Positions 1 to 64,000 of a stretch of 64,000 nucleotides of DNA are shown one piece after another. This DNA is from Escherichia phage 121Q: sequence record NC_025447.1; one strand, 5' to 3'. Below the pieces are notes generated by a model. It did no database searches. It saw only the letters and a list, made by a program, of their open reading frames with translations, and had not been told where the DNA came from. How positions within the stretch are numbered: position 1 is the first letter of the stretch; each line of letters starts with the position of its first letter. Position numbers and translations under genes: made by a program.

Positions 1-45
1 TTTTGATACAATAACCACATCAAAAAATTGCATCTGAGGATACTT

Positions 46-708
46 ATGTTAGTTAATCTTAATTTCATCACTTCACCTGACTGGGCATTACGTGGGGTTT
101 CTTTAAACTTCAAGGAAACTATGTTTGATTACATTGGTGAGTGTACATTGGTAAATGCAACTTTTGACCCAAATCATCCGTTCTGGGCTGAAATTCATGA
201 TCCAACTGTAAACAACAATACATCTGTTATGACTATTGTCCAGACTAAACATGCAGGTATCCTTGCAGGTTATCGACCTGGACATGCAATTGAACACTTC
301 ACTGATTACGATGTAGTGGATGAATACCCAATGATCCATGAAGATGGAAGTCTATACACATCTGAAGACTTCCGTGCTATCTTTAATAGTACTGATGATA
401 TTCTACCAAGTGGACGTCCACGTCCTGAGTCTTATCTTATGCATCCATCTTATGGTGTAGCAGATACGCTTGAACAGATTATGAATAAGTACAAGAACCT
501 AATTGAAGGTCCAGAAGAAATTGTCCTGTGCTATCACCCAGTACTTAAGTCTGAACAACCAAAGGATGGTGGATGGCGTTGGCATAAGAATGGTGAGTAT
601 ATCGGTACTAAACGAAGTAAAGAACGTTTTGAGTACTTGTATGATGAACCAGATGTTGATGTGGTTTTGTGTTATAATTTTATTAAGGTGAAAAAGAAAT
701 GTATCTAG
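46..708 (+). CDS. hypothetical protein
   Basis: ORF open from 28 (TTG); first ATG at 46 has SD GAGGA about 6 nt upstream; no family recognised. Confidence 0.6.
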   Translation: MLVNLNFITSPDWALRGVSLNFKETMFDYIGECTLVNATFDPNHPFWAEIHDPTVNNNTSVMTIVQTKHAGILAGYRPGHAIEHFTDYDVVDEYPMIHEDGSLYTSEDFRAIFNSTDDILPSGRPRPESYLMHPSYGVADTLEQIMNKYKNLIEGPEEIVLCYHPVLKSEQPKDGGWRWHKNGEYIGTKRSKERFEYLYDEPDVDVVLCYNFIKVKKKCI

Positions 709-941
709 TACTAAGTTTTGTTGTTGCACTATTGTTTATGTTCTATCCTACACTAGTGGCATTAGCCACTAGACGAACGATGGTAGATCTCACTACTGTA
801 TTCTTGCTAAACGTGGCATTAGTACTGGTGTCTATTATCATTCCAGTGAGCTTTACAGTTATTGATATTATTTCGGTATTACTCTTCGTGTTAAGTTATC
901 TTATGCTTATTGAAGAAACAAATGTTGACAAACGTTCGTAG
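699..941 (+). CDS. small hydrophobic membrane protein
   Basis: 80-aa ORF, strongly hydrophobic with TM-like segments; start overlaps end of upstream gene. Confidence 0.5.
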   Translation: MYLVLSFVVALLFMFYPTLVALATRRTMVDLTTVFLLNVALVLVSIIIPVSFTVIDIISVLLFVLSYLMLIEETNVDKRS

Positions 942-998
942 TACTGTATAATGGTTCCTGTAGTCTGAAACTTAACACTTAAACTTGAGGTAAAAAAT

Positions 999-1325
999 AT
1001 GCTATCAGTACTAATTTCAATTCCGTCTTTAATTCTGATTTGGCTTCTGGTTTACGAATGCTTTATTACTGATGATAATGATAAAAAAGAGTTCTCTGAG
1101 TTGTTTATGCTTGATTCACCGATTGTGCGTATTTTCTATACAGTCGTTGTGGTTTCAGTAATTGTATGGGTTTTGAGTTTTATCTTCCCACTCGGTGCAG
1201 TAGTTAAAACTTTGGATTTAGTTGAGAACTTTGTTGCAATTATGTGGCTAATCAAAGCACTATTTGCAGGAAATGTTAAAATTTGGATTGATATTATCAA
1301 ATTCAAGTTCACGAATAAGATGTAA
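999..1325 (+). CDS. membrane protein
   Basis: SD GAGGT before ATG; hydrophobic TM-like segments. Confidence 0.6.
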   Translation: MLSVLISIPSLILIWLLVYECFITDDNDKKEFSELFMLDSPIVRIFYTVVVVSVIVWVLSFIFPLGAVVKTLDLVENFVAIMWLIKALFAGNVKIWIDIIKFKFTNKM

Positions 1326-1403
1326 CAGTGAAAATATCTCTATAGTATTAAATACTTCTGTACATATATATAGTACAGAAGTATTTCTCGTTAGAGGTTT
1401 GTT

Positions 1404-1763
1404 ATGAAGAGTTATATAAAATTAATAGCACTTGTGTGTGCATTATTTTCATGTTTTAGTTATGGTGCAGCAGCAGAAACATATTGTCGTAGTACTAAGG
1501 GAACGTGGCATGTATTGACTAACGACCCTAGAAATGGTAAAAATATAGTTGTTGATGGTGTGATTTATCGTTTTAAAGTAGAAAGTATTATCGGTAATAA
1601 AAAAATCTCGACTTATAGAGATGATTCTGGTACATTAGCAAACGTAATATTAATTGTAGACCCAAGAACTGGTAATGGTGATATCTATATAGTAATTTAC
1701 TTGGACTCATCGGTACGCCGTGACCTAGATATAGATAAATTGAACTTACACTGTGAAATATAG
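1404..1763 (+). CDS. secreted small protein, Cys-pair family
   Basis: SD AGAGG; N-terminal signal peptide; one Cys just after the signal and one Cys 3 aa from the C-terminus. Confidence 0.65.
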   Translation: MKSYIKLIALVCALFSCFSYGAAAETYCRSTKGTWHVLTNDPRNGKNIVVDGVIYRFKVESIIGNKKISTYRDDSGTLANVILIVDPRTGNGDIYIVIYLDSSVRRDLDIDKLNLHCEI

Positions 1764-1774
1764 GACTTAAAAAA

Positions 1775-2152
1775 ATGGTAAACACTATTTTACTTTTGTT
1801 GTTGAATATTCCAATTATTCTGTCTTTTTTAATTTCTATTTTTATGGCAGGATATTGTTTAGTTGCAGTAATTCATTTCATTTTAACAAACAAATATGTC
1901 CTAATTTCTAAGCTTGATTCTATTTTTGCTTGCGATTCGATTGCTTATAACTTGTGGTTAATTTGTTCTTGCATTATGGGAGTAACTTTCCTTCTGCATG
2001 TATTTGATGTCCTTGACCAAAAGTTCGTATACATCAGTACTGGATTGGCTCTTTATCCTGCTACGTGGTACTTGATTTACGTTGGTGATATATGGTATAG
2101 TACTTATAAAGAATATCAGTACAAGAAATCACTTAACGTTGGAGGAAAATAA
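1775..2152 (+). CDS. membrane protein
   Basis: 125-aa hydrophobic ORF in same-strand gene block; weak SD. Confidence 0.5.
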   Translation: MVNTILLLLLNIPIILSFLISIFMAGYCLVAVIHFILTNKYVLISKLDSIFACDSIAYNLWLICSCIMGVTFLLHVFDVLDQKFVYISTGLALYPATWYLIYVGDIWYSTYKEYQYKKSLNVGGK

Positions 2153-2154
2153 TC

Positions 2155-2505
2155 ATGAAAATTATTTTATTTTTTGTATGTATGTTAATGTGTGGATTGT
2201 CATATGCTGAACCATTGGAAGGTTTAGTTTGTACAGATGGTAATATTAAACATATCTATCAAGGTGATAGTGACGATAGAGATATTGTATATATTGATGG
2301 ACAATCATATACGTTTGTTAAAGAGCATACAGTAGGCGACATTAGCTTCACTGAGTTTTCTAACGACACAGACCCTAACTTCTTAGCGTTTATTGAAGTA
2401 GATGTATATGAAGATAGTAATGGTACACAATATGCTAAATTAGTTATGATGCGTCGTGGTGCTAAAGAAACTAGTTTTGGTGGCTTGTGTAAATATAAGG
2501 ATTGA
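2155..2505 (+). CDS. secreted small protein, Cys-pair family
   Basis: SD GGAGGA; signal peptide; Cys after signal and Cys 4 aa from end. Confidence 0.65.
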   Translation: MKIILFFVCMLMCGLSYAEPLEGLVCTDGNIKHIYQGDSDDRDIVYIDGQSYTFVKEHTVGDISFTEFSNDTDPNFLAFIEVDVYEDSNGTQYAKLVMMRRGAKETSFGGLCKYKD

Positions 2506-2509
2506 TATT

Positions 2510-2701
2510 ATGTTGATTTATCAAGGTGATAATATTCGTGTTATGCAGCATCCCTACTTACAAATCTTTGATGTGCAGCAGTATATGGAAGGTGATGACC
2601 CAAGAACCTATGGTCGTAAGTATGATTACTTCACTGTAAAGCAGTGTAAAAATATTAACGAAGTACGACAATTAGTTCAAGAACTTCAAAACAAAGGTTG
2701 A
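2510..2701 (+). CDS. hypothetical small protein
   Basis: ATG at 2510 with SD AAGGA 8 nt upstream (track ORF starts 2456 inside upstream gene); stop lies inside terminator stem. Confidence 0.5.
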   Translation: MLIYQGDNIRVMQHPYLQIFDVQQYMEGDDPRTYGRKYDYFTVKQCKNINEVRQLVQELQNKG

Positions 2702-2720
2702 CTTCGGTCAGCCTTTTTTG
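2696..2720 (+). terminator. intrinsic terminator, GGTTGAC-UUCG-GTCAGCC hairpin plus T-run
   Basis: 7-bp GC-rich stem with UUCG tetraloop followed by TTTTTT. Confidence 0.75.
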
Positions 2721-2755
2721 TTATAATTCTCTTAATAAATTAGAGGATTTTAATT

Positions 2756-3196
2756 ATGTATGTATATCGTTTTGAACTTAAATTTAGTTACATTGAACCT
2801 AACTTAGATCCTGCACGAACTGTAGGTCCGTTTGCACGGTATTCAACCAGATACAGTACTAAAAATGGATTTGACCGTTTGCTCATGACTACACCTTCTC
2901 AATTCCAACCTGAACCAACTGAGGATGGGATCTATTCAATCAAAAGTGGATGGGTATTTGGCTGTCAAAGTTTGAAAGATTTGTTCAGATTCTTCACTAT
3001 GGACTTAGGTAAATTGCATCGTGCTGGGTTTGCTATATCTGTATATGAAGTTCCAGACCACCATGTAGACATTGGTCGTAATCAGGTTCAGTACTATTGC
3101 GGTAGTGCTAAATTAGTTCGTATCATGTCAGTTAAGGAAGCAAAGGATGAGTTCCGACAAAGTAAAAGAGAAACACATGAGGTAATATATGGATAA
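2756..3196 (+). CDS. hypothetical protein
   Basis: 146-aa ORF, SD AGAGGA upstream. Confidence 0.6.
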   Translation: MYVYRFELKFSYIEPNLDPARTVGPFARYSTRYSTKNGFDRLLMTTPSQFQPEPTEDGIYSIKSGWVFGCQSLKDLFRFFTMDLGKLHRAGFAISVYEVPDHHVDIGRNQVQYYCGSAKLVRIMSVKEAKDEFRQSKRETHEVIYG

Positions 3197-3533
3197 AACT
3201 CAAATAGAATTAAAGAAATTTGTTTCATTCTATCTTCCTGATGACCCACGTAATTCACAAAAAGATATTGAATATTATAATATCCTATCTAAACAGTTAA
3301 TGAGAAAGTTTCAACAGTGTTTAACTATATTCAATACAGATGGAAGACGTAGATACCGAATCGTTTCAATGAATGATGAAAACGCAAATTTCTTTGATTA
3401 CGATGTGGTTTTTAGAGCATATAATGATGATCGTATAAAATTAAATTATGATCAAATTATACTTGACCTGAATGTTATATGTGTTATAATCACTCACGTA
3501 GCCGAACTTAATGGTTTTAAAGAATGGTATTGA
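3189..3533 (+). CDS. hypothetical protein
   Basis: 114-aa ORF, SD GAGGT, start overlaps upstream stop. Confidence 0.6.
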   Translation: MDKTQIELKKFVSFYLPDDPRNSQKDIEYYNILSKQLMRKFQQCLTIFNTDGRRRYRIVSMNDENANFFDYDVVFRAYNDDRIKLNYDQIILDLNVICVIITHVAELNGFKEWY

Positions 3534-3547
3534 ATAAAGGATAACAT

Positions 3548-3814
3548 ATGAAGCTTAAATTACAATATAATGGATTTACTTTACGTAATGATACTGAATT
3601 TATTAATCGTTCTCCTGGTGCTGAACTGTTTTTACGAGAGATGAACATTCCTTTCATCATTACTACAGTGGGCGACCGTGAAGTTCTACAATACGCAGAG
3701 CATCCGATCATTGATGTTCCTTGGTACTCTGAGCATATGTACATGGATATGGCACGTCGCTACAACTGTAAGTTCGTAGTTGAAGGTGATAAAATTACAG
3801 TCGAATTTAAATAA
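3548..3814 (+). CDS. hypothetical protein
   Basis: 88-aa ORF, SD AAGGA. Confidence 0.6.
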   Translation: MKLKLQYNGFTLRNDTEFINRSPGAELFLREMNIPFIITTVGDREVLQYAEHPIIDVPWYSEHMYMDMARRYNCKFVVEGDKITVEFK

Positions 3815-3825
3815 GGTAAATTAAA

Positions 3826-4119
3826 ATGATCAGTACTTCAGTTAATGAAAGCATCGTCGCTGACGTAGAAATGGTTAAAGAATGTGCAGATGAAACTCTT
3901 CGTGATATGTACATTAATGATTTAATTACTGAATACGGTAGTCGTGGTGTACACGAATTTATTCGTTTAAGTGGAGAGTTGATGAAAAATCGAATTCGTA
4001 TGAAGCTTAACGTACATCCAAAAGCATGGGCATTTACATTAAAATACGCAGAAGATATTGTGAATTTGCGTCGAACTGAAGTATATGAACGTTTACACAA
4101 TGGTATGTTAGATAAATGA
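3826..4119 (+). CDS. hypothetical protein
   Basis: 97-aa ORF, SD AAGGT. Confidence 0.6.
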   Translation: MISTSVNESIVADVEMVKECADETLRDMYINDLITEYGSRGVHEFIRLSGELMKNRIRMKLNVHPKAWAFTLKYAEDIVNLRRTEVYERLHNGMLDK

Positions 4120-4128
4120 TTGTAAAAT

Positions 4129-4156
4129 AGGAATTCTTAAATGAATTCCTTTTTGT
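4129..4156 (+). terminator. intrinsic terminator
   Basis: AGGAATTC-n6-GAATTCCT hairpin followed by TTTTT. Confidence 0.7.
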
Positions 4157-4171
4157 TTATAAGGTATAGTA

Positions 4172-4393
4172 ATGAAATATATAGTACTTGTACTGATATT
4201 ATTCAGTACTGTTGTAAGTGCTAAACAAAAAGAATATGTTAAATGTATAAATTACGAAGAGAAATATGTTGAAACATATAAAAAAAGTATAATTAAAAAC
4301 GTTTCTATTACTGACCGAGGAACAATCATTGTACTTAAAAATGGGTTAATTATGTTATATAAACCACACGTTAAATGTGAAATTATTAATTGA
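4172..4393 (+). CDS. secreted small protein, Cys-pair family
   Basis: signal peptide; Cys shortly after signal and Cys 5 aa from end. Confidence 0.6.
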   Translation: MKYIVLVLILFSTVVSAKQKEYVKCINYEEKYVETYKKSIIKNVSITDRGTIIVLKNGLIMLYKPHVKCEIIN

Positions 4394-4400
4394 GGAAATT

Positions 4401-4973
4401 ATGAATCGTAAAGGTCGTTTTAAAGTATCAAAAAAGAACAAAAGTTCTAGGTTTAAACCTATTGTTTTAACAGTTAAATCTAACAAAGATTTAACTGCAC
4501 TTAGTAAAAAGATAATTTCATCTAAGATTGAAGTATCATACGTAAATTCATTAAAATATATGAATGTCAAACCACTGGACCAACTCATTTCACTTATATT
4601 TGAACGTAATGATTTTGAGATATCAGTAGATGATTATAGAGCCTATAATGCTGGTTTCATTAATGTTACTTGTAATAAAAAACTAACTGAGTTGGAAAAT
4701 TTGTCATGTATAATAAATCTAGATAAAGGTGTTGTGAAGTACCATTTTGTACATTTCACTAATATCAATAATGGAATGGGTGTACAATCCAGACCTATAG
4801 TGCCTACGTGTGATGTTACTAAATTAGCAAAGCTCAATGATGAAGAATATTTTCAAGAAAGCATTGTAACTGAGCATTTAGATGATATAATAGCTACTTA
4901 CAAAGAATGCATATGGGTGTTGAATGCTATAAAACCTAAATTGTGTTTAATGAATATTGTTCGTGATTTATGA
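4401..4973 (+). CDS. hypothetical protein
   Basis: ATG at 4401 with SD GAGGA (track start 4377 is GTG inside upstream gene). Confidence 0.6.
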   Translation: MNRKGRFKVSKKNKSSRFKPIVLTVKSNKDLTALSKKIISSKIEVSYVNSLKYMNVKPLDQLISLIFERNDFEISVDDYRAYNAGFINVTCNKKLTELENLSCIINLDKGVVKYHFVHFTNINNGMGVQSRPIVPTCDVTKLAKLNDEEYFQESIVTEHLDDIIATYKECIWVLNAIKPKLCLMNIVRDL

Positions 4974-4986
4974 ATGGGGAATCGTA

Positions 4987-5430
4987 ATGAGTTGGGTAAA
5001 TGTTAATAGTATTGAACTTAACGAACAAGATATTTTTGCATTTGTAAATTTAACTAATAACACAGTACTAAAAGGGCGTTTGTTCAGTGCTAGTGATGGG
5101 TACAAATGGATCTCTTTGATGGATGATAGTGGTGTGATTTATAATGTAATGCAATTACCCCAATGGGTATATAGTAACACTGCTGACGATGTTCTTACCG
5201 CAGTTATGCGTGAGTTTGAAAAACTCCCAGGTGGTGATATCAAAAACAAAGTTTTTAATGCAGAACGTAAAAATTATACAGCACAGCAATTGGAATCCCT
5301 TGCCATTGCTGCTTATCAAGCTGCTATTAAGAAGCCAGAGTGCGTTATTCTTAAGTATGTACCAGACTTAAAACTTACGTTGGAAGACATGGATGCATTC
5401 ATTTTTACATCTGAACTTGAACAGTACTAA
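4987..5430 (+). CDS. hypothetical protein
   Basis: ATG at 4987 with SD GGGGA; track start 4957 is TTG. Confidence 0.55.
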   Translation: MSWVNVNSIELNEQDIFAFVNLTNNTVLKGRLFSASDGYKWISLMDDSGVIYNVMQLPQWVYSNTADDVLTAVMREFEKLPGGDIKNKVFNAERKNYTAQQLESLAIAAYQAAIKKPECVILKYVPDLKLTLEDMDAFIFTSELEQY

Positions 5431-5502
5431 TTTAACTTTGGGACAACCATTCTTATTATGATATAATGTTTTATGTCATTCGATATAAATGACAACGGAA
5501 CT

Positions 5503-5510
5503 ATAAATAT
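5503..5510 (+). promoter_or_regulatory. T4-type late promoter box TATAAATA
   Basis: exact TATAAATA about 35 nt upstream of the 5546 start codon. Confidence 0.55.
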
Positions 5511-5545
5511 TATAGTAAAATTTATCTCTTATAGGAGTTATAAAA

Positions 5546-5929
5546 ATGGTTGATAAATGGAATAAGAAAGATCCATCACATGATGTTGATATTTCTGGTC
5601 TAGACAATGCACATAAGCACAAGTATCTAGATTCACTAGGTCTTCTAAAACCAGACCAAAGTCTTGCACATGATCGTCCATCCCGTGAAAAAGCATTTAG
5701 CCTAGAATCACTAGGTCATGAGCTTAATCGTGTGTTTGAGGATCACCCAATCTATGTACGTGATATTATCGAGAAACTTAAAGTAACTCCTAAAGAGCAC
5801 TTTAAAGCAACTGTACACTCTGCATTCCGTGCATTACATGAATCTCTAAAGAAAACTCACAATCTTCGTAAAATTCATGATGAAATCGTGAATGCAATCG
5901 AAAGTGAAAAACATAAGTTCAAGAAGTAA
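5546..5929 (+). CDS. hypothetical late protein, charged (possible virion internal protein)
   Basis: SD AGGAG; late-promoter box upstream; Lys/His-rich; shares KYLDSLGLL motif with next large gene. Confidence 0.65.
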   Translation: MVDKWNKKDPSHDVDISGLDNAHKHKYLDSLGLLKPDQSLAHDRPSREKAFSLESLGHELNRVFEDHPIYVRDIIEKLKVTPKEHFKATVHSAFRALHESLKKTHNLRKIHDEIVNAIESEKHKFKK

Positions 5930-5935
5930 TAAAAA

Positions 5936-5962
5936 GGGTTGACTAAGGTCAGCCCTTTGTTG
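5936..5962 (+). terminator. intrinsic terminator (GGGTTGAC-n4-GTCAGCCC)
   Basis: hairpin followed by CTTTGTTG. Confidence 0.6.
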
Positions 5963-5997
5963 TATCATAACTTCTCAATATAACTGAGGTATCATAT

Positions 5998-6111
5998 ATG
6001 CAAGGTTTAAAATTTGTAGTTGCTGCACTCATCGCCGCAGTACTGGTTGGTGGTGTATTCTATGTAGTGGATCAAAAAGTAAATCCACCTGCACAAGAAC
6101 AATCTAAGTAA
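5998..6111 (+). CDS. small single-TM peptide (37 aa)
   Basis: not in ORF track (under 60 aa); SD TGAGGT 7 nt upstream of ATG; hydrophobic core; bracketed by two terminators. Confidence 0.45.
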   Translation: MQGLKFVVAALIAAVLVGGVFYVVDQKVNPPAQEQSK

Positions 6112-6119
6112 CAAAATAA

Positions 6120-6145
6120 GGTTGACTTCGGTCAGCCTTTTCTTT
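6120..6145 (+). terminator. intrinsic terminator, UUCG-loop hairpin
   Basis: GGTTGACTTCGGTCAGCC followed by TTTTCTTT. Confidence 0.7.
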
Positions 6146-6149
6146 ATAC

Positions 6150-6157
6150 TATAAATA
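6150..6157 (+). promoter_or_regulatory. T4-type late promoter box TATAAATA
   Basis: exact TATAAATA about 18 nt upstream of ATG 6175. Confidence 0.55.
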
Positions 6158-6174
6158 TAGACATAGAGAAAAAA

Positions 6175-7686
6175 ATGAAATCTATGGAGAGAAATCAAAT
6201 GCCAAGTAATTTTACTGATAAAAATGGTGGTAACATGGCTGGTCACTCTGATAAATGGAGTGAACGCAACCGCCGTCCAAATAGTTATCAAGCAGGTCAA
6301 GGTTCACGTGGGTCACGTAACCAAGGAACTGGTCTAGCTGGTAAAGCAAACGCAGAAGCAGGTGAAGTTAAGAGTACTGAGAACATGACTGAGCTAGAAA
6401 AGCTACGTTATGTTAACTCATTAGGTCTTCTTAACGCAACACAAAAACAACGCCTTGCTGATATGGAACGTGCTGAGAAAGAACAAGCAGTTCCTAAAGA
6501 AGAACCAAAAGCAGAAGTACCTAAAGCTGCTAACCCTGTTAAAGAGTTATCAGATAACTTAGGTAAGATCTTTGCTAACAAACCACAGTTGATTCAGGGT
6601 ATTGTCAAAGCACTACAGGCAGTTCCTAAAGAAGAACTCAAAGGTAAAGCACAAGCTGTACTTGATGTAATGAAAGGTAATAAGAGCACTGAACCAACTG
6701 AAGTATTCAGTACTATCATGCGTGCACTTGAAGGTACACACAAAGAAGATTCCAAAGAACCTGAACAGGGTGAAGCAAGTCTTGATGGTATTCTTAAAAC
6801 TTTTGATAATATTGGTAAAGCAGACCGTGCTAATGCCCAGCAAGTCAAGAATGTACTGGCTAAACTTGAAAACCGTTTAGAAGGTAAAGACGATAAGGTT
6901 AAGCTCGTATCAGATGCAGTTAACAGTGCACTTAAATCTTATGTACAAGGTGAGAAAAGTCGCTTCGTAACAGCTATGGATGCTGCATTCAACACTATGA
7001 AAAAGTATGAAGCAGAACATGGTGAGAAGGTAACACCAGATGGTTATCTAAAGCGTGCAGATGAAGAGGGTGCAGTTGAACAGAAAGATGTTGAGCCTGA
7101 GCAAGAAGAAATACCTGATACCGTTGATATGGATGGATACATTCATCGTCCTGAGATGGAAGAGTTTGGGTCAGATAAAGAAGGTTTTGAACATGCAATG
7201 GCAGTATATAAAGCATTAGTTAAAAATCCAGATTATGCTAACCGTTTTGTTGACGAGTTTGATAGTGCATGGAATAACTACAAAGAGAAAGGTTATGACT
7301 TCCCTGCTGAAGCTGCATTCTTTGAACTTGGTAAACTATTAGCTAAACATGGAATTGACGTTGGTTCATCTGATTCCGAAGGTATGGAAGAAGAACATCT
7401 TGAAATGACCGATAAATCAATTCATGAACTTCAAAAGCTAATGATGTGGATATCCGAGATTGGCAAAAAAGCAGGTGCTGATCGTAAAAGTATCAACAAA
7501 AACATTAGTTGGATTAAAGATAATGTTGGTAACAATGCTCGTAAACTTCAAAAGGCGTGGGCTGATTTAGTAAATGGTGCAGATGATGTTGACATTGAAT
7601 CACCAGAAGCATATGAGTATGCACTAACTACACTTGATAACTCATTCAAAGAGTACGACAGTGGTGTTGGAAAGGATAAAAAATAA
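6175..7686 (+). CDS. large charged hypothetical late protein (503 aa)
   Basis: long ORF behind late-promoter box; Glu/Lys-rich; N-terminal RYVNSLGLL motif shared with 5546 gene. Confidence 0.7.
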   Translation: MKSMERNQMPSNFTDKNGGNMAGHSDKWSERNRRPNSYQAGQGSRGSRNQGTGLAGKANAEAGEVKSTENMTELEKLRYVNSLGLLNATQKQRLADMERAEKEQAVPKEEPKAEVPKAANPVKELSDNLGKIFANKPQLIQGIVKALQAVPKEELKGKAQAVLDVMKGNKSTEPTEVFSTIMRALEGTHKEDSKEPEQGEASLDGILKTFDNIGKADRANAQQVKNVLAKLENRLEGKDDKVKLVSDAVNSALKSYVQGEKSRFVTAMDAAFNTMKKYEAEHGEKVTPDGYLKRADEEGAVEQKDVEPEQEEIPDTVDMDGYIHRPEMEEFGSDKEGFEHAMAVYKALVKNPDYANRFVDEFDSAWNNYKEKGYDFPAEAAFFELGKLLAKHGIDVGSSDSEGMEEEHLEMTDKSIHELQKLMMWISEIGKKAGADRKSINKNISWIKDNVGNNARKLQKAWADLVNGADDVDIESPEAYEYALTTLDNSFKEYDSGVGKDKK

Positions 7687-7697
7687 ACATTTAAAAG

Positions 7698-7722
7698 GTT
7701 GACTTCGGTCAACCTTTTTTTG
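7698..7722 (+). terminator. intrinsic terminator, UUCG-loop hairpin
   Basis: GGTTGAC-TTCG-GTCAACC perfect stem then TTTTTTT. Confidence 0.8.
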
Positions 7723-7757
7723 TAAATATAAAAGAGGAATTAAGAAGAGGGATTACA

Positions 7758-8009
7758 ATGAAAAAATATATTATATTTGGAATTGTATTATTTTCCAGTA
7801 CTAGTTATGGTGCAGATTATCATTGCTCCGTAGCAAGACAGGATTTCAGAAATGGGGATTTCTATACCACTTCATACACAAAAGGAATAATACACGACAT
7901 CGACACAACTATTGGATTTAATGCATTTGATAACAAAGATTCATATACTTCAGGTATACTATCTGAGCGTAAGACTGATGTAATGGGAATAGAAAAAGAG
8001 TTCCGGTGA
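7758..8009 (+). CDS. secreted small protein
   Basis: SD AGAGGG; signal peptide; Cys just after signal. Confidence 0.55.
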   Translation: MKKYIIFGIVLFSSTSYGADYHCSVARQDFRNGDFYTTSYTKGIIHDIDTTIGFNAFDNKDSYTSGILSERKTDVMGIEKEFR

Positions 8010-8019
8010 TTCAGTAGCA

Positions 8020-8343
8020 ATGTGCAATGACATTGAAAGTACTAAAACAATTTATTATAATAATGAACGTAATTATCGTTTTCATAATTTAACCACAAAT
8101 AAAAGTTTACTATTTTACAATTGTAAAGAAGTAAAACTCCCACCCGACAATAGCTGTAACCCGACGAACCCATCACCAGCACAATGTAATACTCAATCTG
8201 AACCTGATAACAATAAAAAAGACAAAGATAAAGATAAAAAAGAAGACAAAAAACCTTTAAAAGATAAAAAGAAAGATAAAAAACCTAATCCGTTTAAAAA
8301 TAATAAACCAGCACAACCCGATATGACGTGTAAAATAAAATAA
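8020..8343 (+). CDS. low-complexity Lys/Asp-rich protein (possibly continuation of 7758 gene)
   Basis: weak SD; KDKDKK repeats; C-terminal Cys 4 aa from end as in the Cys-pair family. Confidence 0.4.
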   Translation: MCNDIESTKTIYYNNERNYRFHNLTTNKSLLFYNCKEVKLPPDNSCNPTNPSPAQCNTQSEPDNNKKDKDKDKKEDKKPLKDKKKDKKPNPFKNNKPAQPDMTCKIK

Positions 8344-8352
8344 GGATATATA

Positions 8353-8772
8353 ATGAAAAAGATTTTTTTAAGTATTATTTTAGTACTTTTTAGTTTTAAT
8401 GTATATGCAGCAGATGCTAAACAGGTTGCAAATACAGTAAAAGATGTTATAGTAGATAATGCTCCTACATTAGAGGAAATTGGGGTAAAAACTTGTGATA
8501 TTGTAATATATAATTTAGTTAATGATGAACGAGTTATGTTGAATACGTATGAACAAGTAGTCCCATTGGTTGAATCTGGTGATGCTTTTAGCTTTACATA
8601 TAAAGTTAAATTAACAGGAGGGGTTGAAGTTAATCTTGACATTGATACCGCTTCAGTACTAAAAGATAAACTAGGATATGTGTTCAATCGTATTCGTGAA
8701 GAAGGTCATCTTAAGTATGTTTATGAAAGTAAAATACTAAAACGTGCAATAGTTATAGAAAACTGTAAATGA
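8353..8772 (+). CDS. secreted small protein, Cys-pair family
   Basis: SD AAGGA; signal peptide; Cys near C-terminus. Confidence 0.65.
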   Translation: MKKIFLSIILVLFSFNVYAADAKQVANTVKDVIVDNAPTLEEIGVKTCDIVIYNLVNDERVMLNTYEQVVPLVESGDAFSFTYKVKLTGGVEVNLDIDTASVLKDKLGYVFNRIREEGHLKYVYESKILKRAIVIENCK

Positions 8773-8780
8773 TAATAAAA

Positions 8781-8806
8781 GGGTTGACTTCGGTCAGCCT
8801 TTTTTG
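8781..8806 (+). terminator. intrinsic terminator, UUCG-loop hairpin
   Basis: GGGTTGACTTCGGTCAGCC then TTTTTTG. Confidence 0.8.
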
Positions 8807-8841
8807 TTATGATGTTGATATTAACTACAGAGGATAAAGTA

Positions 8842-9483
8842 ATGACTAAGCAAGAAATATTCAAAACTTTAATTGACATTTTGCGTCCATCAAAAACTCG
8901 TTGTGCGATGGAGTTTGATATTCCTTATGCTGAACGCGTAATCTTTCCACAAGTTAAAGCTGCTGGACTTACTTTGCTTGGAATGGGGATGTACTCTGTA
9001 GTAGTTGAACATAAAAACTATCCTGGGCGTGCATTTAAAGTAACCACTTCACGCTGGGATGGTTTTCGTGCTTATGCAAAGTACTGCATTGAAAACGCAG
9101 GAACCAAGTTTCTTCCAGTGATCTACAGTGCCAACGAACAAGGAAACTTTGGATGGTATGAGATGGACAAGTACTATCCTATAATTAAACAAAAAAATAA
9201 TTATGATGACTTTGTTAGTACTAAAATTGGAGATTTATATTCTTATGCACATGCTGGTCAGTACGCTACTTCAGTGAATGATATGCGTGGTAATTCTGAA
9301 GAGATTGCTATTGCAACGGTCGCTGCTAACATCATGAAAGAGTTTCACGGGCGTTTTGTACCAGACATTCATTCAAGTAATGTAATGATGGATAAAGATG
9401 GGAATGTATTCATTACTGATCCTCTTTCGTGTGATGTGCGTAGAGAAATACCAATTACTGAAGAAGATCCAGTTTTTTATTGA
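8842..9483 (+). CDS. protein kinase-like protein
   Basis: ATG 8842 with SD AGAGGA (track start 8809 lies in terminator); Gly-rich loop GMGMYSVV, AFKV lysine, D-x4-N and ITDP motifs near C-terminus. Confidence 0.55.
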   Translation: MTKQEIFKTLIDILRPSKTRCAMEFDIPYAERVIFPQVKAAGLTLLGMGMYSVVVEHKNYPGRAFKVTTSRWDGFRAYAKYCIENAGTKFLPVIYSANEQGNFGWYEMDKYYPIIKQKNNYDDFVSTKIGDLYSYAHAGQYATSVNDMRGNSEEIAIATVAANIMKEFHGRFVPDIHSSNVMMDKDGNVFITDPLSCDVRREIPITEEDPVFY

Positions 9484-9544
9484 CAGAACTGATGTTCTGG
9501 TGTATTCTTAATAAACCATAAAAATTGCGGTAAAGGATAAAATC

Positions 9545-9826
9545 ATGCGTTCATTTGAAAACTTAATAGGTAAGCATCTTTTATCTGAAATTGATGCAGA
9601 CGTTAAAGAATTATCCAAATCAAAAAGTTACATTCATTTGGATGAACTGTTTATTAAGTACGGTGAGATTGGTTTTAAGTCATTATTTGTTTTTACTATG
9701 AAAGTACATAGTTTAAAGTACTTCGATTTGAGTACTAAAGATGGTGAACCGAATCTATATTACATGTATTACCTTAAGAACAAAGATGAAGCTAATACAT
9801 TACTCTCTGAATATATATTGGGGTAA
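9545..9826 (+). CDS. hypothetical protein
   Basis: 93-aa ORF with SD AAGGA. Confidence 0.6.
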   Translation: MRSFENLIGKHLLSEIDADVKELSKSKSYIHLDELFIKYGEIGFKSLFVFTMKVHSLKYFDLSTKDGEPNLYYMYYLKNKDEANTLLSEYILG

Positions 9827-9828
9827 AA

Positions 9829-10167
9829 ATGGAACAATATTTTGAATTAATAAACAAAGTATCATTTTATGTAGTATCTTTGGTTTGGGTGTATTATATG
9901 TTTTGCTATATTATTGCATTCTTCCGATATACTACTTTATATGAACGTATCTACTATGATGCCCCAATTTCATTCTTGATGTTTTGTGCCTGTACGTGGG
10001 GAATATTAGAAGTACTGATATGTGGGTATAGTACTGATGAATTAAATCTGGTATCGGTGTTGACTGGGTTTTCATTTGTTGTTATGATAGCTGCCGTTCC
10101 AGTATGGTTGTTCTTTGGACTAGTTCATCGCATTGATATATGGCGTTCTAATATCCCTGAAAAGTAA
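9829..10167 (+). CDS. membrane protein, cluster-1 paralog
   Basis: hydrophobic; ends with basic tail and NIPEK, similar to next two genes. Confidence 0.6.
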   Translation: MEQYFELINKVSFYVVSLVWVYYMFCYIIAFFRYTTLYERIYYDAPISFLMFCACTWGILEVLICGYSTDELNLVSVLTGFSFVVMIAAVPVWLFFGLVHRIDIWRSNIPEK

Positions 10168-10170
10168 GGA

Positions 10171-10518
10171 TTGGTAATGATTTATTACACTAACATGTTT
10201 GCCTATGCTGTTGCTTGCATTTACATTGTTTACTTCTTATTCGGTGGAGTACTGTGCTTCTTTAAGTACAAAACGTTGTTCAACCGAATGTACCCAAATC
10301 ATCCAATTGTAGTTGTACTTTTGATTCTTTCAGTTTCTCAAATAATCGTTGAAACTACAATGGGTATCAGTAGTGTACATTATAGTTTTGGTACTATAGT
10401 AATTATTACTATGCTTATTGCATACATTTTAGTACTTGGATATGGTATCTTTGGTAATATTGGTATGAAAATGTATCATCGAATTAAAACATTACGTGAT
10501 AATCTACCGGAGCGTTGA
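10171..10518 (+). CDS. membrane protein, cluster-1 paralog
   Basis: SD AAGGA; paralogous to 9829 gene; ends NLPER. Confidence 0.6.
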   Translation: MVMIYYTNMFAYAVACIYIVYFLFGGVLCFFKYKTLFNRMYPNHPIVVVLLILSVSQIIVETTMGISSVHYSFGTIVIITMLIAYILVLGYGIFGNIGMKMYHRIKTLRDNLPER

Positions 10519-10519
10519 T

Positions 10520-10864
10520 ATGTATAATTTGAACCTAATCTCATATATTATAACAACACTGTTTACATTCTATGCCTTTGTTGGTATAATCCTACTGTAC
10601 TTTAAATTTTATAAAGTGTTTAACCGTTTCTATCCTTCAATGGAGAATGAGTTTTTCTTTGTGTTGTACGTAGGTTACACATTAATGGCTACATGTTTCA
10701 CTGTAGCCGATGGTGTCATCGGCATTAAAACTGATTCCCCAAATGGTAGTACGCTGGTTGCATTTATTCTTACTGGATTCCTTGCAACTTATATTGCCTT
10801 CATTACAACATGGTCAGTGGTTGAATTTCTCTTGCGACTACGAAAGAATATGCCGAATCGATAG
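10520..10864 (+). CDS. membrane protein, cluster-1 paralog
   Basis: ATG 10520 right after upstream stop (track start 10496 is internal to upstream gene); ends NMPNR. Confidence 0.6.
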   Translation: MYNLNLISYIITTLFTFYAFVGIILLYFKFYKVFNRFYPSMENEFFFVLYVGYTLMATCFTVADGVIGIKTDSPNGSTLVAFILTGFLATYIAFITTWSVVEFLLRLRKNMPNR

Positions 10865-10873
10865 GAGACATAT

Positions 10874-11128
10874 ATGTTTGCGTTGCGTAATAAAAACACT
10901 AAAGAATTATTATGTATTGATACCGTATGGGATTGTGCGGGTTCAACTACAGTTCTTGAAGAAGGAACTGGATATTGCGTGTTTGTTGTACATGATAGGA
11001 ATGAACTCGAATTATTACTTGCTGAGTTCAATGCTGGTGGTAATCCTAACAGTACTGAATACCCTGAGATTATCAATCCAGCACCTCCAGGTTCATATGA
11101 AATCCTACCACTATGGGTGTTGAAATAA
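10874..11128 (+). CDS. hypothetical protein
   Basis: 84-aa ORF with SD AGGAG. Confidence 0.55.
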   Translation: MFALRNKNTKELLCIDTVWDCAGSTTVLEEGTGYCVFVVHDRNELELLLAEFNAGGNPNSTEYPEIINPAPPGSYEILPLWVLK

Positions 11129-11508
11129 TGCGACAAATGTACAAAGTAACCGAGCTAAACAAGCGTCTGGTTAAACAATCTATGTTTGAGGATAAAGAGT
11201 CTTACTATAACTTTAAACGTGCTGTAGAGGCTGCTATCCACATTCAGAAGCTTAAAGAACGTGGTTGTATTATTCTGGAAAATGGTTCGGAAGTTGTAAC
11301 GGATGACTTTAGTGTAGCGTTTGATGTTTCACCTGATGGGACGCTATCAATGCCCCGCTTAGGAACTGGAAACATGACTGTTTGGGTTGGCTTCACTATG
11401 GGGAATGTACCTGGTACTGTGTACGTAGATGATGCGGAATTGAAAGACAGTTTCAAAAACTTATCTTATCTTGAACCACAATACGCACATGAAATGAATT
11501 TATTTTGA
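11128..11508 (+). CDS. hypothetical protein
   Basis: ATG overlapping upstream TAA (TAATG); track start 11113. Confidence 0.5.
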   Translation: MRQMYKVTELNKRLVKQSMFEDKESYYNFKRAVEAAIHIQKLKERGCIILENGSEVVTDDFSVAFDVSPDGTLSMPRLGTGNMTVWVGFTMGNVPGTVYVDDAELKDSFKNLSYLEPQYAHEMNLF

Positions 11509-11509
11509 G

Positions 11510-11537
11510 TTGACAAACACATTCAGTACTGTATAAT
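11510..11537 (+). promoter_or_regulatory. sigma70-like early promoter TTGACA-N16-TATAAT followed by stem-loop
   Basis: TTGACA at 11510, TATAAT at 11532, then GGGGATGA/TCATCCCC hairpin and SD GAGGA. Confidence 0.65.
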
Positions 11538-11584
11538 GCTTATCAAGGGGATGAACTTCTCATCCCTACAATCGAGGAACTACC

Positions 11585-12139
11585 ATGATTACTTTTAAGA
11601 AAACTGCTAACCACATCCATGAAATCTACATTAACGGTCATAAAGCTGGCCTTCTTCGTTTACTCGCCCATCACCCTGATGCTACCGTATCTGATAATGA
11701 ACCTAAAGATTGGCGTGTCTTTTTCTTTGGAAAGTACAGTGATTTTCAAGTATCAAACCTGAAGAACATTCGTTCAGTATGCACGTTAACTGAAATTAAA
11801 GAAAAGTTAGCACAAGCATTGAAAACTAATCCAGATGGTGTTCTTCCACCTGATAACTTTGTAGAGAAAGGTTATGCCTTAGCTCATTTCAAAGATGGTA
11901 CTATTCAATCTATCAGTACTGAATATGAATATCATTGGACTGAGTACTTCACTTATGGTTCGAGTAATACATTGATGGATTCACGTAGTAAATTGGAAGA
12001 AGTACTGACTCGTATGAATGAACGCGAGCGTCAGTTATATGACAAACCAGAAATGTGGAGTTCAACTTACATTGACCGTATTGACTATGTTATTATGACT
12101 CCAATCTTTGACACTGCTTACTATGATTCTTTGAAATAA
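11585..12139 (+). CDS. hypothetical protein
   Basis: 184-aa ORF downstream of promoter/stem-loop cassette. Confidence 0.65.
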   Translation: MITFKKTANHIHEIYINGHKAGLLRLLAHHPDATVSDNEPKDWRVFFFGKYSDFQVSNLKNIRSVCTLTEIKEKLAQALKTNPDGVLPPDNFVEKGYALAHFKDGTIQSISTEYEYHWTEYFTYGSSNTLMDSRSKLEEVLTRMNERERQLYDKPEMWSSTYIDRIDYVIMTPIFDTAYYDSLK

Positions 12140-12150
12140 GGATAACTTAT

Positions 12151-12327
12151 ATGAAACTACGTACTCGTAATCGACTGATGGATGCACTGTACCATGAACA
12201 GCTTTCACTGAATGAAGTGAAGCGTCAGTTAATGTACACATATCAGTTTCCCGCTCGCATTGCAAAACAACGTGCTAAAGAATTGCTGAAAGAAGCAATC
12301 GAGTACTGGGAATCTGATTCGTACTAA
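12151..12327 (+). CDS. hypothetical small protein (58 aa)
   Basis: not in ORF track; SD AAGGA 7 nt upstream of ATG; fills otherwise empty gap. Confidence 0.5.
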   Translation: MKLRTRNRLMDALYHEQLSLNEVKRQLMYTYQFPARIAKQRAKELLKEAIEYWESDSY

Positions 12328-12366
12328 TATTACGTGATATGTCACGTTAATTAAGTGAGGCGATAA

Positions 12367-12618
12367 ATGAAAATATTATTAGTTCTAATACTACTAATAG
12401 TTTTACCATTTACTTTAGTATCCCCTGGACTTGCATGGAATGTATTTGTGTACTTAGTATGTACTATTGTAGTAAATGGTATCTTGTTCTTAGTTCTATT
12501 CATAAATGGAATAGGACACGGTGGAGGATGGACCAGTACTGCTGATATTGTACATAAAACCACTATGTCTTTATTTGTAATGTGGAATTTGTTCTGGACT
12601 TGGTTTGTGTTCTTCTAA
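12367..12618 (+). CDS. membrane protein
   Basis: SD GTGAGG; hydrophobic TM-like segments. Confidence 0.6.
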   Translation: MKILLVLILLIVLPFTLVSPGLAWNVFVYLVCTIVVNGILFLVLFINGIGHGGGWTSTADIVHKTTMSLFVMWNLFWTWFVFF

Positions 12619-12626
12619 TTAAAAAT

Positions 12627-12998
12627 ATGAATATAGATTTGAAAGGTGCAACACGAACTGTTATCCTCATTGGGGAATATGCTATCAAGATTCCAACCTT
12701 TAAAAGTTGGAAGCTATTCTTAACAGGGATGATAGCTAACCTCAATGAACGTTCGTGGATGCAGTACTCCAATCGTAGTGATAGTAGTATCTGTCCTACG
12801 TTGTGGTCATCATGTACTGGACTAGTAACTGTACAGAAACGTTGTAAGCCAGTGCAACATAGGGGTTTATTTTGGGTGGAGTTGTGTGCATTAGCATCTA
12901 AATCAGAGTTGAGTACTGACTTCTTCTATTCAGATGCGAAGCCAGAAAACTTTGGGTATCTGGGTGGTAAGTTAGTTAAACTTGATTATGGAGATTAA
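12627..12998 (+). CDS. protein kinase-like protein (short)
   Basis: contains YAIK lysine motif, SDAKPEN catalytic-loop-like motif and KLDYG; start uncertain (GTG 12582 or ATG 12627). Confidence 0.5.
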   Translation: MNIDLKGATRTVILIGEYAIKIPTFKSWKLFLTGMIANLNERSWMQYSNRSDSSICPTLWSSCTGLVTVQKRCKPVQHRGLFWVELCALASKSELSTDFFYSDAKPENFGYLGGKLVKLDYGD

Positions 12999-12999
12999 T

Positions 13000-13269
13000 A
13001 TGTACGCACTGTATAATAAAGAAAAGAAACGATTTGCTAAGGTTGAAATTTCGATTGATACATTTGATATGTTGGAGTACTGTATTGTAACTGACCTATA
13101 TGCTAACTTGTATTACGTTCTTGATGACGTATCAGTACTGCAACGATTGCTTGAGAATTCCAAAAGTCAATGCCAGGGCATCCATGATGGTTCATCTTAT
13201 GAAACACCTGAGTGTTCCTACGGCTATCTGGACGGGTATGAGATTGTGAAGTTGGGGATCATTGAATAA
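13000..13269 (+). CDS. hypothetical protein, shares C-terminal motif with kinase-like family
   Basis: SD GGAG; C-terminal YGYLDGYEIVKLG resembles C-termini of 12627 and 55314 proteins. Confidence 0.5.
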   Translation: MYALYNKEKKRFAKVEISIDTFDMLEYCIVTDLYANLYYVLDDVSVLQRLLENSKSQCQGIHDGSSYETPECSYGYLDGYEIVKLGIIE

Positions 13270-13275
13270 AGAAAA

Positions 13276-13301
13276 GGGTTGACTTCGGTCAGCCCTTTTT
13301 G
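13276..13301 (+). terminator. intrinsic terminator, UUCG-loop hairpin
   Basis: GGGTTGACTTCGGTCAGCCC then TTTTT. Confidence 0.8.
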
Positions 13302-13308
13302 CTATAAT
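13279..13308 (+). promoter_or_regulatory. promoter embedded in terminator (TTGACT-N18-TATAAT)
   Basis: TTGACT is part of the terminator stem; TATAAT at 13303; SD GAGAGGA before denV. Confidence 0.5.
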
Positions 13309-13336
13309 TATTTCATCAAGACGAGAGGATGAATAC

Positions 13337-13852
13337 ATGACACGCATTAACTTAGTACACGTTAAAGAACTTGCTGACCAACATCTGATGGCTGAATATC
13401 GTGAACTCCCACGTGTATTTGGTGCTGTACAAAAACACGTTCAAGCACGTAAGCGTGTACGTGATTTCAAAATTAATAGTACTTATCTGTTAGGTTCAGG
13501 TCATGTGACATTCTTTTACGACAAGTTATTGTACTTACAGAAGCGTCATATTGATATTGTCAACGAATGTCTGCGTCGTGGTATGAAGATTCAAAACACT
13601 GAAGTAAACGACATTAGCGGCTTCCCTGCTGAGTTTTGTAATGACTACGTACCAACGGAGTCAGAGATTAAAATGTCTCGTGATCGTTTGATTGAGAAGC
13701 TCCAGATGAAGCCTACGTGGTATAAGTTTACTGATGTTGAATGTCCACAGTACGTTAAAGATATGCAGAACGTAAGTAGTAAGAACGAATCTAGTACTGA
13801 TATGTTCGACGAAATTGAAGAACAAATCAAAGATGAAATGAATAATTATTAA
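13337..13852 (+). CDS. denV: endonuclease V, pyrimidine-dimer DNA glycosylase/AP lyase
   Basis: N-terminal [30 protein letters not shown] and later [15 protein letters not shown] blocks match T4 endonuclease V; about 30-aa acidic C-terminal extension. Confidence 0.9.
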
Positions 13853-13890
13853 AGGAAAGGGTTGACTTCGGTTACACAAAGGAACATAAC

Positions 13891-14085
13891 ATGTTATTAG
13901 TATATTCAACGCGTTTCTGGATTTCTTTTATTGTACTATCGCTAATCGGCTTCGGTTTGAGTATACTCTTTTCGTGGGATGAATTGGGTACATGGTATTA
14001 TGAAGTCCCGTGGTACATGAAGATAGCTCCTTGTTATGCGGCATTGTTCGTGTCATTCCTTATTGTTGTCTTCAGCGAGGATTAG
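13891..14085 (+). CDS. small membrane protein
   Basis: SD AAAGGAA; two hydrophobic segments. Confidence 0.5.
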   Translation: MLLVYSTRFWISFIVLSLIGFGLSILFSWDELGTWYYEVPWYMKIAPCYAALFVSFLIVVFSED

Positions 14086-14136
14086 TTGATGTAGTATGTG
14101 CTACACCAAAGTATTTGGATATTTTAGATATAAACA

Positions 14137-14165
14137 TTGACACCTGTTATATCTTTCTGTATTAT
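14137..14165 (+). promoter_or_regulatory. sigma70-like promoter TTGACA-N17-TATTAT
   Basis: TTGACA at 14137, TATTAT at 14160, SD TGAGGA before ATG 14192. Confidence 0.5.
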
Positions 14166-14191
14166 GTACATCACCAAATGAGGAATACAAC

Positions 14192-14551
14192 ATGGCATCT
14201 TTAAGTGAAATCGCAGAATACAACCCACTAACAATCTCAACAATTCAACGTACAAAAACTTTTTATTTCCGTCCTGCTGATGGATGGAAACGTGGAATGA
14301 ATGGTGACTATCGAGTACTGGAAGATTCACTAATCGAGCGTATCAACTCTGAACTACAGAAGTATGAAGGTGTTAAAGTTGTGCGTTCAACTTCTCGTTA
14401 TTTTGAGTACTACATTGAGTCTTCAACTGTAAATGAAAACTCATCATTCTCGGTGGACAACACTGATATTCTTCGTAATGCAGTTGGTCTGTTATGCAAC
14501 ATTGCAGAAGAAATGGGCTTAACTATTACTACTATGAGTGAATTAGAATAA
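14192..14551 (+). CDS. hypothetical protein
   Basis: 119-aa ORF with SD and upstream promoter. Confidence 0.6.
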   Translation: MASLSEIAEYNPLTISTIQRTKTFYFRPADGWKRGMNGDYRVLEDSLIERINSELQKYEGVKVVRSTSRYFEYYIESSTVNENSSFSVDNTDILRNAVGLLCNIAEEMGLTITTMSELE

Positions 14552-14557
14552 CATAAA

Positions 14558-14583
14558 GGGTTGACTTCGGTCAGCCCTTTTTG
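14558..14583 (+). terminator. intrinsic terminator, UUCG-loop hairpin (doubles as -35 of next promoter)
   Basis: GGGTTGACTTCGGTCAGCCC-TTTTT followed by GCTATAAT. Confidence 0.8.
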
Positions 14584-14616
14584 CTATAATTATTTCATCA
14601 ACACAAGAGGTAACAA

Positions 14617-14856
14617 ATGAAACTATCTTTTATACGATTAGCTGAATTCTTCGGTACTGATATCATTACTTTACAACAAATTGCAGACAATACTTCATTA
14701 AGTATACAAGAAGTACTTGACTTAGATGTAATTCAGTGCGATAATACTTCAATCGATTTCAAAGAAGGTCTTGTCGAAAAAGATAAGATTCAGGCTAAGA
14801 TTAATGGTGCTGGACGGGTTCAGTACTGGAAAGGTATATTATCAAATTCAATTTGA
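14617..14856 (+). CDS. hypothetical protein
   Basis: 79-aa ORF, SD AGAGGT. Confidence 0.55.
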   Translation: MKLSFIRLAEFFGTDIITLQQIADNTSLSIQEVLDLDVIQCDNTSIDFKEGLVEKDKIQAKINGAGRVQYWKGILSNSI

Positions 14857-14899
14857 AATTTTTTGTTATTCATCATATGATAATGAATGGGAACCATAA

Positions 14900-16363
14900 A
14901 TGTATAAAGTATATCGTTCAATTGAAGTTGAAAATGCATTAAGCTTGGCAAAAAGTGAAGAAGCATTTAGAATTTCGTTATTCATTCTTCGTGAAAAGCA
15001 TCCACAATTGCCAATTCCTGATTCATTTGATCAATTGGAGCAGGATACTAATACAGAATGTGATGAAAGTCTGTTGGGATTAATTCGAAATCCAAAGACC
15101 AAAGCTAAGTTCTATCTTAAAATTTGTAAAATTTGTGCAAATGATGTTCAATTGCATGGTTTGGGTGTGTATATTATTGCACAATCGTCATATTTGAATT
15201 CAATAATTCCATGTGGTTGTAGTGAGATACCAAAATGGACTCGTTATCAATATATTATTCGAATAGAAAGAAAAATTTCAAAAACTGGAAAGAAATTATT
15301 ATCAATACCAACTGGTATAATTAAAAGTAATACATATAAACCAACTCTTGTATGTGAACATCACCCAGATGAACTCATGAACAGTGCAACTATAAATGGT
15401 ATTTTATTTGGTTCGAATGGTACAAATGATGGATGTGTTAAATGTGGGAATGAAAGAAAGAAACAGTATCATCGTGAAAGTAATAACGGATTGGAAAATC
15501 ACATTAACGAAATAATGAATACTGGTAAGTTTCATCCAAAGACCACGTTCAAGCGTAGTGATACAGTTAATGATTATGGGAGATTTAGTAAACTTGTATA
15601 CTCATGTCCAATTTGTGCAAACGATGAATATACAAAAAATGGTTTATGTACTGGTGAATTTGAGCAAGAAATGCACACACTCAAACAGGGGCATTTAAGT
15701 TGTCGCTGTACTGGCGGGTTTCGTTGGACAAAAGAACAGCGTGAATATCAAATTAAAAAAGAATTATGTAATCGCTCAACTGATGAAGTGATGTTTACAT
15801 TTATTGGCTGGGACGGTGAATACACTAATTCCCGTAGTGTGTTTTTATATTCACGTAGTGATAGTTCAATTCAACAAAAAATTAATATTGCAGATTTTTT
15901 CAGTTTTGAATATGGTTTTTCAATGTATAATGAGTACGGGTTTAAGAAAAACAAACCTACACGTTCATATATGAACGTTGATCAAACAAACGAATCGGAT
16001 AAATTCGGAATAACCCAACAGGGTAACAGTATCAAACCCCGACTTAAAAAAATTAACAAATCTTTTTTAGAAGAGTATGGTGTTGATAATTTTTGGACTA
16101 ATGTATTAGTTATTTTTTTTCACACCGAAGAAGGGGGATTTTTGGCATCGGAGTTGGAAACACAAGTCCATACTGTTGCATTGTGTGGAAAACCACATAA
16201 AAATATTGGCTATTATAAAAGAGGTGATGGTTATACTGAAACATACAACAACATACATCGTCAAAATGTAATTGAAGTAATAAAACAATTCTTAGCCAAA
16301 CATGAAGGTGAGTACATTATTGAACGTGATATTAATGGTATTTTTGGTGAAGTAATTTTATAA
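14900..16363 (+). CDS. Cys-rich hypothetical protein (487 aa) with duplicated C-x2-C-A-N-D module
   Basis: long ORF; two copies of CxICAND...C(x)C zinc-binding-like module; no GIY-YIG or HNH motif seen. Confidence 0.7.
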   Translation: MYKVYRSIEVENALSLAKSEEAFRISLFILREKHPQLPIPDSFDQLEQDTNTECDESLLGLIRNPKTKAKFYLKICKICANDVQLHGLGVYIIAQSSYLNSIIPCGCSEIPKWTRYQYIIRIERKISKTGKKLLSIPTGIIKSNTYKPTLVCEHHPDELMNSATINGILFGSNGTNDGCVKCGNERKKQYHRESNNGLENHINEIMNTGKFHPKTTFKRSDTVNDYGRFSKLVYSCPICANDEYTKNGLCTGEFEQEMHTLKQGHLSCRCTGGFRWTKEQREYQIKKELCNRSTDEVMFTFIGWDGEYTNSRSVFLYSRSDSSIQQKINIADFFSFEYGFSMYNEYGFKKNKPTRSYMNVDQTNESDKFGITQQGNSIKPRLKKINKSFLEEYGVDNFWTNVLVIFFHTEEGGFLASELETQVHTVALCGKPHKNIGYYKRGDGYTETYNNIHRQNVIEVIKQFLAKHEGEYIIERDINGIFGEVIL

Positions 16364-16383
16364 AATAAAAGAGGTTAATTAAA

Positions 16384-16710
16384 ATGAAAAAGTTAATGTT
16401 AGTTATGTTAATGTGTTTATCAACAACAGTGAATGCAAAAAATGAATCATCAACTACTTGTAAATCTTCAAAAACTGATACGATTTATCAACTGTATTTG
16501 GATGTTTCAACAAAAACTGCTAAAATTGATGGAAAGAAATTTATGTTCGAAAGTCAAGAAGTTTTTAAAGACGGGAGTGGTTCATATACTATTTTTTCAA
16601 ATGATAAATTAAATCAAAAATTAAAAGTTTTTGTTATAAAACCAAATAAGATAAAATATATAATTACCTATAATGGTAAAAATATTGATATGGGTAATTG
16701 TGTGTATTAA
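16384..16710 (+). CDS. secreted small protein, Cys-pair family
   Basis: signal peptide, Cys after signal, Cys 3 aa from end. Confidence 0.65.
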   Translation: MKKLMLVMLMCLSTTVNAKNESSTTCKSSKTDTIYQLYLDVSTKTAKIDGKKFMFESQEVFKDGSGSYTIFSNDKLNQKLKVFVIKPNKIKYIITYNGKNIDMGNCVY

Positions 16711-16725
16711 ATATGTTTATAAAAA

Positions 16726-16751
16726 GGGTTGACTTCGGTCAGCCCTTTTTG
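16726..16751 (+). terminator. intrinsic terminator, UUCG-loop hairpin
   Basis: GGGTTGACTTCGGTCAGCCC-TTTTT, followed by GCTATAAT. Confidence 0.8.
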
Positions 16752-16786
16752 CTATAATTATTTCATCAACTGATGAGGATAACGAA

Positions 16787-17557
16787 ATGACCAGAGAAGC
16801 ACGCAGCATTCAAATTCAGAAAAACTTCAACTCCATGATGGTTGCTCTTGAGTGTTTGCTCGATGATAGCAGTACTGTAAAAAGTATGGTTGTCAGTGGT
16901 GCTCCTGGTGTTGGCAAGACTTACACCCTGTCTAAACGCCTCCAGAAAGCTCATGACGCAGCAGAATGGAACGTAGCTACCATCAGTGGTAAAATGACTA
17001 CTCTGGCTCTGTACGAAGTTCTGTACAAGAATCGTCATAGCACCAACGTATTAGTACTGGACGATATGGACAGTATTTTTGATTCTGAAGACGGTATGAA
17101 CCTGCTCAAAGCAGTACTGGATAGTGGTAAGCGTACCGTGTCTTATATGACTAGCTCTAAGTACTTGAGCACTAACGGAATTCCTAATAGCTTTGATTTT
17201 AATGGTCGCATCGTATTCATTACTAACAAAGATTTAGCGTTAGATGCTAAAGCTAAAACTAAAATGTCTGCTCATTATGCTGCTCTTATGTCTCGTTCTG
17301 TGTACGTGGATTTACAGATTCAGACTAAAAGTGATATCATGATTCATATTGAGAACGTGATGAATCAGACTAACATTTTAGAATCTAAGGGTATTAACCG
17401 TAATGGTAGTAAAGCAATTCTGAACTGGATGTTGAAGCACGAAGATTCTCTTCGTTCACCTTCACTGCGTATGCCACTGTTGATTTCGGCAGTATATAAC
17501 AACAACCCATACGATTGGGAAGAACAGTGCGAAAACTTGTTCCTTGAGAAAATTTAA
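16787..17557 (+). CDS. P-loop NTPase (AAA-like ATPase)
   Basis: Walker A GAPGVGKT and Walker B-like VLVLDD in a 256-aa ORF. Confidence 0.8.
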   Translation: MTREARSIQIQKNFNSMMVALECLLDDSSTVKSMVVSGAPGVGKTYTLSKRLQKAHDAAEWNVATISGKMTTLALYEVLYKNRHSTNVLVLDDMDSIFDSEDGMNLLKAVLDSGKRTVSYMTSSKYLSTNGIPNSFDFNGRIVFITNKDLALDAKAKTKMSAHYAALMSRSVYVDLQIQTKSDIMIHIENVMNQTNILESKGINRNGSKAILNWMLKHEDSLRSPSLRMPLLISAVYNNNPYDWEEQCENLFLEKI

Positions 17558-17622
17558 TTCAATATTGACAGTACTAACAACGTGTAGTACTATAACAAAA
17601 GTTTAATCACTGGAGACACTCA

Positions 17623-17964
17623 ATGCGTGAGTTTTTTGAATCTAATATAATGCTTGGTATCACACTGATATACATGTTTGTATTCTTGTTTTATCATTCA
17701 ATTGTAATTAGTCTTTGGTATTTTAAAAGGAAAGTTGTTTTTAAATTGTATTCATATAATAATGTATTCTTGGTTGTATATAGCATTATACAAGGTGGAT
17801 TTATTTTATTTGGTGTGATGACATATGTGATTTACATGTTACAAATTGATAACACACCACACATTACACAATATGTTGTGTTTTCAGGACTAATCGTCTG
17901 GTTATTGGTGTGTACTATGTACTTTATTATTAAAGCTCGTGATAACTTTAAATGGGGATTCTAA
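17623..17964 (+). CDS. membrane protein, cluster-2 paralog
   Basis: hydrophobic; TLIYMFVFLFYH..WYFKRK motif shared with next gene. Confidence 0.6.
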   Translation: MREFFESNIMLGITLIYMFVFLFYHSIVISLWYFKRKVVFKLYSYNNVFLVVYSIIQGGFILFGVMTYVIYMLQIDNTPHITQYVVFSGLIVWLLVCTMYFIIKARDNFKWGF

Positions 17965-18302
17965 TGTTAGAATTTTTTAAATCAGATACAATGATTAGTA
18001 TTACTTTGATTTATCTTTTTGGTTTTTTCTTTTATCATGCACTAGTTGTAGTACTATGGTATTTTAAAAAGAAAATTGTTTTTAAACTGTATCCAGTGAG
18101 GAATTCATCACTAGTTCTTTACACACTTGTTCAAGGTTTGTTTGCAATTGTTGGTCTTATGGCACACTTAATTTATTGTGCTAATCCTCACTTGAACTCA
18201 ATCTCACAATATATTGTATTCTTTGGATTGTTCATTTGGTTAGTTGCATACTTAATCCATCTCATTATTCATGGTAGAGATAAAATTCGCGGAGACTTCT
18301 AA
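17952..18302 (+). CDS. membrane protein, cluster-2 paralog
   Basis: close paralog of 17623 gene. Confidence 0.6.
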   Translation: MGILMLEFFKSDTMISITLIYLFGFFFYHALVVVLWYFKKKIVFKLYPVRNSSLVLYTLVQGLFAIVGLMAHLIYCANPHLNSISQYIVFFGLFIWLVAYLIHLIIHGRDKIRGDF

Positions 18303-18649
18303 TGTTTGAAGCTTATCTTGAGTTTTTAAGGAGTAGTCCAGTTGCACATTCACTTGCAGGGATTATTCTAACAACTTATGTATCATTTTGGGTAGTTATG
18401 TTTCTAGGATGGTATTTTAAACGACAATTCTATAAACGTAATGGTGAAGATTTTATGAATTCTGTCATTAATCAATCGTTGTTTGCATCAACATTGATTG
18501 CATGTATTGTAGCAACACTCACAGGAAAGGTACTACCAGCTTTTTCCGCAGTTTACGGCACACTTGGGATGATATGTTTAACTTTTATATTGACCATTAA
18601 AATTTGTTGTGTTATGATTGAACTTCGAAATAAGATACCGGAGGAATGA
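18302..18649 (+). CDS. membrane protein, cluster-2 paralog
   Basis: hydrophobic; WYFKRQ motif; ends NKIPEE like cluster-1 tails. Confidence 0.6.
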   Translation: MFEAYLEFLRSSPVAHSLAGIILTTYVSFWVVMFLGWYFKRQFYKRNGEDFMNSVINQSLFASTLIACIVATLTGKVLPAFSAVYGTLGMICLTFILTIKICCVMIELRNKIPEE

Positions 18650-29233: not shown

Positions 29234-30424
29234 TTACAATTGTCTAGGTGTATCCAGTACATATCTATTTGTAGTAGGACCACCATCATCATATGTTCCG
29301 GTTGAATATATATTTTTCATATCAGCAGTTAGGAAAGTACGATACGAACCGCGATATATTTTTATTTTATCATACATAGAATATGTTATTCCTGACGGCA
29401 ATGGACATGCAGTAAATTTACCAATAGTAACATTAGAACCAACACCCAATGAACCAGCATAGGCACTCGCATTTAAACCAGTTGCATATACACCTGTACT
29501 CGTAATTAGTATACTAGATTGTGTTGGGTATCCAGTATGAATTGAATACAAAGTACCAGGTGGTAGAGTAGTACTGTTATTTCCTAAAACTCCATTAACA
29601 GTGCTAGATGTAGTGTTATTTCCCCATGCTCCATTATTAGCTAACCCACCCACTAGGAACTGACGTGCTCCTGTATTTGGATTTTCAACTAAAGCACTTA
29701 CTGCACCAGTTGAGCATCCTGTGTATTGTAACGTTTTTGTGTATGTTGTATTTGGTTGATATAAAGTATATTCATTATATGAAGTCCATGTAGTCGCGGA
29801 ACTTATACCGGATGTAACACCACCAATATATAAATTATTTTGTTTATCAAACAACAATACACAGTTATTTGTTGACTGTATTTGTGCAATATCAACATTA
29901 GGTGTGACCGCTTTTACAAATGAACCATCGGTTATTTCATAAGTAGTTCCCGTTCCATCGGCGAATTGTCTAGCACTGTTCCACCCTGTACTCCATATTG
30001 TATTATTGTCCATTAAGAAAGTAAACCACGTAGTACCTGCATACATCTGTTTAATTGAAGTACTTGAACTTTGTGTGTACAAATTTTGAATATATTGGTT
30101 ATAACTTAAAAACGTAGTAGTACTAGTTGATAAACCAATATGACTACCATATCCACAGTAATAATAATTTGAGTCATTGTCTTTTACTAATAAAGTTCCT
30201 TGTGTAAGCCAGCAATCGTTAACGTTTTCTCTAATTAATGTCCATGATTTTAATGCAGTGTTGTTTCCTCTACCGAATTTCCCAAAACTATTAGTCCCAC
30301 GTGCATATAGTTGACCATCCGTATACAGAACCACAACATCTAAATCAGTTGGGATTATTTTCTTAATTTTAAGTGGTACTGGGGCAATATTCCCATAATT
30401 CATCATTCTTGCAAAAGGTAACAT
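29234..30424 (-). CDS. RCC1-like repeat (beta-propeller) protein, paralog H
   Basis: leader MLPFARMMNYGNIAP; Gly/Thr/Ser/Asn-rich repeats. Confidence 0.75.
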   Translation of the reverse strand: MLPFARMMNYGNIAPVPLKIKKIIPTDLDVVVLYTDGQLYARGTNSFGKFGRGNNTALKSWTLIRENVNDCWLTQGTLLVKDNDSNYYYCGYGSHIGLSTSTTTFLSYNQYIQNLYTQSSSTSIKQMYAGTTWFTFLMDNNTIWSTGWNSARQFADGTGTTYEITDGSFVKAVTPNVDIAQIQSTNNCVLLFDKQNNLYIGGVTSGISSATTWTSYNEYTLYQPNTTYTKTLQYTGCSTGAVSALVENPNTGARQFLVGGLANNGAWGNNTTSSTVNGVLGNNSTTLPPGTLYSIHTGYPTQSSILITSTGVYATGLNASAYAGSLGVGSNVTIGKFTACPLPSGITYSMYDKIKIYRGSYRTFLTADMKNIYSTGTYDDGGPTTNRYVLDTPRQL

Positions 30425-30495
30425 ATTTCCCTCCTTTATTCATTATACTATATTTAATACAAATAAGAAAGCCAGTACAGTGTACTGGCATTATA
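30425..30495 (-). promoter_or_regulatory. intergenic cassette: terminator hairpin plus promoter-like and SD block
   Basis: GCCAGTACACTGTACTGGC hairpin, conserved block. Confidence 0.55.
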
Positions 30496-31635
30496 TTATT
30501 TCCACGGTAGAAGTGAATCAGGAACCCTTGTTGGTACAGTAGTTGAAGACATTCCAGTAAGATTGGGTACACCACATGTGTATAAATTATTATATTCGTC
30601 AACTAACATCGTATAAGAATAGCTCTTACAAAAACTACTAAGATTACTACCTTCTAATGCAGTAAGATCCATTTCAGCGAATGATGTTATATACATATCA
30701 GTTGTACCAATACCACATTGACCATTTGAATTAAGGCCACATGAAAATAACTTATTATTATTATTAATTATACAGGATGGTCCGGTAAGGTTTGTCCCAA
30801 GCTCACCCACCAACTCCACTTCTCCTTGGAATGATAAATTTGGAATTAATGTACTCATTGGGGCTACTGACCTATTTCCTGTACCTGCTTGTCCATAGTC
30901 GTTAATAGATGCAACTTTAACATTACCATCATTAAGAAATATATAAGAAGTTTCATTTGTATTGACTGCTTTAATTGCATTACTAATCGAAGTATCTTGT
31001 GTAAATGTGAGCAAGTTTTGTGTCGTCGTTCCTGATACAAACGTTCTACCTGCATACCAATATGAACCATCATTTAGTACTAATCCAGTACTATATATTG
31101 CACAACCAGCACTGATAACATTTTCTATTGTACTATAGGTGAATCGTGAAACGCTTGAAGTTGATCCATTCCCAAAAACACCACCAGTACCAGCACCACA
31201 GTAGAACCACTTTCCATTTTTTAAAAATACACGCATACACGAAGATATCACAACACTATCAATATCATCTGCACTGACACCGAAATCAGTAAAGTTCTGT
31301 GTTATATCAACCCAAACGCCGTTAGTGTTTGAAGATAGTATTGGAATAACAGTACGTCTACCAGTGTACCAAATAGTACCATCTTTCTTTATAGCAATTG
31401 TTCCTTGTACCCCACCCCAATATCGTGTAACATTTGAGTTGACAAGAGTCCATTCAGTTGAAGAGTCCAATGAACTATTACCACTTTGTCCATATGCTGA
31501 AGAACCAAACCAATATAGATTGCCATTTGTGTGTAAATAAAATTTGGCATCAGCAGAACATTGTAACCTGTTTTTAGGTAGAATCAGTTCAGGTGCGATA
31601 TTCCCGTACTTAACCATTCTTGCAAAAGGTAACAT
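30496..31635 (-). CDS. RCC1-like repeat (beta-propeller) protein, paralog I
   Basis: start at conserved MLPFARMVKYGNIAP (track ORF reads through the intergenic region); close paralog of K, same C-terminus VPTRVPDSLLPWK. Confidence 0.75.
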   Translation of the reverse strand: MLPFARMVKYGNIAPELILPKNRLQCSADAKFYLHTNGNLYWFGSSAYGQSGNSSLDSSTEWTLVNSNVTRYWGGVQGTIAIKKDGTIWYTGRRTVIPILSSNTNGVWVDITQNFTDFGVSADDIDSVVISSCMRVFLKNGKWFYCGAGTGGVFGNGSTSSVSRFTYSTIENVISAGCAIYSTGLVLNDGSYWYAGRTFVSGTTTQNLLTFTQDTSISNAIKAVNTNETSYIFLNDGNVKVASINDYGQAGTGNRSVAPMSTLIPNLSFQGEVELVGELGTNLTGPSCIINNNNKLFSCGLNSNGQCGIGTTDMYITSFAEMDLTALEGSNLSSFCKSYSYTMLVDEYNNLYTCGVPNLTGMSSTTVPTRVPDSLLPWK

Positions 31636-31705
31636 ATTCCCTCCTTTATTTGTTATACTATATTTAATACAAATAAGAAAGCCAGTACAGTGTACTGGCA
31701 TTATG
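31636..31705 (-). promoter_or_regulatory. intergenic cassette: terminator hairpin plus promoter-like and SD block
   Basis: GCCAGTACACTGTACTGGC hairpin, conserved block. Confidence 0.55.
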
Positions 31706-32815
31706 TTATTTTGGTAAATCAATTTTAGTAAAGACTGCAACATCCTCGATTGCACCTGGAATGGCGTAATACGATCCAGTACTATACACATCTCCATTTT
31801 TGGTTAATATCGATGTCAAACCATCACTAAAAAGAACATCCCTAATCTCACTAACTTCAACGGGTAATTGTAAATTGGTAGCACTATATATAGCACCAGT
31901 TTGAGAATTGTTTAATCCCAAACCACGGTTCGCCCCAACACCCTTCTGATATGTACTAGTAATTACCATTTGTGTAGCAGTATTTAAGGCAGGTGAATTC
32001 GTCATAAACAATGGAGAACTATTAGGCAAAGTACTTACAGGAACTGCACGGAATGTAGTCGTACCTGAACTAAGAAAGTTTGGAGTTTGACCACATACGA
32101 AATATGATGTACCATTATAGTAATTGAATGCATTACCACCAATGGCTGCATCGATTACACCAGAACTACGCAATCCCCAAGTGTTAATTTGTGTTTGGTT
32201 CCCCGTACCATGCTGTCCACTACTATTCCATCCAGAACTATATAGCTTATTATCTAATGTAAGATACATACTATCATTCGCATTGGTCATTACTTTACGA
32301 ACGTTCGTAGCACATTGAGTTAATGTGTAAATTGATGAGGAACCAATACCCAAAGAACCACGATATCCATTATCTCCTGCACCATAGAGTACTGAATTAG
32401 TGCTAAGTACAAATATTAAACCATTTGTACATACAATATTAGCAATTTCACTTACTGGTATAGCATTGGTAAACCAATTAGTCCTTTCAACTAATACAGT
32501 ACTGTAAGAAGTAGTTGTAGAAGATGAGAACCAGTACGTTTGACCTGATGTCCATATCGTATTATCATTTTTAATAATAACAAGTGTACGATCACCCACG
32601 AAAAAATTAGAAACATCTGCACTTACTAATATCCATGAAGATACCGTGTTGGTATTACCATTTCCAGATTCACCACCTTGATTTCTACCTATGTAATATA
32701 AATCATGTGAATCAGTCAATAAGAATTGACCTTGTGTAGAAGCACCAACTTTAATTATATTTTTAGGACCAGGTACAATATTTCCGTACTTAACCATTCT
32801 TGCAAAAGGTAACAT
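31706..32815 (-). CDS. RCC1-like repeat (beta-propeller) protein, paralog J
   Basis: leader MLPFARMVKYGNIVP; GSLGIG and GQHGTG repeats. Confidence 0.75.
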   Translation of the reverse strand: MLPFARMVKYGNIVPGPKNIIKVGASTQGQFLLTDSHDLYYIGRNQGGESGNGNTNTVSSWILVSADVSNFFVGDRTLVIIKNDNTIWTSGQTYWFSSSTTTSYSTVLVERTNWFTNAIPVSEIANIVCTNGLIFVLSTNSVLYGAGDNGYRGSLGIGSSSIYTLTQCATNVRKVMTNANDSMYLTLDNKLYSSGWNSSGQHGTGNQTQINTWGLRSSGVIDAAIGGNAFNYYNGTSYFVCGQTPNFLSSGTTTFRAVPVSTLPNSSPLFMTNSPALNTATQMVITSTYQKGVGANRGLGLNNSQTGAIYSATNLQLPVEVSEIRDVLFSDGLTSILTKNGDVYSTGSYYAIPGAIEDVAVFTKIDLPK

Positions 32816-32889
32816 AATTCCCTCCTTTATTCATTATACTATATTTAATACAAAAAAGAAAAGCCAGTATCAAGTACTGGCATATTACA
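32816..32889 (-). promoter_or_regulatory. intergenic cassette: terminator hairpin plus promoter-like and SD block
   Basis: GCCAGTACTTGATACTGGC hairpin, conserved block. Confidence 0.55.
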
Positions 32890-34032
32890 TTATTTCCACG
32901 GTAGAAGGGAATCGGGGACTCTGGTTGGAACTCTCACGGCTGGAACATTTCCAAGTTCAGCCAAACCACTCATATACAAATTGTTATTTTCATCAATTAT
33001 CATTGAATAGAAATTATCAATTACGAAGCCTGAAATTCGTCTTCCTTCTAATGCATCAAGAACCATTTCGGTGAAAGTTAATATATTTTCGGATGTTTGA
33101 TTAACACCACATGCACCATAGGTATTTCGACCACAAGTATATAACTTATTATTATTTTTAACAACACATCCATTCCCTTCGTTGTTGGATAAACCACCCA
33201 CCAACTCTATTTCACCTTGGAATGATAAATTGGGAATTAATGTACTCATTGGTACTGCTGATACTCTACCTACACCAGCTTGACCATATGCATTTGGTGA
33301 AGCAACCTTCACTGAACCATCATTAAGAAATATATATGAAGTACGGTATGTATTTACAGCTTGTATAGCATTGGTGATCGTATTGTCTTTTGTAAAACTT
33401 AATATATTTGATGTTGTTGTACTACCAGGAGCAACAGTATTTCCTGCATACCAATAGGAACCATCATCAAGAACTAACCCAGTACTGAGCAAAGAACAGC
33501 CATAACTTTTAACATTTTCTATAGTGCTGTATCTGAACGATGTGACATTAGCTGTTGACGCGTTACCAAATACACCACCCTCGCCAGCACCACAGTAGAA
33601 CCATTTTCCATTTTTCAAAAATACACGCAAATTCTGTCCAACAGCAATACCATCAATATCATCAGCACTGACACCAAAATCAGTGAAGTACTGGGTTACA
33701 TCAATCCAAACCCCATTTGTATTTGTTCCGATTTGTGGCATTACTATACTAGCACCTGTGAACCAAATAGTTCCATCATTCTTAATGGCAATGGAACCAA
33801 GAACACCACCCCAGTAACGTTCAATATTATTATTCACACGGGTCCATACGGTGGATGATTGTAATGAACCATTACCACCTTGTCCAAATGAAGATGAACC
33901 ATACCAGTACAAGTCACCATTAACATGCAAATAAAAACGAGTATTATAATTTGCTTGTAATCTATTTTTAAATAGAGGTTTTGGTTCTGGTGCTTCATTT
34001 CCGTACTTAACCATTCTTGCAAAAGGTAACAT
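32890..34032 (-). CDS. RCC1-like repeat (beta-propeller) protein, paralog K
   Basis: leader MLPFARMVKYGNEAP; close paralog of I. Confidence 0.75.
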   Translation of the reverse strand: MLPFARMVKYGNEAPEPKPLFKNRLQANYNTRFYLHVNGDLYWYGSSSFGQGGNGSLQSSTVWTRVNNNIERYWGGVLGSIAIKNDGTIWFTGASIVMPQIGTNTNGVWIDVTQYFTDFGVSADDIDGIAVGQNLRVFLKNGKWFYCGAGEGGVFGNASTANVTSFRYSTIENVKSYGCSLLSTGLVLDDGSYWYAGNTVAPGSTTTSNILSFTKDNTITNAIQAVNTYRTSYIFLNDGSVKVASPNAYGQAGVGRVSAVPMSTLIPNLSFQGEIELVGGLSNNEGNGCVVKNNNKLYTCGRNTYGACGVNQTSENILTFTEMVLDALEGRRISGFVIDNFYSMIIDENNNLYMSGLAELGNVPAVRVPTRVPDSLLPWK

Positions 34033-34106
34033 AATTCCCTCCTTTATTCATTATACTATATTTAATACAAAAAAGAAAAGCCAGTATCAAGTACTGGCAT
34101 ATCAAA
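34033..34106 (-). promoter_or_regulatory. intergenic cassette: terminator hairpin plus promoter-like and SD block
   Basis: GCCAGTACTTGATACTGGC hairpin, GTATTAAATATAGTATAATGAATAAAGGAGG. Confidence 0.55.
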
Positions 34107-35255
34107 TCACTGCAAAAATGACATATCGACTTCGGTATAATTAAGAACGTTCTGTCCAGCAATACCTCCCATTACTACAATTGAAGCCCCACAATAATAT
34201 AACTTCGAAGTGTCAGTAAGTATAAGTGAACCAGATGGGGTGCGTACCAAATTACACGAAGTATTAAACGAAGTATATGAAGGGGTATAAGAGTACTGAT
34301 TAATATTATTACCAACACCTAATTGACCAGACGAGTTGCTTCCAGATGCATAAAGTACTTCATCACCTTTAACTATATGTGACGCCATGTTACCAACACA
34401 AGTATATAAACTATAAACTCCTGAACTCAATAATGTTGGAGTTTTGTATTGTATATCTGTAGATGAAGAAGTACCACCTGTGCCAAATTCGTTCCCGTAT
34501 TGTGCACCGAACTGTTTACCACAAGCGTACAAATTATTATCCGATTTAATAAAAAATGTACTCTGATAACTGACATTACAATCTATAACATCCGAAGAAA
34601 TCATCGTCACCCCAGTAATAGAAGTTTGATTGCCTGTACCTAACTGATAGTAATAGTTAAAACCACAACCCCATAAAGTATTATCTTCTTTTAGGTATAT
34701 GTTACCAACTGCCTTTTTAACCGAAGTTATAGTATCTACCCTTTTGAATGTGTTAAAAGAATTAATGTTTGTACCATCACCAAATGATGATAGGTTAGAG
34801 TTATTGTTAGCTCCACAACAATACAATGTACCATCGTTTGTTATCAAATTTACCTTCATATCATTAAAACTACTCATGTATTTTATATCAGAAACATTAA
34901 TACCACCTGATGTTATCCATGTAGTACAGTCCGTCCACAAAGTTTTTCTATCAGTTACACCAGTGAATGCCTTCGTGTTGCCAGTGATAAAAACTTTTCC
35001 CGTACCTTTCTCTTCGTACAATTGACAATCACTACTGTTATCTTCCAATAGAACTCGTTTAACATTCTCCGCACAAAGAATAAATTTACTCGATGCTACA
35101 CCTGTTCCAGTACCCCAATTCGTCGCAGAAGATGCATACAACTTATCAGTATAAGTATCATGAAGATACATGGAATCACTGGAATATATTTTAAAACGTC
35201 CATCATCACCAGGGGCAATATTCCCGTACTTAACCATTCTTGCAAAAGGTAACAT
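34107..35255 (-). CDS. RCC1-like repeat (beta-propeller) protein, paralog L
   Basis: start at conserved MLPFARMVKYGNIAP; close paralog of F. Confidence 0.75.
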   Translation of the reverse strand: MLPFARMVKYGNIAPGDDGRFKIYSSDSMYLHDTYTDKLYASSATNWGTGTGVASSKFILCAENVKRVLLEDNSSDCQLYEEKGTGKVFITGNTKAFTGVTDRKTLWTDCTTWITSGGINVSDIKYMSSFNDMKVNLITNDGTLYCCGANNNSNLSSFGDGTNINSFNTFKRVDTITSVKKAVGNIYLKEDNTLWGCGFNYYYQLGTGNQTSITGVTMISSDVIDCNVSYQSTFFIKSDNNLYACGKQFGAQYGNEFGTGGTSSSTDIQYKTPTLLSSGVYSLYTCVGNMASHIVKGDEVLYASGSNSSGQLGVGNNINQYSYTPSYTSFNTSCNLVRTPSGSLILTDTSKLYYCGASIVVMGGIAGQNVLNYTEVDMSFLQ

Positions 35256-35303
35256 AATTCCCTCCTTATTCATTATATCATATTTACCCAATAAAGAAAA
35301 CCC

Positions 35304-35332
35304 TTGACATCCTTTCAGTACTGTTGTACTAT
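35304..35332 (+). promoter_or_regulatory. sigma70-like promoter TTGACA-N17-TACTAT for small-gene array
   Basis: TTGACA at 35304, TACTAT at 35327, SD AAGGAG before ATG 35358; sits at divergent junction with minus-strand array. Confidence 0.5.
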
Positions 35333-35357
35333 AGAAGGAATATAAGGAGAACTACAC

Positions 35358-35585
35358 ATGACAAATACTCTTAAGTACTACCTCAATACTCTAAATGAAC
35401 TAGAGTACGGGGAGTTTCTCTCGGATAGTTCGTGGCTAATTGAGCTAAAAAATTATAATAGTCCAGGATGCACCCTTATGATGAACAATGCAATTGATAC
35501 CCTCATTGTGAGTATTTTACACAGCAACATCTGCGGGGATAGCAATAAACAATTATCAAAAATCTTAGTACTGCTATCTATATGA
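35358..35585 (+). CDS. S-array small protein
   Basis: first gene of tandem small-ORF array, SD AAGGAG. Confidence 0.55.
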   Translation: MTNTLKYYLNTLNELEYGEFLSDSSWLIELKNYNSPGCTLMMNNAIDTLIVSILHSNICGDSNKQLSKILVLLSI

Positions 35586-35785
35586 ATATCGAACAGTACT
35601 ACATCGATGCACTACCAACAAAAGGTCTACGAGAAAGCCTACTGTATACACAAAATACTATTATACACTACAAACGTTGTCCTAAACTCCTGAACTCGTA
35701 CAGGAATAATATCATAAGAAATGCTTTACAAGGGGCAGAAAGTATGCAATACTATTATATCCTTGCCCTTTTAATCGAGTACTAA
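35582..35785 (+). CDS. S-array small protein
   Basis: tandem small paralog; C-terminal YYILALLIEY-type tail. Confidence 0.55.
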   Translation: MNIEQYYIDALPTKGLRESLLYTQNTIIHYKRCPKLLNSYRNNIIRNALQGAESMQYYYILALLIEY

Positions 35786-35786
35786 T

Positions 35787-35996
35787 ATGAATACTGAACA
35801 TAAAGAATTCTACACCAAATACCTTAGCAACGAAGAACAATTGTTTCTAAGGAGTGTATCACCTTTAAGTATAGATACACCACACGCCAGAGATTGCTTT
35901 AATAATTGTATACGTAGTACTCTAGAAGCAATCGAATGTAATAACAAAAATATTATGTACTCTGGTTTAATAGGACTAATATATTTCTATGAATAA
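35787..35996 (+). CDS. S-array small protein
   Basis: N-term MNTEHKEFY, C-term LIYFYE; abuts neighbours. Confidence 0.6.
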   Translation: MNTEHKEFYTKYLSNEEQLFLRSVSPLSIDTPHARDCFNNCIRSTLEAIECNNKNIMYSGLIGLIYFYE

Positions 35997-36183
35997 TCAT
36001 AAAGATTTCTATTGTAGTAAACTACCCAAACAAGAACAGCTATCATTCTCTTTAGCACCACCTATGAGAAAGGATAATCTGTATTATAATTACGATTTCA
36101 GGATGGTGACACGTTATGCAATAGAACATACGTTCCCTGCAACTAAGTACCGCTCTATCCTGAACCTCATCTTTAAGTTCTAA
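35989..36183 (+). CDS. S-array small protein
   Basis: N-term MNNHKDFY; start overlaps upstream stop. Confidence 0.6.
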   Translation: MNNHKDFYCSKLPKQEQLSFSLAPPMRKDNLYYNYDFRMVTRYAIEHTFPATKYRSILNLIFKF

Positions 36184-36235
36184 AAGGTACACCAGGGACC
36201 GAGTACTTTAATATAGTAAGGCTAATTACATTATA

Positions 36236-36421
36236 ATGAATCATATAAGCTACTACTACCAACAACTATCCGACAGAGACAAGTACAGTCACAACTCCCA
36301 TGTGTGGTACTACAAACGCGGCAGTATAAGAGACAAACAACATTACTTCTGTATTTCTATTAAAGAAGCACTAACAACTAAGTACACGTACCGAGCAGTA
36401 CTTAAACTTATTGAAATGTAA
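36236..36421 (+). CDS. S-array small protein
   Basis: 61-aa tandem paralog, C-term VLKLIEM. Confidence 0.55.
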   Translation: MNHISYYYQQLSDRDKYSHNSHVWYYKRGSIRDKQHYFCISIKEALTTKYTYRAVLKLIEM

Positions 36422-36429
36422 GGAAGAAA

Positions 36430-36612
36430 ATGAATATAGAATTCTATTTAACTAAACTACAACACGCCGAAAGATTCAACTTCAATAAGTTCAATATTTT
36501 CTACAATTGCGGGAACAAAAAAGATAAACACACCTTCCTATATGTCGTCACAAGAGATGCACAAAACGAAAAGTACACATACAGAGAAGTAATGAAACTA
36601 ATCGCTATTTAA
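36430..36612 (+). CDS. S-array small protein
   Basis: SD AAGGAAG; C-term VMKLIAI. Confidence 0.55.
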   Translation: MNIEFYLTKLQHAERFNFNKFNIFYNCGNKKDKHTFLYVVTRDAQNEKYTYREVMKLIAI

Positions 36613-36620
36613 GGAATACT

Positions 36621-36800
36621 ATGCAACAATTCTATATAGAACGTATAACCATAAAAGACCGTTTCATGTACGACACCTTCGTTGATTACTACAACCTAGG
36701 AACAAAAAGTACTAAAAATATTAATCTCAATAGCTGCATTTATGCTGTACTAACACAAGATAATCCCTACAGGGAAATCCTCGCACTGGCATCTATATAA
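36621..36800 (+). CDS. S-array small protein (59 aa)
   Basis: not in ORF track; ATG 36621 with SD AAGGAA; fills array gap. Confidence 0.5.
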   Translation: MQQFYIERITIKDRFMYDTFVDYYNLGTKSTKNINLNSCIYAVLTQDNPYREILALASI

Positions 36801-36810
36801 AGGAAACCAA

Positions 36811-37482
36811 ATGAAACTTAATGCACACAGCAAACAATACCTTAAGCACTTTAAGTACCTCAATAGTATTCAGGCAGAATCCGTTACATCTGCATATACG
36901 TATCACCCGAATGTACTAAAGAAACGAAATAAAAAGGAAAAATCCAGTACAAATGGAGTTAACGTATCAAAGAACCTTGAATTGTACATGAAGAAAAATA
37001 ATATAGCTGTTCATTATATGAATATCTATAATACTGATTTAAAAGTATTGAGTACTAATACGAGCACGAAGGTACTAAAGAACGCATCCTTCATCATCAA
37101 TATGCAGTTGGATAATACCCCGTGCACTTTAATGCTATACTTCGGGAATACATACTTCTTCGGGAATTGTAACACCTCCCACGATGTCAATACAGCACAA
37201 TTCCAAATGGGTGGCATATACTCTACTGATGCAGAAAAAGTACACGAGAATATGCACTTCTGGCAAGCACAACGTACAGAAGAAACTAAATCAATTGTAG
37301 ATTTCCTCAAAGAACTAGAACACAAAGAACTACAGGAAGAAGAACTATTCATGTACAGTACTGTAATCGATAATCCAGTACTCTATAAAAACGCGTACAA
37401 TCTGACAAAACATGTACAGGAAATTATCAGTACTAATAAGAAAATGCATCACCTCATTACGTATATTACAAACTATGTATAA
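36811..37482 (+). CDS. hypothetical protein embedded in S array (223 aa)
   Basis: SD AAGGAAA; larger ORF unlike neighbours. Confidence 0.6.
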   Translation: MKLNAHSKQYLKHFKYLNSIQAESVTSAYTYHPNVLKKRNKKEKSSTNGVNVSKNLELYMKKNNIAVHYMNIYNTDLKVLSTNTSTKVLKNASFIINMQLDNTPCTLMLYFGNTYFFGNCNTSHDVNTAQFQMGGIYSTDAEKVHENMHFWQAQRTEETKSIVDFLKELEHKELQEEELFMYSTVIDNPVLYKNAYNLTKHVQEIISTNKKMHHLITYITNYV

Positions 37483-37657
37483 AGAATACTATATCTCTAA
37501 ACTACCCGTGCAGCAAAAATACTTTGCTGCATACAAAGTTCTTCTCATAACTCGTGCCGCTCGATCTAACTACATGAATAGCGTAAAACGTGCTATAGAA
37601 AATGATGACGCAATGAACCAGTACTATAACATTTTACTACTAATATATAAGTACTAA
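37475..37657 (+). CDS. S-array small protein
   Basis: start MYKEYY at 37475 overlapping upstream stop; C-term LLLIYKY. Confidence 0.6.
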   Translation: MYKEYYISKLPVQQKYFAAYKVLLITRAARSNYMNSVKRAIENDDAMNQYYNILLLIYKY

Positions 37658-37667
37658 AGAGAACAAC

Positions 37668-37850
37668 ATGCACAAAGAATACTACAGGGATAAAATACCT
37701 ATGCATCTCCAGCACCATATACCAACAGAACCAATAGGAATAAAAGATCACGCAAAGATAATGTTCCAACAATGTACTAAGTACACGCTCATATACGATG
37801 ATAATCCATATATGCTGTACTACGTAGTAATGCTAACATTCAGGTACTAA
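37668..37850 (+). CDS. S-array small protein
   Basis: MHKEYY...MLTFRY. Confidence 0.6.
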   Translation: MHKEYYRDKIPMHLQHHIPTEPIGIKDHAKIMFQQCTKYTLIYDDNPYMLYYVVMLTFRY

Positions 37851-37851
37851 T

Positions 37852-38043
37852 ATGAATAACCACAAAGAATACTACATAGAGAAACTCCCAATGTATCTCC
37901 AACACCTTGTACCAACAGAACCATTGGGTATAGAAAAAAACTACGAAAAAGACTACTTCATTCAGTGCACTAAATCCTCGATATATATTGAAGACTATAA
38001 TCGAGTACTGTATCACATCCTTTTACTAATATATAAGTACTAA
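37852..38043 (+). CDS. S-array small protein
   Basis: MNNHKEYY...LLLIYKY; 1 nt from upstream stop. Confidence 0.6.
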   Translation: MNNHKEYYIEKLPMYLQHLVPTEPLGIEKNYEKDYFIQCTKSSIYIEDYNRVLYHILLLIYKY

Positions 38044-38044
38044 T

Positions 38045-38227
38045 ATGCACAAAGAATACTACACACAATTTCTCCCCAGCATTTTTGAACACTACGCCAG
38101 ATATAAAGTCCCTCTGGATAACGATTTGGCAGTACTGGGATTCAATAACTGCATAGAACGAAGTATAGAAAATAGTAGTAGTTATGACCAGCTATATAAC
38201 ACTATCCTACTTATATTCAGGTACTAA
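38045..38227 (+). CDS. S-array small protein
   Basis: MHKEYY...ILLIFRY. Confidence 0.6.
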   Translation: MHKEYYTQFLPSIFEHYARYKVPLDNDLAVLGFNNCIERSIENSSSYDQLYNTILLIFRY

Positions 38228-38228
38228 C

Positions 38229-38417
38229 ATGCATAAAGAATACTACACAAAATATTTCCCAATGTACCTCAGAACTAATCTATTAGATAAACCTCGCGGT
38301 ATCAATGCACAAAATGATAAAGTGTATTTTACTATGTGCACTAAAGCATGTATACTAGATTTTGACAGCTACCATCGAGTACTGTATCATACCCTGTACC
38401 TAGCTTTCGTATTCTAA
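38229..38417 (+). CDS. S-array small protein
   Basis: start MHKEYY at 38229 (track start 38184 is internal to upstream gene). Confidence 0.6.
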   Translation: MHKEYYTKYFPMYLRTNLLDKPRGINAQNDKVYFTMCTKACILDFDSYHRVLYHTLYLAFVF

Positions 38418-38426
38418 GAGAACAAT

Positions 38427-38612
38427 ATGCATAAAGAATTCTACTTAAGCCATCTGGATCTAAACTCCCAAATGCTTATACCACTAATCCCAATAGATAT
38501 CAAGGATAAGAAAAATACCGAACAATTCATTTACCATACACAGTGTGCGATCACCCCAAATTACATTCCATATGAATTGTACTACATTCTCGCCCTAATA
38601 TATAGGTACTAA
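38427..38612 (+). CDS. S-array small protein
   Basis: MHKEFY...LALIYRY. Confidence 0.6.
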   Translation: MHKEFYLSHLDLNSQMLIPLIPIDIKDKKNTEQFIYHTQCAITPNYIPYELYYILALIYRY

Positions 38613-38613
38613 T

Positions 38614-38799
38614 ATGCATAGAGAATACTACACACAATTTGTTAAAGGGAACTACAAACATGCCGTACCCAGAACCCCTTTAAATTCTCATGACCCAAGT
38701 ACTATATTCTTGTTTAATGACGCAATACGTACAGTACTCAATACTAAAGATGAAGATGTGCAGTACGTATTCTTACTATTACTTATATACAGACACTAA
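38614..38799 (+). CDS. S-array small protein
   Basis: MHREYY...LLLIYRH. Confidence 0.6.
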   Translation: MHREYYTQFVKGNYKHAVPRTPLNSHDPSTIFLFNDAIRTVLNTKDEDVQYVFLLLLIYRH

Positions 38800-38804
38800 C
38801 TAAT

Positions 38805-38987
38805 ATGAATAAAGAACATAAAGAATTCTATATAAGAAAACTAACATTCGTCCCCGTAAGAATATATAAAGAATGCGACCCAAGATTATACCTATGGCAC
38901 TTCAATGAGTGCATAAAAGATTCTATATACCCTAAGAACTATAAAGAACAATTGTGCTCAGTACTAACACTAGTACTATCATATTAA
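38805..38987 (+). CDS. S-array small protein
   Basis: MNKEHKEFY...LVLSY. Confidence 0.6.
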   Translation: MNKEHKEFYIRKLTFVPVRIYKECDPRLYLWHFNECIKDSIYPKNYKEQLCSVLTLVLSY

Positions 38988-39002
38988 TTAATAGAGAATA
39001 CT

Positions 39003-39194
39003 ATGTATAAAAACTTCTATATAAGTAAACTAAAAGAAAATGAACAAGTATGGATTAGATCTATAATTCCACTGGCATTTAATAGATATGCATTTAACAG
39101 ATGTACCGAGATTGCTATAGACCCTTATAATATTAAAGAGAATGTACAGTATAATCAGTACTACTATATCTTAATGCTTATATATAGGAAGTAA
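39003..39194 (+). CDS. S-array small protein
   Basis: MYKNFY...LMLIYRK; last array member. Confidence 0.6.
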   Translation: MYKNFYISKLKENEQVWIRSIIPLAFNRYAFNRCTEIAIDPYNIKENVQYNQYYYILMLIYRK

Positions 39195-39307
39195 TTAAAC
39201 ACAAGTAGACAGGGGAAGCTCCTAGTGAACAACCTTTATGTACAGGCGAATTGTTAAAATTCAGCCTGGACAAATGCGATCACTAGGATTCTCCCCAGGC
39301 TAAACCC

Positions 39308-39400
39308 CGTAATCATAGGTAGTCATAAGTAATCATATATAAACATTTAAGTAATCATTTATAATCACTGTAGTGATCAGTAGTGATCAGTAGTGAGTAC
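39308..39400. repeat. GTAATCA repeat cluster plus three tandem TAGTGATCAG units
   Basis: GTAATCA-like heptamer about five times in 60 bp, then TAGTGATCAG x3 (GATC-containing); more GTAATCA copies at 39520-39560. Confidence 0.6.
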
Positions 39401-40229
39401 TAGAGTACAGGAATGTTCACGTTTAATCAAGAACGTAGCAGTACTGATATGCCACTAAGTAGGCAGAGGAAGTCTGCCGTACTTTGTAGTTTCCAAGCTC
39501 CTTTTCCATTTTGCAAATTACATCAAATGTAATCAAAAGTAATCACGCAATGATTAGTACTGAATTATTACTTTCACCTTAATTTCAATTACCCCTTTAC
39601 CCTTCGGGGTAAAATTCAATTACCCCTTGAGGCTCCAGCAAAAAGTTGGTTAGTACTCCATCCTAAATCTCGATCCTAAAAATTTTGGAGTACCTATGAA
39701 ATAAAAGTTGGATCTTCGAAAGTTGAAATTTACGTTGGGACATATAGGATTTGTGGGATATAATGAGTTTTGTAGCGATACAGATTATACGATTTCAGTA
39801 CTGAATAATGAAAGAAAGCTATTGACATTATGATTCAGTACTGTATAATGTTCTACATAGAGAGATGAGTTGCTGCGAACAATTCATTTACTCTACCTCC
39901 TGTCGTGAGACAGTACAGAAAAGATAGTTCCTCCTGTGGTGGTACATCTTTTTGAACCTCATATGAAAATCGTAATAACAGTACTGATATTAACAGAATG
40001 GTGTCAGTACTGATTTTAATCTAAAGCATTATGCCACCAGCTTGTGCTGGTGGATTCCCTCTAACAGTATTCAGTACTACATGATAGTCTTCATCCTCCT
40101 ACAGTAACAGTGAGGGCTATTGTGGCAGTACTGAATACTCCCTTTCAAAAGATAGATCTATGGTATAGTACTGACGGATTTTGGGCGTAGTAACCCTAGG
40201 TTGAATTTAGACGTAGAGATGTCTAGACC

Positions 40230-40362
40230 TCCAGATGGCTGGAAGTAAAGATGGCTATCCCTCTAGGCGGCTGGATGGCTAGATTTCTAGATGGCTGTAC
40301 TGCTAGACGTTTGGACGGCTAAACGGCTAGATGGTTACACGTCTGGATGTATAGACGGCTAA
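40230..40362. repeat. iteron-like array of about 9 short direct repeats (CTAGATGGCT / GGACGGCT units)
   Basis: (A/G)GA(T/C)GGCT recurs about 9 times in 130 bp, immediately followed by an AT-rich tract (40363-40392). Confidence 0.6.
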
Positions 40363-40545
40363 ATCAAAATTTTTATTTTATTTTTTCCAATAGTTCCCCT
40401 ACCGCGTGGGGATGGTTTCCCCGCAGTATCTGGAGTTAGATTTTTCTGAATCTGGAATCATTATCCCCGTTTTCGCCTGGTATGTCAACCGTCTGGATGA
40501 ATAATTTTAAAAAATAATCTAGTACTGAATTTTGGGCGTAACTAT

Positions 40546-40558
40546 GCACCCGGTGGGC
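40546..40558 (-). repeat. dispersed CTAGCCCACNGGGTGC element copy (reverse orientation)
   Basis: GCACCCGGTGGGC followed by TAG. Confidence 0.5.
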
Positions 40559-41076
40559 TAGAGTCTTTCTCGACTTGATAAAAATATTATAGCAGTACTG
40601 AATTATAAAAGCAATAGCCTGGATGTAAAAAGTTTTAATTAATTTGCTTGTCATCCTGGGGCGTACTATGGTACTATGATTCAGTACTGAGAAAGTGCTA
40701 TGACCTGCTAAGGTGCGGGAGTGTATCCTTTTTAAATTTACTGAATTTTGGGCGTAATTCCGCACCCCCTGGGGTATCCGCTTTCTCGCGTCTATGTAGT
40801 AATTATACGCTTTTTTAGTACTGAGTCAATAGCTAAAAACAAAATAATTGAAAATAATTTAACGCGTTTAAACGGCCCGTAAAGCCCTGGTTAGCTGGTG
40901 GCGGTGCAAATGTATAGCTTAGGTGTATTAATGCGTTAGAATGCGATTGAGGACGTTTTACGGGGTATAGTACTGATTCAGTACTGAATAGTAGTACTGA
41001 AAGATTGTTCTCCCTGGATTGTTCCAGTACTCCTATATAGAAAGAAAACTATTTTAAAAGTATTTGTAGAAAGTAC

Positions 41077-41104
41077 TTGCAAAGTATTGGGAAAGGTGTA
41101 GAAT
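41077..41104 (+). promoter_or_regulatory. sigma70-like early promoter TTGCAA-N16-TAGAAT plus stem-loop
   Basis: AAGTACTTGCAAA -35 block, TAGAAT -10, GTTTTACATC, then ACGGGGGAAACGCTCCCGT hairpin. Confidence 0.55.
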
Positions 41105-41160
41105 GTTTTACATCGAGACGGGGGAAACGCTCCCGTTGCACTTTAAAAGAGATTAAAACG

Positions 41161-41523
41161 ATGGCGACTCAAATCAATACTATCATGCTTAACCTGGTTT
41201 CTTTCCGTGAAGAGATGAAAGATCTTCCCGCTGAGACTGTACGGATTCACATTGCAGCTTATCGGGAATTGATTGCAATGCTGCCGCTTAAGCGTGAACA
41301 GTATGCCGCTACTGCTATGCTCGATGCAATGATCCATAAGATGATCCAGACTGATTTAACGATGGCTTATCAGTACATGGGCGAAATGTTTGCAGTGTAT
41401 AGCAAGCCAGTACCAGGAATGGAAAGTACAGAAGTATTGCACGGCTTAAACTTAAAACAAGATGCATGGGATAATATGCCTCGTTTCCTGGTATGGGCTG
41501 ACAGTGGCAAGATTTACGAATAA
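41161..41523 (+). CDS. hypothetical protein
   Basis: start MATQINTIM after promoter/stem-loop (track ORF starts 41077 inside the promoter). Confidence 0.55.
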   Translation: MATQINTIMLNLVSFREEMKDLPAETVRIHIAAYRELIAMLPLKREQYAATAMLDAMIHKMIQTDLTMAYQYMGEMFAVYSKPVPGMESTEVLHGLNLKQDAWDNMPRFLVWADSGKIYE

Positions 41524-41537
41524 GTTTAATAAAGTAC

Positions 41538-41565
41538 TTGCAAACTAAGTTTAAAAGCGTATAAT
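41538..41565 (+). promoter_or_regulatory. sigma70-like early promoter TTGCAA-N16-TATAAT plus stem-loop
   Basis: TTGCAA 41538, TATAAT 41560, GGGGAATAGTTCCCC hairpin, SD AAGAGGA. Confidence 0.6.
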
Positions 41566-41617
41566 GTTTTATATCAGGTGGGGAATAGTTCCCCACTATA
41601 ATAAAGAGGATTTAAAA

Positions 41618-41857
41618 ATGGCTAAATCAAAAATGTTCTTAGGACACAAAAACAAAACTCATTGGAATGTTTCCTTATGGATTAATAATGACGAATCATT
41701 ATACCGGTTGGCCCAGGACTTTATTGCCGCTAACACTAATCGTAATGATGCGGCCCGTCATATGATGCTATTTTTAGAACAGACTGGACAAGATAAAACT
41801 CCAGACGGCTTTAAGTATAGCACTACTGCGATCCGTGCGGCGATGGTTGGAATGTAA
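41618..41857 (+). CDS. hypothetical protein
   Basis: ATG 41618 after SD AGAGGA. Confidence 0.6.
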   Translation: MAKSKMFLGHKNKTHWNVSLWINNDESLYRLAQDFIAANTNRNDAARHMMLFLEQTGQDKTPDGFKYSTTAIRAAMVGM

Positions 41858-41940
41858 GAGAATAGATTAAAAGTACTATTGCACGGTGATAGTACTTTAT
41901 AATAAAGTTCTTTTTGTACAACAACGATAGGGGTAACAGC

Positions 41941-42207
41941 ATGACTATTACATATTTTGCAACGCGTGAACTTGCTCGGATTGCCGCACGCCAGGACGGG
42001 GCGACGTTTAAAGATATGGGCGTACAATCTGAACGTGGTAAACGTTGGGCCGTAGTAAAGCAAAGTACAGCCCGATCAATTCAGTACTGGCGAGCGGCTT
42101 TAAAGCGTCCTGATAGTGTATCGCGTCGCGTGGTAGAAATAAAGCACGACCGCAAGGGCAATCGCGTTACCGTGTACCGTACTAAAAAGATTGCAGTACT
42201 TGAATAA
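41941..42207 (+). CDS. hypothetical protein, paralog of 53998 gene
   Basis: FATRELARIAARQDGATFKDMG..RWAV and HDRKGNRVTVY blocks shared with 53998-54393 protein. Confidence 0.6.
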   Translation: MTITYFATRELARIAARQDGATFKDMGVQSERGKRWAVVKQSTARSIQYWRAALKRPDSVSRRVVEIKHDRKGNRVTVYRTKKIAVLE

Positions 42208-42214
42208 AAAGTAC

Positions 42215-42242
42215 TTGCAAACTATGTTTAATGGCGTATAAT
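42215..42242 (+). promoter_or_regulatory. sigma70-like early promoter TTGCAA-N16-TATAAT plus stem-loop
   Basis: TTGCAA 42215, TATAAT 42237, GCGGGAACACTTCCCGC hairpin, SD GGAG. Confidence 0.6.
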
Positions 42243-42294
42243 GTTTTACATCGAGAGCGGGAACACTTCCCGCCTATAACCTGGAGTAATAAAA

Positions 42295-42525
42295 ATGACT
42301 AATATGTATATGACTGAAGTTAAAACCGTAAAAGATACTACCACGAATAAAACTACTTACTTACAGCGGATCTGCGGTGTATGGCAACGTATCAGCAAAT
42401 CAAAGTACTTTAAATTAACATCATATGCCAATCGTTCGGATTCATTCAGTACTGAAATAAAAGGTAATAAAGTACACCAATACGGCACTTATTATTATTA
42501 TAGCCTGGACGCGATTGCAGTATAA
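42295..42525 (+). CDS. hypothetical protein
   Basis: 76-aa ORF after promoter/stem-loop/SD. Confidence 0.55.
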   Translation: MTNMYMTEVKTVKDTTTNKTTYLQRICGVWQRISKSKYFKLTSYANRSDSFSTEIKGNKVHQYGTYYYYSLDAIAV

Positions 42526-42608
42526 GTAGTTTACAAATCTTTACAATTGCCAGTATTGACTTATTTTGTCAGTACTGGCATAATGTATCTATTGAAACGA
42601 ACAATTTG

Positions 42609-42621
42609 GCCCACGGGGTGC
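42609..42621 (+). repeat. dispersed CTAGCCCACNGGGTGC element copy
   Basis: GCCCACGGGGTGC followed by GGGAGTGTATCTAT. Confidence 0.5.
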
Positions 42622-42666
42622 GGGAGTGTATCTATAGAAAAAGTAGTTTATTACAGTTACAATTGT

Positions 42667-42678
42667 GCACCCGGTGGG
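42667..42678 (-). repeat. dispersed element copy (reverse orientation)
   Basis: GCACCCGGTGGGTTAG; paired with the 42609 copy as an inverted repeat. Confidence 0.5.
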
Positions 42679-42775
42679 TTAGCTGTTGTCATGGGGTATA
42701 TTATGCCAGTACTTGATAATGCTGTCAATACTTTTTTTTTACTATTCAGTACTGAAAACTATTTTTAAAAAGTAC

Positions 42776-42803
42776 TTGCAAACTATGTTTAAAGGCGTAT
42801 AAT
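42776..42803 (+). promoter_or_regulatory. sigma70-like promoter TTGCAA-N16-TATAAT driving a non-coding element
   Basis: TTGCAA 42776, TATAAT 42798; no ORF before the next promoter. Confidence 0.5.
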
Positions 42804-42809
42804 GTTTTA

Positions 42810-42890
42810 CATCAGGACGGGGAATGAAATAAGTAACTCCCTGTTAAGTAGTCCAGGAGTAAGACATACGAAAACCTCCCCTGATAAAAT
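42810..42890 (+). ncRNA. candidate small RNA or leader element (copy 1)
   Basis: about 80 nt behind a promoter, GGACGGGGA...TCCCCTG closing stem, no ATG-initiated ORF; near-identical copy at 52784-52858. Confidence 0.3.
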
Positions 42891-42893
42891 AGT

Positions 42894-42921
42894 TTGACAA
42901 AGATTTATAAAAGCGTATAAT
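42894..42921 (+). promoter_or_regulatory. sigma70-like promoter TTGACA-N16-TATAAT
   Basis: TTGACA 42894, TATAAT 42916, SD GAGGG before ATG 42954. Confidence 0.6.
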
Positions 42922-42953
42922 ACTTACATCAACTACTGAATGAGGGTTACAAA

Positions 42954-43565
42954 ATGAAAACTATCACTACTACTACTTTCGTTATGGCTTTTTCTGAACT
43001 GAACGCAGAACAACAAACGGCGGCTATCGAACTGGTTCGGGATCGGGAACGTGCAAGTGAGGATAATTTCTTTGCTGAGTCAGTACTGGAATACTATAAA
43101 GAAACAGTACTACCAGAATACGGCATAGATGAAGCTGAATTGCAATACAGTGGTTTTTGGTCGCAAGGTGACGGTGCATCAATCAGTACTGACCACGTTG
43201 ACGCTGAGAAGTTTTTACGCAAGGTTAAGGCGTTAACGAAATATCGTTCCATCCGTCACCTGTTGAACGAAGATGATTTGGAAATGAGTGTAGAACGTTC
43301 CCAATCGCGTTATGCACACGAAAACACGGTAGGCGGTTGCGTTGATACTCGCTACACTGATTTAACTGTAAAACAGGCGGCGTTAGCTGAGGAACTGGAA
43401 AATTTACTGACTGACACGATCCGAGAATTATCTTGTAAGCTGTACCGTGATTTAGAAAATGCTTATGAAGACCAGTTTACTACTGAAAACATTGTAGGAC
43501 TGATTGAGGGTAACGAATATCAATTTAATGTTATCGATGGTGTAGTAGAATCTATCGCATATTAA
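42954..43565 (+). CDS. hypothetical acidic protein (203 aa)
   Basis: long ORF behind consensus promoter. Confidence 0.65.
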   Translation: MKTITTTTFVMAFSELNAEQQTAAIELVRDRERASEDNFFAESVLEYYKETVLPEYGIDEAELQYSGFWSQGDGASISTDHVDAEKFLRKVKALTKYRSIRHLLNEDDLEMSVERSQSRYAHENTVGGCVDTRYTDLTVKQAALAEELENLLTDTIRELSCKLYRDLENAYEDQFTTENIVGLIEGNEYQFNVIDGVVESIAY

Positions 43566-43623
43566 TTCAGTACTGAATCACTGGCGGGGAATGGTTCCCG
43601 CCTATATCCCAGGAGTAAGAGAA

Positions 43624-43860
43624 ATGATCGAACAAATCAAAACTACAACGCCAAACGTAACGGGTACAGTATCACACTTCATTGGTGACGATTCGCGGGG
43701 CGTTCCTTATTGTGCAGTACATGTAAACAAAAATGGCGACTACTGGCTAACGGTTTACGGTTCTTATTCTTTCGGGCGTAGTGCACACCAAAAGATCCTG
43801 GATAAAGTACAACCAACGGGTAAAAATATCACCGCTGAGATGTTTTATAAAAAGCACTAA
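43624..43860 (+). CDS. hypothetical protein
   Basis: ATG 43624 after GGCGGGGAATGGTTCCCGCC stem-loop and SD AGGAG. Confidence 0.6.
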   Translation: MIEQIKTTTPNVTGTVSHFIGDDSRGVPYCAVHVNKNGDYWLTVYGSYSFGRSAHQKILDKVQPTGKNITAEMFYKKH

Positions 43861-43867
43861 AAAGTAC

Positions 43868-43895
43868 TTGCAAAGTAATTAGATTAACGTATAAT
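43868..43895 (+). promoter_or_regulatory. sigma70-like early promoter TTGCAA-N16-TATAAT plus stem-loop
   Basis: TTGCAA 43868, TATAAT 43890, GCGGGAATAGTTCCCGC hairpin. Confidence 0.6.
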
Positions 43896-43945
43896 ACTTT
43901 ATATCGAGAGCGGGAATAGTTCCCGCCTTTACTGAGGATTATCTA

Positions 43946-44230
43946 ATGGGTAAAGTAATTAACTATACAGTACTAAGCAAGTCATTATCTATTAGCCAGT
44001 GCACCGATGGTTTTTGGCTGTACGATGAAACGCGTGGCATGAATTTAGCTATGCAGGAGAAAACTACTGATGCGGCATATCTTAAAGCACTGGAATACTA
44101 CCAGAAGCGTTTAAAGGAAGTAGAAAACGATTATAATAACCTGAAAGCGAAAGTAGATCATTTCGTCGGTCAATTCATTGACGATGACGAGGACGGGCAC
44201 TACTGCGACCGTTGCGGATCTTACAATTGA
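43946..44230 (+). CDS. hypothetical protein with C-terminal CxxC
   Basis: SD TGAGGA; ends HYCDRCGSYN. Confidence 0.6.
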   Translation: MGKVINYTVLSKSLSISQCTDGFWLYDETRGMNLAMQEKTTDAAYLKALEYYQKRLKEVENDYNNLKAKVDHFVGQFIDDDEDGHYCDRCGSYN

Positions 44231-44247
44231 GTACTGAGGATTATCTA

Positions 44248-44451
44248 ATGAGTGATTTAATTAAACGTATCAAAGAGCTTGAAGAAAAAGAATTGCAGTT
44301 GATCGGGTTACGGAATAAAGTATTCCATGATTTAGGTGGCTTCATTAATGCCTGGGATAGTGGCGATCCTGATGCGTTACCTGCTAACCGCCAGGCGATG
44401 ATCAATGATGTGCGTGGTGTCTTTGATTATGTTTTAAAGCAATTAAATTAA
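44248..44451 (+). CDS. hypothetical protein
   Basis: ATG 44248 with the same CTGAGGATTATCTAATG initiation region as the 43946 gene. Confidence 0.6.
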   Translation: MSDLIKRIKELEEKELQLIGLRNKVFHDLGGFINAWDSGDPDALPANRQAMINDVRGVFDYVLKQLN

Positions 44452-44459
44452 AAAAGTAC

Positions 44460-44487
44460 TTGCAATTAGTTTTCAGTACTGTATAAT
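44460..44487 (+). promoter_or_regulatory. sigma70-like early promoter TTGCAA-N16-TATAAT plus stem-loop
   Basis: TTGCAA 44460, TATAAT 44482, GGGGGAAATGGTTCTCCCC hairpin, SD AAGGAG. Confidence 0.6.
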
Positions 44488-44537
44488 AGTTTACATCAAG
44501 GGGGAAATGGTTCTCCCCACTAATAAGGAGTTTTACA

Positions 44538-44759
44538 ATGGCTAATATCACTACTCTTTCCCAGCTTGAAGCACTGGTTAAATCTATGCGGGAACATGCC
44601 GACAATATCGGCGTAGAAGATCCGGCTGTATGTTTTTGCGACGAAATAAATGATGATACGCTCGTCATTGCAGAAGTACAAGACGTTTCTAACTATTCAT
44701 CGCGTTACACTGGCGGCGTAGCAAAGAAAGGTGATTTTTGTTTATATCTTACTAAGTAA
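44538..44759 (+). CDS. hypothetical protein
   Basis: 73-aa ORF after promoter/stem-loop/SD. Confidence 0.6.
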   Translation: MANITTLSQLEALVKSMREHADNIGVEDPAVCFCDEINDDTLVIAEVQDVSNYSSRYTGGVAKKGDFCLYLTK

Positions 44760-44765
44760 TAACCA

Positions 44766-44792
44766 GGGGGATCAAACGATCCCCTTTATTTT
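44766..44792 (+). terminator. intrinsic terminator
   Basis: GGGGGATC-AAAC-GATCCCC hairpin then TTTATTTT. Confidence 0.7.
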
Positions 44793-44824
44793 GCAGTACT
44801 GAATCATTTAATAGACGGATCTAT

Positions 44825-44836
44825 GCACCCTGTGGG
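44825..44836 (-). repeat. dispersed element copy (reverse orientation)
   Basis: GCACCCTGTGGGTTAG inside an about 80-bp block also seen at 42667-42740. Confidence 0.5.
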
Positions 44837-45005
44837 TTAGTGACTATCTCGTCTTTATGTAGGTATTATGCCAGTACTGGATGCAGTTGTCAAGACTTTT
44901 TTTTCAAATACTTTTATATTAAAGTACTTGATAATAGTTTTTAAACGCGTATAATGTTTTACATCTAATCGGGAATACTCCCTAGTACTAACAAAGGATA
45001 TACAA

Positions 45006-45305
45006 ATGAAAACTGCAATCATCGCCCTGGCTTTATCTGTTTCCTCTTTCGCTGTTAACGCTTCCGTTGATGTACAGAAAGAAAAATTCATTCAGTGCAC
45101 TGTTGCAATGACTAACGAGGAAACGGCTGAGATCGTTACCAAATCCCTGGAACTGGCCCCTGCAATGTTTGCTAATGGCCCGTACCATGAAGAAGATGAT
45201 CAGGGTAGCACGACCATCTATTACGATGCAAAAAGTAAACGCGGTTCTGTCACTGTAATGGATACAGAGAAAGTTACATTCACTGGCGTAATTAATTGTT
45301 TATAA
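45006..45305 (+). CDS. secreted small protein, Cys-pair family
   Basis: signal peptide MKTAIIALALSVSSFAVNA; Cys in mature N-terminal region and Cys 2 aa from end. Confidence 0.65.
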   Translation: MKTAIIALALSVSSFAVNASVDVQKEKFIQCTVAMTNEETAEIVTKSLELAPAMFANGPYHEEDDQGSTTIYYDAKSKRGSVTVMDTEKVTFTGVINCL

Positions 45306-45322
45306 TATAGTACTGAATCACT

Positions 45323-45352
45323 AGCCCACTATAAGGAGTGGGCTTTTTTTAT
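45323..45352 (+). terminator. intrinsic terminator
   Basis: AGCCCACT-n6-AGTGGGCT hairpin then TTTTTTT. Confidence 0.75.
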
Positions 45353-45543
45353 TGTAGGATTGTAGTACTGGTATACTTTGAAAATAGTTTTAAAAAAGTA
45401 GTTGACATTACCAGGGAAAAGCGTAGAATGTATTACATCAAGACGGGGAACATTAAGTAGACCGCCAGTAAGTCGAATGAAAAACTGGACACGTCAAACA
45501 AACTTTGATAAACTAACTTAAACTTTAATTGAGGATTTATAAA

Positions 45544-46026
45544 ATGGCTAATGTAAAATCATTTCTGAAAGCACTGATTTCTAACGATACTGTCATTGCT
45601 GCTGAATTGCTGGCTGACCTGGATAATGATACCATGAAAGCAGTACGCAACAATTTTAACATTGCTTACAGTGAAGCGAAAGAACTACAAGCCAAAAAGG
45701 TAGCAGAACTGGAAGAACAGAAAAAAGCCCGTGAAGCAGAACTGCAAGCAACAATAGAAAGTATTCAGGCGGCGGTGTCTGGTTTAGATCTGGAAGTGGT
45801 TATTGAAATGGCACATAAAGCCCTGGCGGTTAAGTACGGTGAAGATAAGCCGGAATCTAAGCCTAAAAAATGGATTCAAGAACGTGTTACGGTTGTCCTT
45901 GATAACGGGGAAGAACATTTGATTCCTGTACGCGGTAACTGCATTGCGGTAGTACTGGATGCTATCAAAGAAAGCGGTATGACTCGCGAGGAATGGATCG
46001 AATCTCACCGCAAAATTGAAGCATAA
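45544..46026 (+). CDS. hypothetical protein, Lys/Glu-rich helical
   Basis: ATG 45544 with SD GAGGA; upstream TTGACA-N17-TAGAAT promoter at about 45407. Confidence 0.6.
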   Translation: MANVKSFLKALISNDTVIAAELLADLDNDTMKAVRNNFNIAYSEAKELQAKKVAELEEQKKAREAELQATIESIQAAVSGLDLEVVIEMAHKALAVKYGEDKPESKPKKWIQERVTVVLDNGEEHLIPVRGNCIAVVLDAIKESGMTREEWIESHRKIEA

Positions 46027-46047
46027 CATTTAAAGTACTGAATCACT

Positions 46048-46074
46048 AGCCCACTTATACAGTGGGCTTTTTTG
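46048..46074 (+). terminator. intrinsic terminator
   Basis: AGCCCACT-n5-AGTGGGCT hairpin then TTTTT; same element as 45323. Confidence 0.75.
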
Positions 46075-46300
46075 TGTCTATAGTATTCCATGCCGTCAGC
46101 ACCTCATAGAATCGATTCTAACGCATTAAACTGATTATCTGATGCATCGCCCTAGCTGGTGGAGTTAAGGCCGTTAGAATGCGATTGAGAGCGTTTAAAG
46201 TATTTTGCAAAAAGTAATAAAAAGTACTTGCACGATTCAGAGATTAGCGTATAATGTTTTACATCAAGGCGAAACACCTTAACTAACTGAGGATATAAAG

Positions 46301-46453
46301 ATGAATACTTATGAACTGGATTGTTTCACGTTACAAGTAATGTCAGTATGCAGCAAGAAAGATTGGTCATCAAAGGAATTTAAAGCAGTTATTGCGTGTG
46401 CAAAACACGGCAAGACTATCAATGAAACGGCATCAATCATTGATAAACTTTAA
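46301..46453 (+). CDS. hypothetical small protein (50 aa)
   Basis: not in ORF track; SD TGAGGA 8 nt before ATG; downstream of TTGCAC...TATAAT promoter. Confidence 0.45.
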   Translation: MNTYELDCFTLQVMSVCSKKDWSSKEFKAVIACAKHGKTINETASIIDKL

Positions 46454-46461
46454 AAAATAGT

Positions 46462-46489
46462 TTGACAATAGTTTTAAGTACTGTATAAT
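46462..46489 (+). promoter_or_regulatory. sigma70-like promoter TTGACA-N16-TATAAT
   Basis: TTGACA 46462, TATAAT 46484. Confidence 0.6.
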
Positions 46490-46522
46490 ATTTTACATCA
46501 ACTACTGAGAAGGATTTAAAAA

Positions 46523-46750
46523 ATGGCTATCATCATCACTTACGTATCTGGCACTACTGGCACTTCTAGCACTGTTGCAGTACTGACCAACAAGAAAGGT
46601 GCGGAACTTCATTCTGCAATGAATACCTGGGCGGTGAATGAGTTCGGTCAGTGGGCTAGTGTAGAATACATTGAAACCTATCAAGTGCCGTCTATTAGCT
46701 TAACTGATTTAGGTGTAGATCGTATCCTTTGCCTGGATGAATTAAACTAA
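46523..46750 (+). CDS. hypothetical protein
   Basis: 75-aa ORF, SD AAGGA. Confidence 0.6.
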   Translation: MAIIITYVSGTTGTSSTVAVLTNKKGAELHSAMNTWAVNEFGQWASVEYIETYQVPSISLTDLGVDRILCLDELN

Positions 46751-46835
46751 AAAGTACTTGCAAAGTAAATCGGATAAAGTATAATACATTACATCAAGGG
46801 GAGAAATGATTCTCCCCACTAAGAGGAAACTAAAA

Positions 46836-46979
46836 ATGAAAACTTGTCAATGTGGTAAAAAATCTATCACTGGTTTGAAACGGGGCGTTGCTCTTTGTCA
46901 GTATCACTATAACGCTCAAGTATGGGGTAAAGAGTGGGCAGACCAGGTGGAAGCTGTAAAGAAAGCAAAAAGTAAGTAA
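46836..46979 (+). CDS. small Cys-containing protein (47 aa), possible zinc ribbon
   Basis: not in ORF track; promoter, GGGGAGAAATGATTCTCCCC stem-loop, SD AGAGGAA; CQCG...LCQYH. Confidence 0.45.
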   Translation: MKTCQCGKKSITGLKRGVALCQYHYNAQVWGKEWADQVEAVKKAKSK

Positions 46980-47060
46980 AATTATTATCACAGTACTATT
47001 GACATAGTTTGATAGTACTGGCATAATAGATTTTATCAAGACAACTAAGAGGAAACAATA

Positions 47061-47273
47061 ATGGCTATCATTACTAAAATCAAAGTTAACAAATCACTGG
47101 TTAAACTTGAACAAGTGAAAGCAGGTTATAAAGTATCGTGGTGCGGTATGTATCGGATGTTCACCGATATAGACAATGCAATCAAGTACTACACTGACAC
47201 CGTTGCCTCATTCGTTCGTTCTGATGTAGTACTGGCAGTACATGCACATAAAGCAGCGAAAGAAAGTAAGTAA
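47061..47273 (+). CDS. hypothetical protein
   Basis: 70-aa ORF behind TATTGACA...GGCATAAT promoter, SD AGAGGAA. Confidence 0.6.
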   Translation: MAIITKIKVNKSLVKLEQVKAGYKVSWCGMYRMFTDIDNAIKYYTDTVASFVRSDVVLAVHAHKAAKESK

Positions 47274-47364
47274 AAATATTATCACAGTACTATTGATATA
47301 GTTTGATAGTACTGGCATAATAGATTTTATCAAGACAACACATATTAATTTAAGGAATACTAAA

Positions 47365-47688
47365 ATGGCTAAAACTATCATCAACACCGTTTCCCTGGCT
47401 GCAATCCGTGCAATCAATGTTGACGGTAAACGTTGGACTGATTCATATGGCAATACTTATCATTCTTGTCATGTAAGCGTCGAACTGGATAACGGTTTGA
47501 ATGATCTGGCGGTTGAATCATTTACTTATGGCTATGAAGATGCATATCAACAAACGGCGTTATCTCTCTTAAAGGAATCAGTAGACGGGCTTAATACTGA
47601 TGAAACCTCCCTTACTCGTTTGTGCAATGATCTTAATATCCCGTTGCATTGTACTGTACAGAATGTTAAACGCAAAAAAGATCTTTAA
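47365..47688 (+). CDS. hypothetical protein, paralog of 53575 gene
   Basis: RWTDSYGNTYHSCHVS and FTYGY blocks shared with 53575-53898 protein. Confidence 0.65.
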   Translation: MAKTIINTVSLAAIRAINVDGKRWTDSYGNTYHSCHVSVELDNGLNDLAVESFTYGYEDAYQQTALSLLKESVDGLNTDETSLTRLCNDLNIPLHCTVQNVKRKKDL

Positions 47689-47768
47689 TTAGCTTTACTT
47701 TATGCAGATACTTTTATATAGTGTCTGCATAGGGGAAAGAAATTAAATTAACTTAAGAGGATCGTATA

Positions 47769-48038
47769 ATGAAAAATATCAGTACTTTAATCGATGCAGG
47801 TACACATGTTCGTCGGTCAATGGTTGCAACCAGTACTACAAAACAAGTAGCAAGCGGTTATCTTGTATTTGTACACGAAGGAAAGCTATTGGAACGTTCA
47901 ATCAATTTTGATGTTAAAAACAATTGCCGTTTTATTATTTTTAAGCGTGAACAATATAAAATTGATTTGCCAGCAAAGCCCATAAGCGGGGCGTACAACG
48001 TGCAATCATTGTTTGAGCGTCAACCATACACCTATTAA
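47769..48038 (+). CDS. hypothetical protein
   Basis: SD AAGAGGA; preceded by ATGCAGATAC/GTGTCTGCAT hairpin. Confidence 0.6.
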   Translation: MKNISTLIDAGTHVRRSMVATSTTKQVASGYLVFVHEGKLLERSINFDVKNNCRFIIFKREQYKIDLPAKPISGAYNVQSLFERQPYTY

Positions 48039-48089
48039 TCAAAACATCGTTAGCGGTCGATTTAGGCCGCTTATATTGGGGATTATACC

Positions 48090-48260
48090 ATGAACGTTAA
48101 TCAAGTACTGAATGAAGTTGAAAGCATCATTAAACCAATGAAACGTATTGATGCTGTTCCTACACCGGAAGAATGCCGCCTTTATGAGCGTTACAGTGTG
48201 GAACAAGCCCAGGAAATGGCCCGTATCCGTCCGGTTGCCAGTACTGATAAGGCGGCGTAA
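48090..48260 (+). CDS. hypothetical small protein (56 aa)
   Basis: not in ORF track; ATG with SD GGGGA. Confidence 0.45.
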   Translation: MNVNQVLNEVESIIKPMKRIDAVPTPEECRLYERYSVEQAQEMARIRPVASTDKAA

Positions 48261-48261
48261 T

Positions 48262-48471
48262 ATGCTTACTGTACAGGATAAGATCGACATCTTAAAGGTT
48301 AATATGTATGTGATTGATGCAGATCCTGAAAAAGTATTTGCATACGATGATTCTAATCGTAGTCCTTTTTATTGTAGTCATGTAGTTGGATACGTGCCGT
48401 TAGGGTATGTTATCGAAAGAGTGGTTGATGAAGCATACAAACATTTTTTAGAAAATAATACTTGCAATTAG
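48262..48471 (+). CDS. hypothetical protein
   Basis: ATG 48262 immediately after upstream stop (track start 48148 lies inside the previous gene). Confidence 0.5.
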   Translation: MLTVQDKIDILKVNMYVIDADPEKVFAYDDSNRSPFYCSHVVGYVPLGYVIERVVDEAYKHFLENNTCN

Positions 48472-48538
48472 TTTTCAGTACTGTATAATTGTTTACATAG
48501 AGGGGGGAATGGTTCTCCCCGATACTAGGAGAATCAAA

Positions 48539-48691
48539 ATGAAACAATACAACGCTCGGTTTGATGTTACTATCGGCAACGGCAAAGGTCAATTTTCTTT
48601 CAGTACTCGTAGGAGTTATACAGAAAACTTCCTGCGTAATTGTGCACTGACCGCCGCACAAATTAAACATTACTTTCAGGCTAAAAAATGA
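48539..48691 (+). CDS. hypothetical small protein (50 aa)
   Basis: promoter, GGGGGGAATGGTTCTCCCC stem-loop, SD AGGAG, ATG 48539. Confidence 0.55.
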   Translation: MKQYNARFDVTIGNGKGQFSFSTRRSYTENFLRNCALTAAQIKHYFQAKK

Positions 48692-48777
48692 AATCATTGG
48701 CTTATTACAGTTCGGCCCTGGTCGGTGCATTGATCGCGGCATTGTTAGTAACTTATCTATTCTTTATGGTGATTTAA

Positions 48778-48915
48778 ATGAATCCTAACGGTTTAATTTA
48801 CAGTACTCCTAAAACGAAAGCAGATAAAGCGAAAGCACGTAAAGCGAAAGTAAAGCAGTACATCAAGCAAGGCATGACACGCAAAGCGGCATTGCTTAAA
48901 GCTAAAAATAAATGA
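48778..48915 (+). CDS. small basic protein (45 aa), Lys/Ala-rich
   Basis: follows a 29-aa hydrophobic mini-ORF (48688-48777); terminator immediately downstream. Confidence 0.35.
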   Translation: MNPNGLIYSTPKTKADKAKARKAKVKQYIKQGMTRKAALLKAKNK

Positions 48916-48922
48916 AAAAAGT

Positions 48923-48946
48923 GGTTGACTTCGGTCAGCCATTTTG
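48923..48946 (+). terminator. intrinsic terminator, UUCG-loop hairpin
   Basis: GGTTGACTTCGGTCAGCC then ATTTT. Confidence 0.7.
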
Positions 48947-48978
48947 CTATTATATATTCATTGAGAGATAGCTCACTA

Positions 48979-48991
48979 GCCCACAGGGTGC
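48979..48991 (+). repeat. dispersed CTAGCCCACAGGGTGC element copy
   Basis: ACTAGCCCACAGGGTGCAGGAGTGTATCTAT. Confidence 0.55.
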
Positions 48992-49138
48992 AGGAGTGTA
49001 TCTATTGTATAATGATTGAGTACTGAAAACTATTTTAAAGTATTTGATAAAAAGTACTTGCAAACTATCTCAATGAGCGTATAATGTTTTATATCGCAAG
49101 GGGAAACGGTTTCCTCTCCAAATAAAAGGAATACCAAA

Positions 49139-49477
49139 ATGATCTCTATCGCTCAATCTAACTTTGAAAACGAAATCATCGCTCAGGCACTGCGTTTAAA
49201 TGATGGTCGGGCCGAAATCAATTACGGTTTCAATAGTGGTGGATGTGAAAAATATCAGTACTTTGTAACGGCTGATGGCTGTGTCCTGGGTATCAATACA
49301 GTTATTGTAAACATTCAGAAAATTAATTTCAATGATCCAGACGATAGCCAGTTTTACATCACGGGCGTAGACGTGAACTATGAGGATGACTCACTAACTG
49401 ATGATCACACTGGCGAGAAGTTAGAAAGTGCATACGGTGAAGATGATTATCAGTCAGTACCAGAAGATTTTGAATAA
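49139..49477 (+). CDS. hypothetical acidic protein
   Basis: promoter, GGGGAAACGGTTTCCTC stem-loop, SD AAGGA. Confidence 0.6.
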   Translation: MISIAQSNFENEIIAQALRLNDGRAEINYGFNSGGCEKYQYFVTADGCVLGINTVIVNIQKINFNDPDDSQFYITGVDVNYEDDSLTDDHTGEKLESAYGEDDYQSVPEDFE

Positions 49478-49491
49478 TATTAAAAAATAGT

Positions 49492-49519
49492 TTGACAATA
49501 GTTTTTAGTACTGTATAAT
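49492..49519 (+). promoter_or_regulatory. sigma70-like early promoter TTGACA-N16-TATAAT plus stem-loop
   Basis: TTGACA 49492, TATAAT 49514, GGGGAGAATAGTTCTCCCC hairpin. Confidence 0.65.
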
Positions 49520-49572
49520 TAATTACATCAAGGGGAGAATAGTTCTCCCCACTAACAGAGAGAGAAAACAAA

Positions 49573-49785
49573 ATGGCTAATATCCGCACTGTACTGAAAA
49601 ATGCAAAACAAGTTTTATTTTCTGATCATGAAAATTTCAACAAGGATATCACTGGCGTTCGGAATATCAAAGATGTAAAAAATGTTATGGGTATCTATTG
49701 CAATATGAAACGTGTTGGCACGTTCGGCGATAAAGTACTATACCAGGCAGGGGATTACAATTTTACACTGACTATCATTAACTAA
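49573..49785 (+). CDS. hypothetical protein
   Basis: 70-aa ORF after promoter/stem-loop/SD. Confidence 0.6.
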   Translation: MANIRTVLKNAKQVLFSDHENFNKDITGVRNIKDVKNVMGIYCNMKRVGTFGDKVLYQAGDYNFTLTIIN

Positions 49786-49876
49786 AAATATTATCACAGT
49801 ACTATTGACAACGTTTGATAGTACTGGCATAATAACTTTTATCAAGACAACGCATATTAATTTAAGGAATACTAAA

Positions 49877-50056
49877 ATGGCTATTATCGCAAAAACTGAA
49901 ATCATCGGCCTGGATTCTATCATCATGACGTTTGAAGATCAAAAAGGGATGTATGTAGTTTCCTATGGTGATTATGTTCGGGAGTATGAAACAGTAGACG
50001 AAGCCTTTGAAAGTTACATTCGCCAGGTTAATAAAGCATACGACGATTACCGCTAA
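49877..50056 (+). CDS. hypothetical small protein (59 aa)
   Basis: ATG 49877 with the same AAGGAATACTAAAATGGCT initiation region as the 47365 gene; track start 49805 lies in the promoter. Confidence 0.55.
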   Translation: MAIIAKTEIIGLDSIIMTFEDQKGMYVVSYGDYVREYETVDEAFESYIRQVNKAYDDYR

Positions 50057-50155
50057 AATATATTACCAGTACTATTAAATCTATTGACAATGTTTGATAG
50101 TACTGTATAATAAGTTTTATAAACAGTAGTTAACTTAACCTAAGAGAGAAAAATC

Positions 50156-50299
50156 ATGACAGCATTAGATTCATTCATCGACGCAGTACTGGCAAAAACT
50201 GGCGAGGATCTGACCGCAGAACAATACGCGATGATCGAACAATGTCAGCAAGACGGTAAATCGGTGAAAGATACTGTTAAGATTATCCGCAAGATGTAA
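50156..50299 (+). CDS. hypothetical small protein (47 aa)
   Basis: not in ORF track; SD AAGAGAG; terminator-like hairpin follows. Confidence 0.45.
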   Translation: MTALDSFIDAVLAKTGEDLTAEQYAMIEQCQQDGKSVKDTVKIIRKM

Positions 50300-50305
50300 G
50301 ATTAT

Positions 50306-50334
50306 AGCCCACTGGTTAACGCTGGTGGGCTTTA
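50306..50334 (+). terminator. terminator-like hairpin
   Basis: GCCCACTGG-n5-CTGGTGGGC imperfect hairpin followed by TTTAATCATTT. Confidence 0.45.
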
Positions 50335-50404
50335 ATCATTTACCCTATACAATGCCAGTACTAAACCGTTTAACTCGTTAGAATGCGTTACAGGACGTTT
50401 AACA

Positions 50405-50602
50405 ATGATTAGCATGAAATCAGTACAAAAACAAATAGAAACATTATCAAAAATTAAACGTAAACAGTACTCATTAGAATATACAATCAATGGTAACTAT
50501 CATCTAATGAAAGAAAATAATTTTATAGTCATTGATGAATCATTGCAGATCATTAGTATAGTACTGAAAGCATTAATCAATGACAGAAAAAAGTTAAAAT
50601 AA
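50405..50602 (+). CDS. hypothetical protein
   Basis: 65-aa ORF, weak SD. Confidence 0.4.
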   Translation: MISMKSVQKQIETLSKIKRKQYSLEYTINGNYHLMKENNFIVIDESLQIISIVLKALINDRKKLK

Positions 50603-50662
50603 TCTATTGACAATATTATCCAGTACTGGCATAATACTTACATCAAGACGAGAACGTCACTA

Positions 50663-50675
50663 ACCCATAGGGTGC
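50663..50675 (+). repeat. dispersed element copy (variant)
   Basis: ACCCATAGGGTGCACAAATGTAACTAT. Confidence 0.45.
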
Positions 50676-50689
50676 ACAAATGTAACTAT

Positions 50690-50780
50690 ATAATATCGAT
50701 CAATAAATGATCAAAAAAGTACTGGATCAATTTAGCATAAGGCGTATAATTCTGATCAAATCTTGATCAAAGGCAATAAA
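50690..50780. repeat. cluster of five TGATCAA (GATC) sites
   Basis: CGATCAA, TGATCAA, GGATCAA, TGATCAA, TGATCAA within about 90 bp of non-coding DNA. Confidence 0.5.
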
Positions 50781-50931
50781 CGTAGTTGAAATTATATAGA
50801 AAGTACAAAGGCGTTACCATTCGTGGTAATGCTGGGGAATATGTAGTATCATACGGTTTGAATAAAATCAGTACTAGTAGTATTATTGTAGCATTACAGT
50901 ACTATAGTATTTTTATAATGAGGTTAAAATA

Positions 50932-51189
50932 ATGGCTGTTGGATTCGCGAAGGACGGGGCCGAGCAAGACGAGATTAACGCAGTGATTCAGGCCGCTGTA
51001 AACCACGCTAGAACGCAAATTAACGCACAAATAGAATCACTGATACATTGCCTCGACTGCGGCGATAAAATCCCTGAGAATCGCCGCCTGGCCGTTAAGG
51101 GGTGTAAGTACTGCATCACTTGCCAGGCTGATCATGATAGCATATTCAAACGCAATCCCCGTAATTGTTGGCATAGATCTATGAGATAA
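50932..51189 (+). CDS. TraR/DksA-family C4 zinc-finger protein
   Basis: CLDCGDKIPENRRLAVKGCKYCITCQ matches the TraR/DksA C4 zinc-finger pattern (compare F-plasmid TraR CEACGNPIPEARRK...CVECQ); SD GAGG. Confidence 0.75.
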   Translation: MAVGFAKDGAEQDEINAVIQAAVNHARTQINAQIESLIHCLDCGDKIPENRRLAVKGCKYCITCQADHDSIFKRNPRNCWHRSMR

Positions 51190-51195
51190 AAAGTA

Positions 51196-51223
51196 TTGAC
51201 AGTACTGTTAGTTAGTGTATAAT
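51196..51223 (+). promoter_or_regulatory. sigma70-like promoter TTGACA-N16-TATAAT
   Basis: TTGACA 51196, TATAAT 51218, SD TGAGGA. Confidence 0.6.
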
Positions 51224-51252
51224 ATTTTATATCTTAACTGAGGATTGAAATC

Positions 51253-51609
51253 ATGGGTATACAACATATCACGCGTACTACAGACAATGGTGAGATCACT
51301 GGCTATCAAGTACAAGGCAAAGTAGCACAATTGCAGTACTGGTTTGTTAAACGTGGCATTGTTGCACCGGATCTTGATTATGATCGTGTAGCGTTTATTG
51401 ATTCTCTTTATGTTGATCCCGATAATCGCGGTAACGGTGAAGGTACTGAGTTAATGAATGCCTTTATTGATGCCGCCGATGATTCAGATTGTATCATCTT
51501 AGAATGCGATACTGGAGAAGATAACGAGTTTAATCTTAAAGAATGGTATGAAGGTTTTGGATTTGAAGTACTGATTAACTGCGAATATCCTATAATGATT
51601 TTATCCTAG
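51253..51609 (+). CDS. GNAT-family N-acetyltransferase-like protein
   Basis: VDPDNRGNGEGTELMNAFIDAA resembles GNAT motif A; WYEGFGFE motif. Confidence 0.55.
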   Translation: MGIQHITRTTDNGEITGYQVQGKVAQLQYWFVKRGIVAPDLDYDRVAFIDSLYVDPDNRGNGEGTELMNAFIDAADDSDCIILECDTGEDNEFNLKEWYEGFGFEVLINCEYPIMILS

Positions 51610-51688
51610 TACTTGCAATTAGTTTTAAGTACTGTATAATAGTTTACATGAAGGGGAGAATAGTTCTCCCCACTACAAGGAAAGACAA

Positions 51689-51877
51689 ATGCAAAACTTA
51701 TCAAGTATTTTAGTACAAGATGATTTCGGTAATCCTGGAAGTGCTATCATCGTTCGGGGCAATAAGGCAACGTTTGTTATTGCTGGTGGACCTGTACAGC
51801 GTAGCATTAAAAACAATGCAGTTACAATCAATAATGTTCGCTATCGCTTAGATAAAGAATTGATTCATAAACTTTAA
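51689..51877 (+). CDS. hypothetical protein
   Basis: promoter, GGGGAGAATAGTTCTCCCC stem-loop, SD AAGGAAA. Confidence 0.6.
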   Translation: MQNLSSILVQDDFGNPGSAIIVRGNKATFVIAGGPVQRSIKNNAVTINNVRYRLDKELIHKL

Positions 51878-51962
51878 AAAAGTATTTGACAAAGCATTGT
51901 AGTACTGTATAATAGTTTACATGAAGGGGAGAAATGATTCTCCCCACTAAGAGGAAAGAAAC

Positions 51963-52175
51963 ATGCAAGGTCAACTAATCGTTCGTAAATGGTCTGATAC
52001 TAACGAAAAACCGTGGGATGTTCAATATATCGGACCGGACGGTGTTTCACGTTATCAACCTGGCGTAACGCATAGTACTGAGCAATATGCCGCCGCTCAC
52101 CGCGAACGCCTGTTAGAATCTATGAAACAGGGATTCTGTGAAAAATTCATTCAAGATCATTGGCTGAAAGATTAA
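51963..52175 (+). CDS. hypothetical protein
   Basis: promoter, GGGGAGAAATGATTCTCCCC stem-loop, SD AGAGGAA. Confidence 0.6.
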   Translation: MQGQLIVRKWSDTNEKPWDVQYIGPDGVSRYQPGVTHSTEQYAAAHRERLLESMKQGFCEKFIQDHWLKD

Positions 52176-52194
52176 TATATAAGGAGTACAGCTT

Positions 52195-52287
52195 ATGCAA
52201 ATGAATCCGATGATTGTTGTGTTAGCTGTACTTATGATCATTCATGCCATCGTAGAAGTACTAACACAATCAGGAGTAATACAATGA
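52195..52287 (+). CDS. small hydrophobic peptide (30 aa)
   Basis: not in ORF track; SD AAGGAG 8 nt before ATG. Confidence 0.35.
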   Translation: MQMNPMIVVLAVLMIIHAIVEVLTQSGVIQ

Positions 52288-52454
52288 TCCAAGTAGAATT
52301 ATCAGTACTGAAAGATCTGTTTTATCGGTTAGGCACTACTGGCGAATACCCTAAAGGGGATACTGCTAAACTATACATTGCATTGGATGTATGGCAACGT
52401 AATGAACTGGCTAACGCCTGGCGTAAAGGTAAATCAGAGGGGATTGCAGCATGA
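52284..52454 (+). CDS. hypothetical small protein (56 aa)
   Basis: not in ORF track; ATGA overlap with upstream stop. Confidence 0.4.
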   Translation: MIQVELSVLKDLFYRLGTTGEYPKGDTAKLYIALDVWQRNELANAWRKGKSEGIAA

Positions 52455-52600
52455 AAGAATTTTTATTCGAAGTAGTGTTCCAGGGCGTAGGAAGTAACCA
52501 ACTGATTCGATCAAGTGGTTACAATGTTAACCAGGCATGGAATAACATTAAACAAATGTACCCGAACGCTATCACATATCGCAACCCAAAACAAGTTTAA
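52451..52600 (+). CDS. hypothetical small protein (49 aa)
   Basis: not in ORF track; ATGA overlap; followed by terminator. Confidence 0.4.
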   Translation: MKEFLFEVVFQGVGSNQLIRSSGYNVNQAWNNIKQMYPNAITYRNPKQV

Positions 52601-52614
52601 AAAGAATAAAAAAA

Positions 52615-52640
52615 GGGATTGACTCCGGTCAGTCCCTTTG
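52615..52640 (+). terminator. intrinsic terminator, UCCG-loop variant
   Basis: GGGATTGAC-TCCG-GTCAGTCCC then TTTG; followed by GCTATTATATA. Confidence 0.7.
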
Positions 52641-52666
52641 CTATTATATACGCATAGACAAAAACT

Positions 52667-52679
52667 AGCCCACAGGGTG
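52667..52679 (+). repeat. dispersed CTAGCCCACAGGGTGC element copy
   Basis: ACTAGCCCACAGGGTGCATAAATGTATCTAT. Confidence 0.55.
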
Positions 52680-52783
52680 CATAAATGTATCTATTATATG
52701 CTGGTGGCTAGTACTATCAAGTACTGAAAACTATTTTTAAAAAGTACTTGCATTGTACTTAGAATCAAGTATAATGTTTTACA

Positions 52784-52858
52784 TCAGGACGGGGAACGAA
52801 ACAAGTAACCCCGTTAAGTAGTCCAGGAGTAAGACATACGAAAACCTCCCCTGATAAA
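52784..52858 (+). ncRNA. candidate small RNA or leader element (copy 2)
   Basis: near-identical to 42810-42890; promoter (TTGCAT 52748, TATAAT 52770) upstream; no ORF. Confidence 0.3.
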
Positions 52859-52863
52859 ATAGT

Positions 52864-52891
52864 TTGACAATAGAAATTAAACAAGTATAAT
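52864..52891 (+). promoter_or_regulatory. sigma70-like promoter TTGACA-N16-TATAAT
   Basis: TTGACA 52864, TATAAT 52886, SD AGAGGAA before ATG 52922. Confidence 0.6.
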
Positions 52892-52921
52892 ACTTACATC
52901 AACCACAAAGAGGAATACAAA

Positions 52922-53122
52922 ATGAAACATTTTACTTTCGGTGTAGTAGGCTTTACAGTATCCAGCGGCGTTTATAAATCAGAACGCGGTGCTAAAAATG
53001 CAGCAAGTCGGGCGTATGGTTCACAGCGTGACTTACAGGTCGGTTATATTAGTAACATTAATAACATGTTTATTCCTGTTTCACAGCGTAAAGCGGGTAA
53101 CATGAAATGGGAAACAATTTGA
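52922..53122 (+). CDS. hypothetical protein
   Basis: 66-aa ORF behind consensus promoter. Confidence 0.6.
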   Translation: MKHFTFGVVGFTVSSGVYKSERGAKNAASRAYGSQRDLQVGYISNINNMFIPVSQRKAGNMKWETI

Positions 53123-53131
53123 TAAAATAGT

Positions 53132-53159
53132 TTGACAATAGTTTTTAGTACTGTATAAT
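53132..53159 (+). promoter_or_regulatory. sigma70-like early promoter TTGACA-N16-TATAAT plus stem-loop
   Basis: TTGACA 53132, TATAAT 53154, GTGGGGAATAGTTCCCCAC hairpin. Confidence 0.65.
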
Positions 53160-53211
53160 ATTTTACATCAAGTGGGGAATAGTTCCCCACCTAACAAAGA
53201 GAGAAATTAAA

Positions 53212-53487
53212 ATGCGGATTCTACTGACAGCTAACGAAATCGAGCAAGTACTGACTACTAACCTGGAAGACTGGAAACGTGATGCAGATATCCAGGCGGT
53301 GCAATGGCTCAATGATAAGTTAACGCCGGATGATTTAAGTAAGATTGTAGATCCACAATTCTATGAAGATATTCACGACACGGCTTTAAGCGTCGAGGAT
53401 GTACTTGATAAGCACTACATTGATATTGATTTGCAGGTTTACGGTCGTAAAAACTTTATCACTATTCACGACATTTATAATAATTAA
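53212..53487 (+). CDS. hypothetical acidic protein
   Basis: 91-aa ORF after promoter/stem-loop/SD. Confidence 0.6.
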   Translation: MRILLTANEIEQVLTTNLEDWKRDADIQAVQWLNDKLTPDDLSKIVDPQFYEDIHDTALSVEDVLDKHYIDIDLQVYGRKNFITIHDIYNN

Positions 53488-53574
53488 GTATTGACAAAGT
53501 ATCTTAGTACTGTATAATAGTTTACATCAAGGCAGGGGAATGGTTCCCCTCCTAACTAAAAGAGAGAAATTAAA

Positions 53575-53898
53575 ATGACTATGATCCTTACCCAGAAAGT
53601 AGAAATGAAAATTGTAACTTCCTTTGACATTAAAGTCAATCGGTGGACTGATAGCCACGGCAATACTTACCACTCATGCTACGTGTCTGCATTGATTGGT
53701 GACCGCTGGGAAGACCTGGGACATGAAACCTTTACTTACGGTTACGGTACACAAGGCGAATACACGGGCTTGGAGATCATTAAAGAAACTGTAATAGGTT
53801 TCAACCCGAAAGAGAAAGTACTACACAGAATTGAGGATGAGATCAACAAAGAAATTACAGTTCGTTACTACGATGTAAAACGTAAGAAAGATATGTAA
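53575..53898 (+). CDS. hypothetical protein, paralog of 47365 gene
   Basis: shared NRWTDSHGNTYHSCYVS and FTYGYG blocks; promoter and stem-loop upstream. Confidence 0.65.
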   Translation: MTMILTQKVEMKIVTSFDIKVNRWTDSHGNTYHSCYVSALIGDRWEDLGHETFTYGYGTQGEYTGLEIIKETVIGFNPKEKVLHRIEDEINKEITVRYYDVKRKKDM

Positions 53899-53997
53899 TA
53901 GAATCCATTTAAAGTACTATTTGACATTGCCCAGATAGTACTTTATAATAGACTCTAACTTGTAGTACTAATTAACTTAACTAATAGGATGTACACC

Positions 53998-54393
53998 ATG
54001 ATTACTAAATTCTTCGCTACCCGTGAACAAGCTCGCATCGTTGCCCGTGAAGAAGGTGAAACATTTAAAGACATGGGCAAAGATGCACCGAAAGGACAAC
54101 GCTGGGCGGTACAGTTCAAAGAGATCTCTGATATTGTGAATTCACCTGAGCCTGTACTTACAGCAGCAGAACTAAAGCAAGCTCAAGAACTGGCTGAAGT
54201 ACTGAACGCTCAAGATGACTTTTTGAAAGGTTCTGATATTGAAGTTACAGTTAACGCAAATGCATGGACTCACGCGGATCACCTGGCAAACCTTAAGCGT
54301 CCAAGTGAACTGATTCGTAACCAGAAAGAGATCCGTCATGACCGTAAAGGAAACCGTGTAACAGTATACAGTAAACGCCGCCAGGTTATCTAA
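53998..54393 (+). CDS. hypothetical protein, paralog of 41941 gene
   Basis: ATG 53998 (SD TAGGA); shared FATREQARIVAREEGETFKDMG and HDRKGNRVTVY blocks. Confidence 0.6.
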   Translation: MITKFFATREQARIVAREEGETFKDMGKDAPKGQRWAVQFKEISDIVNSPEPVLTAAELKQAQELAEVLNAQDDFLKGSDIEVTVNANAWTHADHLANLKRPSELIRNQKEIRHDRKGNRVTVYSKRRQVI

Positions 54394-54416
54394 TAACTTT
54401 GCAGTACTAACAACAC

Positions 54417-54442
54417 GGCGGGAATATTTCCCGCCTTTTTTA
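54417..54442 (+). terminator. intrinsic terminator
   Basis: GGCGGGAA-TAT-TTCCCGCC hairpin then TTTTTT. Confidence 0.75.
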
Positions 54443-54455
54443 TAGGATAAACAAA

Positions 54456-54710
54456 ATGATTAAGGTTCAACTATCAAACGATAATGTATTACGGGTACAC
54501 TATAAAGCTCCACAGAGAATCATCACAAAGGCCGTACAGCTTGCTAATGAGTTTATTAATGGTAGTCTATTGCCTAGGAAGTTAAGCAACGGGAAACTAC
54601 GTGTAATCGACGTAGACACTAACAATAGAATAGTGATCGAGAGTACTGGAAAAATTAATCTATATGAACACCAACAATACAATAAAAAAATAAAACTAAT
54701 ATCACGTTGA
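54456..54710 (+). CDS. hypothetical protein
   Basis: 84-aa ORF, SD TAGGA. Confidence 0.55.
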   Translation: MIKVQLSNDNVLRVHYKAPQRIITKAVQLANEFINGSLLPRKLSNGKLRVIDVDTNNRIVIESTGKINLYEHQQYNKKIKLISR

Positions 54711-54763
54711 CAGTACTCAAATGTTTTAGTATTATGTATCTATACCAACACAGGAGAAACAAA

Positions 54764-54982
54764 ATGAAATTATCTAAAATCGAAAAGAAAACTATTGATG
54801 AAGCAGTGAAGCACGGTTATACCTTTCGTAATGATTCACACTTCACCAGTTTTCAACAGGGAAACCGTACCATCAAAAAACTCATTGATAAAGGTTTACT
54901 CACTAAGGTTGATAACGGGAACGGTGTAGAATATCAACCGACAGAAGACGCATTATCACTAAAGAAATATTCTATTATCTAA
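54764..54982 (+). CDS. hypothetical protein, possible winged-helix DNA-binding
   Basis: ATG 54764 after TTGACA...TATTAT promoter and SD AGGAG; winged-helix call is a weak guess from RTIKKLIDKGLLTK. Confidence 0.55.
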   Translation: MKLSKIEKKTIDEAVKHGYTFRNDSHFTSFQQGNRTIKKLIDKGLLTKVDNGNGVEYQPTEDALSLKKYSII

Positions 54983-55039
54983 TTGACAGTACTCAAATGT
55001 TTTAGTACTATGTACGCATACCAACACGGGGAAAACAAA

Positions 55040-55282
55040 ATGATTACTTTAGAAAAACGTATCAAAGAGACTACAACGCTGGTGGAACTGTTAACCGTTC
55101 TTAAATGCCGGGTAACTCCATTCAGTACACCGGACTTTATCAACATGGTGGACGTTAACGGTCGCTATCGTATTGCGGTCGAACAAGGTACGGCAAAAGT
55201 ATTCAGTACTAAAAATACGCGTGAAGTATTCCACGCAGTTCAAGTAAAAAAAGTAGTTGCCATTGATAGTAAAGTACTGTAA
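55040..55282 (+). CDS. hypothetical protein
   Basis: ATG 55040 behind a duplicated copy of the 54711-54763 promoter/leader. Confidence 0.55.
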   Translation: MITLEKRIKETTTLVELLTVLKCRVTPFSTPDFINMVDVNGRYRIAVEQGTAKVFSTKNTREVFHAVQVKKVVAIDSKVL

Positions 55283-55313
55283 TATAGTTTCATTAACTCA
55301 AGGAGTCAACACA

Positions 55314-55898
55314 ATGCGTAACTATACTAAATTCATCCGTTCACTTCATGCAATGGAAACCAACAAAGAGATCCTTTCAGCTTGTCGGTTAGCTGGACTG
55401 GAGATCGTCGGTGCGGGTTCTTCCCGTATTGTATTCGCTTTAAATGATCGGTTAGTGATTAAGGTCGCGAATTGTGATGCGGGTGTAGAACAAAATGAAA
55501 CTGAATGTAAGGTATGGAATTTTTTAGATTATGACCGTCCGCACCTTAAACAGTTCTTTGCCAAGGTGCATATGCATTTATGCGATCCTGATAATCTGCT
55601 TATTGTTATGGATCGTTTGAGTACTGCAAGCAAAGGCAGTGTAAAGCACGTAACCGCATGTAATGAGTTAAAGTACAATATTAAACGTAACACTATTGAA
55701 CGCCATCACCATTTCGCTGATGCTCTCAATCACGTTGATGATACATTATCCACACTAACGATAAGAGATATCAGAAAACAGAATATCGGCCAGGATCGCA
55801 ACGGCTTGATTAAAGTACTTGATTACGGTTTAACCCGCAATATCTGGAATCAGTACTATAAAAAACGTGATGTTAACGCGATAACTATAACACGATAA
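55314..55898 (+). CDS. protein kinase-like protein
   Basis: GAGSSRIVF Gly-rich loop, VIKV lysine, RDIRKQN catalytic-loop-like and VLDYG motifs; SD AAGGAG. Confidence 0.6.
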   Translation: MRNYTKFIRSLHAMETNKEILSACRLAGLEIVGAGSSRIVFALNDRLVIKVANCDAGVEQNETECKVWNFLDYDRPHLKQFFAKVHMHLCDPDNLLIVMDRLSTASKGSVKHVTACNELKYNIKRNTIERHHHFADALNHVDDTLSTLTIRDIRKQNIGQDRNGLIKVLDYGLTRNIWNQYYKKRDVNAITITR

Positions 55899-55912
55899 AA
55901 AAGATTAAAAAA

Positions 55913-55938
55913 GGGATTGACTCCAGTCAGTCCCTTTG
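55913..55938 (+). terminator. intrinsic terminator, variant hairpin
   Basis: GGGATTGACTCCAGTCAGTCCC then TTTG. Confidence 0.65.
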
Positions 55939-55969
55939 CTATTATATATTCATTGAGAGATAACTCACT

Positions 55970-55983
55970 GACCCATAGGGTGC
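55970..55983 (+). repeat. dispersed element copy
   Basis: ACTGACCCATAGGGTGCGGAAGTGTATCTAT. Confidence 0.5.
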
Positions 55984-56122
55984 GGAAGTGTATCTATTAT
56001 ATAAGTATTCAGTACTGAAAACTATTTTATAAAAAGTACTTGCAAACTATCTCAATGAGCGTATAATGTTTTATATCGAGAGGGGGAAATGGTTCTCCCT
56101 GGTACTAAAAGGAATCAAGACG

Positions 56123-56344
56123 ATGGCTACTATGACCTGCGTTCACGCTTCAAATCTTCTGAATGATGCAGCATTTAAAGCAGGTGAAGAATATCAATGC
56201 TATCGGGATGAAAATAAAAAAGTTTTCGTCGTTGATGCTAACGGTTTCCATATTGAATTGCAATCCGGTTTCACTGGCATTGATGGTAAATCTGTATGGG
56301 GCGTCCAGGACGATAACGGCACATATCATTTTAAACGTAATTAA
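56123..56344 (+). CDS. hypothetical protein
   Basis: ATG 56123 after promoter, GGGGGAAATGGTTCTCCC stem-loop and SD AAGGAA. Confidence 0.6.
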   Translation: MATMTCVHASNLLNDAAFKAGEEYQCYRDENKKVFVVDANGFHIELQSGFTGIDGKSVWGVQDDNGTYHFKRN

Positions 56345-56347
56345 GTA

Positions 56348-56375
56348 TTGACAAAGTATATCAGTACTGTATAAT
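56348..56375 (+). promoter_or_regulatory. sigma70-like early promoter TTGACA-N16-TATAAT plus stem-loop
   Basis: TTGACA 56348, TATAAT 56370, GGGGAGAATAGTTCTCCCC hairpin. Confidence 0.65.
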
Positions 56376-56428
56376 AGTTTACATCAAGGGGAGAATAGTT
56401 CTCCCCACCAATAAAAGGAAACAAAATT

Positions 56429-56701
56429 ATGTCCAGCTACTCCGCTACTATGATTATTAAAGATATGAACGGTAATCCTACTTCTGCTGGTGGATCATTT
56501 GGTAACATTAATTTAGATGGGCGGTTATCAATTGAATCAGCCATCAATGCAGCGAAAGAAGTTTTTAAGAATGAATGTACTGTAAGCAAGCTGGATTATA
56601 TGGGCTTCGCTATCGAGAAAACTAATCGTTTTGTGGACTACAAAAAACCACTGATGATTGATACTAACCTGAAAGCAAACGAAGTGGAATACTTATTATG
56701 A
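56429..56701 (+). CDS. hypothetical protein
   Basis: 90-aa ORF, SD AAGGAAA. Confidence 0.6.
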   Translation: MSSYSATMIIKDMNGNPTSAGGSFGNINLDGRLSIESAINAAKEVFKNECTVSKLDYMGFAIEKTNRFVDYKKPLMIDTNLKANEVEYLL

Positions 56702-56889
56702 CAGTAGAAGAAGTTAAAAAAGTACTGGCAGTACTACGCTATCATAATCATTGTAAGGTGAAGAATGATCCTGATTATCTTGATTCATCGCTGGAAGAGG
56801 ATACACTACAAGCAATAAGCCATATGCAAAAAATGCTTAAGCGTATGACCGAAAAGAACAGGCCGGACTATATCGGAAATAAAATTTAA
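56698..56889 (+). CDS. hypothetical protein
   Basis: 63-aa ORF overlapping upstream stop. Confidence 0.55.
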   Translation: MTVEEVKKVLAVLRYHNHCKVKNDPDYLDSSLEEDTLQAISHMQKMLKRMTEKNRPDYIGNKI

Positions 56890-56972
56890 AAAGTACTTGC
56901 ATTGTAAGTAAAACAAAGTATAATGTTTTACATAGGGGGAGATATCCTCCCCCACTAATAAGGAGTACTAAA

Positions 56973-57197
56973 ATGGCTAACTTTGATGAACTGATGCGGG
57001 AAGTAGCTACCCTGGCAGAAGAGAAGAAATCATTTGATTCTATCTATAACACCGCTTACAGTGATTCAGTACTGGCATGTACTCAGGATCAAAAAGATGA
57101 ACTGATCGCCACCTATCATGAAGCATGGAAGTATTACCGCCAATGGGAGAAAGAAGAAAGCGAGTCTACCATCAACGGCATCAATAATCTAATCTAA
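56973..57197 (+). CDS. hypothetical protein
   Basis: promoter, GGGGGAGATATCCTCCCCC stem-loop, SD AAGGAG. Confidence 0.6.
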   Translation: MANFDELMREVATLAEEKKSFDSIYNTAYSDSVLACTQDQKDELIATYHEAWKYYRQWEKEESESTINGINNLI

Positions 57198-57271
57198 AGT
57201 TTTATTTCAGTACTATTGACAATGCGTGATAGTACTGATGTGATAACTTTACTAACTAAAGGGGAAACATA

Positions 57272-57529
57272 ATGGAACAGTTCACACAATATCGGGTAAA
57301 TCCTCAAGCTATGGCCTACGTAGAAGACCATAAAACGTTACCAGTACTAACACCAATTAAAGGCCATATCTATCGTGCTATGCAGTGGAATAACGCCTAT
57401 AATGGCTATAAAGCGGTATCCGCTGCAATGTACTTAGGGGATGGCGAATGGTTTGATCCAAATAATCCTGGTGCACTCGATAGTACTGAAAAAATGACAT
57501 GGGCCGACTATATCGAAGATATCTCATAA
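57272..57529 (+). CDS. hypothetical protein
   Basis: 85-aa ORF behind TATTGACA...GATGTGATAACT promoter-like block. Confidence 0.55.
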   Translation: MEQFTQYRVNPQAMAYVEDHKTLPVLTPIKGHIYRAMQWNNAYNGYKAVSAAMYLGDGEWFDPNNPGALDSTEKMTWADYIEDIS

Positions 57530-57617
57530 AAACTATTTGACAGTACTACAAGATAATGTATAATGTTTTACATAGAGCGGGGGAATAGTTCTCCCGCACC
57601 TTTAGGAGTAAAACATT

Positions 57618-57818
57618 ATGTCAATCGCTAACGAATTGGTTGCAGTACTGAATGAAGCAAAAGCCAACTGCATCGATGTACAGATCAAAGAGCTTGGCAA
57701 TGGCTTGATCGGCTGTACTTGTACAGTGCAAACGGCTACCGATTATCGGGAAGTGGAATCACTCGAATCACTGGTACGGTATATTAAAATCCTGGTAGAA
57801 GATTGGAGAATCATCTAA
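57618..57818 (+). CDS. hypothetical protein
   Basis: promoter, GCGGGGGAATAGTTCTCCCGC stem-loop, SD TAGGAG. Confidence 0.6.
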   Translation: MSIANELVAVLNEAKANCIDVQIKELGNGLIGCTCTVQTATDYREVESLESLVRYIKILVEDWRII

Positions 57819-57837
57819 CAAAAAAGAATAAAAAAAG

Positions 57838-57863
57838 GGATTGACTCCGGTCAGTCCCTTTGC
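57838..57863 (+). terminator. intrinsic terminator, UCCG-loop variant
   Basis: GGGATTGACTCCGGTCAGTCCC then TTTG. Confidence 0.7.
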
Positions 57864-57889
57864 TATTATATACGCATAGACAAAAACTA

Positions 57890-57903
57890 GCCCACTGGGT
57901 GCA
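57890..57903 (+). repeat. dispersed element copy
   Basis: ACTAGCCCACTGGGTGCAGAGAAGTATCTGT. Confidence 0.5.
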
Positions 57904-58074
57904 GAGAAGTATCTGTAAGATAGTTAATAACGGTGAGTAACTATCTGCTGGTGGATGTAATTCCAGTACTCAAAACTATTTCAAAAAAGTATTGACAAAG
58001 TATAGCAGTACTGAGATAATGTATCTCGTAGGGCGGCAATAGTGCAGCCCACCTCCAAAAGAGCGAGATATAAA

Positions 58075-58290
58075 ATGGCGTTAACCAAACAAGAAATTAT
58101 CGACCGTATCAAAGAGTCAACTGGCTGGTATGTTGGGGACCGTTTAATTGTTAAAGTTCTCGATTATTCAAATAATCCTCTTGCACCGGAACCAGTGGCA
58201 TACAAATTATCCTGGATATCTGCGTTTAGCGGTAAGCGTGAAAGATGTGTGTACTATCCGAACACCGTCGGGCTACAGTTCTGTAAATAA
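58075..58290 (+). CDS. hypothetical protein
   Basis: ATG 58075 after TTGACA promoter and SD AGAGCGAGA; track start 58042 lies in the leader. Confidence 0.55.
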   Translation: MALTKQEIIDRIKESTGWYVGDRLIVKVLDYSNNPLAPEPVAYKLSWISAFSGKRERCVYYPNTVGLQFCK

Positions 58291-58390
58291 ATTTTAATAG
58301 AAAAAGTATTGACAAAGTATATCAGTACTGCAATAATGTATCTCGTAGGGCGGCAATGGTGCGACGGCCCACAAAGTTAGGAGATTCAAA

Positions 58391-58717
58391 ATGAGTACTT
58401 CAATCGCTATCGTTAAAGCTTTCATCCGTACCAATTTCGACCGCATTACTGTTGATGGTAATGATCGGGAAGTAGAATACTCTTTCATTGTTGCACAAAC
58501 CGCAAACGGTGCACGCTATATCTTAAATGACAGTGAAGCTAACCACTACTTCTATAATAAAGGATTACACTACATCCCTAGCGAAGTAGTCTACACTAAG
58601 ATGAATAAGCTGGTAGACAAGATTAACGCTAAAGGTACTATCGATTTACAGTACTGGAGCGAAACCGAACCAGAATACGGATCACATCGTTACCTGAATC
58701 CAGGAATTAAAATGTAA
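58391..58717 (+). CDS. hypothetical protein
   Basis: 108-aa ORF, SD TAGGAG, behind duplicated promoter. Confidence 0.6.
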   Translation: MSTSIAIVKAFIRTNFDRITVDGNDREVEYSFIVAQTANGARYILNDSEANHYFYNKGLHYIPSEVVYTKMNKLVDKINAKGTIDLQYWSETEPEYGSHRYLNPGIKM

Positions 58718-58806
58718 AAAGTACTTGCATTGTACTTAGAATCAAGTATAATGTTTTACATAGAGAGGGGGAAATGGTTCTCCCTCCTAAATTAAGGAGT
58801 TTTATC

Positions 58807-59208
58807 ATGACCTTCTCAATCACTTCCTTCGCTGACGTTTTAGTACTGGCTCGGACTTTTGGTAAAGATGCACTGGAGTACGCTGTAAGTAATGGCACTC
58901 TCCAACCGGAACAATGCCGCATCATTGGAAACTGTAAACGTTGGGCGGTATCCAATACTATTGCACTAGAAAACTTCAACGATGGTAACAATGAGTATTC
59001 AGTTGATGCAGTATTCGAAGCCGTTGATCTTGGCGGTATCTATAACACTAACCTAAATGATGTGCGTATCGTTCGCACGGGGTTCGGTGCTTATGATGTA
59101 TCTATCCGTGAAGCTATGAACACCGGATACATTAGTAAGGACTTACTTGCTCACATCATGCAGCTATGGACGGAACGTAACGAAGCACGCACTATCTTAG
59201 GACTATAA
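58807..59208 (+). CDS. hypothetical protein
   Basis: ATG 58807 after promoter, GAGGGGGAAATGGTTCTCCCTC stem-loop and SD AAGGAG. Confidence 0.6.
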   Translation: MTFSITSFADVLVLARTFGKDALEYAVSNGTLQPEQCRIIGNCKRWAVSNTIALENFNDGNNEYSVDAVFEAVDLGGIYNTNLNDVRIVRTGFGAYDVSIREAMNTGYISKDLLAHIMQLWTERNEARTILGL

Positions 59209-59276
59209 GCATTACACATCACCAAACATCATAGGCCGCTCTCTAGCGGCCTTAACTATATCAGGAGTACATACAT

Positions 59277-59486
59277 ATGTTCTATACAGTATACAGCGTT
59301 CTAGGTACTATTGCTGGCGTACATGATAACGTCGCTGATGCTATGCGTACAGTACTAACACAAGTCCCCCTCAAGCCTAAGACTGTTAAGCAGATGACAG
59401 CTAGACTTACCAGGGCTGGCGATGGCGTGGAAGTATGGCAGGACTACGGGGATACACAGATAATCGTTAGCGTAACGAAGGATTAA
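59277..59486 (+). CDS. hypothetical protein
   Basis: 69-aa ORF, SD CAGGAG. Confidence 0.55.
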   Translation: MFYTVYSVLGTIAGVHDNVADAMRTVLTQVPLKPKTVKQMTARLTRAGDGVEVWQDYGDTQIIVSVTKD

Positions 59487-59514
59487 TGCGTAAAGGGATC
59501 TAGTACTGATTCAG

Positions 59515-59580
59515 AAAAAAGTCAAGGCGTTTTTAAAATTATGCGTTAAAAAAATGCATAGGTAATCCCTTGACTTTTTT
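59515..59580. repeat. inverted repeat AAAAAAGTCAAGG ... CCTTGACTTTTTT
   Basis: 13-nt arms separated by about 40 nt, upstream of second tandem array. Confidence 0.5.
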
Positions 59581-59677
59581 GAAATAAAAGGGATTGGACT
59601 ATGGCAAAATGCGTGGGGGGCTAAAGTGCGGGTAACCTTAGCGACTTCGATAAAGGGGTATTACGAATAAAATGTTA

Positions 59678-59705
59678 TTGACTTTTTATACAATTCATAT
59701 ATTAT
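59678..59705 (+). promoter_or_regulatory. sigma70-like promoter TTGACT-N16-TATTAT for T array
   Basis: TTGACT 59678, TATTAT 59700, SD AGGGAG before ATG 59736. Confidence 0.5.
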
Positions 59706-59735
59706 ATGATTGATATTATTTTCAAGGGAGTCCCT

Positions 59736-59933
59736 ATGCGTATTTTAACTCAAGCAGAACACCACGAAAGACTTATCAATAACATGGCTATGATAATGTA
59801 TAAGTCACATGAACGTGGTATTGCCTATAAGCGTGAATTAATTATGGCACTATTCATTGGAACTAACTTTCAGGAAAGGTATGTCAAGGATTGGATTTGG
59901 TATTTAATTGAAGATGTAACGAGTAAACTATGA
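59736..59933 (+). CDS. T-array small protein
   Basis: start MRILTQAEHH with SD AGGGAG (track start 59706 lies in the promoter); FIGTNFQERYV motif. Confidence 0.6.
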   Translation: MRILTQAEHHERLINNMAMIMYKSHERGIAYKRELIMALFIGTNFQERYVKDWIWYLIEDVTSKL

Positions 59934-60130
59934 AAATGCGTAAATTAACCGAAAAAGAATATCAAGCACTGTTACGTAAAAACTTCACAAAGATTTATAA
60001 TACAGACTCACACGTAGAACGAATGGAGTTATACCTTTTGATTACATTGGGAACTAACTATCAGGATGCATGGGTAACGAAATATGTGGATACATTGAAA
60101 AATGAAATTTTGTCCACGAGGAAACAATGA
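59930..60130 (+). CDS. T-array small protein
   Basis: LGTNYQDAWV motif; ATGA overlap with neighbour. Confidence 0.6.
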   Translation: MKMRKLTEKEYQALLRKNFTKIYNTDSHVERMELYLLITLGTNYQDAWVTKYVDTLKNEILSTRKQ

Positions 60131-60183
60131 AAACTATAACACGAACCCAATCATTCGGACTTATCTTGTAATACATGGACTTA

Positions 60184-60336
60184 ATGGTGGATATCAGCAA
60201 AGACCTGCCTAAAACTGCAATTGAAGTTGCAAGAGCAGAGATCCGCATGTTGGCTGTACTGAACACAAACCATCAGGAAGAGTATGTTGACGATTGGATT
60301 CGATTTTTAATAGAAGATATTAAGAGTAAACTATGA
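60184..60336 (+). CDS. T-array member, truncated or disrupted
   Basis: 50-aa ORF with LNTNHQEEYV motif; a 14-aa stub ORF (60127-60171) precedes it. Confidence 0.4.
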   Translation: MVDISKDLPKTAIEVARAEIRMLAVLNTNHQEEYVDDWIRFLIEDIKSKL

Positions 60337-60545
60337 TTATATTAACACCTGAAGAATATAAGAAACGTTTTAAATCTGTCCAGGCTGAAATATTACTTAT
60401 ATACCTTTCAAATGCAGATCTTAACTTATCAAGGGTAATGGAGAAGGATTTACTTATGGGTGCATTTTTGGATACAGACTTTCAGGAGTATTATGTAGGG
60501 GAATACTTTATTGCACTTCAGAACCACATTAAGAGTAAACTATGA
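60333..60545 (+). CDS. T-array small protein
   Basis: LDTDFQEYYV motif; C-term IKSKL. Confidence 0.6.
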   Translation: MIILTPEEYKKRFKSVQAEILLIYLSNADLNLSRVMEKDLLMGAFLDTDFQEYYVGEYFIALQNHIKSKL

Positions 60546-60757
60546 TTATTCTAGAAAAATCATATCAATATACTGAACGCATCGCTGCCAGACAACTTGA
60601 AATCCTCATAATATACGAAGATACTTCTGATTTAAACTTAGCTGAGGTATTGGAAAATGAAATACTTTTGGGTGCATTCTTGGGAACAGACTATCAGGAG
60701 TATTATGAGGAAAAGTATTTGTCATCTCTTGAGAAATACATCAGGAGCAAATTATGA
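60542..60757 (+). CDS. T-array small protein
   Basis: LGTDYQEYY motif; C-term IRSKL. Confidence 0.6.
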   Translation: MIILEKSYQYTERIAARQLEILIIYEDTSDLNLAEVLENEILLGAFLGTDYQEYYEEKYLSSLEKYIRSKL

Positions 60758-60990
60758 AAGTCATTACTGACTTTGAATATAAGGCTCGCTCAGTGAGTGC
60801 AGCGAAGAAAGAGAACACCATCTACCTCACGATGCAAGACATAGAATGGGATAAAATTGAAGAGATGGTTGCTGAAGTATGGCTTGACGCGTTCATGGAT
60901 ACACAGTATCAAAATACGTTCATAGGTAAGTATCTAAATGTTATTATGAAGCACATAGAAAGGAAATCAGCAAATGCGTCACTTAAATGA
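60754..60990 (+). CDS. T-array small protein
   Basis: MDTQYQNTF motif. Confidence 0.6.
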   Translation: MKVITDFEYKARSVSAAKKENTIYLTMQDIEWDKIEEMVAEVWLDAFMDTQYQNTFIGKYLNVIMKHIERKSANASLK

Positions 60991-61231
60991 TGATGAATAT
61001 TCAAAAAGAGTCAAAAAACTTACTCCGAATGCAAGACTAATCTACGATGACGGTGAACTTTCATGGAACGAGATGAAAGTGAAAGTTCATGAGCTATGGT
61101 TGCTGTACTTTATTGGGACTCAATATCAAGAGAAATATTGCACAGACTTCATAGAACAACTAATGGAACTTATACAGGAAAAAGTAAATGAAAGCATCAT
61201 CGCAAAATATAAAAACTTTATCAAGCACTGA
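60974..61231 (+). CDS. T-array small protein
   Basis: IGTQYQEKY motif. Confidence 0.6.
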   Translation: MRHLNDDEYSKRVKKLTPNARLIYDDGELSWNEMKVKVHELWLLYFIGTQYQEKYCTDFIEQLMELIQEKVNESIIAKYKNFIKH

Positions 61232-61460
61232 GTATCAAACTGCCCTCTTCTCCCTTCTAAACACTCTCCGCACGAACAATAAACTTTATAATTCCCGTGA
61301 AGCTGATATCGTCAACGGTGATGTGTTTCTTATGAAATTTATAGGAACGAACTATCAAGAAATGTTTGTTCTACGATACATCTCTGCACTGAGAAATCAA
61401 GTTCAAGAAAAAACCCGCCAAGCCCAAAGAGAATGGAAGAGACAATGCAACAAAGACTAA
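61188..61460 (+). CDS. T-array small protein
   Basis: IGTNYQEMF motif; overlaps upstream gene by 44 nt. Confidence 0.55.
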   Translation: MKASSQNIKTLSSTEYQTALFSLLNTLRTNNKLYNSREADIVNGDVFLMKFIGTNYQEMFVLRYISALRNQVQEKTRQAQREWKRQCNKD

Positions 61461-61696
61461 ATCACAAAATGTATTTTAAACTATTACAGAATCTGGGACA
61501 AAAACACTATGATACAGTATCTGAAATATTACCCTATGATATCATGCGTTTAATTCATAGTGAGGCAGAGATGCTTGTACTGATGACAGGCACTGATAAA
61601 ACAGCAATTACCAAATCTATAGATATGTTCATCGATGCACACTGCCAACACATTAGAACCGAGATATGGAGACGTGAGAATGAAAATCCTGACTGA
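61445..61696 (+). CDS. T-array small protein (divergent)
   Basis: MTGTDKTAI in place of the GTNYQ motif; start could be 61433 or 61445. Confidence 0.5.
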   Translation: MQQRLNHKMYFKLLQNLGQKHYDTVSEILPYDIMRLIHSEAEMLVLMTGTDKTAITKSIDMFIDAHCQHIRTEIWRRENENPD

Positions 61697-61895
61697 GCAT
61701 GAGTATTACAATAGGTTAAGAACTATACAAGGAAAAGTCTCGTGGACTTTTTTAGATAATTCTATTGCAGAAGCGGACCGATGTGTTATAATAGCTGAAA
61801 TGAAGCTATTACTCTTCATTGGGACAAACTATCAAAGTATCTACATAGACGCATGGTTAAGCAGCTTACGTCTGAAGTCGGTGAGTTTAAAATGA
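61680..61895 (+). CDS. T-array small protein
   Basis: start MKILTEHEY; IGTNYQSIY motif. Confidence 0.6.
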   Translation: MKILTEHEYYNRLRTIQGKVSWTFLDNSIAEADRCVIIAEMKLLLFIGTNYQSIYIDAWLSSLRLKSVSLK

Positions 61896-62110
61896 GAAAA
61901 TTAATAGGTTTCGAATATGTTAAGCTTCTACAAACCTGTGGAATCAGAAGGAGAATGATTCAAAAGGATAAAAGAATTGCCGAAGAACGAAAGTATATAA
62001 TGATAACTGAACTTTATGTCTTAACACTCTTAGGCACAAACTATCAACACACTTATGTAGACCTATGGATCGATGCACTACAGAAAGAGGTTAAAAGTAA
62101 ATGCAAATGA
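61892..62110 (+). CDS. T-array small protein
   Basis: start MRKLIGFEY; LGTNYQHTY motif. Confidence 0.6.
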   Translation: MRKLIGFEYVKLLQTCGIRRRMIQKDKRIAEERKYIMITELYVLTLLGTNYQHTYVDLWIDALQKEVKSKCK

Positions 62111-62331
62111 TTATTTTAACTTACATTGAATATCAAAAACGTTTAAATGCATCCAGAGACATAAGGATTCAAATATTCAATAACAAAAGATTGAAGCCTG
62201 ATATCAGGAAAATCAAAATCATAGAAGCAGAGTTGTGCAACTTTCTAGGGACGAACTATCAGGCAGGTAAGGTAGAAAACTATCTTATAGAACTCATGAA
62301 TAGTATTGAAAATAAATGTAAGGGTAATTAA
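62101..62331 (+). CDS. T-array small protein
   Basis: LGTNYQAGK motif. Confidence 0.6.
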   Translation: MQMIILTYIEYQKRLNASRDIRIQIFNNKRLKPDIRKIKIIEAELCNFLGTNYQAGKVENYLIELMNSIENKCKGN

Positions 62332-62332
62332 C

Positions 62333-62599
62333 ATGAAAATGATCAATTTAAGTAAAGATGAATATAACGAGCGACGTGCAAAAATCTCAACTAAACGCAC
62401 CGAAATCTATTACAGCGAAGAAATCAAACACGACAAGAAGATGATTATGATACGTGAGTTGATAATGGGTGCTATGCTAGGAACTAACTATCAAGAACAA
62501 GAGGTACAACTCGTATTAAATGAATTACTAATGGAAATCAGAGGTAAGCTGTACTTTCATCAAATGACCCGCCCACTAAGGTGTACTAGGAATGATTAA
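62333..62599 (+). CDS. T-array small protein
   Basis: start MKMINLSKDEY; LGTNYQEQE motif. Confidence 0.6.
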   Translation: MKMINLSKDEYNERRAKISTKRTEIYYSEEIKHDKKMIMIRELIMGAMLGTNYQEQEVQLVLNELLMEIRGKLYFHQMTRPLRCTRND

Positions 62600-62807
62600 C
62601 ATCACATTACAAGAAAGGTTCATACGCATCAACTATGCAATTTCCAAATTAGATGCTACAATAGGATTTCAAAGTCTACCATTCAAAACAAGAATGATAT
62701 TAGAGTGTGAAGCCAAGTTAGGTGTACTGTTAGGGACGCAACACCAACAACGATATGTGGAAATCTGGATTGACCTTTTAACCCAAAATATATATGAGAG
62801 AATGTAA
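62592..62807 (+). CDS. T-array small protein
   Basis: LGTQHQQRY motif. Confidence 0.6.
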   Translation: MINITLQERFIRINYAISKLDATIGFQSLPFKTRMILECEAKLGVLLGTQHQQRYVEIWIDLLTQNIYERM

Positions 62808-63044
62808 ATGCAAAATGAAATGATATACTTAACACCTGCTGAGTTAACAGAAAGACTAGTTAAATCCAGAAGATATACAAATCAACTTCCTCACAACCCA
62901 AACCAGACCCCAGCCGAAAGGAGTGCAGAAGTTTTATTCCAATCACTACCATACCTTCTTGGAACTAATAGACAAGAGTATCATATCGAACGTATAATTA
63001 AATATCTTAAAATTACTATTAAGGAAAAAGTAAATGCAAAATGA
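62808..63044 (+). CDS. T-array small protein
   Basis: LGTNRQEYH motif; near-duplicate of next gene. Confidence 0.65.
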   Translation: MQNEMIYLTPAELTERLVKSRRYTNQLPHNPNQTPAERSAEVLFQSLPYLLGTNRQEYHIERIIKYLKITIKEKVNAK

Positions 63045-63279
63045 AATGATATACTTAACATATAATGAATACGTCGAGAGATTAGTTAGTGCCAAGAGAT
63101 ATGCCAATCAACTTCCTAATGATCCAAACCAAACCCCAGAGGAAAAGAATGCGGAAGCTCTATTCCAAGCACTACCATACCTTCTTGGAACTGATAGGCA
63201 GGAGTATCACGTTGAACGTATAATTAAATCTCTTAAAATCACTATTAAGGAAAAGATACATGAAACACTTGACAGATGA
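63034..63279 (+). CDS. T-array small protein
   Basis: LGTDRQEYH motif; near-duplicate of previous gene. Confidence 0.65.
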   Translation: MQNEMIYLTYNEYVERLVSAKRYANQLPNDPNQTPEEKNAEALFQALPYLLGTDRQEYHVERIIKSLKITIKEKIHETLDR

Positions 63280-63490
63280 TGAACATGGGCTTATAGTAAT
63301 GGATGTAATCAACATCGAATACAAAAAGTTGATACGCTACCGTTGTTATGAAGATAAGCAACTAGTTCTAGCAGAACAGAAGTTGTTTCGACTCTTAAAC
63401 ACAAACTACCAAGCACAATACGAAGAATCGTATATGTACCTTTTGGCGAGGAAAGCAAAAAGAGATTATGAAAATTTTAAGCAAAGGTGA
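63260..63490 (+). CDS. T-array small protein
   Basis: LNTNYQAQY motif. Confidence 0.6.
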   Translation: MKHLTDDEHGLIVMDVINIEYKKLIRYRCYEDKQLVLAEQKLFRLLNTNYQAQYEESYMYLLARKAKRDYENFKQR

Positions 63491-63689
63491 TTCAGTAATA
63501 TTACTTATAGAGAGTTCAAGTAAATTCTTAAACATAACACTGTCTGATATAGATGAAGATGATAAAGAAGTACTGAGAGCAGATTTAAGAGTACTGTTAC
63601 ATCTCGGAACAAACCTACAAGAAGAATATGTAGAGTGCTACATCAATGAACTTAAAGAATCAGTACTGAGAAGATGCAAATGCAAATGA
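63468..63689 (+). CDS. T-array small protein
   Basis: LGTNLQEEY motif. Confidence 0.6.
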   Translation: MKILSKGDSVILLIESSSKFLNITLSDIDEDDKEVLRADLRVLLHLGTNLQEEYVECYINELKESVLRRCKCK

Positions 63690-63907
63690 AAATGATTACC
63701 GACGAAGAATACCTAACAATTATAAATGGATTGTTTTTGAAGTTGTTTGTTATTAACACATCAGATATACCAGATATGGATAAAATTATTAAGAGAAATG
63801 AAATCTATGTTCTAGCTACCCTGGGAACTAACTATCAAGAATACGATATTAATGATTATATTAATACACTTAAACGAGCGATTGAACTAAAATGCCAAAA
63901 CCACTAG
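63674..63907 (+). CDS. T-array small protein
   Basis: LGTNYQEYD motif. Confidence 0.6.
   Translation: MQMQMKMITDEEYLTIINGLFLKLFVINTSDIPDMDKIIKRNEIYVLATLGTNYQEYDINDYINTLKRAIELKCQNH

Positions 63908-64000: not shown

Follow-up and report, generated by a model that had tools for sequence, protein, structure and literature searches.

A 64,000-nucleotide stretch of Escherichia phage 121Q (the window), an Asteriusvirus (PBECO4/121Q-like) jumbo phage of 350 kb with Escherichia coli as its host, carries a set of real, fast-evolving, nonvirion accessory genes that encode small exported proteins. The eight open reading frames (ORFs) listed in the first-pass annotation, here named by their start positions (1404, 2155, 4172, 7758, 8020, 8353, 16384, and 45006), are all present on the plus strand at the coordinates given there (Table 1), and the secreted-protein genes lie within about 17 kb, plus one at 45 kb. 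Seven of the ORFs begin with a signal peptide. The products would be Sec-exported proteins of about 6 to 13 kDa, and both that could be modeled were predicted to be all-β. Their export, disulfide bond, early timing, and function are what we infer from the evidence below.

Table 1. Secreted-protein genes, neighboring genes, and predicted regulatory elements in the window
Feature	Position	Strand	Description
Perfect σ70 consensus promoter	925..952	+	TTGACA-16-TATAAT; ahead of the 999-2701 block; consensus match only
Multi-pass membrane protein	999..1325	+	ORF directly upstream of 1404; 59% identity between clades
Group A barrel 1	1404..1763	+	119 aa; signal peptide about 21 aa; mature Cys7, Cys96 of 98
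Multi-pass membrane protein	1775..2152	+	abuts 2155 (stop 2152, 2155 start); 44% identity between clades
Group A barrel 2	2155..2505	+	116 aa; mature Cys8, Cys94 of 98
Terminator hairpin also carrying a -35 box (cassette)	2693..2716	+	closes the 999-2701 block; G17 terminator at the equivalent place
Singleton mini protein	4172..4393	+	73 aa; mature Cys8, Cys52 of 56
Terminator/promoter cassette	7693..7718	+	upstream of the 7758-8020-8353 unit
Split gene, signal peptide and N-terminal group B-like domain	7758..8009	+	83 aa; one mature Cys
Split gene, C-terminal part	8020..8343	+	107 aa; five Cys; tail rich in K/D/P; C terminus MTCKIK; lacks a signal peptide
Singleton secreted protein	8353..8772	+	139 aa; mature Cys29, Cys119 of 120
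Terminator/promoter cassette	8782..8799	+	closes the 7758-8020-8353 unit; G17 annotates a terminator here
Group A barrel 3	16384..16710	+	108 aa; mature Cys8, Cys88 of 90; in a variable cassette
Terminator/promoter cassette	16727..16744	+	directly after 16384
Group B barrel	45006..45305	+	99 aa; mature Cys12, Cys79 of 80

Signal peptides and the cysteine pair

By rule-based inspection, each signal peptide starts with M-K(K) and continues with a hydrophobic core of 10 to 14 residues and an AXA-type site, with cleavage placed at SYG/AAA (1404), SYA↓E (2155), VSA↓K (4172), SYG↓A (7758), VYA↓A (8353), VNA↓K (16384), and VNA↓S (45006). The tripartite features of Sec export and signal peptidase I processing, namely, a basic n-region, a hydrophobic h-region, and small residues at -3 and -1, are found by the same rules. 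When every ATG-initiated ORF of 45 aa or more in the window was passed through a crude rule-based scan, all seven were recovered, and the remaining matches were either multi-pass membrane proteins or implausible ORFs (short or on the opposite strand). Both inspection and scans thus bear out the N-terminal signal peptides proposed earlier as canonical Sec-type sequences, and the property is kept in the orthologues although the signal-peptide sequence itself changes. The crude scan of the whole genome of a 352-kb close relative gave no further plausible soluble type I candidate with a C-terminal Cys. Two matches there were implausible, one being on the opposite strand and one having five Cys residues, and the others were lipobox proteins or otherwise unlikely ORFs. 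A periplasmic location is predicted from the signal-peptide features found by rule, the even number of Cys residues, and the absence of orthologues from the virion proteome of a relative.

The mature part of each complete ORF contains exactly two Cys residues (6/6), and both are retained in every homologue found, down to about 20 to 27% identity. All 5 signal-peptide ORFs that a greedy gene call retained have a Cys among their final five residues, compared with 12 of 137 other ORFs (Fisher P = 1.4e-5); 8353, which was dropped by that call, also has one, giving 6/6. The first mature Cys lies 5 to 29 residues past the cleavage site. Of the pattern claimed in the first-pass annotation, a Cys early in the mature protein and another 2 to 5 residues from the end, the second half describes all six proteins, but the first Cys of 8353, at mature position 29, falls outside it.

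In the AlphaFold model of 1404, C7 is located in the first strand (E5-9) and C96 in the last (E93-97); in that of 45006, C12 is in the first strand (E10-18) and C79 in the last (E70-79). These AF2 models, of moderate confidence and built from shallow alignments of 10 to 14 sequences, are all-β except for one 4-residue helix, and the top structural matches of both are closed barrels. In a closed meander barrel, the first and last strands adjoin. Because the only two mature Cys residues are in these two strands, the host Dsb system would close the barrel after export with a single disulfide, and the models are consistent with such a bond clamping the termini.

Family relationships and predicted folds

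The proteins had been taken for six or seven paralogs, a view that hhalign upholds for 1404, 2155, and 16384 (group A) and weakly for 45006 and 7758 (group B), but not for 4172 and 8353. In group A, 1404 and 2155 align in register with an E value of 7.5e-5, and 2155 and 16384 align with an E value of 7e-3; the invariant columns are C7, G43, Y74, and C96, and F36 and D53 are near-invariant. In group B, 45006, 7758, and an extra gene of relatives were grouped at E values of about 0.005 to 0.03, also in register, a similarity weaker than that of group A. No homology was detectable between the two groups (hhalign probability of 0.2%), and in profile comparisons neither 4172 nor 8353 matched any other member. 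Judged from these alignments, the set is not one family: there is one supported family, a weaker one, and two singletons with the same architecture.

The BFVD model of A0A1C3S646, the slurp01 orthologue of 2155, matches the 1404 model with a TM score of 0.77 and an E value of 4.9e-5, and that of A0A097EXD3 (121Q_222), the 16384 orthologue, matches it with a TM score of 0.62 and an E value of 2.6e-3. When the 1404 model was compared with BFVD, none of its top 50 matches was an orthologue of 45006, 8353, or 4172. Both modeled groups are meander barrels that match overlapping PDB entries, and the proteins would be small up-and-down β-barrels, eight-stranded in group A and six-stranded in group B. 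Sequence and fold together support group A as an 8-stranded barrel family and, more weakly, group B as a 6-stranded one, and for 4172 and 8353 the sequence pattern by itself suggests that they may be β-barrels. 4172 belongs to PHROG 31284, to which no function is assigned, and its vB_Ec-M-J orthologue has a nonconserved Cys in the signal peptide. The orthologues of 8353 are either 100% or about 41% identical, and all of them keep both Cys residues.

The earlier suggestion that 7758 joins 8020 describes the ancestral state rather than this phage. The two parts form a single ORF in Salmonella phage PHA46, with six Cys residues and the ending ...DNMCPT before the stop, so the join is ancestral. 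Here, 8020 is in the +1 frame relative to 7758, which stops with TGA at 8007-8009, and both Asteriusvirus clades share the split. The N-terminal part aligns in register with the 45006 group (hhalign E value of 4.7e-3), and the Cys residues of 8020 are all conserved in vB_Ec-M-J and PHA46. An extra group B-like gene, EcMJ_541 of vB_Ec-M-J, is found only in the other clade. In one relative, 7758 is annotated as a "lytic conversion lipoprotein," but it has no lipobox.

Divergence, virion proteome, and gene neighborhood

The secreted-protein genes are the fastest-diverging genes of the region, with a median identity of 56% versus 93% and between-clade identities of 41 to 78% versus 73 to 99% for the other genes (Mann-Whitney P = 2.7e-6). 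This could reflect relaxed constraint and not an arms race. Presence varies among close relatives as well (16384 and EcMJ_541); the 16384 counterpart is truncated in PBECO4 (P0024), and none is annotated at the equivalent position in G17. The phAPEC6 virion proteome lacks the orthologues gp047c, gp040c, gp034c, gp033c, and gp032c and contains their neighbors gp035c and gp037c (PMC7247149, its Table 1), which correspond by mapped orthology to window genes 5546-5929 and 6175-7686.

Two multi-pass membrane protein genes, 999 and 1775, alternate with 1404 and 2155, and this membrane-secreted-membrane-secreted order is kept in divergent contigs from relatives that are about 60% identical. The 999 product has no family match, the two membrane proteins show no similarity to each other, and neither matches holin, antiholin, or Imm families. 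Labels of "immunity to superinfection" on neighboring genes in a relative fall below the Pfam threshold. Promoters and terminator cassettes appear to bracket the secreted-protein genes into σ70-type units (Table 1), and such promoters would suggest early rather than late expression.

Comparison with known systems

None of the proteins matched an exclusion, inhibitor, or defense family in Pfam, PHROGs, NCBIfam, or PADLOC. T5 Llp is a small, early, β-rich protein of the periplasmic space with a C11-C58 disulfide in 62 residues; its second Cys is five residues from the end, and Llp needs this bond to block FhuA from its periplasmic side (bioRxiv 10.64898/2026.03.26.714494). We checked these Cys positions against the Llp sequence. 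Structures are available for Llp (PDB 7QJF and 8A60), which is taken here together with the Cor proteins. 4172 (C8-C52 of 56) comes close to Llp in both size and Cys spacing, and the Cys positions and predicted strands of 1404 and 45006 would fit an N-to-C disulfide in a β-rich domain of this kind. Llp and Cor, however, have a lipobox with an acylated Cys at +1, whereas all seven proteins here have AXA-type signal peptidase I sites. No sequence similarity to Llp was found for 4172 (BLASTP E value of 1.8, shuffle z of 0.75), and global alignments of all members with Llp gave z scores against shuffles of -1.5 to 0.75.

T4 Spackle (gp61.3) is an early protein with a cleaved export signal, a 75-residue mature form, and one intramolecular disulfide (Cys29-Cys81 as numbered in that study), and it excludes superinfecting phage in the periplasm by inhibiting the gp5 tail lysozyme (PMC7677548). 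Spackle is an α-helical bundle, whereas the proteins here are predicted to be all-β, and no sequence relation was found.

MliC/PliC proteins are periplasmic lysozyme inhibitors (Pfam PF09864; PDB 2F09, 3F6Z, 3OE3, and 4MIR). They are eight-stranded antiparallel β-barrels, as predicted for group A, and E. coli MliC has a Cys near both ends (EYQCDEK and LNNCQLQ), the same placement as in 1404, by position only. No match to PF09864 at an E value of 1 or below was found for any of the eight ORFs, and each group, compared with a three-sequence MliC/PliC alignment, gave an hhalign probability below 1%. The SxSGAxY and (Y/W)xxW(S/T)KG motifs, which insert into the lysozyme active site, are present in MliC/PliC of E. 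coli, P. aeruginosa, and Brucella and absent from the phage proteins, of which 16384 alone has a loose GSGSY. The structural matches include the periplasmic inhibitors PliC, MliC, PhiA, and ACP and a T6SS immunity protein, all at the fold level with 3 to 10% identity. The barrel fold is generic: scores as good as that of PliC are reached by outer-membrane barrels, avidins, lipocalins, and designed barrels.

Possible functions

Because of their σ70-type units, nonvirion status, and fast divergence, we tentatively favor the reading that the secreted proteins act in the periplasm by tightly binding or inhibiting a component of the envelope and so protect the infected cell. The target may be a receptor or transporter seen from the periplasmic side, or a peptidoglycan hydrolase, and the cell would be spared the entry of more phages or early damage to its envelope, as with T5 Llp and T4 Spackle. 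By analogy with these, superinfection exclusion, as proposed in the first-pass annotation, is plausible. Circumstantial pointers to exclusion are the σ70-type units, the fast divergence, the fast-evolving membrane neighbors of some of the genes, the Llp- and Spackle-like architecture, and the fold resemblance to MliC/PliC. In a bolder and doubtful version, the proteins would form a diversifying set of periplasmic mini-barrels that do the work of T4 Spackle with a β-barrel. Group A, with a fold and clamp resembling those of MliC/PliC, would plug tail-associated or secreted peptidoglycan hydrolases of competing phages, the other barrels would act like Llp and lock outer-membrane receptors on their periplasmic face, and rapid turnover, with members gained and lost, would track local phage competitors.

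The absence of detectable homology between groups A and B and of any match for 4172 and 8353, together with the BFVD comparison, would also fit a mixed set of small secreted proteins that are unrelated, do different jobs, and have no common mechanism. A disulfide between the first and last strands would then be a convergent trick that stabilizes very small periplasmic domains, and the grouping would reflect pattern rather than biology. A like clamp does occur in the unrelated MliC and T5 Llp and, in helical form, in Spackle (PMC7677548). We consider this somewhat unlikely, as the proteins are essentially the sole soluble signal-peptide proteins in 352 kb, their genes cluster and all diverge unusually fast, and both modeled groups are barrels with overlapping PDB matches. 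The conserved alternating gene order, with its abutting or overlapping stops and starts, could instead mark a lysis or envelope-maintenance module, in which barrels and membrane partners (999 with 1404, and 1775 with 2155) act as periplasmic sensors or antiholin-like regulators that time lysis, as with T4 RI, and block no incoming phage. In vB_Ec-M-J, a membrane gene overlaps EcMJ_541, and the membrane partners also evolve fast. Such a module is unlikely, given that the membrane proteins resemble neither each other nor holin, antiholin, or Imm families, that no membrane partner accompanies 4172, 16384, 45006, or the 7758-8353 unit, and that the promoters would point to early, not late, expression.

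It is less likely still that the proteins are of the immunity type and keep the infected cell intact until burst against periplasmic toxins such as T6SS amidases or muramidases, colicin M- or pesticin-like bacteriocins, or animal lysozyme: the matches to such proteins are at the fold level, the MliC motifs are absent, and PADLOC and NCBIfam gave no match. The location next to two virion protein genes would suit virion-associated or ejected proteins, but this is extremely improbable, since 0 of 5 annotated phAPEC6 orthologues are in the virion proteome (PMC7247149, its Table 1) and a virion protein assembled in the cytoplasm is not expected to start with a cleavable Sec signal peptide.

Hundreds of genes in jumbo phages of the PBECO4/121Q/RaK2 group lack an assigned function, and no superinfection-exclusion or envelope-modifying system of this group is described in the literature we examined. 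The proteins reported here make up a near-complete list of the soluble exported proteins of one jumbo-phage genome, sharing one architecture, lying outside the virion, and evolving several-fold faster than their neighbors. If the bolder version above is true, a phage would for the first time have been seen to recruit a bacterial-type barrel inhibitor fold for superinfection exclusion, and Rak2/PBECO4-like jumbo phages would have their first described exclusion system. Should group A be muramidase inhibitors or the others receptor blockers, the exclusion strategies known from Spackle and Llp/Cor would gain a new fold and a new phage group; otherwise, the proteins would be new lineage-restricted families of disulfide-clamped mini-barrels. 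For work on phage-phage or phage-envelope interactions, they provide a short list of testable candidates.

Predicted small secreted proteins with a terminal Cys pair

Bases 1-17000 of the window are 97 to 99% identical to Escherichia phages vB_EcoM_CRJP21, G17, Sharanji, PBECO4, and others, jumbo myoviruses of ~350 kb in the genus Asteriusvirus, in whose records all ORFs of the set studied here are annotated as "hypothetical protein." These genes go unmentioned in the papers that we read on Asteriusvirus phages and on spanins. The first-pass annotation had described six or seven secreted paralogs with one Cys near the start and one near the end of the mature chain. The ORFs, which we name by their start in the window, are indeed present at their coordinates. 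In each of the seven, M-K(K) is followed by a hydrophobic core of 10 to 14 residues and an AXA-type cleavage motif. When we screened every ATG ORF of the 64-kb window (≥45 aa) with crude, rule-based signal-peptide criteria, all seven were recovered; the remaining hits were multi-pass membrane proteins or implausible ORFs, either short or on the opposite strand. We also assembled the whole 352-kb genome of ECO103 4-12-1, a close relative without annotation, for comparison scans. There, the plausible small soluble type I signal ORFs with a C-terminal Cys were the orthologues of 8353, 4172, 2155, 1404, and 45006; the 7758 orthologue was also recovered, and the rest of the hits were lipobox proteins or unlikely ORFs.

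Predicted secreted ORFs and terminator/promoter cassettes in the window
Feature	Start	Strand	Cleavage motif	Mature Cys positions	Mature length (aa)
ORF 1404	1404	+	SYG/AAA	7, 96	98
ORF 2155	2155	+	SYA↓E	8, 94	98
ORF 4172	4172	+	VSA↓K	8, 52	56
ORF 7758	7758	+	SYG↓A		
ORF 8353	8353	+	VYA↓A	29, 119	120
ORF 16384	16384	+	VNA↓K	8, 88	90
ORF 45006	45006	+	VNA↓S	12, 79	80
Cassettes	2696, 5937, 6120, 7697, 8782, 13277, 14559, 16727, 48923, 52617, 55915, 57839	+			

The mature form of every complete protein has exactly two Cys residues. A Cys lies within the last five residues in 5/5 secreted ORFs of a greedy gene call versus 12/137 of the other ORFs called (Fisher p = 1.4e-5); 8353, which is absent from that call, likewise has one there. 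The pair is invariant in all homologues recovered, including metagenomic members at only ~20 to 27% identity. The Cys statistics, this invariance, and the scan results therefore establish that the combination of signal peptide and terminal Cys pair is real and non-random. The early-plus-late placement holds for the complete ORFs except 8353, in which the first Cys comes 29 residues into the mature chain.

The syntenic region of Salmonella phage PHA46 has two further small ORFs (2-334 and 917-1240 of the locus) with the same layout: N-terminal hydrophobic segment, early Cys, and a Cys 2 to 4 residues from the end. As PHA46 is a more distant jumbo phage, the two-Cys secreted design may be widespread in RaK2/PBECO4-like phages. 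ECO103 4-12-1 also encodes two candidate lipoproteins in the same accessory region; their small ORFs (15729-16004, LTAC↓N, and 16366-16617, LTAC↓D), each with a good lipobox, map ~2 kb outside the left edge of the window.

Family structure and predicted folds

Paralogy, as proposed for the whole set, was supported for part of it. In profile comparisons (hhalign) restricted to the mature parts, 1404 and 2155 align in register with an E value of 7.5e-5 (probability 62%), as do 2155 and 16384 with an E value of 7e-3, and 1404 also weakly matches the PHROG of 2155. We call these three group A. The AF2 model of mature 1404, built from a 14-sequence group A alignment, has eight strands (pLDDT 72.6, pTM 0.65). 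Independent BFVD models of the 2155 orthologue (A0A1C3S646; TM 0.77 against the 1404 model) and the 16384 orthologue (A0A097EXD3, 121Q_222; TM 0.62) confirm a common predicted fold. Group B is more weakly joined: 45006, the 7758 domain, and EcMJ_541, an extra gene found only in the other Asteriusvirus clade (clade 2, represented by vB_Ec-M-J), share 25 to 29% identity over the full length, with hhalign E values of 0.005 to 0.03 that are weak, yet in register. The AF2 model of mature 45006 (10-sequence alignment; pLDDT 81.4, pTM 0.66) has six strands. Profile comparison of group A with group B gave a probability of 0.2%, 4172 and 8353 matched no other member, and no further members emerged from HMM searches covering every ORF of the window and of ECO103. 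The set resolves into a supported family (group A), a weakly supported one (group B), and two singletons with a common architecture.

In the 1404 model, the first strand contains C7 and the last strand C96, and C12 and C79 are placed likewise in the 45006 model. The first and last strands of a closed meander barrel are hydrogen-bonded neighbours, so the modelled Cys positions fit a barrel-closing disulfide, at a Cys-Cys distance that we infer. A disulfide clamp and a periplasmic location are plausible for the secreted ORFs.

The families are very narrow, uncharacterised, and lineage-restricted. Pfam, PHROGs, NCBIfam, and PADLOC returned only PHROGs of unknown function and sub-threshold matches, some confined to the signal-peptide region. 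For 1404, only 5 clusters were found among 5.8 billion proteins, a search with a group profile gave only Asteriusvirus-type orthologues, and an exhaustive HMMER search against 1.84 billion representatives returned 21 matches. The small proteins among these are additional members, alike in signal peptide and Cys pair. The large ones, matched over multiple stretches, are repetitive, align through a hairpin motif like IDGxxYxF, and were rejected as motif resemblance; their Pfam hits include no individually significant stretch, and they resemble TcdA/cell-wall-binding repeats in the PDB only at an E value of about 0.3. The homologue search with 8353 found nothing besides 8353 itself, and a single-protein scan of IMG/VR gave one partial locus.

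Comparison with MliC/PliC, Llp, and Spackle

Escherichia coli MliC has a Cys near each domain end (EYQCDEK and LNNCQLQ), a design in common with group A. Membership of group A in the MliC family was rejected on sequence and motifs: a PF09864 search gave nothing at E ≤ 1, hhalign against MliC/PliC gave a probability of <1%, and the motifs SxSGAxY and WxKG are missing. T5 Llp is a beta-rich protein of 62 residues, the N- and C-terminal regions of which are tied by a C11-C58 disulfide that is required to block FhuA (bioRxiv 10.64898/2026.03.26.714494); we verified these positions in the Llp sequence. While 4172 is nearly equal to Llp in size and Cys spacing, it has no lipobox, and homology was rejected as sequence comparison shows no similarity. 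The label "lytic conversion lipoprotein," given to the 7758 counterpart in one relative, was not upheld, the lipobox being absent. T4 Spackle is exported and disulfide-bearing, but helical (PMC7677548).

The split gene 7758/8020

The stop of 7758 is a TGA at 8007-8009, and 8020 starts 10 nt further on in the +1 frame; 7758 has one mature Cys, and 8020 has five Cys and no signal peptide. In PHA46, the two parts are a single ORF with the order signal peptide, 7758-like domain, 8020-like Cys-rich part, and K/P-rich tail ending in DNMCPT and the stop; the join of 7758 to 8020 suggested earlier thus corresponds to the ancestral arrangement. Both of the E. coli Asteriusvirus clades that we examined have the split. 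Where members of the 7758 cluster are longer (108 to 196 aa), we read the extra length as an N-terminal extension running into the upstream gene and rejected a fusion with 8020.

At the junction (7990-8022), the +1-frame layout and TT(C/T) CGG TGA, with the rare Arg codon CGG directly before the stop, are conserved in both clades. Because about 6/9 of the substitutions in the 10-nt "spacer" are at third positions of the +1 frame, the sequence hints that the spacer is translated, as it would be in a programmed +1 frameshift. Simple re-initiation is the other possibility; eight codons upstream of the ATG, an (A/G)TG start is present in clade 2 and absent from the window's clade.

A T7 gp0.7-like protein kinase gene (8842-9483) adjoins 8353, with no tblastn hit in the syntenic 18-kb stretch of vB_Ec-M-J; in PHA46, the fused 7758/8020 homologue directly follows a gp0.7-like kinase gene.

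Transcription units and neighbouring genes

A ~35-nt cassette, consisting of a G+C-rich terminator hairpin (GGGTTGACTTCGGTCAGCCC) containing a TTGACT -35 box, then a T-run and TATAAT, recurs twelve times in the window. Judged by these elements, a single cassette appears to close one transcription unit and open the following one; the cassettes divide the region into short units, and G17 has terminators annotated at matching places. One unit, bounded by two cassettes, is 7758-8020-8353. Another block, made up of the membrane protein ORF 999, 1404, the membrane protein ORF 1775, and 2155, lies downstream of a perfect sigma-70 consensus promoter (925-952) and ends at the cassette at 2693. Duplicated membrane-plus-barrel modules were rejected because 999 and 1775 have no similarity to each other; neither matches a known family.

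Two extra small membrane genes of vB_Ec-M-J (5971-6207 and 7996-8259 of the locus) are annotated "immunity to superinfection," a label that was not upheld, as Pfam Imm_superinfect gave a below-cutoff E value of 0.014 for one and nothing for the other. The second overlaps EcMJ_541 (8256-8552). In the window, three tandem ORFs of 112 to 122 aa (9829-10864) have multi-pass membrane profiles, resemble one another at the C terminus (NIPEK, NLPER, and NMPNR), and look like paralogous membrane proteins; the one ORF tested had no family match.

Divergence between the clades

From one Asteriusvirus clade to the other, identity is 41 to 78% (median 56%) for the secreted-protein genes, versus 73 to 99% (median 93%) for the rest of the region's genes (Mann-Whitney p = 2.7e-6). 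No annotated counterpart of 16384 was found in G17; the gene is outside the window portion aligning to ECO103 and is truncated in PBECO4. A 487-aa ORF at 14900-16363 contains three stretches matching the CapR homology domain (PF21817, E = 2.6e-23); in G17, its place is taken by a different gene, of 372 aa. This ORF and 16384 form a variable cassette that is possibly mobile.

Possible roles

The phAPEC6 virion proteome bears on whether these are virion proteins, which we consider extremely improbable. Its listed proteins include gp035c and gp037c, which map to 6175-7686 and 5546-5929 of the window, and do not include gp047c, gp040c, gp034c, gp033c, and gp032c (PMC7247149 Table 1), the orthologues of 2155, 4172, 7758, 8020, and 8353, respectively. 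A lysis or envelope module acting with the adjacent membrane proteins is unlikely. The membrane-secreted-membrane-secreted order of the 999-2155 block is preserved in contigs at only ~60% identity, and the two membrane genes (999-1325 and 1775-2152; 59% and 44% identity between clades) are among the region's fastest-diverging. Immunity against toxins acting in the periplasm is rather less likely still. A purely convergent, functionally heterogeneous set is doubtful, and more probable than any of these three.

The set is best described as a small, fast-evolving repertoire of predicted Sec-exported, disulfide-clamped mini-barrels that would be expressed from host-type promoters and not packaged, a description much firmer as to structure than as to function. 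Such a profile would be expected of proteins that act where phage meets phage or phage meets envelope. In function, the closest precedents are Llp, Spackle, and MliC/PliC, each a tight binder or inhibitor in the periplasm. Because of this profile and these precedents, we tentatively favour a putative envelope-directed blocking role for the mini-barrels, such as the superinfection exclusion suggested in the first-pass annotation.

Follow-up and report, generated by a model that had tools for sequence, protein, structure and literature searches.

Two neighbouring genes on the plus strand of the jumbo coliphage 121Q encode highly charged proteins that share a short motif, and each gene is preceded by a T4-type late-promoter box, which raises the question of whether they specify proteins that are built into the virion and, if so, where in the particle these reside. 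We examined them in a 64-kb window, the 64,000 nucleotides of NC_025447.1 that were analysed as a whole, which belongs to an Asteriusvirus jumbo coliphage of the PBECO4/121Q type and is 99.3–99.7% identical to PBECO4 and CRJP21. The short gene (5546–5929) has an AGGAG ribosome-binding site at 5533–5537 and encodes a basic protein of 127 amino acids (14.8 kDa, pI 9.05) with 100% identity to phAPEC6 gp037c and JP4_541. The long gene (6199–7686) encodes 495 amino acids (55 kDa, pI 5.1). Translation from an alternative start further upstream, at 6175, would yield 503 amino acids, but the start is most probably the ATG at 6199, because the distant homologues all begin with MP, a GGAG sequence lies 9 nucleotides upstream and RefSeq uses this start in PBECO4. 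Orthologues of the long protein include phAPEC6 gp035c, JP4_543, PBECO4 gp323, RaK2 gp275 and CBB_38; the PBECO4 counterpart of the short protein is gp325, and GAP32 has a relative, GAP32_032. The same two genes are found in the Asteriusvirus genomes phAPEC6, JP4 and PBECO4, in which the short protein is 99–100% identical. The long protein is 75–99.6% identical within the genus, and its N-terminal domain is 37–45% identical to that of RaK2, CBB and GAP32. CBB, GAP32 and Eneladusvirus-type phages have a single gene for a protein of about 170 amino acids, whereas the phage studied here has the pair. In this phage and its relatives, the genes stand isolated among small genes.

The initial annotation had described both products as highly charged and as sharing an SLGLL motif, and both observations were confirmed. 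Charged residues (K, R, D and E) make up 35.4% and 33% of the two proteins, the second and third highest values among the 63 open reading frames (ORFs) of at least 100 amino acids, and a six-frame search of the window finds the motif only as KYLDSLGLL (nucleotide 5621) and RYVNSLGLL (nucleotide 6406). The motif sits within a homology of about 110 residues between the two proteins (BLASTP E = 9e-8), in which the 127-residue protein matches the N-terminal domain of the 495-residue protein but lacks a 29-residue Gly/Ser/Arg-rich stretch. Judged from this alignment, the shared motif is part of a real paralogy. Consistent with this, the short protein matches phrog_16530 (E = 3.6e-56), and the long protein matches both phrog_20398 (E = 1.8e-250) and phrog_16530 (E = 5e-38). 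A profile of the N-terminal domain detected no further paralogues in the window or in the phAPEC6 genome. The family, comprising phrog_16530 and phrog_20398, is on these comparisons confined to RaK2-like jumbo phages; 1.84 billion proteins yielded only 28 cluster representatives. Searches of Pfam, NCBIfam and PHROG with either protein or with 44 relatives returned nothing significant beyond the family itself, and sequence and profile searches of the PDB found no relative of known structure.

We found an exact late box, TATAAATA, at 5502–5509, 44 nucleotides before the start of the short gene, with a one-mismatch copy, TATAAATG, close by at 5484–5491. A second exact copy at 6150–6157 lies 49 nucleotides before the ATG at 6199. 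These are the only two copies on either strand of the window, compared with 13.7 ± 3.2 expected from shuffled sequences, and the 7-mer ATAAATA likewise occurs at these two sites only, compared with 43.7 ± 6.4 expected. The box is thus strongly avoided elsewhere in the window, and the two genes are, as had been noted, the only ones there that an exact copy precedes. In the phAPEC6 genome, both TATAAATA (15 copies versus about 68 expected) and ATAAATA (54 copies versus about 235 expected) are depleted. Eight of the 15 TATAAATA copies lie 42–55 nucleotides upstream of virion genes verified by mass spectrometry (binomial P ~ 1e-15), and 21 of the 54 ATAAATA copies precede such genes (37-fold enrichment, P ~ 1e-27); the capsid and scaffold genes have the same box at the same spacing. 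phAPEC6 also encodes a gp55-like late sigma factor, gp237c (phrog_12791, E = 3e-154; phrog_234, 'late sigma transcription factor', E = 8e-18), the gene for which is located outside the 64-kb window. The late box is retained before the orthologues RaK2 gp275 and CBB_38. These genome statistics, together with the sigma factor and the conservation of the box in RaK2 and CBB, strongly support the earlier proposal that late promoters drive the two genes.

In T4, TATAAATA is read by gp55 together with gp33 and the gp45 clamp. The likeness to the T4 promoters extends to the identical 8-mer, its avoidance elsewhere, its placement 40–55 nucleotides ahead of virion-gene starts and the gp55-family sigma factor; a difference from T4 is that the shorter ATAAATA or TAAATA serves most of the virion genes here. 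The authors of the CBB study found no gp33 or gp45 homologues, so late activation may differ from that of T4. For CBB and GAP32, the same ATAAATA motif has been reported ahead of structural genes (PMC5259590). Our literature search found no Asteriusvirus transcriptome and no data on RNA 5′ ends or timing, and the PA5oct paper contains no late-promoter motif.

Other promoter-like sequences accompany the late boxes. Upstream of the late box of the short gene lies a candidate sigma-70-like promoter with an extended −10 element (TTGGGA-18-TGaTATAAT, 5438–5467), which matches 10 of 12 consensus positions plus the TG in a consensus scan and is conserved in G17 and PBECO4. A second sigma-70-like match (6122–6150) precedes the long gene, its −35 element being the TTGACT of a hairpin, GGTTGACTTCGGTCAGCC. 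Such matches are no commoner in the window than in shuffled sequences. As they stand upstream of both genes, expression may not be exclusively late. Predicted intrinsic terminators on the plus strand follow the short gene (5933–5958; GGGTTGACTAAGGTCAGCCC and then a T-rich tract; −17.6 kcal/mol, z = −5.0) and the long gene (7693–7718; AAAAGGTTGACTTCGGTCAACCTTTT and then a T-run; −15.6 kcal/mol, z = −4.9), and G17 is annotated with a terminator at both. These predictions give good support to the view that each paralogue gene is a separate transcription unit bounded by intrinsic terminators.

Between the paralogues, on the same strand, lies a small ORF (5998–6111; phrog_35037), the 37-residue product of which has a single hydrophobic helix. 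The ORF comes with a sigma-70-like promoter match (5939–5968) and a terminator hairpin (6118–6139; GGTTGACTTCGGTCAGCC, −12.4 kcal/mol, z = −4.6) of its own, and its product is absent from the phAPEC6 virion proteome; it is probably not part of the function of the pair. In fEgEco12, two further small ORFs are inserted between the paralogues. The hairpin at 5933–5958 belongs to a stereotyped family, and at 6150–6157 TATAAATA stands in place of the TGnTATAAT seen after other copies of the hairpin cassette.

Published mass spectrometry places orthologues in purified virions of five phages: phAPEC6 (gp037c, 5 peptides, 48% coverage; gp035c, 8 peptides, 28.8% coverage), JP4 (both JP4_541 and JP4_543), CBB (CBB_38, 9 peptides, 56.6% coverage), GAP32 (GAP32_032, flagged as detected) and RaK2 (gp275, 20 peptides, the second-highest unique-peptide count of that proteome). 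The presence of the products in purified particles indicates that these are real late-made virion proteins. Their status as virion proteins is already established, and RefSeq labels both 'virion structural protein', so that this part of the finding is largely known. Label-free intensities from JP4 correspond to about 40–145 copies per virion of the short protein and 4–14 of the long one, crude figures from a data set in which the portal is underestimated about 3.5-fold; they suggest that both are minor-to-moderate-copy components.

The phAPEC6 virion proteome also holds evident passengers, for example a single-stranded-DNA-binding protein and thymidylate synthase, and detection alone is therefore no proof of a structural role. 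Accordingly, the two proteins might be abundant late non-structural proteins, acting in assembly or DNA handling, that merely co-purify with virions, as may be imagined from the RecA-like protein and PhoH that accompany these passengers in the phAPEC6 and RaK2 proteomes and from the 2 peptides and 5% coverage of the long protein in JP4. However, five independent preparations, representing four genera, all yielded the family, often at 48–57% coverage, and searches of the long protein and 44 relatives returned no Pfam or NCBIfam domain, SMC or other. We consider co-purification distinctly improbable.

The explanation that we favour, with a probability of roughly 0.6, is that these are paralogous, separately transcribed late genes for minor-to-moderate-copy virion proteins that consist of an N-terminal incorporation module and mosaic C-terminal modules. 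Within the family, conservation is highest in the N-terminal module of the long protein (6199–6432). This module comprises a basic Gly/Ser/Arg/Asn-rich stretch predicted to be disordered and then a helix, EKLRYVNSLGLL, with invariant W, D, K, Y and G residues and a near-invariant GSRGSRNQGTG across 16–44 homologues; in the AlphaFold2 (AF2) model, the pLDDT is below 50 at residues 14–57 and about 80 at residues 61–90. A four-helix core follows (6535–6729, residues 113–177), the counterpart of residues 53–126 of the short protein, which are modelled as a four-helix domain after a disordered N terminus. The C-terminal region (6745–7683) is variable, acidic and mosaic, and is modelled as three helical domains with disordered linkers. 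Identities in its segments vary independently between relatives, and an 89-residue block of the 495-residue form is missing from the phAPEC6/JP4-type proteins (417 amino acids). Searched with Foldseek, the AF2 model of the long protein had no PDB match at E ≤ 0.001, and its BFVD matches were family members only. We also considered the SMC/chromosome segregation label that phAPEC6 gp035c carries in GenBank, which is based on a note with E = 0.039. We rejected it, given the lack of any Pfam or NCBIfam domain in the protein and its 44 relatives and a model made of short helical bundles with no long antiparallel coiled coil.

On the basis of this conservation pattern, we propose that the N-terminal module mediates incorporation into the virion. 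Late in infection, RNA polymerase carrying this phage's late sigma factor would initiate transcription a few bases past the box. The disordered Gly/Ser/Arg-rich stretch and the (K/R)Y(L/V/F)xSLGLL helix that follows it would together dock the protein on a conserved virion partner during assembly, and the four-helix core and the acidic helical C-terminal modules would be carried along as variable cargo.

Where in the particle would these proteins reside? The initial annotation had taken them for candidate internal proteins of the virion. Proteomics from five phages bears out the virion part, but the internal part gained nothing from our comparisons, which revealed no homology to T4 internal proteins (IPs), no IP leader, no conserved L-x-E site and no fold match. 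The best BLASTP match to T4 IPII and IPIII had an E value of 0.59, and the N-terminal-domain profile gave 0.12 and 0.33; the PHROG matches of the two proteins include no internal-protein family, and neither N terminus (MVDKWNKKD and MPSNFTDKNGG) contains a leader like MKTYQEFIAE. The prohead protease of this phage resembles T4 gp21, and MLTE|S appears to be the site at which the capsid protein is cleaved; cleavage at this predicted site would yield a mature protein of 37 kDa, the size reported for 121Q. Of the few L/I/V-x-E sites in the two proteins, NPVKE|LSD is the best candidate and is near-invariant among the long forms; we rejected it as a family-wide cleavage site because it is missing from the forms of about 170 amino acids and from the short paralogue. 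No L/I/V-x-E (gp21-type) or S/A/G-x-E site is conserved throughout the family, in agreement with the earlier failure to find a convincing L-x-E site.

The pair nevertheless resembles the T4 IPs in several respects. Both are sets of small charged virion proteins (31–34% charged residues in IPII and IPIII, 33–35% in the pair) with a conserved N-terminal part and a variable remainder, encoded at a polymorphic locus; the IP locus is known to be polymorphic among T-even phages. The genes also share a position upstream of denV, which lies here at 13337–13729 on the same strand, 5.6 kb downstream of the pair. About a dozen genes intervene here. It had been stated that the T4 ip genes are placed differently relative to denV, but this was mistaken: read along the direction of transcription, ipIII and ipII come before denV as well, so the relative order is the same. 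The known range of Alt copies in T4 includes the estimate for the short protein. By contrast, the long protein is acidic. T4 Alt and the IPs depend for packaging on a capsid-targeting sequence and are injected together with the DNA, a route that is conjectural for the pair. We regard the head interior as the most likely single location, a tentative assignment in which the proteins would be packaged and possibly released with the DNA, like T4 Alt and the IPs but unrelated to them. The neck, tail, fibre anchors and other minor positions, taken together, are about as likely. The all-helical (as modelled), cysteine-free, partly disordered and mosaic make-up of both proteins fits packaged proteins and other minor virion parts equally well.

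One such alternative is that the proteins are external or tail-associated minor structural components: anchors or adaptors of the hair-like capsid and sheath fibres, neck proteins or baseplate accessories. phAPEC6, 121Q and CBB bear fibres, on three sheath rings and on the capsid, to which no proteins have been assigned. Copy numbers in the tens would suit six-fold or twelve-fold symmetric positions, a mosaic, fast-diverging C terminus is typical of surface-exposed or host-contacting parts, and a conserved protease site is lacking. However, the predicted all-helical bundles and disordered linkers show none of the beta-rich or trimeric coiled-coil features usual for fibres, and the fold search linked them to no tail, neck or baseplate protein. 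The 70-kb structural module is distant from the genes, whose neighbours are small and early-type, and the family also occurs in GAP32, which is described without hairs. An external position is possible but doubtful.

The heads of 121Q and phAPEC6 contain a radiation-sensitive inner body, the proteins of which are yet to be assigned, and the pair could be its building blocks, as paralogous proteins are in phiKZ. The paralogues of the phiKZ and SPN3US inner body or ejection set, also from giant phages, likewise share an N-terminal region and diverge in their C termini. The pair is charged and helical, its basic Gly/Ser/Arg-rich segment could contact DNA, its late box is of the strongest form, common to the capsid and scaffold genes, and RaK2 gp275 ranks second in unique peptides. 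Nonetheless, the copy number seems too low: the crude JP4 figures amount to about 1–3 MDa at most, compared with about 19 MDa for a solid body of 91 × 18 nm. The phiKZ inner-body proteins are reportedly processed, whereas the family of the pair has no conserved S/A/G-x-E or L-x-E site. Furthermore, the family is also present in RaK2-like phages that are not reported to have an inner body, and the phAPEC6 authors saw no phAPEC6 protein with sequence similarity to phiKZ inner-body proteins. We judge this role improbable.

Returning to the N-terminal incorporation module, a speculative extension is that it serves as a portable head-packaging signal of RaK2-like jumbo phages, loading exchangeable C-terminal effectors for co-delivery with the DNA. 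If so, it would parallel the T4 capsid-targeting-sequence system but have evolved independently, and the mosaic C termini would be a store of injected anti-host or anti-defence functions, or else minor parts of the inner body. Such a signal could be exploited to pack foreign proteins into the heads of jumbo phages, as has been done with the T4 targeting sequence. If the proteins are instead external or passengers, the result is an ordinary structural annotation. The pair offers a small, tractable candidate for the inner-body or injected protein set of 121Q-type jumbo phages, with a strongly conserved N-terminal module, freely recombining C-terminal modules, and promoters and terminators of its own.

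Both genes can confidently be annotated as encoding late-expressed virion proteins, the start of the long gene should be set at 6199 and the SMC label of its phAPEC6 relative should be dropped. The pair does not hold the only virion-protein genes of the window: a tandem RCC1-like array on the minus strand, at 21–35 kb, contains further ones and uses a different conserved box, TAAATATAGTATAATG.

The short gene (5546-5929, + strand; 127 aa) and the long gene (6199-7686, + strand; 495 aa) encode paralogues. As the initial annotation proposed, their products are highly charged and share an SLGLL motif: they ranked second and third in charged-residue content among the 63 ORFs of at least 100 aa, and KYLDSLGLL and RYVNSLGLL were the sole motif matches across all six frames of the window. 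Homology between the pair spans the whole short protein, including the motif (BLASTP 9e-8), and both proteins matched the family profile phrog_16530. An alignment of the family relates them residue by residue; in it the 127-aa protein is the family N-domain minus an internal, Gly/Ser/Arg/Asn-rich stretch of 29 residues; an intermediate form of 171 aa also exists (homologue P0081), and no third paralogue was found in the genome. With 28 cluster representatives in a set of 1.84 billion proteins, the family is very small; judged by its named members, it is confined to RaK2-like jumbo phages. Identity over the region 5400-7800 was 99.7% with Escherichia phage vB_EcoM_CRJP21 and 99.3% with PBECO4; in all, the region matched 35 jumbo phages, members of Asteriusvirus and their relatives. 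For the long gene, 6199 (MPSNF...) is almost certainly the start, because every distant homologue begins with MP, a GGAG is located 9 nt upstream and the RefSeq annotation has the same start.

Published proteomics of identical or orthologous proteins identifies both members of the pair as virion proteins. The virion proteins published for phAPEC6, JP4 and PBECO4 are products of the same genes, and CBB_38, GAP32_032 and RaK2 gp275 are homologous to them. In phAPEC6, mass spectrometry (MS) detected gp037c (14.83 kDa, identical to the short protein) with 5 unique peptides and 48% coverage, and gp035c, the 417-aa orthologue of the long protein, with 8 peptides and 28.8% coverage. JP4_541 (an identical 127 aa) and JP4_543 were both detected in JP4; CBB_38 was recovered with 9 peptides (56.6% coverage) and RaK2 gp275 with 20 unique peptides, below the sheath only, and GAP32_032 was flagged as detected. 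Reading the pair as late virion proteins is correct but not new: it has been published, and RefSeq labels PBECO4 gp325 and gp323 "virion structural protein". phAPEC6 gp035c is labelled "chromosome segregation protein/SMC" in GenBank, which neither domain searches (Pfam, NCBIfam) nor the AF2 model supported.

The two genes were said to follow the only exact T4 late-promoter boxes in the window, and the counts bear this out. On both strands of the 64 kb, the consensus TATAAATA occurred only at 5502 and 6150 (13.7 ± 3.2 expected), as did the 7-mer ATAAATA (43.7 ± 6.4 expected). We took late-box statistics from the phAPEC6 genome (352,598 bp), whose short protein is 100% identical to that of the window. 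There, TATAAATA was present 15 times, versus about 68 expected under a first-order model, and 8 copies lay 42-55 nt upstream of MS-detected virion genes (P ~1e-15), including those for the major capsid protein and the scaffold. Other copies precede gp232, endonuclease VII, gp242 (baseplate cluster) and the gp214c-GroES operon. ATAAATA was similarly depleted (54 versus 235 expected), with 21 copies upstream of virion genes, tail sheath and baseplate wedge among them (37-fold enrichment, P ~1e-27). phAPEC6 also encodes a member of the gp55 late-sigma family, gp237c. Structural genes in CBB and GAP32 are likewise preceded by ATAAATA according to the authors of the CBB study, who observed a gp55-like sigma and neither gp33 nor gp45 (PMC5259590). 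A box is also kept before RaK2 gp275 (ATAAATA) and CBB_38 (TAAATA). The three genes of the locus each end in a strong hairpin terminator, and each therefore needs its own promoter. Because of these box statistics, the sigma factor, the box retention and the separate terminators, the assignment of the two boxes as late promoters is well supported at the sequence level. Sigma-70-like matches also lie upstream of both genes, so some earlier expression is possible. No transcript mapping for Asteriusvirus was found in the literature searched.

Between the paralogues lies a conserved 37-aa ORF (phrog_35037; 5998-6111, + strand) with one hydrophobic helix, its own promoter-like site and a terminator; its product was not detected in the phAPEC6 virion proteome. 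At this spot fEgEco12 carries two extra small ORFs. Directly 3' of the long gene, two small + strand ORFs (7758-8009 and 8353-8772) have signal-peptide-like N-termini; the first is annotated in fEgEco12 as a "lytic conversion lipoprotein", and a clear lipobox was not seen.

The initial annotation had further suggested that the pair are internal virion proteins. The virion part stands, on proteomics from five phages; membership of the T4 internal-protein family does not, as the pair has no sequence similarity to IPII/IPIII, no MKTYQEFIAE leader and no cleavage site. The initial annotation found no convincing gp21-type L-x-E site, and the family comparison agrees: no L/I/V-x-E site is conserved across the whole family, and one candidate, NPVKE|LSD, is present in long forms and lost in the ~170-aa forms and the short paralogue. 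For the phage capsid protein, MLTE|S is the probable cleavage site; cleavage there would give 37.2 kDa, matching the 37 kDa reported for the 121Q capsid protein, and the protease therefore seems T4-like. An inner body is present in 121Q and phAPEC6. From length-normalised label-free intensities in JP4, the short protein was estimated at about 40 copies and the long protein at about 4 by capsid or sheath scaling (the two scalings agreed to within 15%); with the under-represented portal as reference, the estimates were about 145 and 14. By this crude quantification the pair contributes a few MDa per virion at most, whereas a solid cylinder of 91 x 18 nm would weigh ~19 MDa, so the pair is unlikely to have a major inner-body role. 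Location in the head interior is a testable hypothesis of modest prior probability, to which we give about one chance in three. As a high-copy head component, a better candidate than the pair is phAPEC6 gp347, a 125-aa virion protein (MS coverage 75%) that is among the most abundant by JP4 intensities (roughly 700 copies, capsid scaling); its gene has an exact TATAAATA 195 nt upstream (phAPEC6 record 260495, + strand).

In the AF2 models (mean pLDDT about 70), the N-terminus of the long protein is disordered and is followed by a short SLGLL-bearing helix, a four-helix core and three more helical domains on disordered linkers. Unusually, the family's most conserved part is the N-terminal 80 residues, which are predicted to be disordered (consensus MP..F..KNGG..GHSDKWS..NRR.NS..AG.GSRGSRNQGTG..GKAN....DTSKM...EKLKYF.SLGLL). 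The C-terminal two-thirds have a mosaic structure, with segments whose identities vary independently from one close relative to the next and entire blocks that are present in some and absent from others. Among Asteriusvirus genomes the short protein is 93-100% identical, and the long protein falls to 48-87%. No PDB structure was a significant Foldseek match, and the BFVD matches were all family members; sequence searches of the PDB, Pfam and NCBIfam gave no match. The late-gene and virion parts of the mechanism are well supported; beyond them, we infer from sequence that the conserved disordered segment and docking helix may act as a virion-incorporation signal, because they precede exchangeable modules, as would be expected of such a signal. 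These C-terminal modules would then be variable cargo, and the pair may work similarly to T4 Alt and the internal proteins.

The window also contains a stereotyped + strand terminator hairpin, GGTTGACTTCGGTCAGCC, with a UUCG loop, at nine sites (2696, 5937, 6120, 7697, 8782, 13277, 14559, 16727 and 48923). Its 5' arm holds TTGACT, and TGnTATAAT usually follows 17-18 nt downstream, so the element resembles a cassette that joins a terminator to a sigma-70-type promoter. In the copy at 6120, a late box takes the place of the -10 element. One such cassette is followed by a gene (13337-13729, + strand) for a homologue of DenV (endonuclease V) with 65% identity to the T4 protein; this gene is on the strand of the pair, 5.6 kb downstream of it.

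The palindrome AGTACT was ~12-fold over-represented (271 in 64 kb versus 22 expected), and CAGTACTG was also in excess (57 versus 0.9 expected); the phAPEC6 counts were 918 versus 101 and 198 versus 4.5, respectively. AGTACT occurs in coding and intergenic sequence (for example, at 2035, 6038, 39796-40133 and 42082-44879), more densely at 36-60 kb. The remaining 6-mer palindromes were at most 2.2 times expectation, and several were absent (CCATGG, 0 versus 9.6; CAGCTG, 0 versus 7.1). We found no mention of this over-representation in the literature searched; AGTACT could be bound by a phage DNA-binding protein, be a target of methylation or serve as a promoter or terminator element. On the - strand, about ten RCC1-like genes are arranged in tandem (21000-35300) with CCAGTACT...GTACTGG hairpins between them; the box TAAATATAGTATAATG precedes eight of these genes. 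Their phAPEC6 orthologues (gp003-gp010) are MS-verified virion proteins, so the window holds further virion genes with a different promoter form.

Follow-up and report, generated by a model that had tools for sequence, protein, structure and literature searches.

Early in infection, phage T7 makes a hyper-promiscuous Ser/Thr/Tyr kinase (gp0.7, T7K) that disables defence systems, and a recent study showed that it counters many bacterial defences through pervasive phosphorylation (PMC13645617). Its description as a defence-disarming kinase is attributed to Jiang 2024 in a passage of PMC12345140. The kinase domain spans residues 1-242, with the DFG equivalent at 213-215, and is hyperactive; the shut-off domain directs the kinase to nucleic-acid-binding proteins (PMC13645617). 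According to the same study, hyper-promiscuity is not general among phage kinases. It also names a jumbo-phage branch of T7K, represented by Escherichia phage G17, in which the shut-off domain is lost and the Val of the DPV motif is less conserved, and it assigns no function to these homologues lacking the targeting domain (Bartolec et al., Nature 2026; PMC13645617). A second reduced kinase, OspG, is active without subdomains VIII-XI, and its activation requires binding of E2~Ub (PMC12756638).

We analysed a window of 64,000 nucleotides from a 121Q-like jumbo phage of E. coli, near-identical to Asteriusvirus genomes. A sequence-only reading had picked out three short protein-kinase-like genes, here A, B and C, and had added a fourth ORF (D). 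Our analysis established that the genes A, B and C exist, which families and fold their products belong to, and which residues are conserved: they encode real, drastically shortened protein-kinase-like proteins. By sequence profile they form two families, with A on its own and B and C as the short (about 120 aa) and long (about 195 aa) forms of PHROG 4301. Proteins B and C are identical to proteins of phage 121Q. A and C had already been recognised as kinases, and B is the one annotated only as hypothetical in 121Q-like phages.

Two families of truncated kinase-fold proteins

Gene A (8842..9483, + strand, 213 aa) has a good ribosome-binding site and, by sequence comparison, belongs to the jumbo-phage branch of the T7K family, of which it keeps the kinase domain only. 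It matches PHROG 15752 at 5e-92 and, at the profile level, the T7 kinase PHROG 2828 at 8e-17, and tblastn retrieved about 760 Autographiviridae gene 0.7 kinases. In BLASTP it aligns with residues 68-216 of the 359 of T7 gp0.7 (E=6e-9, 27% identity), an alignment that superposes GxG, Lys, DxHxxN and ITDP. In A these motifs read G47-x-G49, K66, D175-x-H-x-x-N180 and I-T-D193-P-L, and G47/G49, K66, D175, N180 and D193 are invariant among 21 sequences. The place of DFG is taken by D193-P194-L195, a DPV-type motif whose D and P are invariant and whose L is nearly invariant in the family. We identified no clear alphaC Glu, the candidate being D73 in SRWDGxR. The protein stops 20 residues after ITD and lacks the C-terminal basic DNA-binding shut-off domain. 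Its homologues carry PF27024 and its counterpart in phage G17 is annotated as 'putative protein kinase'; the Pfam kinase models Pkinase and PK_Tyr_Ser-Thr gave no match to A.

Gene B (12627..12998, + strand, 123 aa) matches PHROG 4301 at 1.3e-43 over profile positions 40-167 of 225. In it, a kinase N-lobe and a single helix are followed by the catalytic loop and D120-Y-G122, after which comes the stop codon. Its AlphaFold2 model (pLDDT 96.9) follows the order b1-b3, aC, b4-b5, aE, catalytic loop, b7-b8, DYG, and its other motifs are G7, K21, E41, which lies inside a predicted helix, and D103-A-K-P-E-N108. Gene C (55314..55898, + strand, 194 aa) has a good ribosome-binding site and matches PHROG 4301 at 2.2e-42 over positions 11-185 of 225. 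It has an N-terminal helical hairpin, a stretch from the Gly-loop to D170-Y-G172 with G33-x-G35, K50, E64 (again inside a predicted helix) and R-D152-I-R-K-Q-N157, and a 22-residue tail. When B and C homologues are aligned jointly, G35, K50, E64, D152, N157, D170 and G172 (C numbering) are invariant. The N-lobe of the C model is above pLDDT 88, the C-terminal half is of low confidence (45-72), and Foldseek matched the model to kinases and related kinase-like folds. At the sequence level, C aligns with MKK4 across the catalytic loop and DFG (the HRD-to-DFG region), and the B-family profile aligns with the same region of TTK. C also matches the Pfam models PK_Tyr_Ser-Thr (5e-4, 19.8 bits) and Pkinase (2e-3, 17.8 bits), both below the gathering cut-offs (23.1 and 31.7, respectively). 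B itself matched neither of them, and 114 B-type members matched no Pfam kinase model except for one weak hit to PIP49_C. Gene C corresponds to PBI_121Q_308 of phage 121Q, named 'Protein kinase domain-containing protein' in UniProt; some GenBank records already call it a protein kinase, and the Sharanji paper terms its homologue WNN14351.1 'another protein kinase'.

The short form predominates among the best matches to a large family that is listed as "unknown function". An exhaustive profile search with PHROG 4301 found 1,727 cluster representatives (50%-identity clusters) at E<=1e-3 and 663 at E<=1e-10, and the short form makes up about 90% of the best 150 of the 1,727 clusters. Members occur in T4-like, N4-like, FelixO1-like and jumbo phages, in Pseudomonas siphophages and in Salmonella prophages. 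PHROG 4301 is uncharacterised and is apparently borne by phages and prophages. Among 114 B-type members, G7, R10, K21, E41 and D120 are 100% conserved, and the catalytic-loop pair co-varies (D..N in 68, E..S in 24, E..N in 4, D..S in 0), with Glu/Ser replacing Asp/Asn in about a quarter. The abrupt end is also typical, since 93 of the 114 stop 2-3 residues past the Asp.

In each of A, B and C, a Gly-rich loop is followed by the beta3 Lys, and a catalytic-loop acid with its Asn by a Mg-binding Asp equivalent to that of DFG. Structure comparison also supports the kinase fold. The kinase-like fold suggested by the sequence-only reading is supported, as the N-lobe of C is predicted with confidence and its model matches kinases and related folds, and A is a homologue of the T7 kinase. 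The motifs it had listed are present in the three ORFs and conserved in their homologues. It was also right that a normal C-lobe is missing, because the activation segment (to APE), helices alphaF-alphaI and, with them, subdomains VIII-XI are absent from all three. Its uniform tail of 20-25 residues after the last motif holds for A and C but not for B, which ends one residue after DYG.

Genomic context and expression

Gene A is divided from the preceding unit by an intrinsic terminator just upstream (8779..8805, + strand), a hairpin with a T-run that was mapped from the G17 annotation and read directly in the sequence. Gene B lies in a five-gene unit (11585-13269) headed by a putative sigma-70 promoter of perfect consensus, TTGACA-16-TATAAT (11510..11537, + strand, 12/12 matches), and bounded by a terminator annotated in G17 that maps to 13276-13295 of the window. 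Upstream of C, a promoter scan found a sigma-70-type promoter-like site, TTGACA-17-TACTAT (54983..55011, + strand), which would head a unit made of the gene at 55040-55282 and C. A terminator-like hairpin with a 12-pair stem (55910..55937, + strand) lies 12 nt past the stop codon of C. The promoter-like site upstream of C falls in repeat family D8 of a promoter-rich block at 50-59 kb, and C itself lies in a terminal-repeat block of small genes with near-consensus sigma-70 promoters; in vB_Ec-M-J and Muenster, homologues of C are enclosed by the direct terminal repeat, which measures 20-21.5 kb. The three genes appear to be expressed from host-type promoters and, judging by promoter-like consensus matches only, would be expressed early. 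The promoter-rich block has the lowest combined content of Ser, Thr and Tyr (15.7%), which is weakly consistent with a takeover by phosphorylation.

Proposed function and its alternatives

We consider it probable that A, B and C, as truncated kinase-fold proteins of two families, are constitutively open phosphotransferases serving host takeover or counter-defence. The Gly-rich loop, the beta3 Lys, the acid of the catalytic loop with its Asn or Ser, and the Mg-binding Asp are present in all three, and an alphaC Glu is present in B and C, whereas A has no clear one. Since the residues for ATP binding and phosphotransfer are retained and the activation segment and subdomains VIII-XI are missing, the proteins are most likely permanently open, and they would be poorly selective, ATP-dependent enzymes. 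Made early from host-type promoters, they would modify proteins of the host (and of the phage) by phosphorylation while the cell is taken over or its defences are countered, as experiments have shown for T7K. We infer catalytic activity, protein substrates and, by analogy with T7K, the role in takeover or counter-defence; the proteins may be aimed at host proteins, as the sequence-only reading suggested. Its other suggestion, that they are pseudokinases, is not favoured: the conservation of the Gly-loop, Lys, Glu, Asp/Asn and DFG Asp in B and C makes this unlikely, the catalytic residues are invariant or co-vary functionally, and T7K, whose kinase domain is cut just as short, has been proven to be hyperactive (PMC13645617).

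A bolder and more tentative idea concerns the short form of PHROG 4301, which might act by itself as a phosphotransferase with only about 120 residues. No smaller protein of the kinase fold would then work autonomously, and diverse phages and prophages would employ it, free of regulation and with little selectivity, to modify host proteins or the signalling molecules of defence systems. B lacks alphaF and all the normal phospho-acceptor-binding parts, and a protein of such a size that acts as a protein kinase unaided would be without precedent. Salmonella lambdoid prophages also carry B-type genes, as low-GC morons, which could point to a role in lysogens and not in lytic takeover.

It is unlikely, in our opinion, that B (and possibly C) is instead an ATP-binding switch, an ATPase or a binder in need of a partner, with a host protein or its own oligomer completing or activating the cleft. 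Such a dependence would suit a protein that ends at DYG+1 with neither alphaF nor activation segment, and it has precedents. RIO and Bud32 act mainly as ATPases, RIO on pre-40S ribosomes and Bud32 within KEOPS. OspG is activated only upon binding E2~Ub (PMC12756638). However, 26 B-type loci of diverse phages have no neighbour gene in common that would suggest a partner encoded by the phage, and the catalytic-loop residues are so strictly conserved, and co-vary in such a way, as to argue for chemistry beyond binding.

Less probable again is that B-type proteins phosphorylate a non-protein acceptor, for example the ends of nucleic acids, tRNA, a small molecule or a nucleotide that serves defence systems as second messenger. 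Their cleft is completely open on the acceptor side, and the structural neighbours that rank equally include aminoglycoside kinases of the APH(2'') type, the RNA kinases Ark1/ArkI of archaea (173-216 aa), kinases of viomycin and macrolides, and SAICAR synthetase. In the window and at two loci of Pseudomonas phages, the B-type gene precedes a DenV-like repair gene, and that of the T4-like phage JS10 is immediately upstream of the RNA ligase gene rnlB, but such associations are few and in hyperplastic regions. Moreover, D-x-K-P-E-N fits the HRDLKPEN of Ser/Thr protein kinases and not the APH/choline-kinase type, and the top sequence-level matches are the protein kinases TTK and MKK4.

That A, B, C and the ORF at 13000-13269 (D) make up a single family of three to four mini-kinases or pseudokinases is highly improbable despite short motifs shared to the eye, as hhalign profile-profile comparison detected no relationship between A and B/C, D is alien to both, and A, B and C have kept their catalytic residues. 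Profile comparison gave no match of A to PHROG 4301, nor of B or C to the T7K-family PHROGs 2828 and 15752. The motifs do align between B and C, and resemblance exceeds chance at the profile level only; when A, B, C and D were compared in pairs by Smith-Waterman, shuffled sequences did about as well (p = 0.05-0.5). In a search of the 607 window ORFs with the B-family HMM, D reached only E=0.24. It does not match PHROG 4301, has neither the Gly-loop nor the Lys, Glu and DFG Asp, and is a member of PHROG 8563, as is its paralogue at 10874-11128, which adjoins no kinase gene. Elsewhere, D is not found beside B-type genes. A local match of B with D (PE-NFGYLGG-KLVKL vs PECSYGYLDGYEIVKL) reaches p=0.05. 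By these sequence criteria D is unrelated to the kinase-like genes, and both its membership and the single family are refuted.

Truncated phage kinases and known systems

In the 121Q/G17 group of jumbo phages, a T7K homologue devoid of the shut-off domain is accompanied by two more truncated kinases, and phosphorylation-based takeover may therefore be layered and widespread beyond Autographiviridae. If the DFG-terminated form of 120 residues is active, it would 1) show how little of the kinase fold suffices as a catalytic core; 2) provide a compact phosphorylation tool free of regulation; and 3) give a testable function to the large family of PHROG 4301. Should it prove inactive, or a switch that depends on a partner, phages would join the theme of Bud32, RIO and OspG.

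Among known systems, RIO, Bud32 and the archaeal RNA kinase Ark1, a tRNA 2'-kinase, keep a helical C-lobe past the metal-binding Asp, whereas A, B and C do not; we detected no sequence relationship to them, nor the RIO/Bud32 family signatures. Shigella OspG (196 aa) also keeps C-lobe helices past its DFG equivalent, whereas B, with its 123 residues, stops at DYG+1. OspG and NleH of EPEC act in eukaryotic cells, unlike these phage proteins, and likeness to them is at the fold level only, PDB searches having revealed no sequence similarity. The best structural and sequence-profile matches are canonical eukaryotic-like Ser/Thr/Tyr kinases (such as TTK/Mps1, MKK4, PknB), whose HRDLKPxN and DFG align with the (S/R)D-x-K/R-x-x-N and D-Y-G of B and C, and whose Lys-Glu pair and Gly-loop are retained. 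B and C differ from them by the lack of the activation segment, APE motif and alphaF-alphaI, by a Gly-loop of the form G-x-[ST]-R-x-V with an invariant Arg, and by a conserved G-x-x-x-N-x-x-E face on alphaC. T7K (PHROG 2828), with JSS1_004, is the system to which A is related by sequence, and both A and T7K end about 20-30 residues past the DFG equivalent; T7K has the DNA-binding shut-off domain and DPV, whereas A has DPL and no such domain. No relationship of B or C to T7K can be detected by sequence. They may work in a similar way.

Two families of truncated kinase-like proteins

The segments 8000-14000 and 54400-56400 are near-identical by megablast to the Escherichia jumbo phages CRJP21, G17, Sharanji, SP27, and PBECO4 (Asteriusvirus), and carry three genes on the plus strand: A (8842-9483, 213 aa), B (12627-12998, 123 aa), and C (55314-55898, 194 aa). 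All three ORFs are real, and their starts are backed by alignments of homologues. Ribosome-binding sites (GAGGA/AAGGAG) precede A and C, and B starts 8 nt past the stop of the preceding gene. An SP27 protein is 100% identical to A; B and C are identical in sequence to the phage 121Q proteins PBI_121Q_215 and PBI_121Q_308. The kinase motifs lie where the sequence-only reading had placed them, and each is conserved inside its own family: G47xG49, K66, D175-x-H-x-x-N180, and I-T-D193-P in A (alignment n=21); G7, K21, E41, D103-A-K-P-E-N108, and D120-Y-G122 in B; and G33xG35, K50, E64, D152-I-R-K-Q-N157, and D170-Y-G172 in C. That reading also had all three proteins ending 20-25 residues after the motif equivalent to DFG, which holds for A (20) and C (22) but is wrong for B, because B stops one residue past DYG. 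All three have a kinase-like fold, belong to identifiable families, conserve the nucleotide-binding and catalytic residues (in A, all but a clear alphaC Glu), and lack subdomains VIII-XI.

The earlier grouping of A, B, and C in one family was not borne out. PHROG 4301 ("unknown function") is matched by B (1.3e-43), which is its short (B-type) form, and by C (2.2e-42), which is its long (C-type) form; A matches PHROG 15752 at 5e-92 and PHROG 2828, which is the T7 kinase family, at 8e-17. The profile comparison of A vs B/C is not significant: we rejected a merger and kept the two families apart because hhalign of the family profiles gave a probability of only 0.65%. BLASTP among A, B, C, a fourth ORF (D, 13000-13269), and all window ORFs returned no matches, and none of the pairwise Smith-Waterman comparisons of A, B, C, and D against shuffles was significant, similarity being at noise level. 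Relationships among these proteins emerge from profiles alone. HMMs built from the three alignments retrieved no further kinase-like ORFs in the window. Searches with NCBIfam and PADLOC gave no meaningful matches, only weak ones to the PD-T4-6 kinase loop; no Pfam models covering B-type, T7 kinase, or fusion proteins were found, and collection scans over genome contigs returned no matches.

D, which had been counted among the kinase-like genes, is not kinase-like. It belongs to PHROG 8563 (unknown function), like its paralogue at 10874-11128, has E=0.24 with the HMM of the B family, and is absent beside other B-type genes. It is translationally coupled to B (the two genes are 1 nt apart, and the Shine-Dalgarno sequence lies within B), and this raised the idea that it supplies the missing C-lobe of B. 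We rejected this idea because 1) D is a PHROG 8563 protein with a second copy elsewhere; 2) a D-like neighbour of B-type genes is absent in 26 other loci; 3) most proteins of the B-type family stop at DYGx; and 4) the reading frame of D differs from that of B.

Paralogous genes are found elsewhere in the window. An array of 11 genes on the minus strand (21089-35273), encoding proteins of 250-430 aa with mutual identity of 23-68%, coincides with a strand switch and negative GC skew. It is followed on the plus strand (35787-39194) by runs of paralogous ORFs of ~60 aa, e.g., at 37668, 37852, 38184, 38427, and 38614, and also at 36236/36430/36621. A tandem duplication of 226 nt, 81% identical (repeat family D3), lies at 62798-63249.

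Genes A and C and their surroundings

By tblastn, ~760 gene 0.7 kinases of Autographiviridae match A at 26-30% identity. Residues 41-196 of A align to residues 68-216 of the T7 gp0.7 kinase (T7K) with E=6e-9 (BLASTP), the Gly-loop, Lys, DxHxxN, and ITDP being in register; unlike T7K, A has no C-terminal shut-off domain. The gene is labelled "putative protein kinase" in the G17 record, the authors of the Sharanji paper considered it a homologue of the T7 kinase, and Bartolec et al. (Nature 2026; PMC13645617) included the jumbo-phage T7K homologue of Escherichia phage G17. They describe this homologue as having lost the shut-off domain and as carrying a DPV-like motif in which the Val is less conserved (PMC13645617). 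Since its homologues have been annotated and published at the family level, A is an already known member of the T7K family, with an activity that is predicted from sequence. Directly downstream (9829-10864) lie three genes in tandem that encode small hydrophobic proteins of 112-115 aa. The first protein aligns with the second from end to end (BLASTP, 25% identity, E=6e-9) and the second with the third along 40 residues (E=8e-5); each has R-x-N-[IML]-P-[EN]-[KR] at its C-terminus.

C has annotations and has been mentioned in print, but it is uncharacterised. Its UniProt name in 121Q is "Protein kinase domain-containing protein", several GenBank records name its homologues protein kinases (the Muenster record cites HHpred 99.9%), and the Sharanji paper calls the homologue WNN14351.1 "another protein kinase" of unknown function. 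Pfam kinase models match C below threshold, and in a PDB sequence search its residues 135-187 align to the HRD-to-DFG region of MKK4. The AlphaFold2 model is confident at residues 1-100 (two N-terminal helices, b1-b3, aC, b4-b5) and weak beyond. The kinase-like fold proposed earlier was recovered by Foldseek, the top matches being kinases and related kinase-like folds (Lpg2603, APH(2''), SAICAR synthetase, p38, NleH2, MKK4, and PRPK). Five metagenomic giants of 638-969 aa (P0068, P0125, P0138, P0189, and P0190) consist of 3-4 tandem C-type kinase units, and the Gly-loop, Lys, Glu, and DYG recur in every unit.

In vB_Ec-M-J and Muenster, the homologues of C lie within the direct terminal repeat of 20-21.5 kb. 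In the window, C is located in a block (50-59 kb) rich in near-consensus sigma-70 promoters, with a promoter-like sequence before it at 54983 and a hairpin after it at 55910. The near-consensus promoter, TTGACA-N17-(GTACTG)TATAAT, occurs at least 13 times at 50074-58773 (repeat families D1, D2, D4, and D6), so placed that nearly every small gene is preceded by a copy; after many of these copies come a GC hairpin (GGGGAGAA..TTCTCCCC) and a ribosome-binding site. Pooled Ser, Thr, and Tyr content of the predicted proteins is lowest in 50000-64000, where C lies (15.7%, Ser 4.7%, vs 17.8-25% elsewhere), a difference confounded by gene class. The trend has the same direction as the depletion reported in early proteins of T7K-encoding phages, with the same confounding, and we set it aside as evidence.

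The B-type family

B is labelled hypothetical in all Asteriusvirus records checked. Used as a profile in an exhaustive search, the B+C alignment retrieved 1,727 cluster representatives (50% identity) at E<=1e-3, 663 of them at E<=1e-10; among the 150 best, ~90% have 110-160 aa and are matched right to the C-terminus. B-type proteins from the word-indexed search are uniformly 118-127 aa long, and 93 of the 114 aligned stop 2-3 residues past the DFG-type Asp. In this alignment G7, R10, K21, E41, and D120 are invariant, and P23, G34, N38, and G110 are 98% conserved. The invariant Arg lies inside the Gly-rich loop, and a G-x-x-x-N-x-x-E face on alphaC is kept in both B and C forms. The catalytic-loop pair co-varies (D..N in 68 proteins, E..S in 24, E..N in four, and D..S in none), which suggests selection on the chemistry at that site. 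Pfam kinase models matched none of the 114 members, bar one weak hit to PIP49_C. The AlphaFold2 model of B (pLDDT 96.9, pTM 0.87) runs through b1-b2-b3, aC, b4-b5, a single helix (aE), the catalytic loop, and b7-b8 to DYG; all 50 Foldseek matches listed are kinases, with TTK/Mps1 first (TM 0.5-0.65), in agreement with the fold first proposed. Such an architecture, ~120 residues long and ending at the DFG-type motif, is a novel version of the kinase fold. Literature searches on phrog_4301, PF27024, minimal phage kinases, and C-lobe-less phage kinases returned no description of the family. The family, of which B is a member still lacking annotation, is very large and apparently undescribed in the searchable literature.

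By tblastn, the family occurs in 118 phage records, including Asteriusvirus, Aeromonas phages, the T4-like JS10 and G4507, Schitoviridae, Pseudomonas siphophages, coliphage and Salmonella phage records of 85-145 kb, and the jumbo OBP, Miami, Erwinia, and Ralstonia phages; a few label the gene a Ser/Thr kinase. In lambdoid prophages of Salmonella enterica it is flanked by the lysis gene Rz on one side and the terminase gene Nu1 on the other, which is a classic location for a moron. In two sampled loci (L003/L004, 4001-4372) it forms an isolated insert with a GC content of 40-47% vs ~50-58% in most flanking windows. Its surroundings are hyperplastic accessory regions, and neighbour clustering of 26 loci revealed no conserved partner gene.

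Predicted activity and its alternatives

In the model that we propose, host-type promoters would drive A, B, and C, and the proteins would be active phosphotransferases, constitutively open, that serve takeover or counter-defence. Two alternatives are live for B. It may be a partner-dependent ATPase or switch, like Bud32, RIO, or OspG. It may also transfer phosphate to a non-protein acceptor, like APH or Ark1, an option raised because of the proximity of DenV-like and rnlB genes. A DenV-like glycosylase gene lies just downstream of the B-type gene in the window (13337-13852) and in two Pseudomonas-phage loci, and in JS10 the B-type gene is just upstream of the RNA ligase gene rnlB. Repair-gene neighbours are found at 13337-13852 in the window and in the sampled loci L025 (3501-3989), L031 (3500-3994), and L041 (2847-3854); these adjacencies in unrelated phages are few and may be due to chance.

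Known systems offer two points of comparison for the constitutively open phosphotransferases that we propose. The kinase T7K is hyperactive, has dual specificity, and disarms defences; its kinase domain (residues 1-242, with DPV at 213-215) likewise ends shortly after the DFG equivalent (PMC13645617). OspG is active without subdomains VIII-XI (PMC12756638).

Follow-up and report, generated by a model that had tools for sequence, protein, structure and literature searches.

A putative terminator-promoter cassette of the PeSL type in the early small-ORF regions of a RaK2-like jumbo coliphage

Terminators joined to promoters

Intrinsic terminators in their canonical form consist of a GC-rich hairpin and a U-rich tract of 7-9 nt directly after it. 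The closest described systems join such termination to initiation. In T4-type phages, promoter-early stem-loop (PeSL) cassettes, found in RB49/phi1 (Arbiol et al. 2010, PMC2839356) and also in PST/T4 and nt-1/KVP40 (Comeau et al. 2014, PMC4122927), combine a sigma-70-like promoter that has an AT-rich upstream region with a terminating stem-loop. They fall into five subclasses by position, and in one of these the stem-loop overlaps the -35. Both their promoter and terminator activities have been demonstrated by lacZ fusions; they occupy hyperplastic regions and mediate cassette shuffling, and mini-circles have been reported (PMC2839356, PMC4122927). Bacteria have promoter-coupled terminators, for which RNA ends were mapped in Acinetobacter, E. 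coli and Bacillus and which are defined by a 3' end at most 35 bp upstream of a same-strand start, with a mode of ~10 bp (Fletcher, ..., Grainger, bioRxiv 10.64898/2026.08.19.745784). At these sites the DNA of the stem-loop serves as the -35, the T-tract helps the promoter, and a promoter-bound polymerase increases termination efficiency (bioRxiv 10.64898/2026.08.19.745784).

Since PeSLs and promoter-coupled terminators have already been described, the principle considered here is not new. Our literature searches found no description of a composite element or PeSL in the RaK2-like clade; for Asteriusvirus and its relatives they returned only separate lists of RpoD-like promoters and ARNold terminators (in the CBB paper), and RNA 5' or 3' end data for any Asteriusvirus were not found in the searchable literature. 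What appears to be new is the extension of the family to RaK2-like jumbo phages, together with cassette swaps through the element. The repeated hairpin described below is best explained, from its sequence and by analogy, as a composite terminator-promoter cassette of the PeSL type, equivalent to a bacterial promoter-coupled terminator, that would punctuate early small-ORF regions.

The element and its setting

The window, a 64,000-nt stretch of Escherichia phage 121Q (NC_025447.1), comes from an Asteriusvirus, a genus of RaK2-like jumbo myoviruses that infect E. coli and have genomes of ~350 kb. By megablast, the first 15-20 kb of the window are 97-99% identical to the nearest records, G17, Sharanji and CRJP21. 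Small plus-strand ORFs fill ~1-20 kb, long minus-strand genes ~20-36 kb, and very small ORFs ~36-64 kb, where a promoter-like site occurs every few hundred bases and relatives are highly mosaic. The copy on which we focus lies on the plus strand in the first of these regions and has the following parts.

13276-13308, plus strand: the focal copy, GGGTTGACTTCGGTCAGCCC followed by a T-run and TGcTATAAT
13276-13295, plus strand: core stem GGGTTGAC/GTCAGCCC with a TTCG loop
13272-13299, plus strand: RNA hairpin, including A-tract/U-tract pairs that extend the stem
13279-13284, plus strand: -35-like hexamer TTGACT
13296-13300, plus strand: T-run, a candidate terminator U-tract within the promoter spacer
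13300-13302, plus strand: TGc of an extended -10, overlapping the end of the T-run
13303-13308, plus strand: -10 TATAAT, at an 18-nt spacer from TTGACT
downstream: predicted start at about A13315, Shine-Dalgarno (SD) GAGG at 13325-13328, ATG of a denV-like gene at 13337

The hairpin has a cUUCGg tetraloop and a single U.G wobble, and TTGACT is made of the final five bases of the 5' arm and the first base of the loop. The initial annotation had placed here a UUCG-loop hairpin that runs into a T-run and carries TTGACT in its stem, with TATAAT 18 nt downstream, and both statements hold in the sequence (GGGTTGAC-TTCG-GTCAGCCC, with the T-run and hexamers at the coordinates above). A spacer of 18 nt is suboptimal for sigma-70. 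The predicted 3' end, at ~13300-13305, would precede the predicted start at ~13315 by ~10-14 nt.

A search of the window with the 20-mer, allowing up to three mismatches, gave 11 matches, all on the plus strand, compared with 0.00 in 100 shuffles; a looser core search added the copy at 55917, for 12 full copies. Eight lie in a first region (TTGAC starting at 2698, 5939, 6122, 7699, 8784, 13279, 14561 and 16729) and four, which we call group B, in a second (48925, 52619, 55917 and 57841), so that the element is confined to two small-ORF regions, 2.7-16.8 kb and 48.9-57.9 kb. The window motif searches found no copies at 17-48 kb, which includes the long minus-strand genes at ~20-36 kb. Besides the focal copy, the family comprises the following.

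2695-2727, plus strand: full copy, AGG...CCT stem, TGtTATAAT; its TTGAC contains the TGA that ends the 63-aa ORF upstream
5936-5968, plus strand: full copy, TAAG loop, -10 TATCAT; left joint of slot 5998-6111
6119-6150, plus strand: full copy, spacer 17, -10 TATACT; right joint of slot 5998-6111
7696-7728, plus strand: full hairpin, perfect palindrome (GTCAA), poor -10 TAAATA; left joint of slot 7758-8772
8781-8813, plus strand: full copy, TGtTATGAT; right joint of slot 7758-8772
13859-13874, plus strand: truncated copy; left end of a 2.85-kb segment, 13873-16723, missing from phage ph0011
14558-14590, plus strand: full copy; left joint of variable slot 14617-16710
16726-16758, plus strand: full copy; right joint of variable slot 14617-16710
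48922-48953, plus strand: group B copy, TGG...CCA stem, spacer 17, TGcTATTAT
52615-52647, plus strand: group B copy, GGGATTGAC-TCCG-GTCAGTCCC with an extra A-U pair and a UCCG loop, then TGcTATTAT
55913-55945, plus strand: group B copy, TCCA loop, then TGcTATTAT
57837-57869, plus strand: group B copy, with 93% identity to 52599-52699 across 101 nt

This census revises an earlier count of fourteen hairpin copies: twelve stand as full copies, at positions that agree within 1-4 nt, and the two listed as weaker, at 13858 and 50306, are not full copies. The former (13858/13862) does belong to the family but is truncated, GGGTTGACTTCGGTTA, consisting of the 5' arm and loop and lacking the 3' arm, T-run and -10. 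The latter is a different hairpin, AGCCCACCAG...CTGGTGGGCT, unrelated to the family, and was dropped from it.

Three of the copies, at 13276, 14558 and 16726, are identical over ~47 nt; group B forms a sub-type, GGGATTGAC-TCCG-GTCAGTCCC with one added A-U pair, spacer 17 and TGcTATTAT. All copies are intergenic and co-oriented with the flanking genes. In the eight first-region copies, the distance from a stop codon to TTGAC is 9-18 nt, except at 2698, where the two overlap, and an ATG with the SD GAGG follows 53-59 nt past TTGAC; for copy 8784 the annotated downstream start is at 8842, and this copy (8781-8813) precedes a gene annotated in relatives as a protein kinase. No ORF was found within ~100 nt after the four group B promoters. 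The 63-aa ORF that ends in the first copy (2510-2701) is a small gene that moves widely among phage families: its homologues, 38-56% identical, come from T7-like, Krischvirus, rV5-like and Serratia phages.

The hairpin as an RNA structure

Predicted hairpin energies range from -13 to -20 kcal/mol across the copies. The focal sequence folds to -20.4 kcal/mol (z = -6.3) on the plus strand and -12.7 on the minus strand, and two further folds give sense and antisense values of -19.9 vs -13.3 and -14.1 vs -9.3 kcal/mol. Two features give the sense RNA its much greater stability, the U.G wobble, which becomes C.A on the other strand, and the UUCG loop. In 34 of 39 hairpins from RaK2-like loci, TTGAC likewise has a G opposite its first T. 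We infer that a G at this position would keep the RNA pair and avoid creating on the other strand a TTGAC in mirror image, which could act as an antisense -35. Loops are mostly UNCG, and orthologous copies vary to UACG or UCCG.

Covariation was followed in nine window copies and in sequences from an IMG/VR scan for TTGACTTCGGTCA-N4-TTT, for which a -10 was the sole criterion of selection. At the three stem pairs outside the fixed core, two-sided changes occupy 18 cells, compared with 4.7 after shuffling, and none of 500 shuffles reaches 18, which we read as support for pairing and not as proof because the sequences are related. The variants include GGG/CCC, AGG/CCT, GCC/GGC, GAG/CTC and TGG/CCA, and pairing collapses when the partner column is slid. 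Directly after the stem, first-region copies have 3-7 U's and then more U-rich sequence. Group B continues with UUUGCUAUUAU and has just three consecutive U's, so its members are possibly weak terminators. The related records G17 and GAP32 annotate these hairpins as ARNold terminators; an Rfam scan of the whole window at the gathering threshold matched no family.

The predicted promoter overlapping the hairpin

Generic promoter-like hexamer pairs show no excess in the window (95 vs 97.6 in shuffles), so a test of the promoter must be specific to the element. As a -10 we counted a hexamer at a spacer of 17 or 18 that matched at 4 or more of its 6 positions, with an A second and a T sixth. That most copies carry a downstream -10 box, as the initial annotation stated, is borne out: 11 of the 12 full copies have one at spacer 17-18, the exception being 7699 (TAAATA). 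The -10 forms include TATAAT, TATTAT and TATGAT, TGn precedes the -10 in 9 of the 12, and an A-tract lies upstream of the element.

The association also holds in wider sets of sequences. From 81 unique viral matches we took 75 context-distinct sequences with the fixed core; a -10 at 17-18 nt follows in 43 of the 53 that have the extended stem vs 3 of the 22 that do not (P = 6e-8), the latter being mostly chance matches in coding DNA. Of 87 terminator-like hairpins in RaK2-like loci, 37 have TTGAC as the 5-mer that closes the loop, and a correctly spaced -10 accompanies 33 of 39 TTGAC hairpins (85%) vs 12 of 48 others (25%; P = 3e-8). No such -10 was found at the terminator-like hairpins without TTGAC in the window (4129, 44765, 46048 and 54417).

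Relatives carry a gene for an RpoD-like sigma ~10 kb upstream of the position of the window start (at 1-324, 1-230 and 1-229 of three loci). Promoters of the sigma-70 type could thus be recognized by the sigma-70 of the host, by that of the phage, or by each at a different time.

A model for termination and restart

We consider it highly probable, from the sequence and the described systems, that the element would end an upstream early transcript at the U-run and start a new one from the overlapping extended -10 promoter, its repeats serving secondarily as homology patches. A polymerase arriving from the upstream gene would transcribe the A-tract, GGGUUGAC-UUCG-GUCAGCCC and the U-run; the very stable cUUCGg hairpin would fold in the nascent RNA, and release would follow in or just past the U-run, at ~13301-13305 in the focal copy. 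As duplex DNA, the same bases would be read by a sigma-70-type holoenzyme, either that of the host or one with the phage RpoD-like sigma: the 5' arm and the first loop base (TTGACT) would act as the -35, the A-tract would lie at the position of an UP element, the T-run would become the spacer, and TGnTATAAT would be an extended -10. Transcription would restart ~10-14 nt past the termination point, with a leader of ~22 nt ahead of the SD and ATG. By analogy with the bacterial elements, the promoter-bound polymerase probably also raises termination efficiency. Where transcription would end and begin, when, and with which sigma factor, we infer from the anatomy above and from these analogies. The earlier suggestion that this is a compact module that insulates and restarts transcription is supported by the strand asymmetry, the covariation of the outer pairs, the association with the -10, the genomic context, a predicted spacing of transcript end and start like that mapped at promoter-coupled terminators, and the promoter and terminator activity that near-identical PeSLs showed in reporter assays.

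Copies of the element as joints between cassettes

Junctions were compared with eight relatives, and breakpoints, taken as BLAST alignment ends accurate to ~10-20 nt, were analyzed in the first region; the second (48-58 kb) is far more mosaic among relatives. Eight of 23 distinct breakpoints lie at most 15 nt from element footprints, which make up 4.3% of the region (P = 3e-6), a value that overstates independence because these sequences, like those of the covariation set, share ancestry and the events are not all independent.

In ph0011, slots 5939|6122, 7699|8784 and 13862|16729 show three-way junctions, as does 14561|16729 in SP27. SP27 lacks 14621-16722 and has there a single element whose left flank is that of copy 14561 and whose right flank is that of copy 16729. 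In ph0011, one element each replaces slots 5939|6122 and 7699|8784, a 3.8-kb insertion that includes a DNA methyltransferase begins at copy 13279, and the left flank of half-copy 13862 is fused to the right flank of copy 16729, a junction that marks the half-copy as the scar of a crossover in the loop or 3' arm. Phage UB has a chimeric element at the 5939 slot, and the contents of slot 14561-16729 differ among G17, CRJP21, PBECO4 and phAPEC6.

The sequence comparison thus indicates that cassettes were gained, lost or replaced among the relatives by crossovers within the element, its copies being the joints of exchange. As a 45-100-nt sequence that recurs in direct repeats, the element forms a homology patch. 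Recombination from copy to copy would delete, insert or replace the genes in between, and each cassette would bring its own promoter and terminator. In this window the slot between copies 14561 and 16729 encodes a 487-aa protein (14900-16363) with a CapR homology domain (Pfam PF21817, E = 2.6e-23); in phAPEC6 the same slot holds a gene annotated "exonuclease ABC C subunit."

Relation to known systems and distribution

Like a PeSL, the window element has a sigma-70-like promoter, an AT-rich upstream region and a stem-loop, which here contains the -35. First-region copies, like PeSLs, are bounded by an upstream stop and a downstream SD and start, group B having no following ORF, and the element is limited to plastic small-ORF regions, where it flanks indels and replacements between close relatives; PeSLs, too, cluster in such regions and are missing from blocks of structural genes. 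The likeness is greatest with nt-1, whose PeSLs, AAAAGGG-TTGC..-loop-..GCAGCCC-TTTTT-(TGn)-TATTAT, match the window element nearly base for base: the intergenic sequences AAAAGGGTTGCTTCGGCAGCCCTTTTTTGTTATTCT and AAAAGGGTTGCACTATGCAGCCCTTTTTAGTATTAT have the A-tract, GGG clamp, in-stem -35, T.G wobble, spacer T-run and -10 as in the window, and a ACATCAAC-like start region occurs in both. There are also differences. PeSLs were described in T4-type myoviruses (Straboviridae), whereas the present element belongs to a RaK2-like jumbo myovirus (Asteriusvirus), and its promoter and terminator activities are predicted; the window family is unusually uniform (TTGAC, UNCG loop, GTCAG); and the copies of the second region have, fused to them, a conserved non-coding leader in place of an SD-ATG.

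With promoter-coupled terminators the element shares a -10 right after the T-tract, stem-loop DNA that would act as the -35, an upstream A-tract, a location between tandem genes and a predicted gap between termination and start of ~10-14 nt, compared with their mode of ~10 bp. Those terminators, however, are individually diverse chromosomal sites, mapped by Term-seq and Cappable-seq, whereas the window holds one family present 12 times in 64 kb and read from DNA, with a role as a cassette joint that the bacterial concept does not include. Intrinsic terminators of the cUUCGg type likewise have the GC-clamped stem, extra-stable UNCG loop and U-run seen here, but the window stem is constrained to spell a -35 and the group B U-run is short.

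A search for the strict 21-nt hairpin in one representative genome for each of 185,579 bacterial species yielded 18 stretches, most of which lack a -10; this rarity argues against a common host motif borrowed by the phage. A 58-nt window query retrieved 177 phage records, including RaK2-like genera, KVP40-like Vibrio phages, Aeromonas phage 65 and Cronobacter phages. Near-identical 40-50-nt copies are found in RaK2-like genera, in KVP40/nt-1-like Vibrio and Aeromonas 65-like phages (Straboviridae) and in Cronobacter/Enterobacter myoviruses of ~150 kb, and copies from these lineages share TTGAC-UUCG-GUCAG, the GGG/CCC clamps, the T-run and TGnTATAAT. One could imagine the element as an exchange joint between families, through which unrelated co-infecting phages swap promoter-equipped cassettes by homologous recombination, perhaps via packaged mini-circles, but we regard this as unlikely; the alternative is convergence on one optimal design. 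Cross-family transfer through the element was looked for at two homologue loci of the 63-aa ORF upstream of copy 2698, and neither has an adjacent element.

Alternative explanations

Could the element be a terminator only, with TTGACT and TATAAT as by-products of an AT-rich intergenic context and downstream genes expressed through read-through? Public records annotate solely a terminator, the hairpin's 18 bacterial occurrences mostly lack a -10, and promoter-like hexamers overall are no more frequent than in shuffles (95 vs 97.6). Yet chance context would not lead one to expect TTGAC to close the loop in 37 of 87 hairpins of the clade, a -10 at exactly 17-18 nt in 85% of TTGAC hairpins vs 25% of others, or a TGn ahead of the -10 in 9 of 12 copies, nor is such a -10 present at the four window terminators without TTGAC (4129, 44765, 46048 and 54417); we consider this explanation very unlikely. 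Still less probable, in our judgment, is a primarily mobile or recombination element, either a selfish repeat or a site used by a dedicated recombinase or homing system, whose regulatory appearance would be secondary. Crossovers inside the element at several cassette junctions, the half-copy scar at 13862, the near-identical 40-50-nt copies in unrelated phage lineages and the mini-circles reported for PeSLs would all fit mobility, but the copies retain the orientation, stop/start spacing, -10 and T-run of a working regulatory site, genomes differ by whole cassettes between two copies, as in ordinary homologous recombination, and not by insertions of the element alone, and at two inspected homologues of one flanking ORF, in other phage families, the element is missing.

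The least probable of these readings takes the palindrome as DNA, as a promoter whose -35 region is the operator of a dimeric protein, be it a phage early regulator or a host factor of the CRP/FNR type, and makes the RNA hairpin irrelevant. The core TTGACTTCGGTCA presumably resembles CRP/FNR-type sites (with their TTGAT-N4-ATCAA-like consensus). The inverted repeat TTGAC-N4-GTCA overlaps the -35, a typical operator position, and terminator palindromes can double as transcription-factor sites; TTGACTTCGGTCA also occurs once in a paper on global regulator regulons. The 3' half-site, however, is GTCAG rather than GTCAA in 34 of 39 hairpins, an asymmetry that breaks the DNA symmetry while keeping the RNA U.G pair and on which an FNR/CRP-type operator was rejected. 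Moreover, compensatory pairing runs on into GGG/CCC, AGG/CCT, GCC/GGC and GAG/CTC, beyond plausible half-sites, the loops are UNCG tetraloops and a T-run follows every stem.

Other signals in the window

Several further patterns accompany the early regions. The palindrome AGTACT occurs 271 times in the window, vs 21.6 expected (12.5-fold; the next 6-mer palindrome is 2.5-fold), for example at 11524, 39836, 42570, 44474, 48476 and 56362, and CAGTACTG occurs 57 times vs 0.9 expected. The sites lie in all three frames within ORFs, in the spacers of a second class of promoters (TTGACA-N8-AGTACTG-TATAAT) and in some terminator stems, and an excess of 12-17-fold is also present in GAP32, RaK2, CBB and other RaK2-like contigs (seven loci); a small nt-1 sample has 0 vs 2.1 expected. 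AGTACT is a clade-wide DNA-level signal, and our literature searches found no paper on its excess. Between 47000 and 59500 there are at least 12 copies of this second promoter family (TTGACA or CTTGCA, N8-9, AGTACTG, TATAAT), many with a GGGGAGAATAGTTCTCCCC-type hairpin directly at the predicted 5' end of the transcript, an arrangement that resembles the PeSL subclass with a stem-loop downstream of the -10.

A leader box, TARCCCAYNGGGTGC, is present 10 times in the window vs 0.49 expected.

40546-40560 (minus), 40762-40776 (minus), 42607-42621 (plus), 42667-42681 (minus) and 44825-44839 (minus): leader box TARCCCAYNGGGTGC
48977-48991, 50661-50675, 52666-52680, 55969-55983 and 57888-57902: leader box TARCCCAYNGGGTGC

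Wherever the scan found a -10, the box lies 18-26 nt past it, a position of about +11 to +19 in the early transcripts predicted for the two promoter classes, and a GTATCTAT-like block usually follows after 6 nt. About 50 unique copies occupy the same position in RaK2-like contigs of several genera. In the RNA, the box may be a site for protein binding or of the antitermination type, or an SD-like element that serves a mini-ORF; in the DNA, it may be an operator. At 42540-42730, two promoter-like sites face each other ~100 nt apart, with a leader box after each, so that the predicted transcripts are fully complementary over ~70-100 nt; this arrangement recurs in GAP32 and CBB loci.

Each group B element is followed by a conserved non-coding leader of ~80-130 nt (48954-49046, 52648-52735, 55946-56028 and 57870-57985) and then by another promoter-like site. 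Element and leader together (105 nt) are 73-96% identical across all RaK2-like genera; each genome has 4-8 copies, and several of these lie within annotated terminal repeats. A small RNA was considered for these leaders and set aside, their folding z-scores being unremarkable (-1.2 to -1.6).

Implications

If the 33-nt core works as proposed, it would be a candidate insulator-plus-promoter part for engineering, and the family as a whole would offer a compact, highly uniform natural test set for promoter-coupled terminators. The PeSL concept would reach beyond T4-type phages and be linked to its bacterial counterpart. For the RaK2-like phages themselves, the elements would provide a ready operon map of early regions in which nearly all genes are unannotated, with the end of one transcript and the restart of another predicted at each copy. 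Their mosaicism would also find an explanation in accessory-gene cassettes carried between repeats of the element, such as those that hold the CapR-domain protein in this window and the DNA methyltransferase in ph0011.
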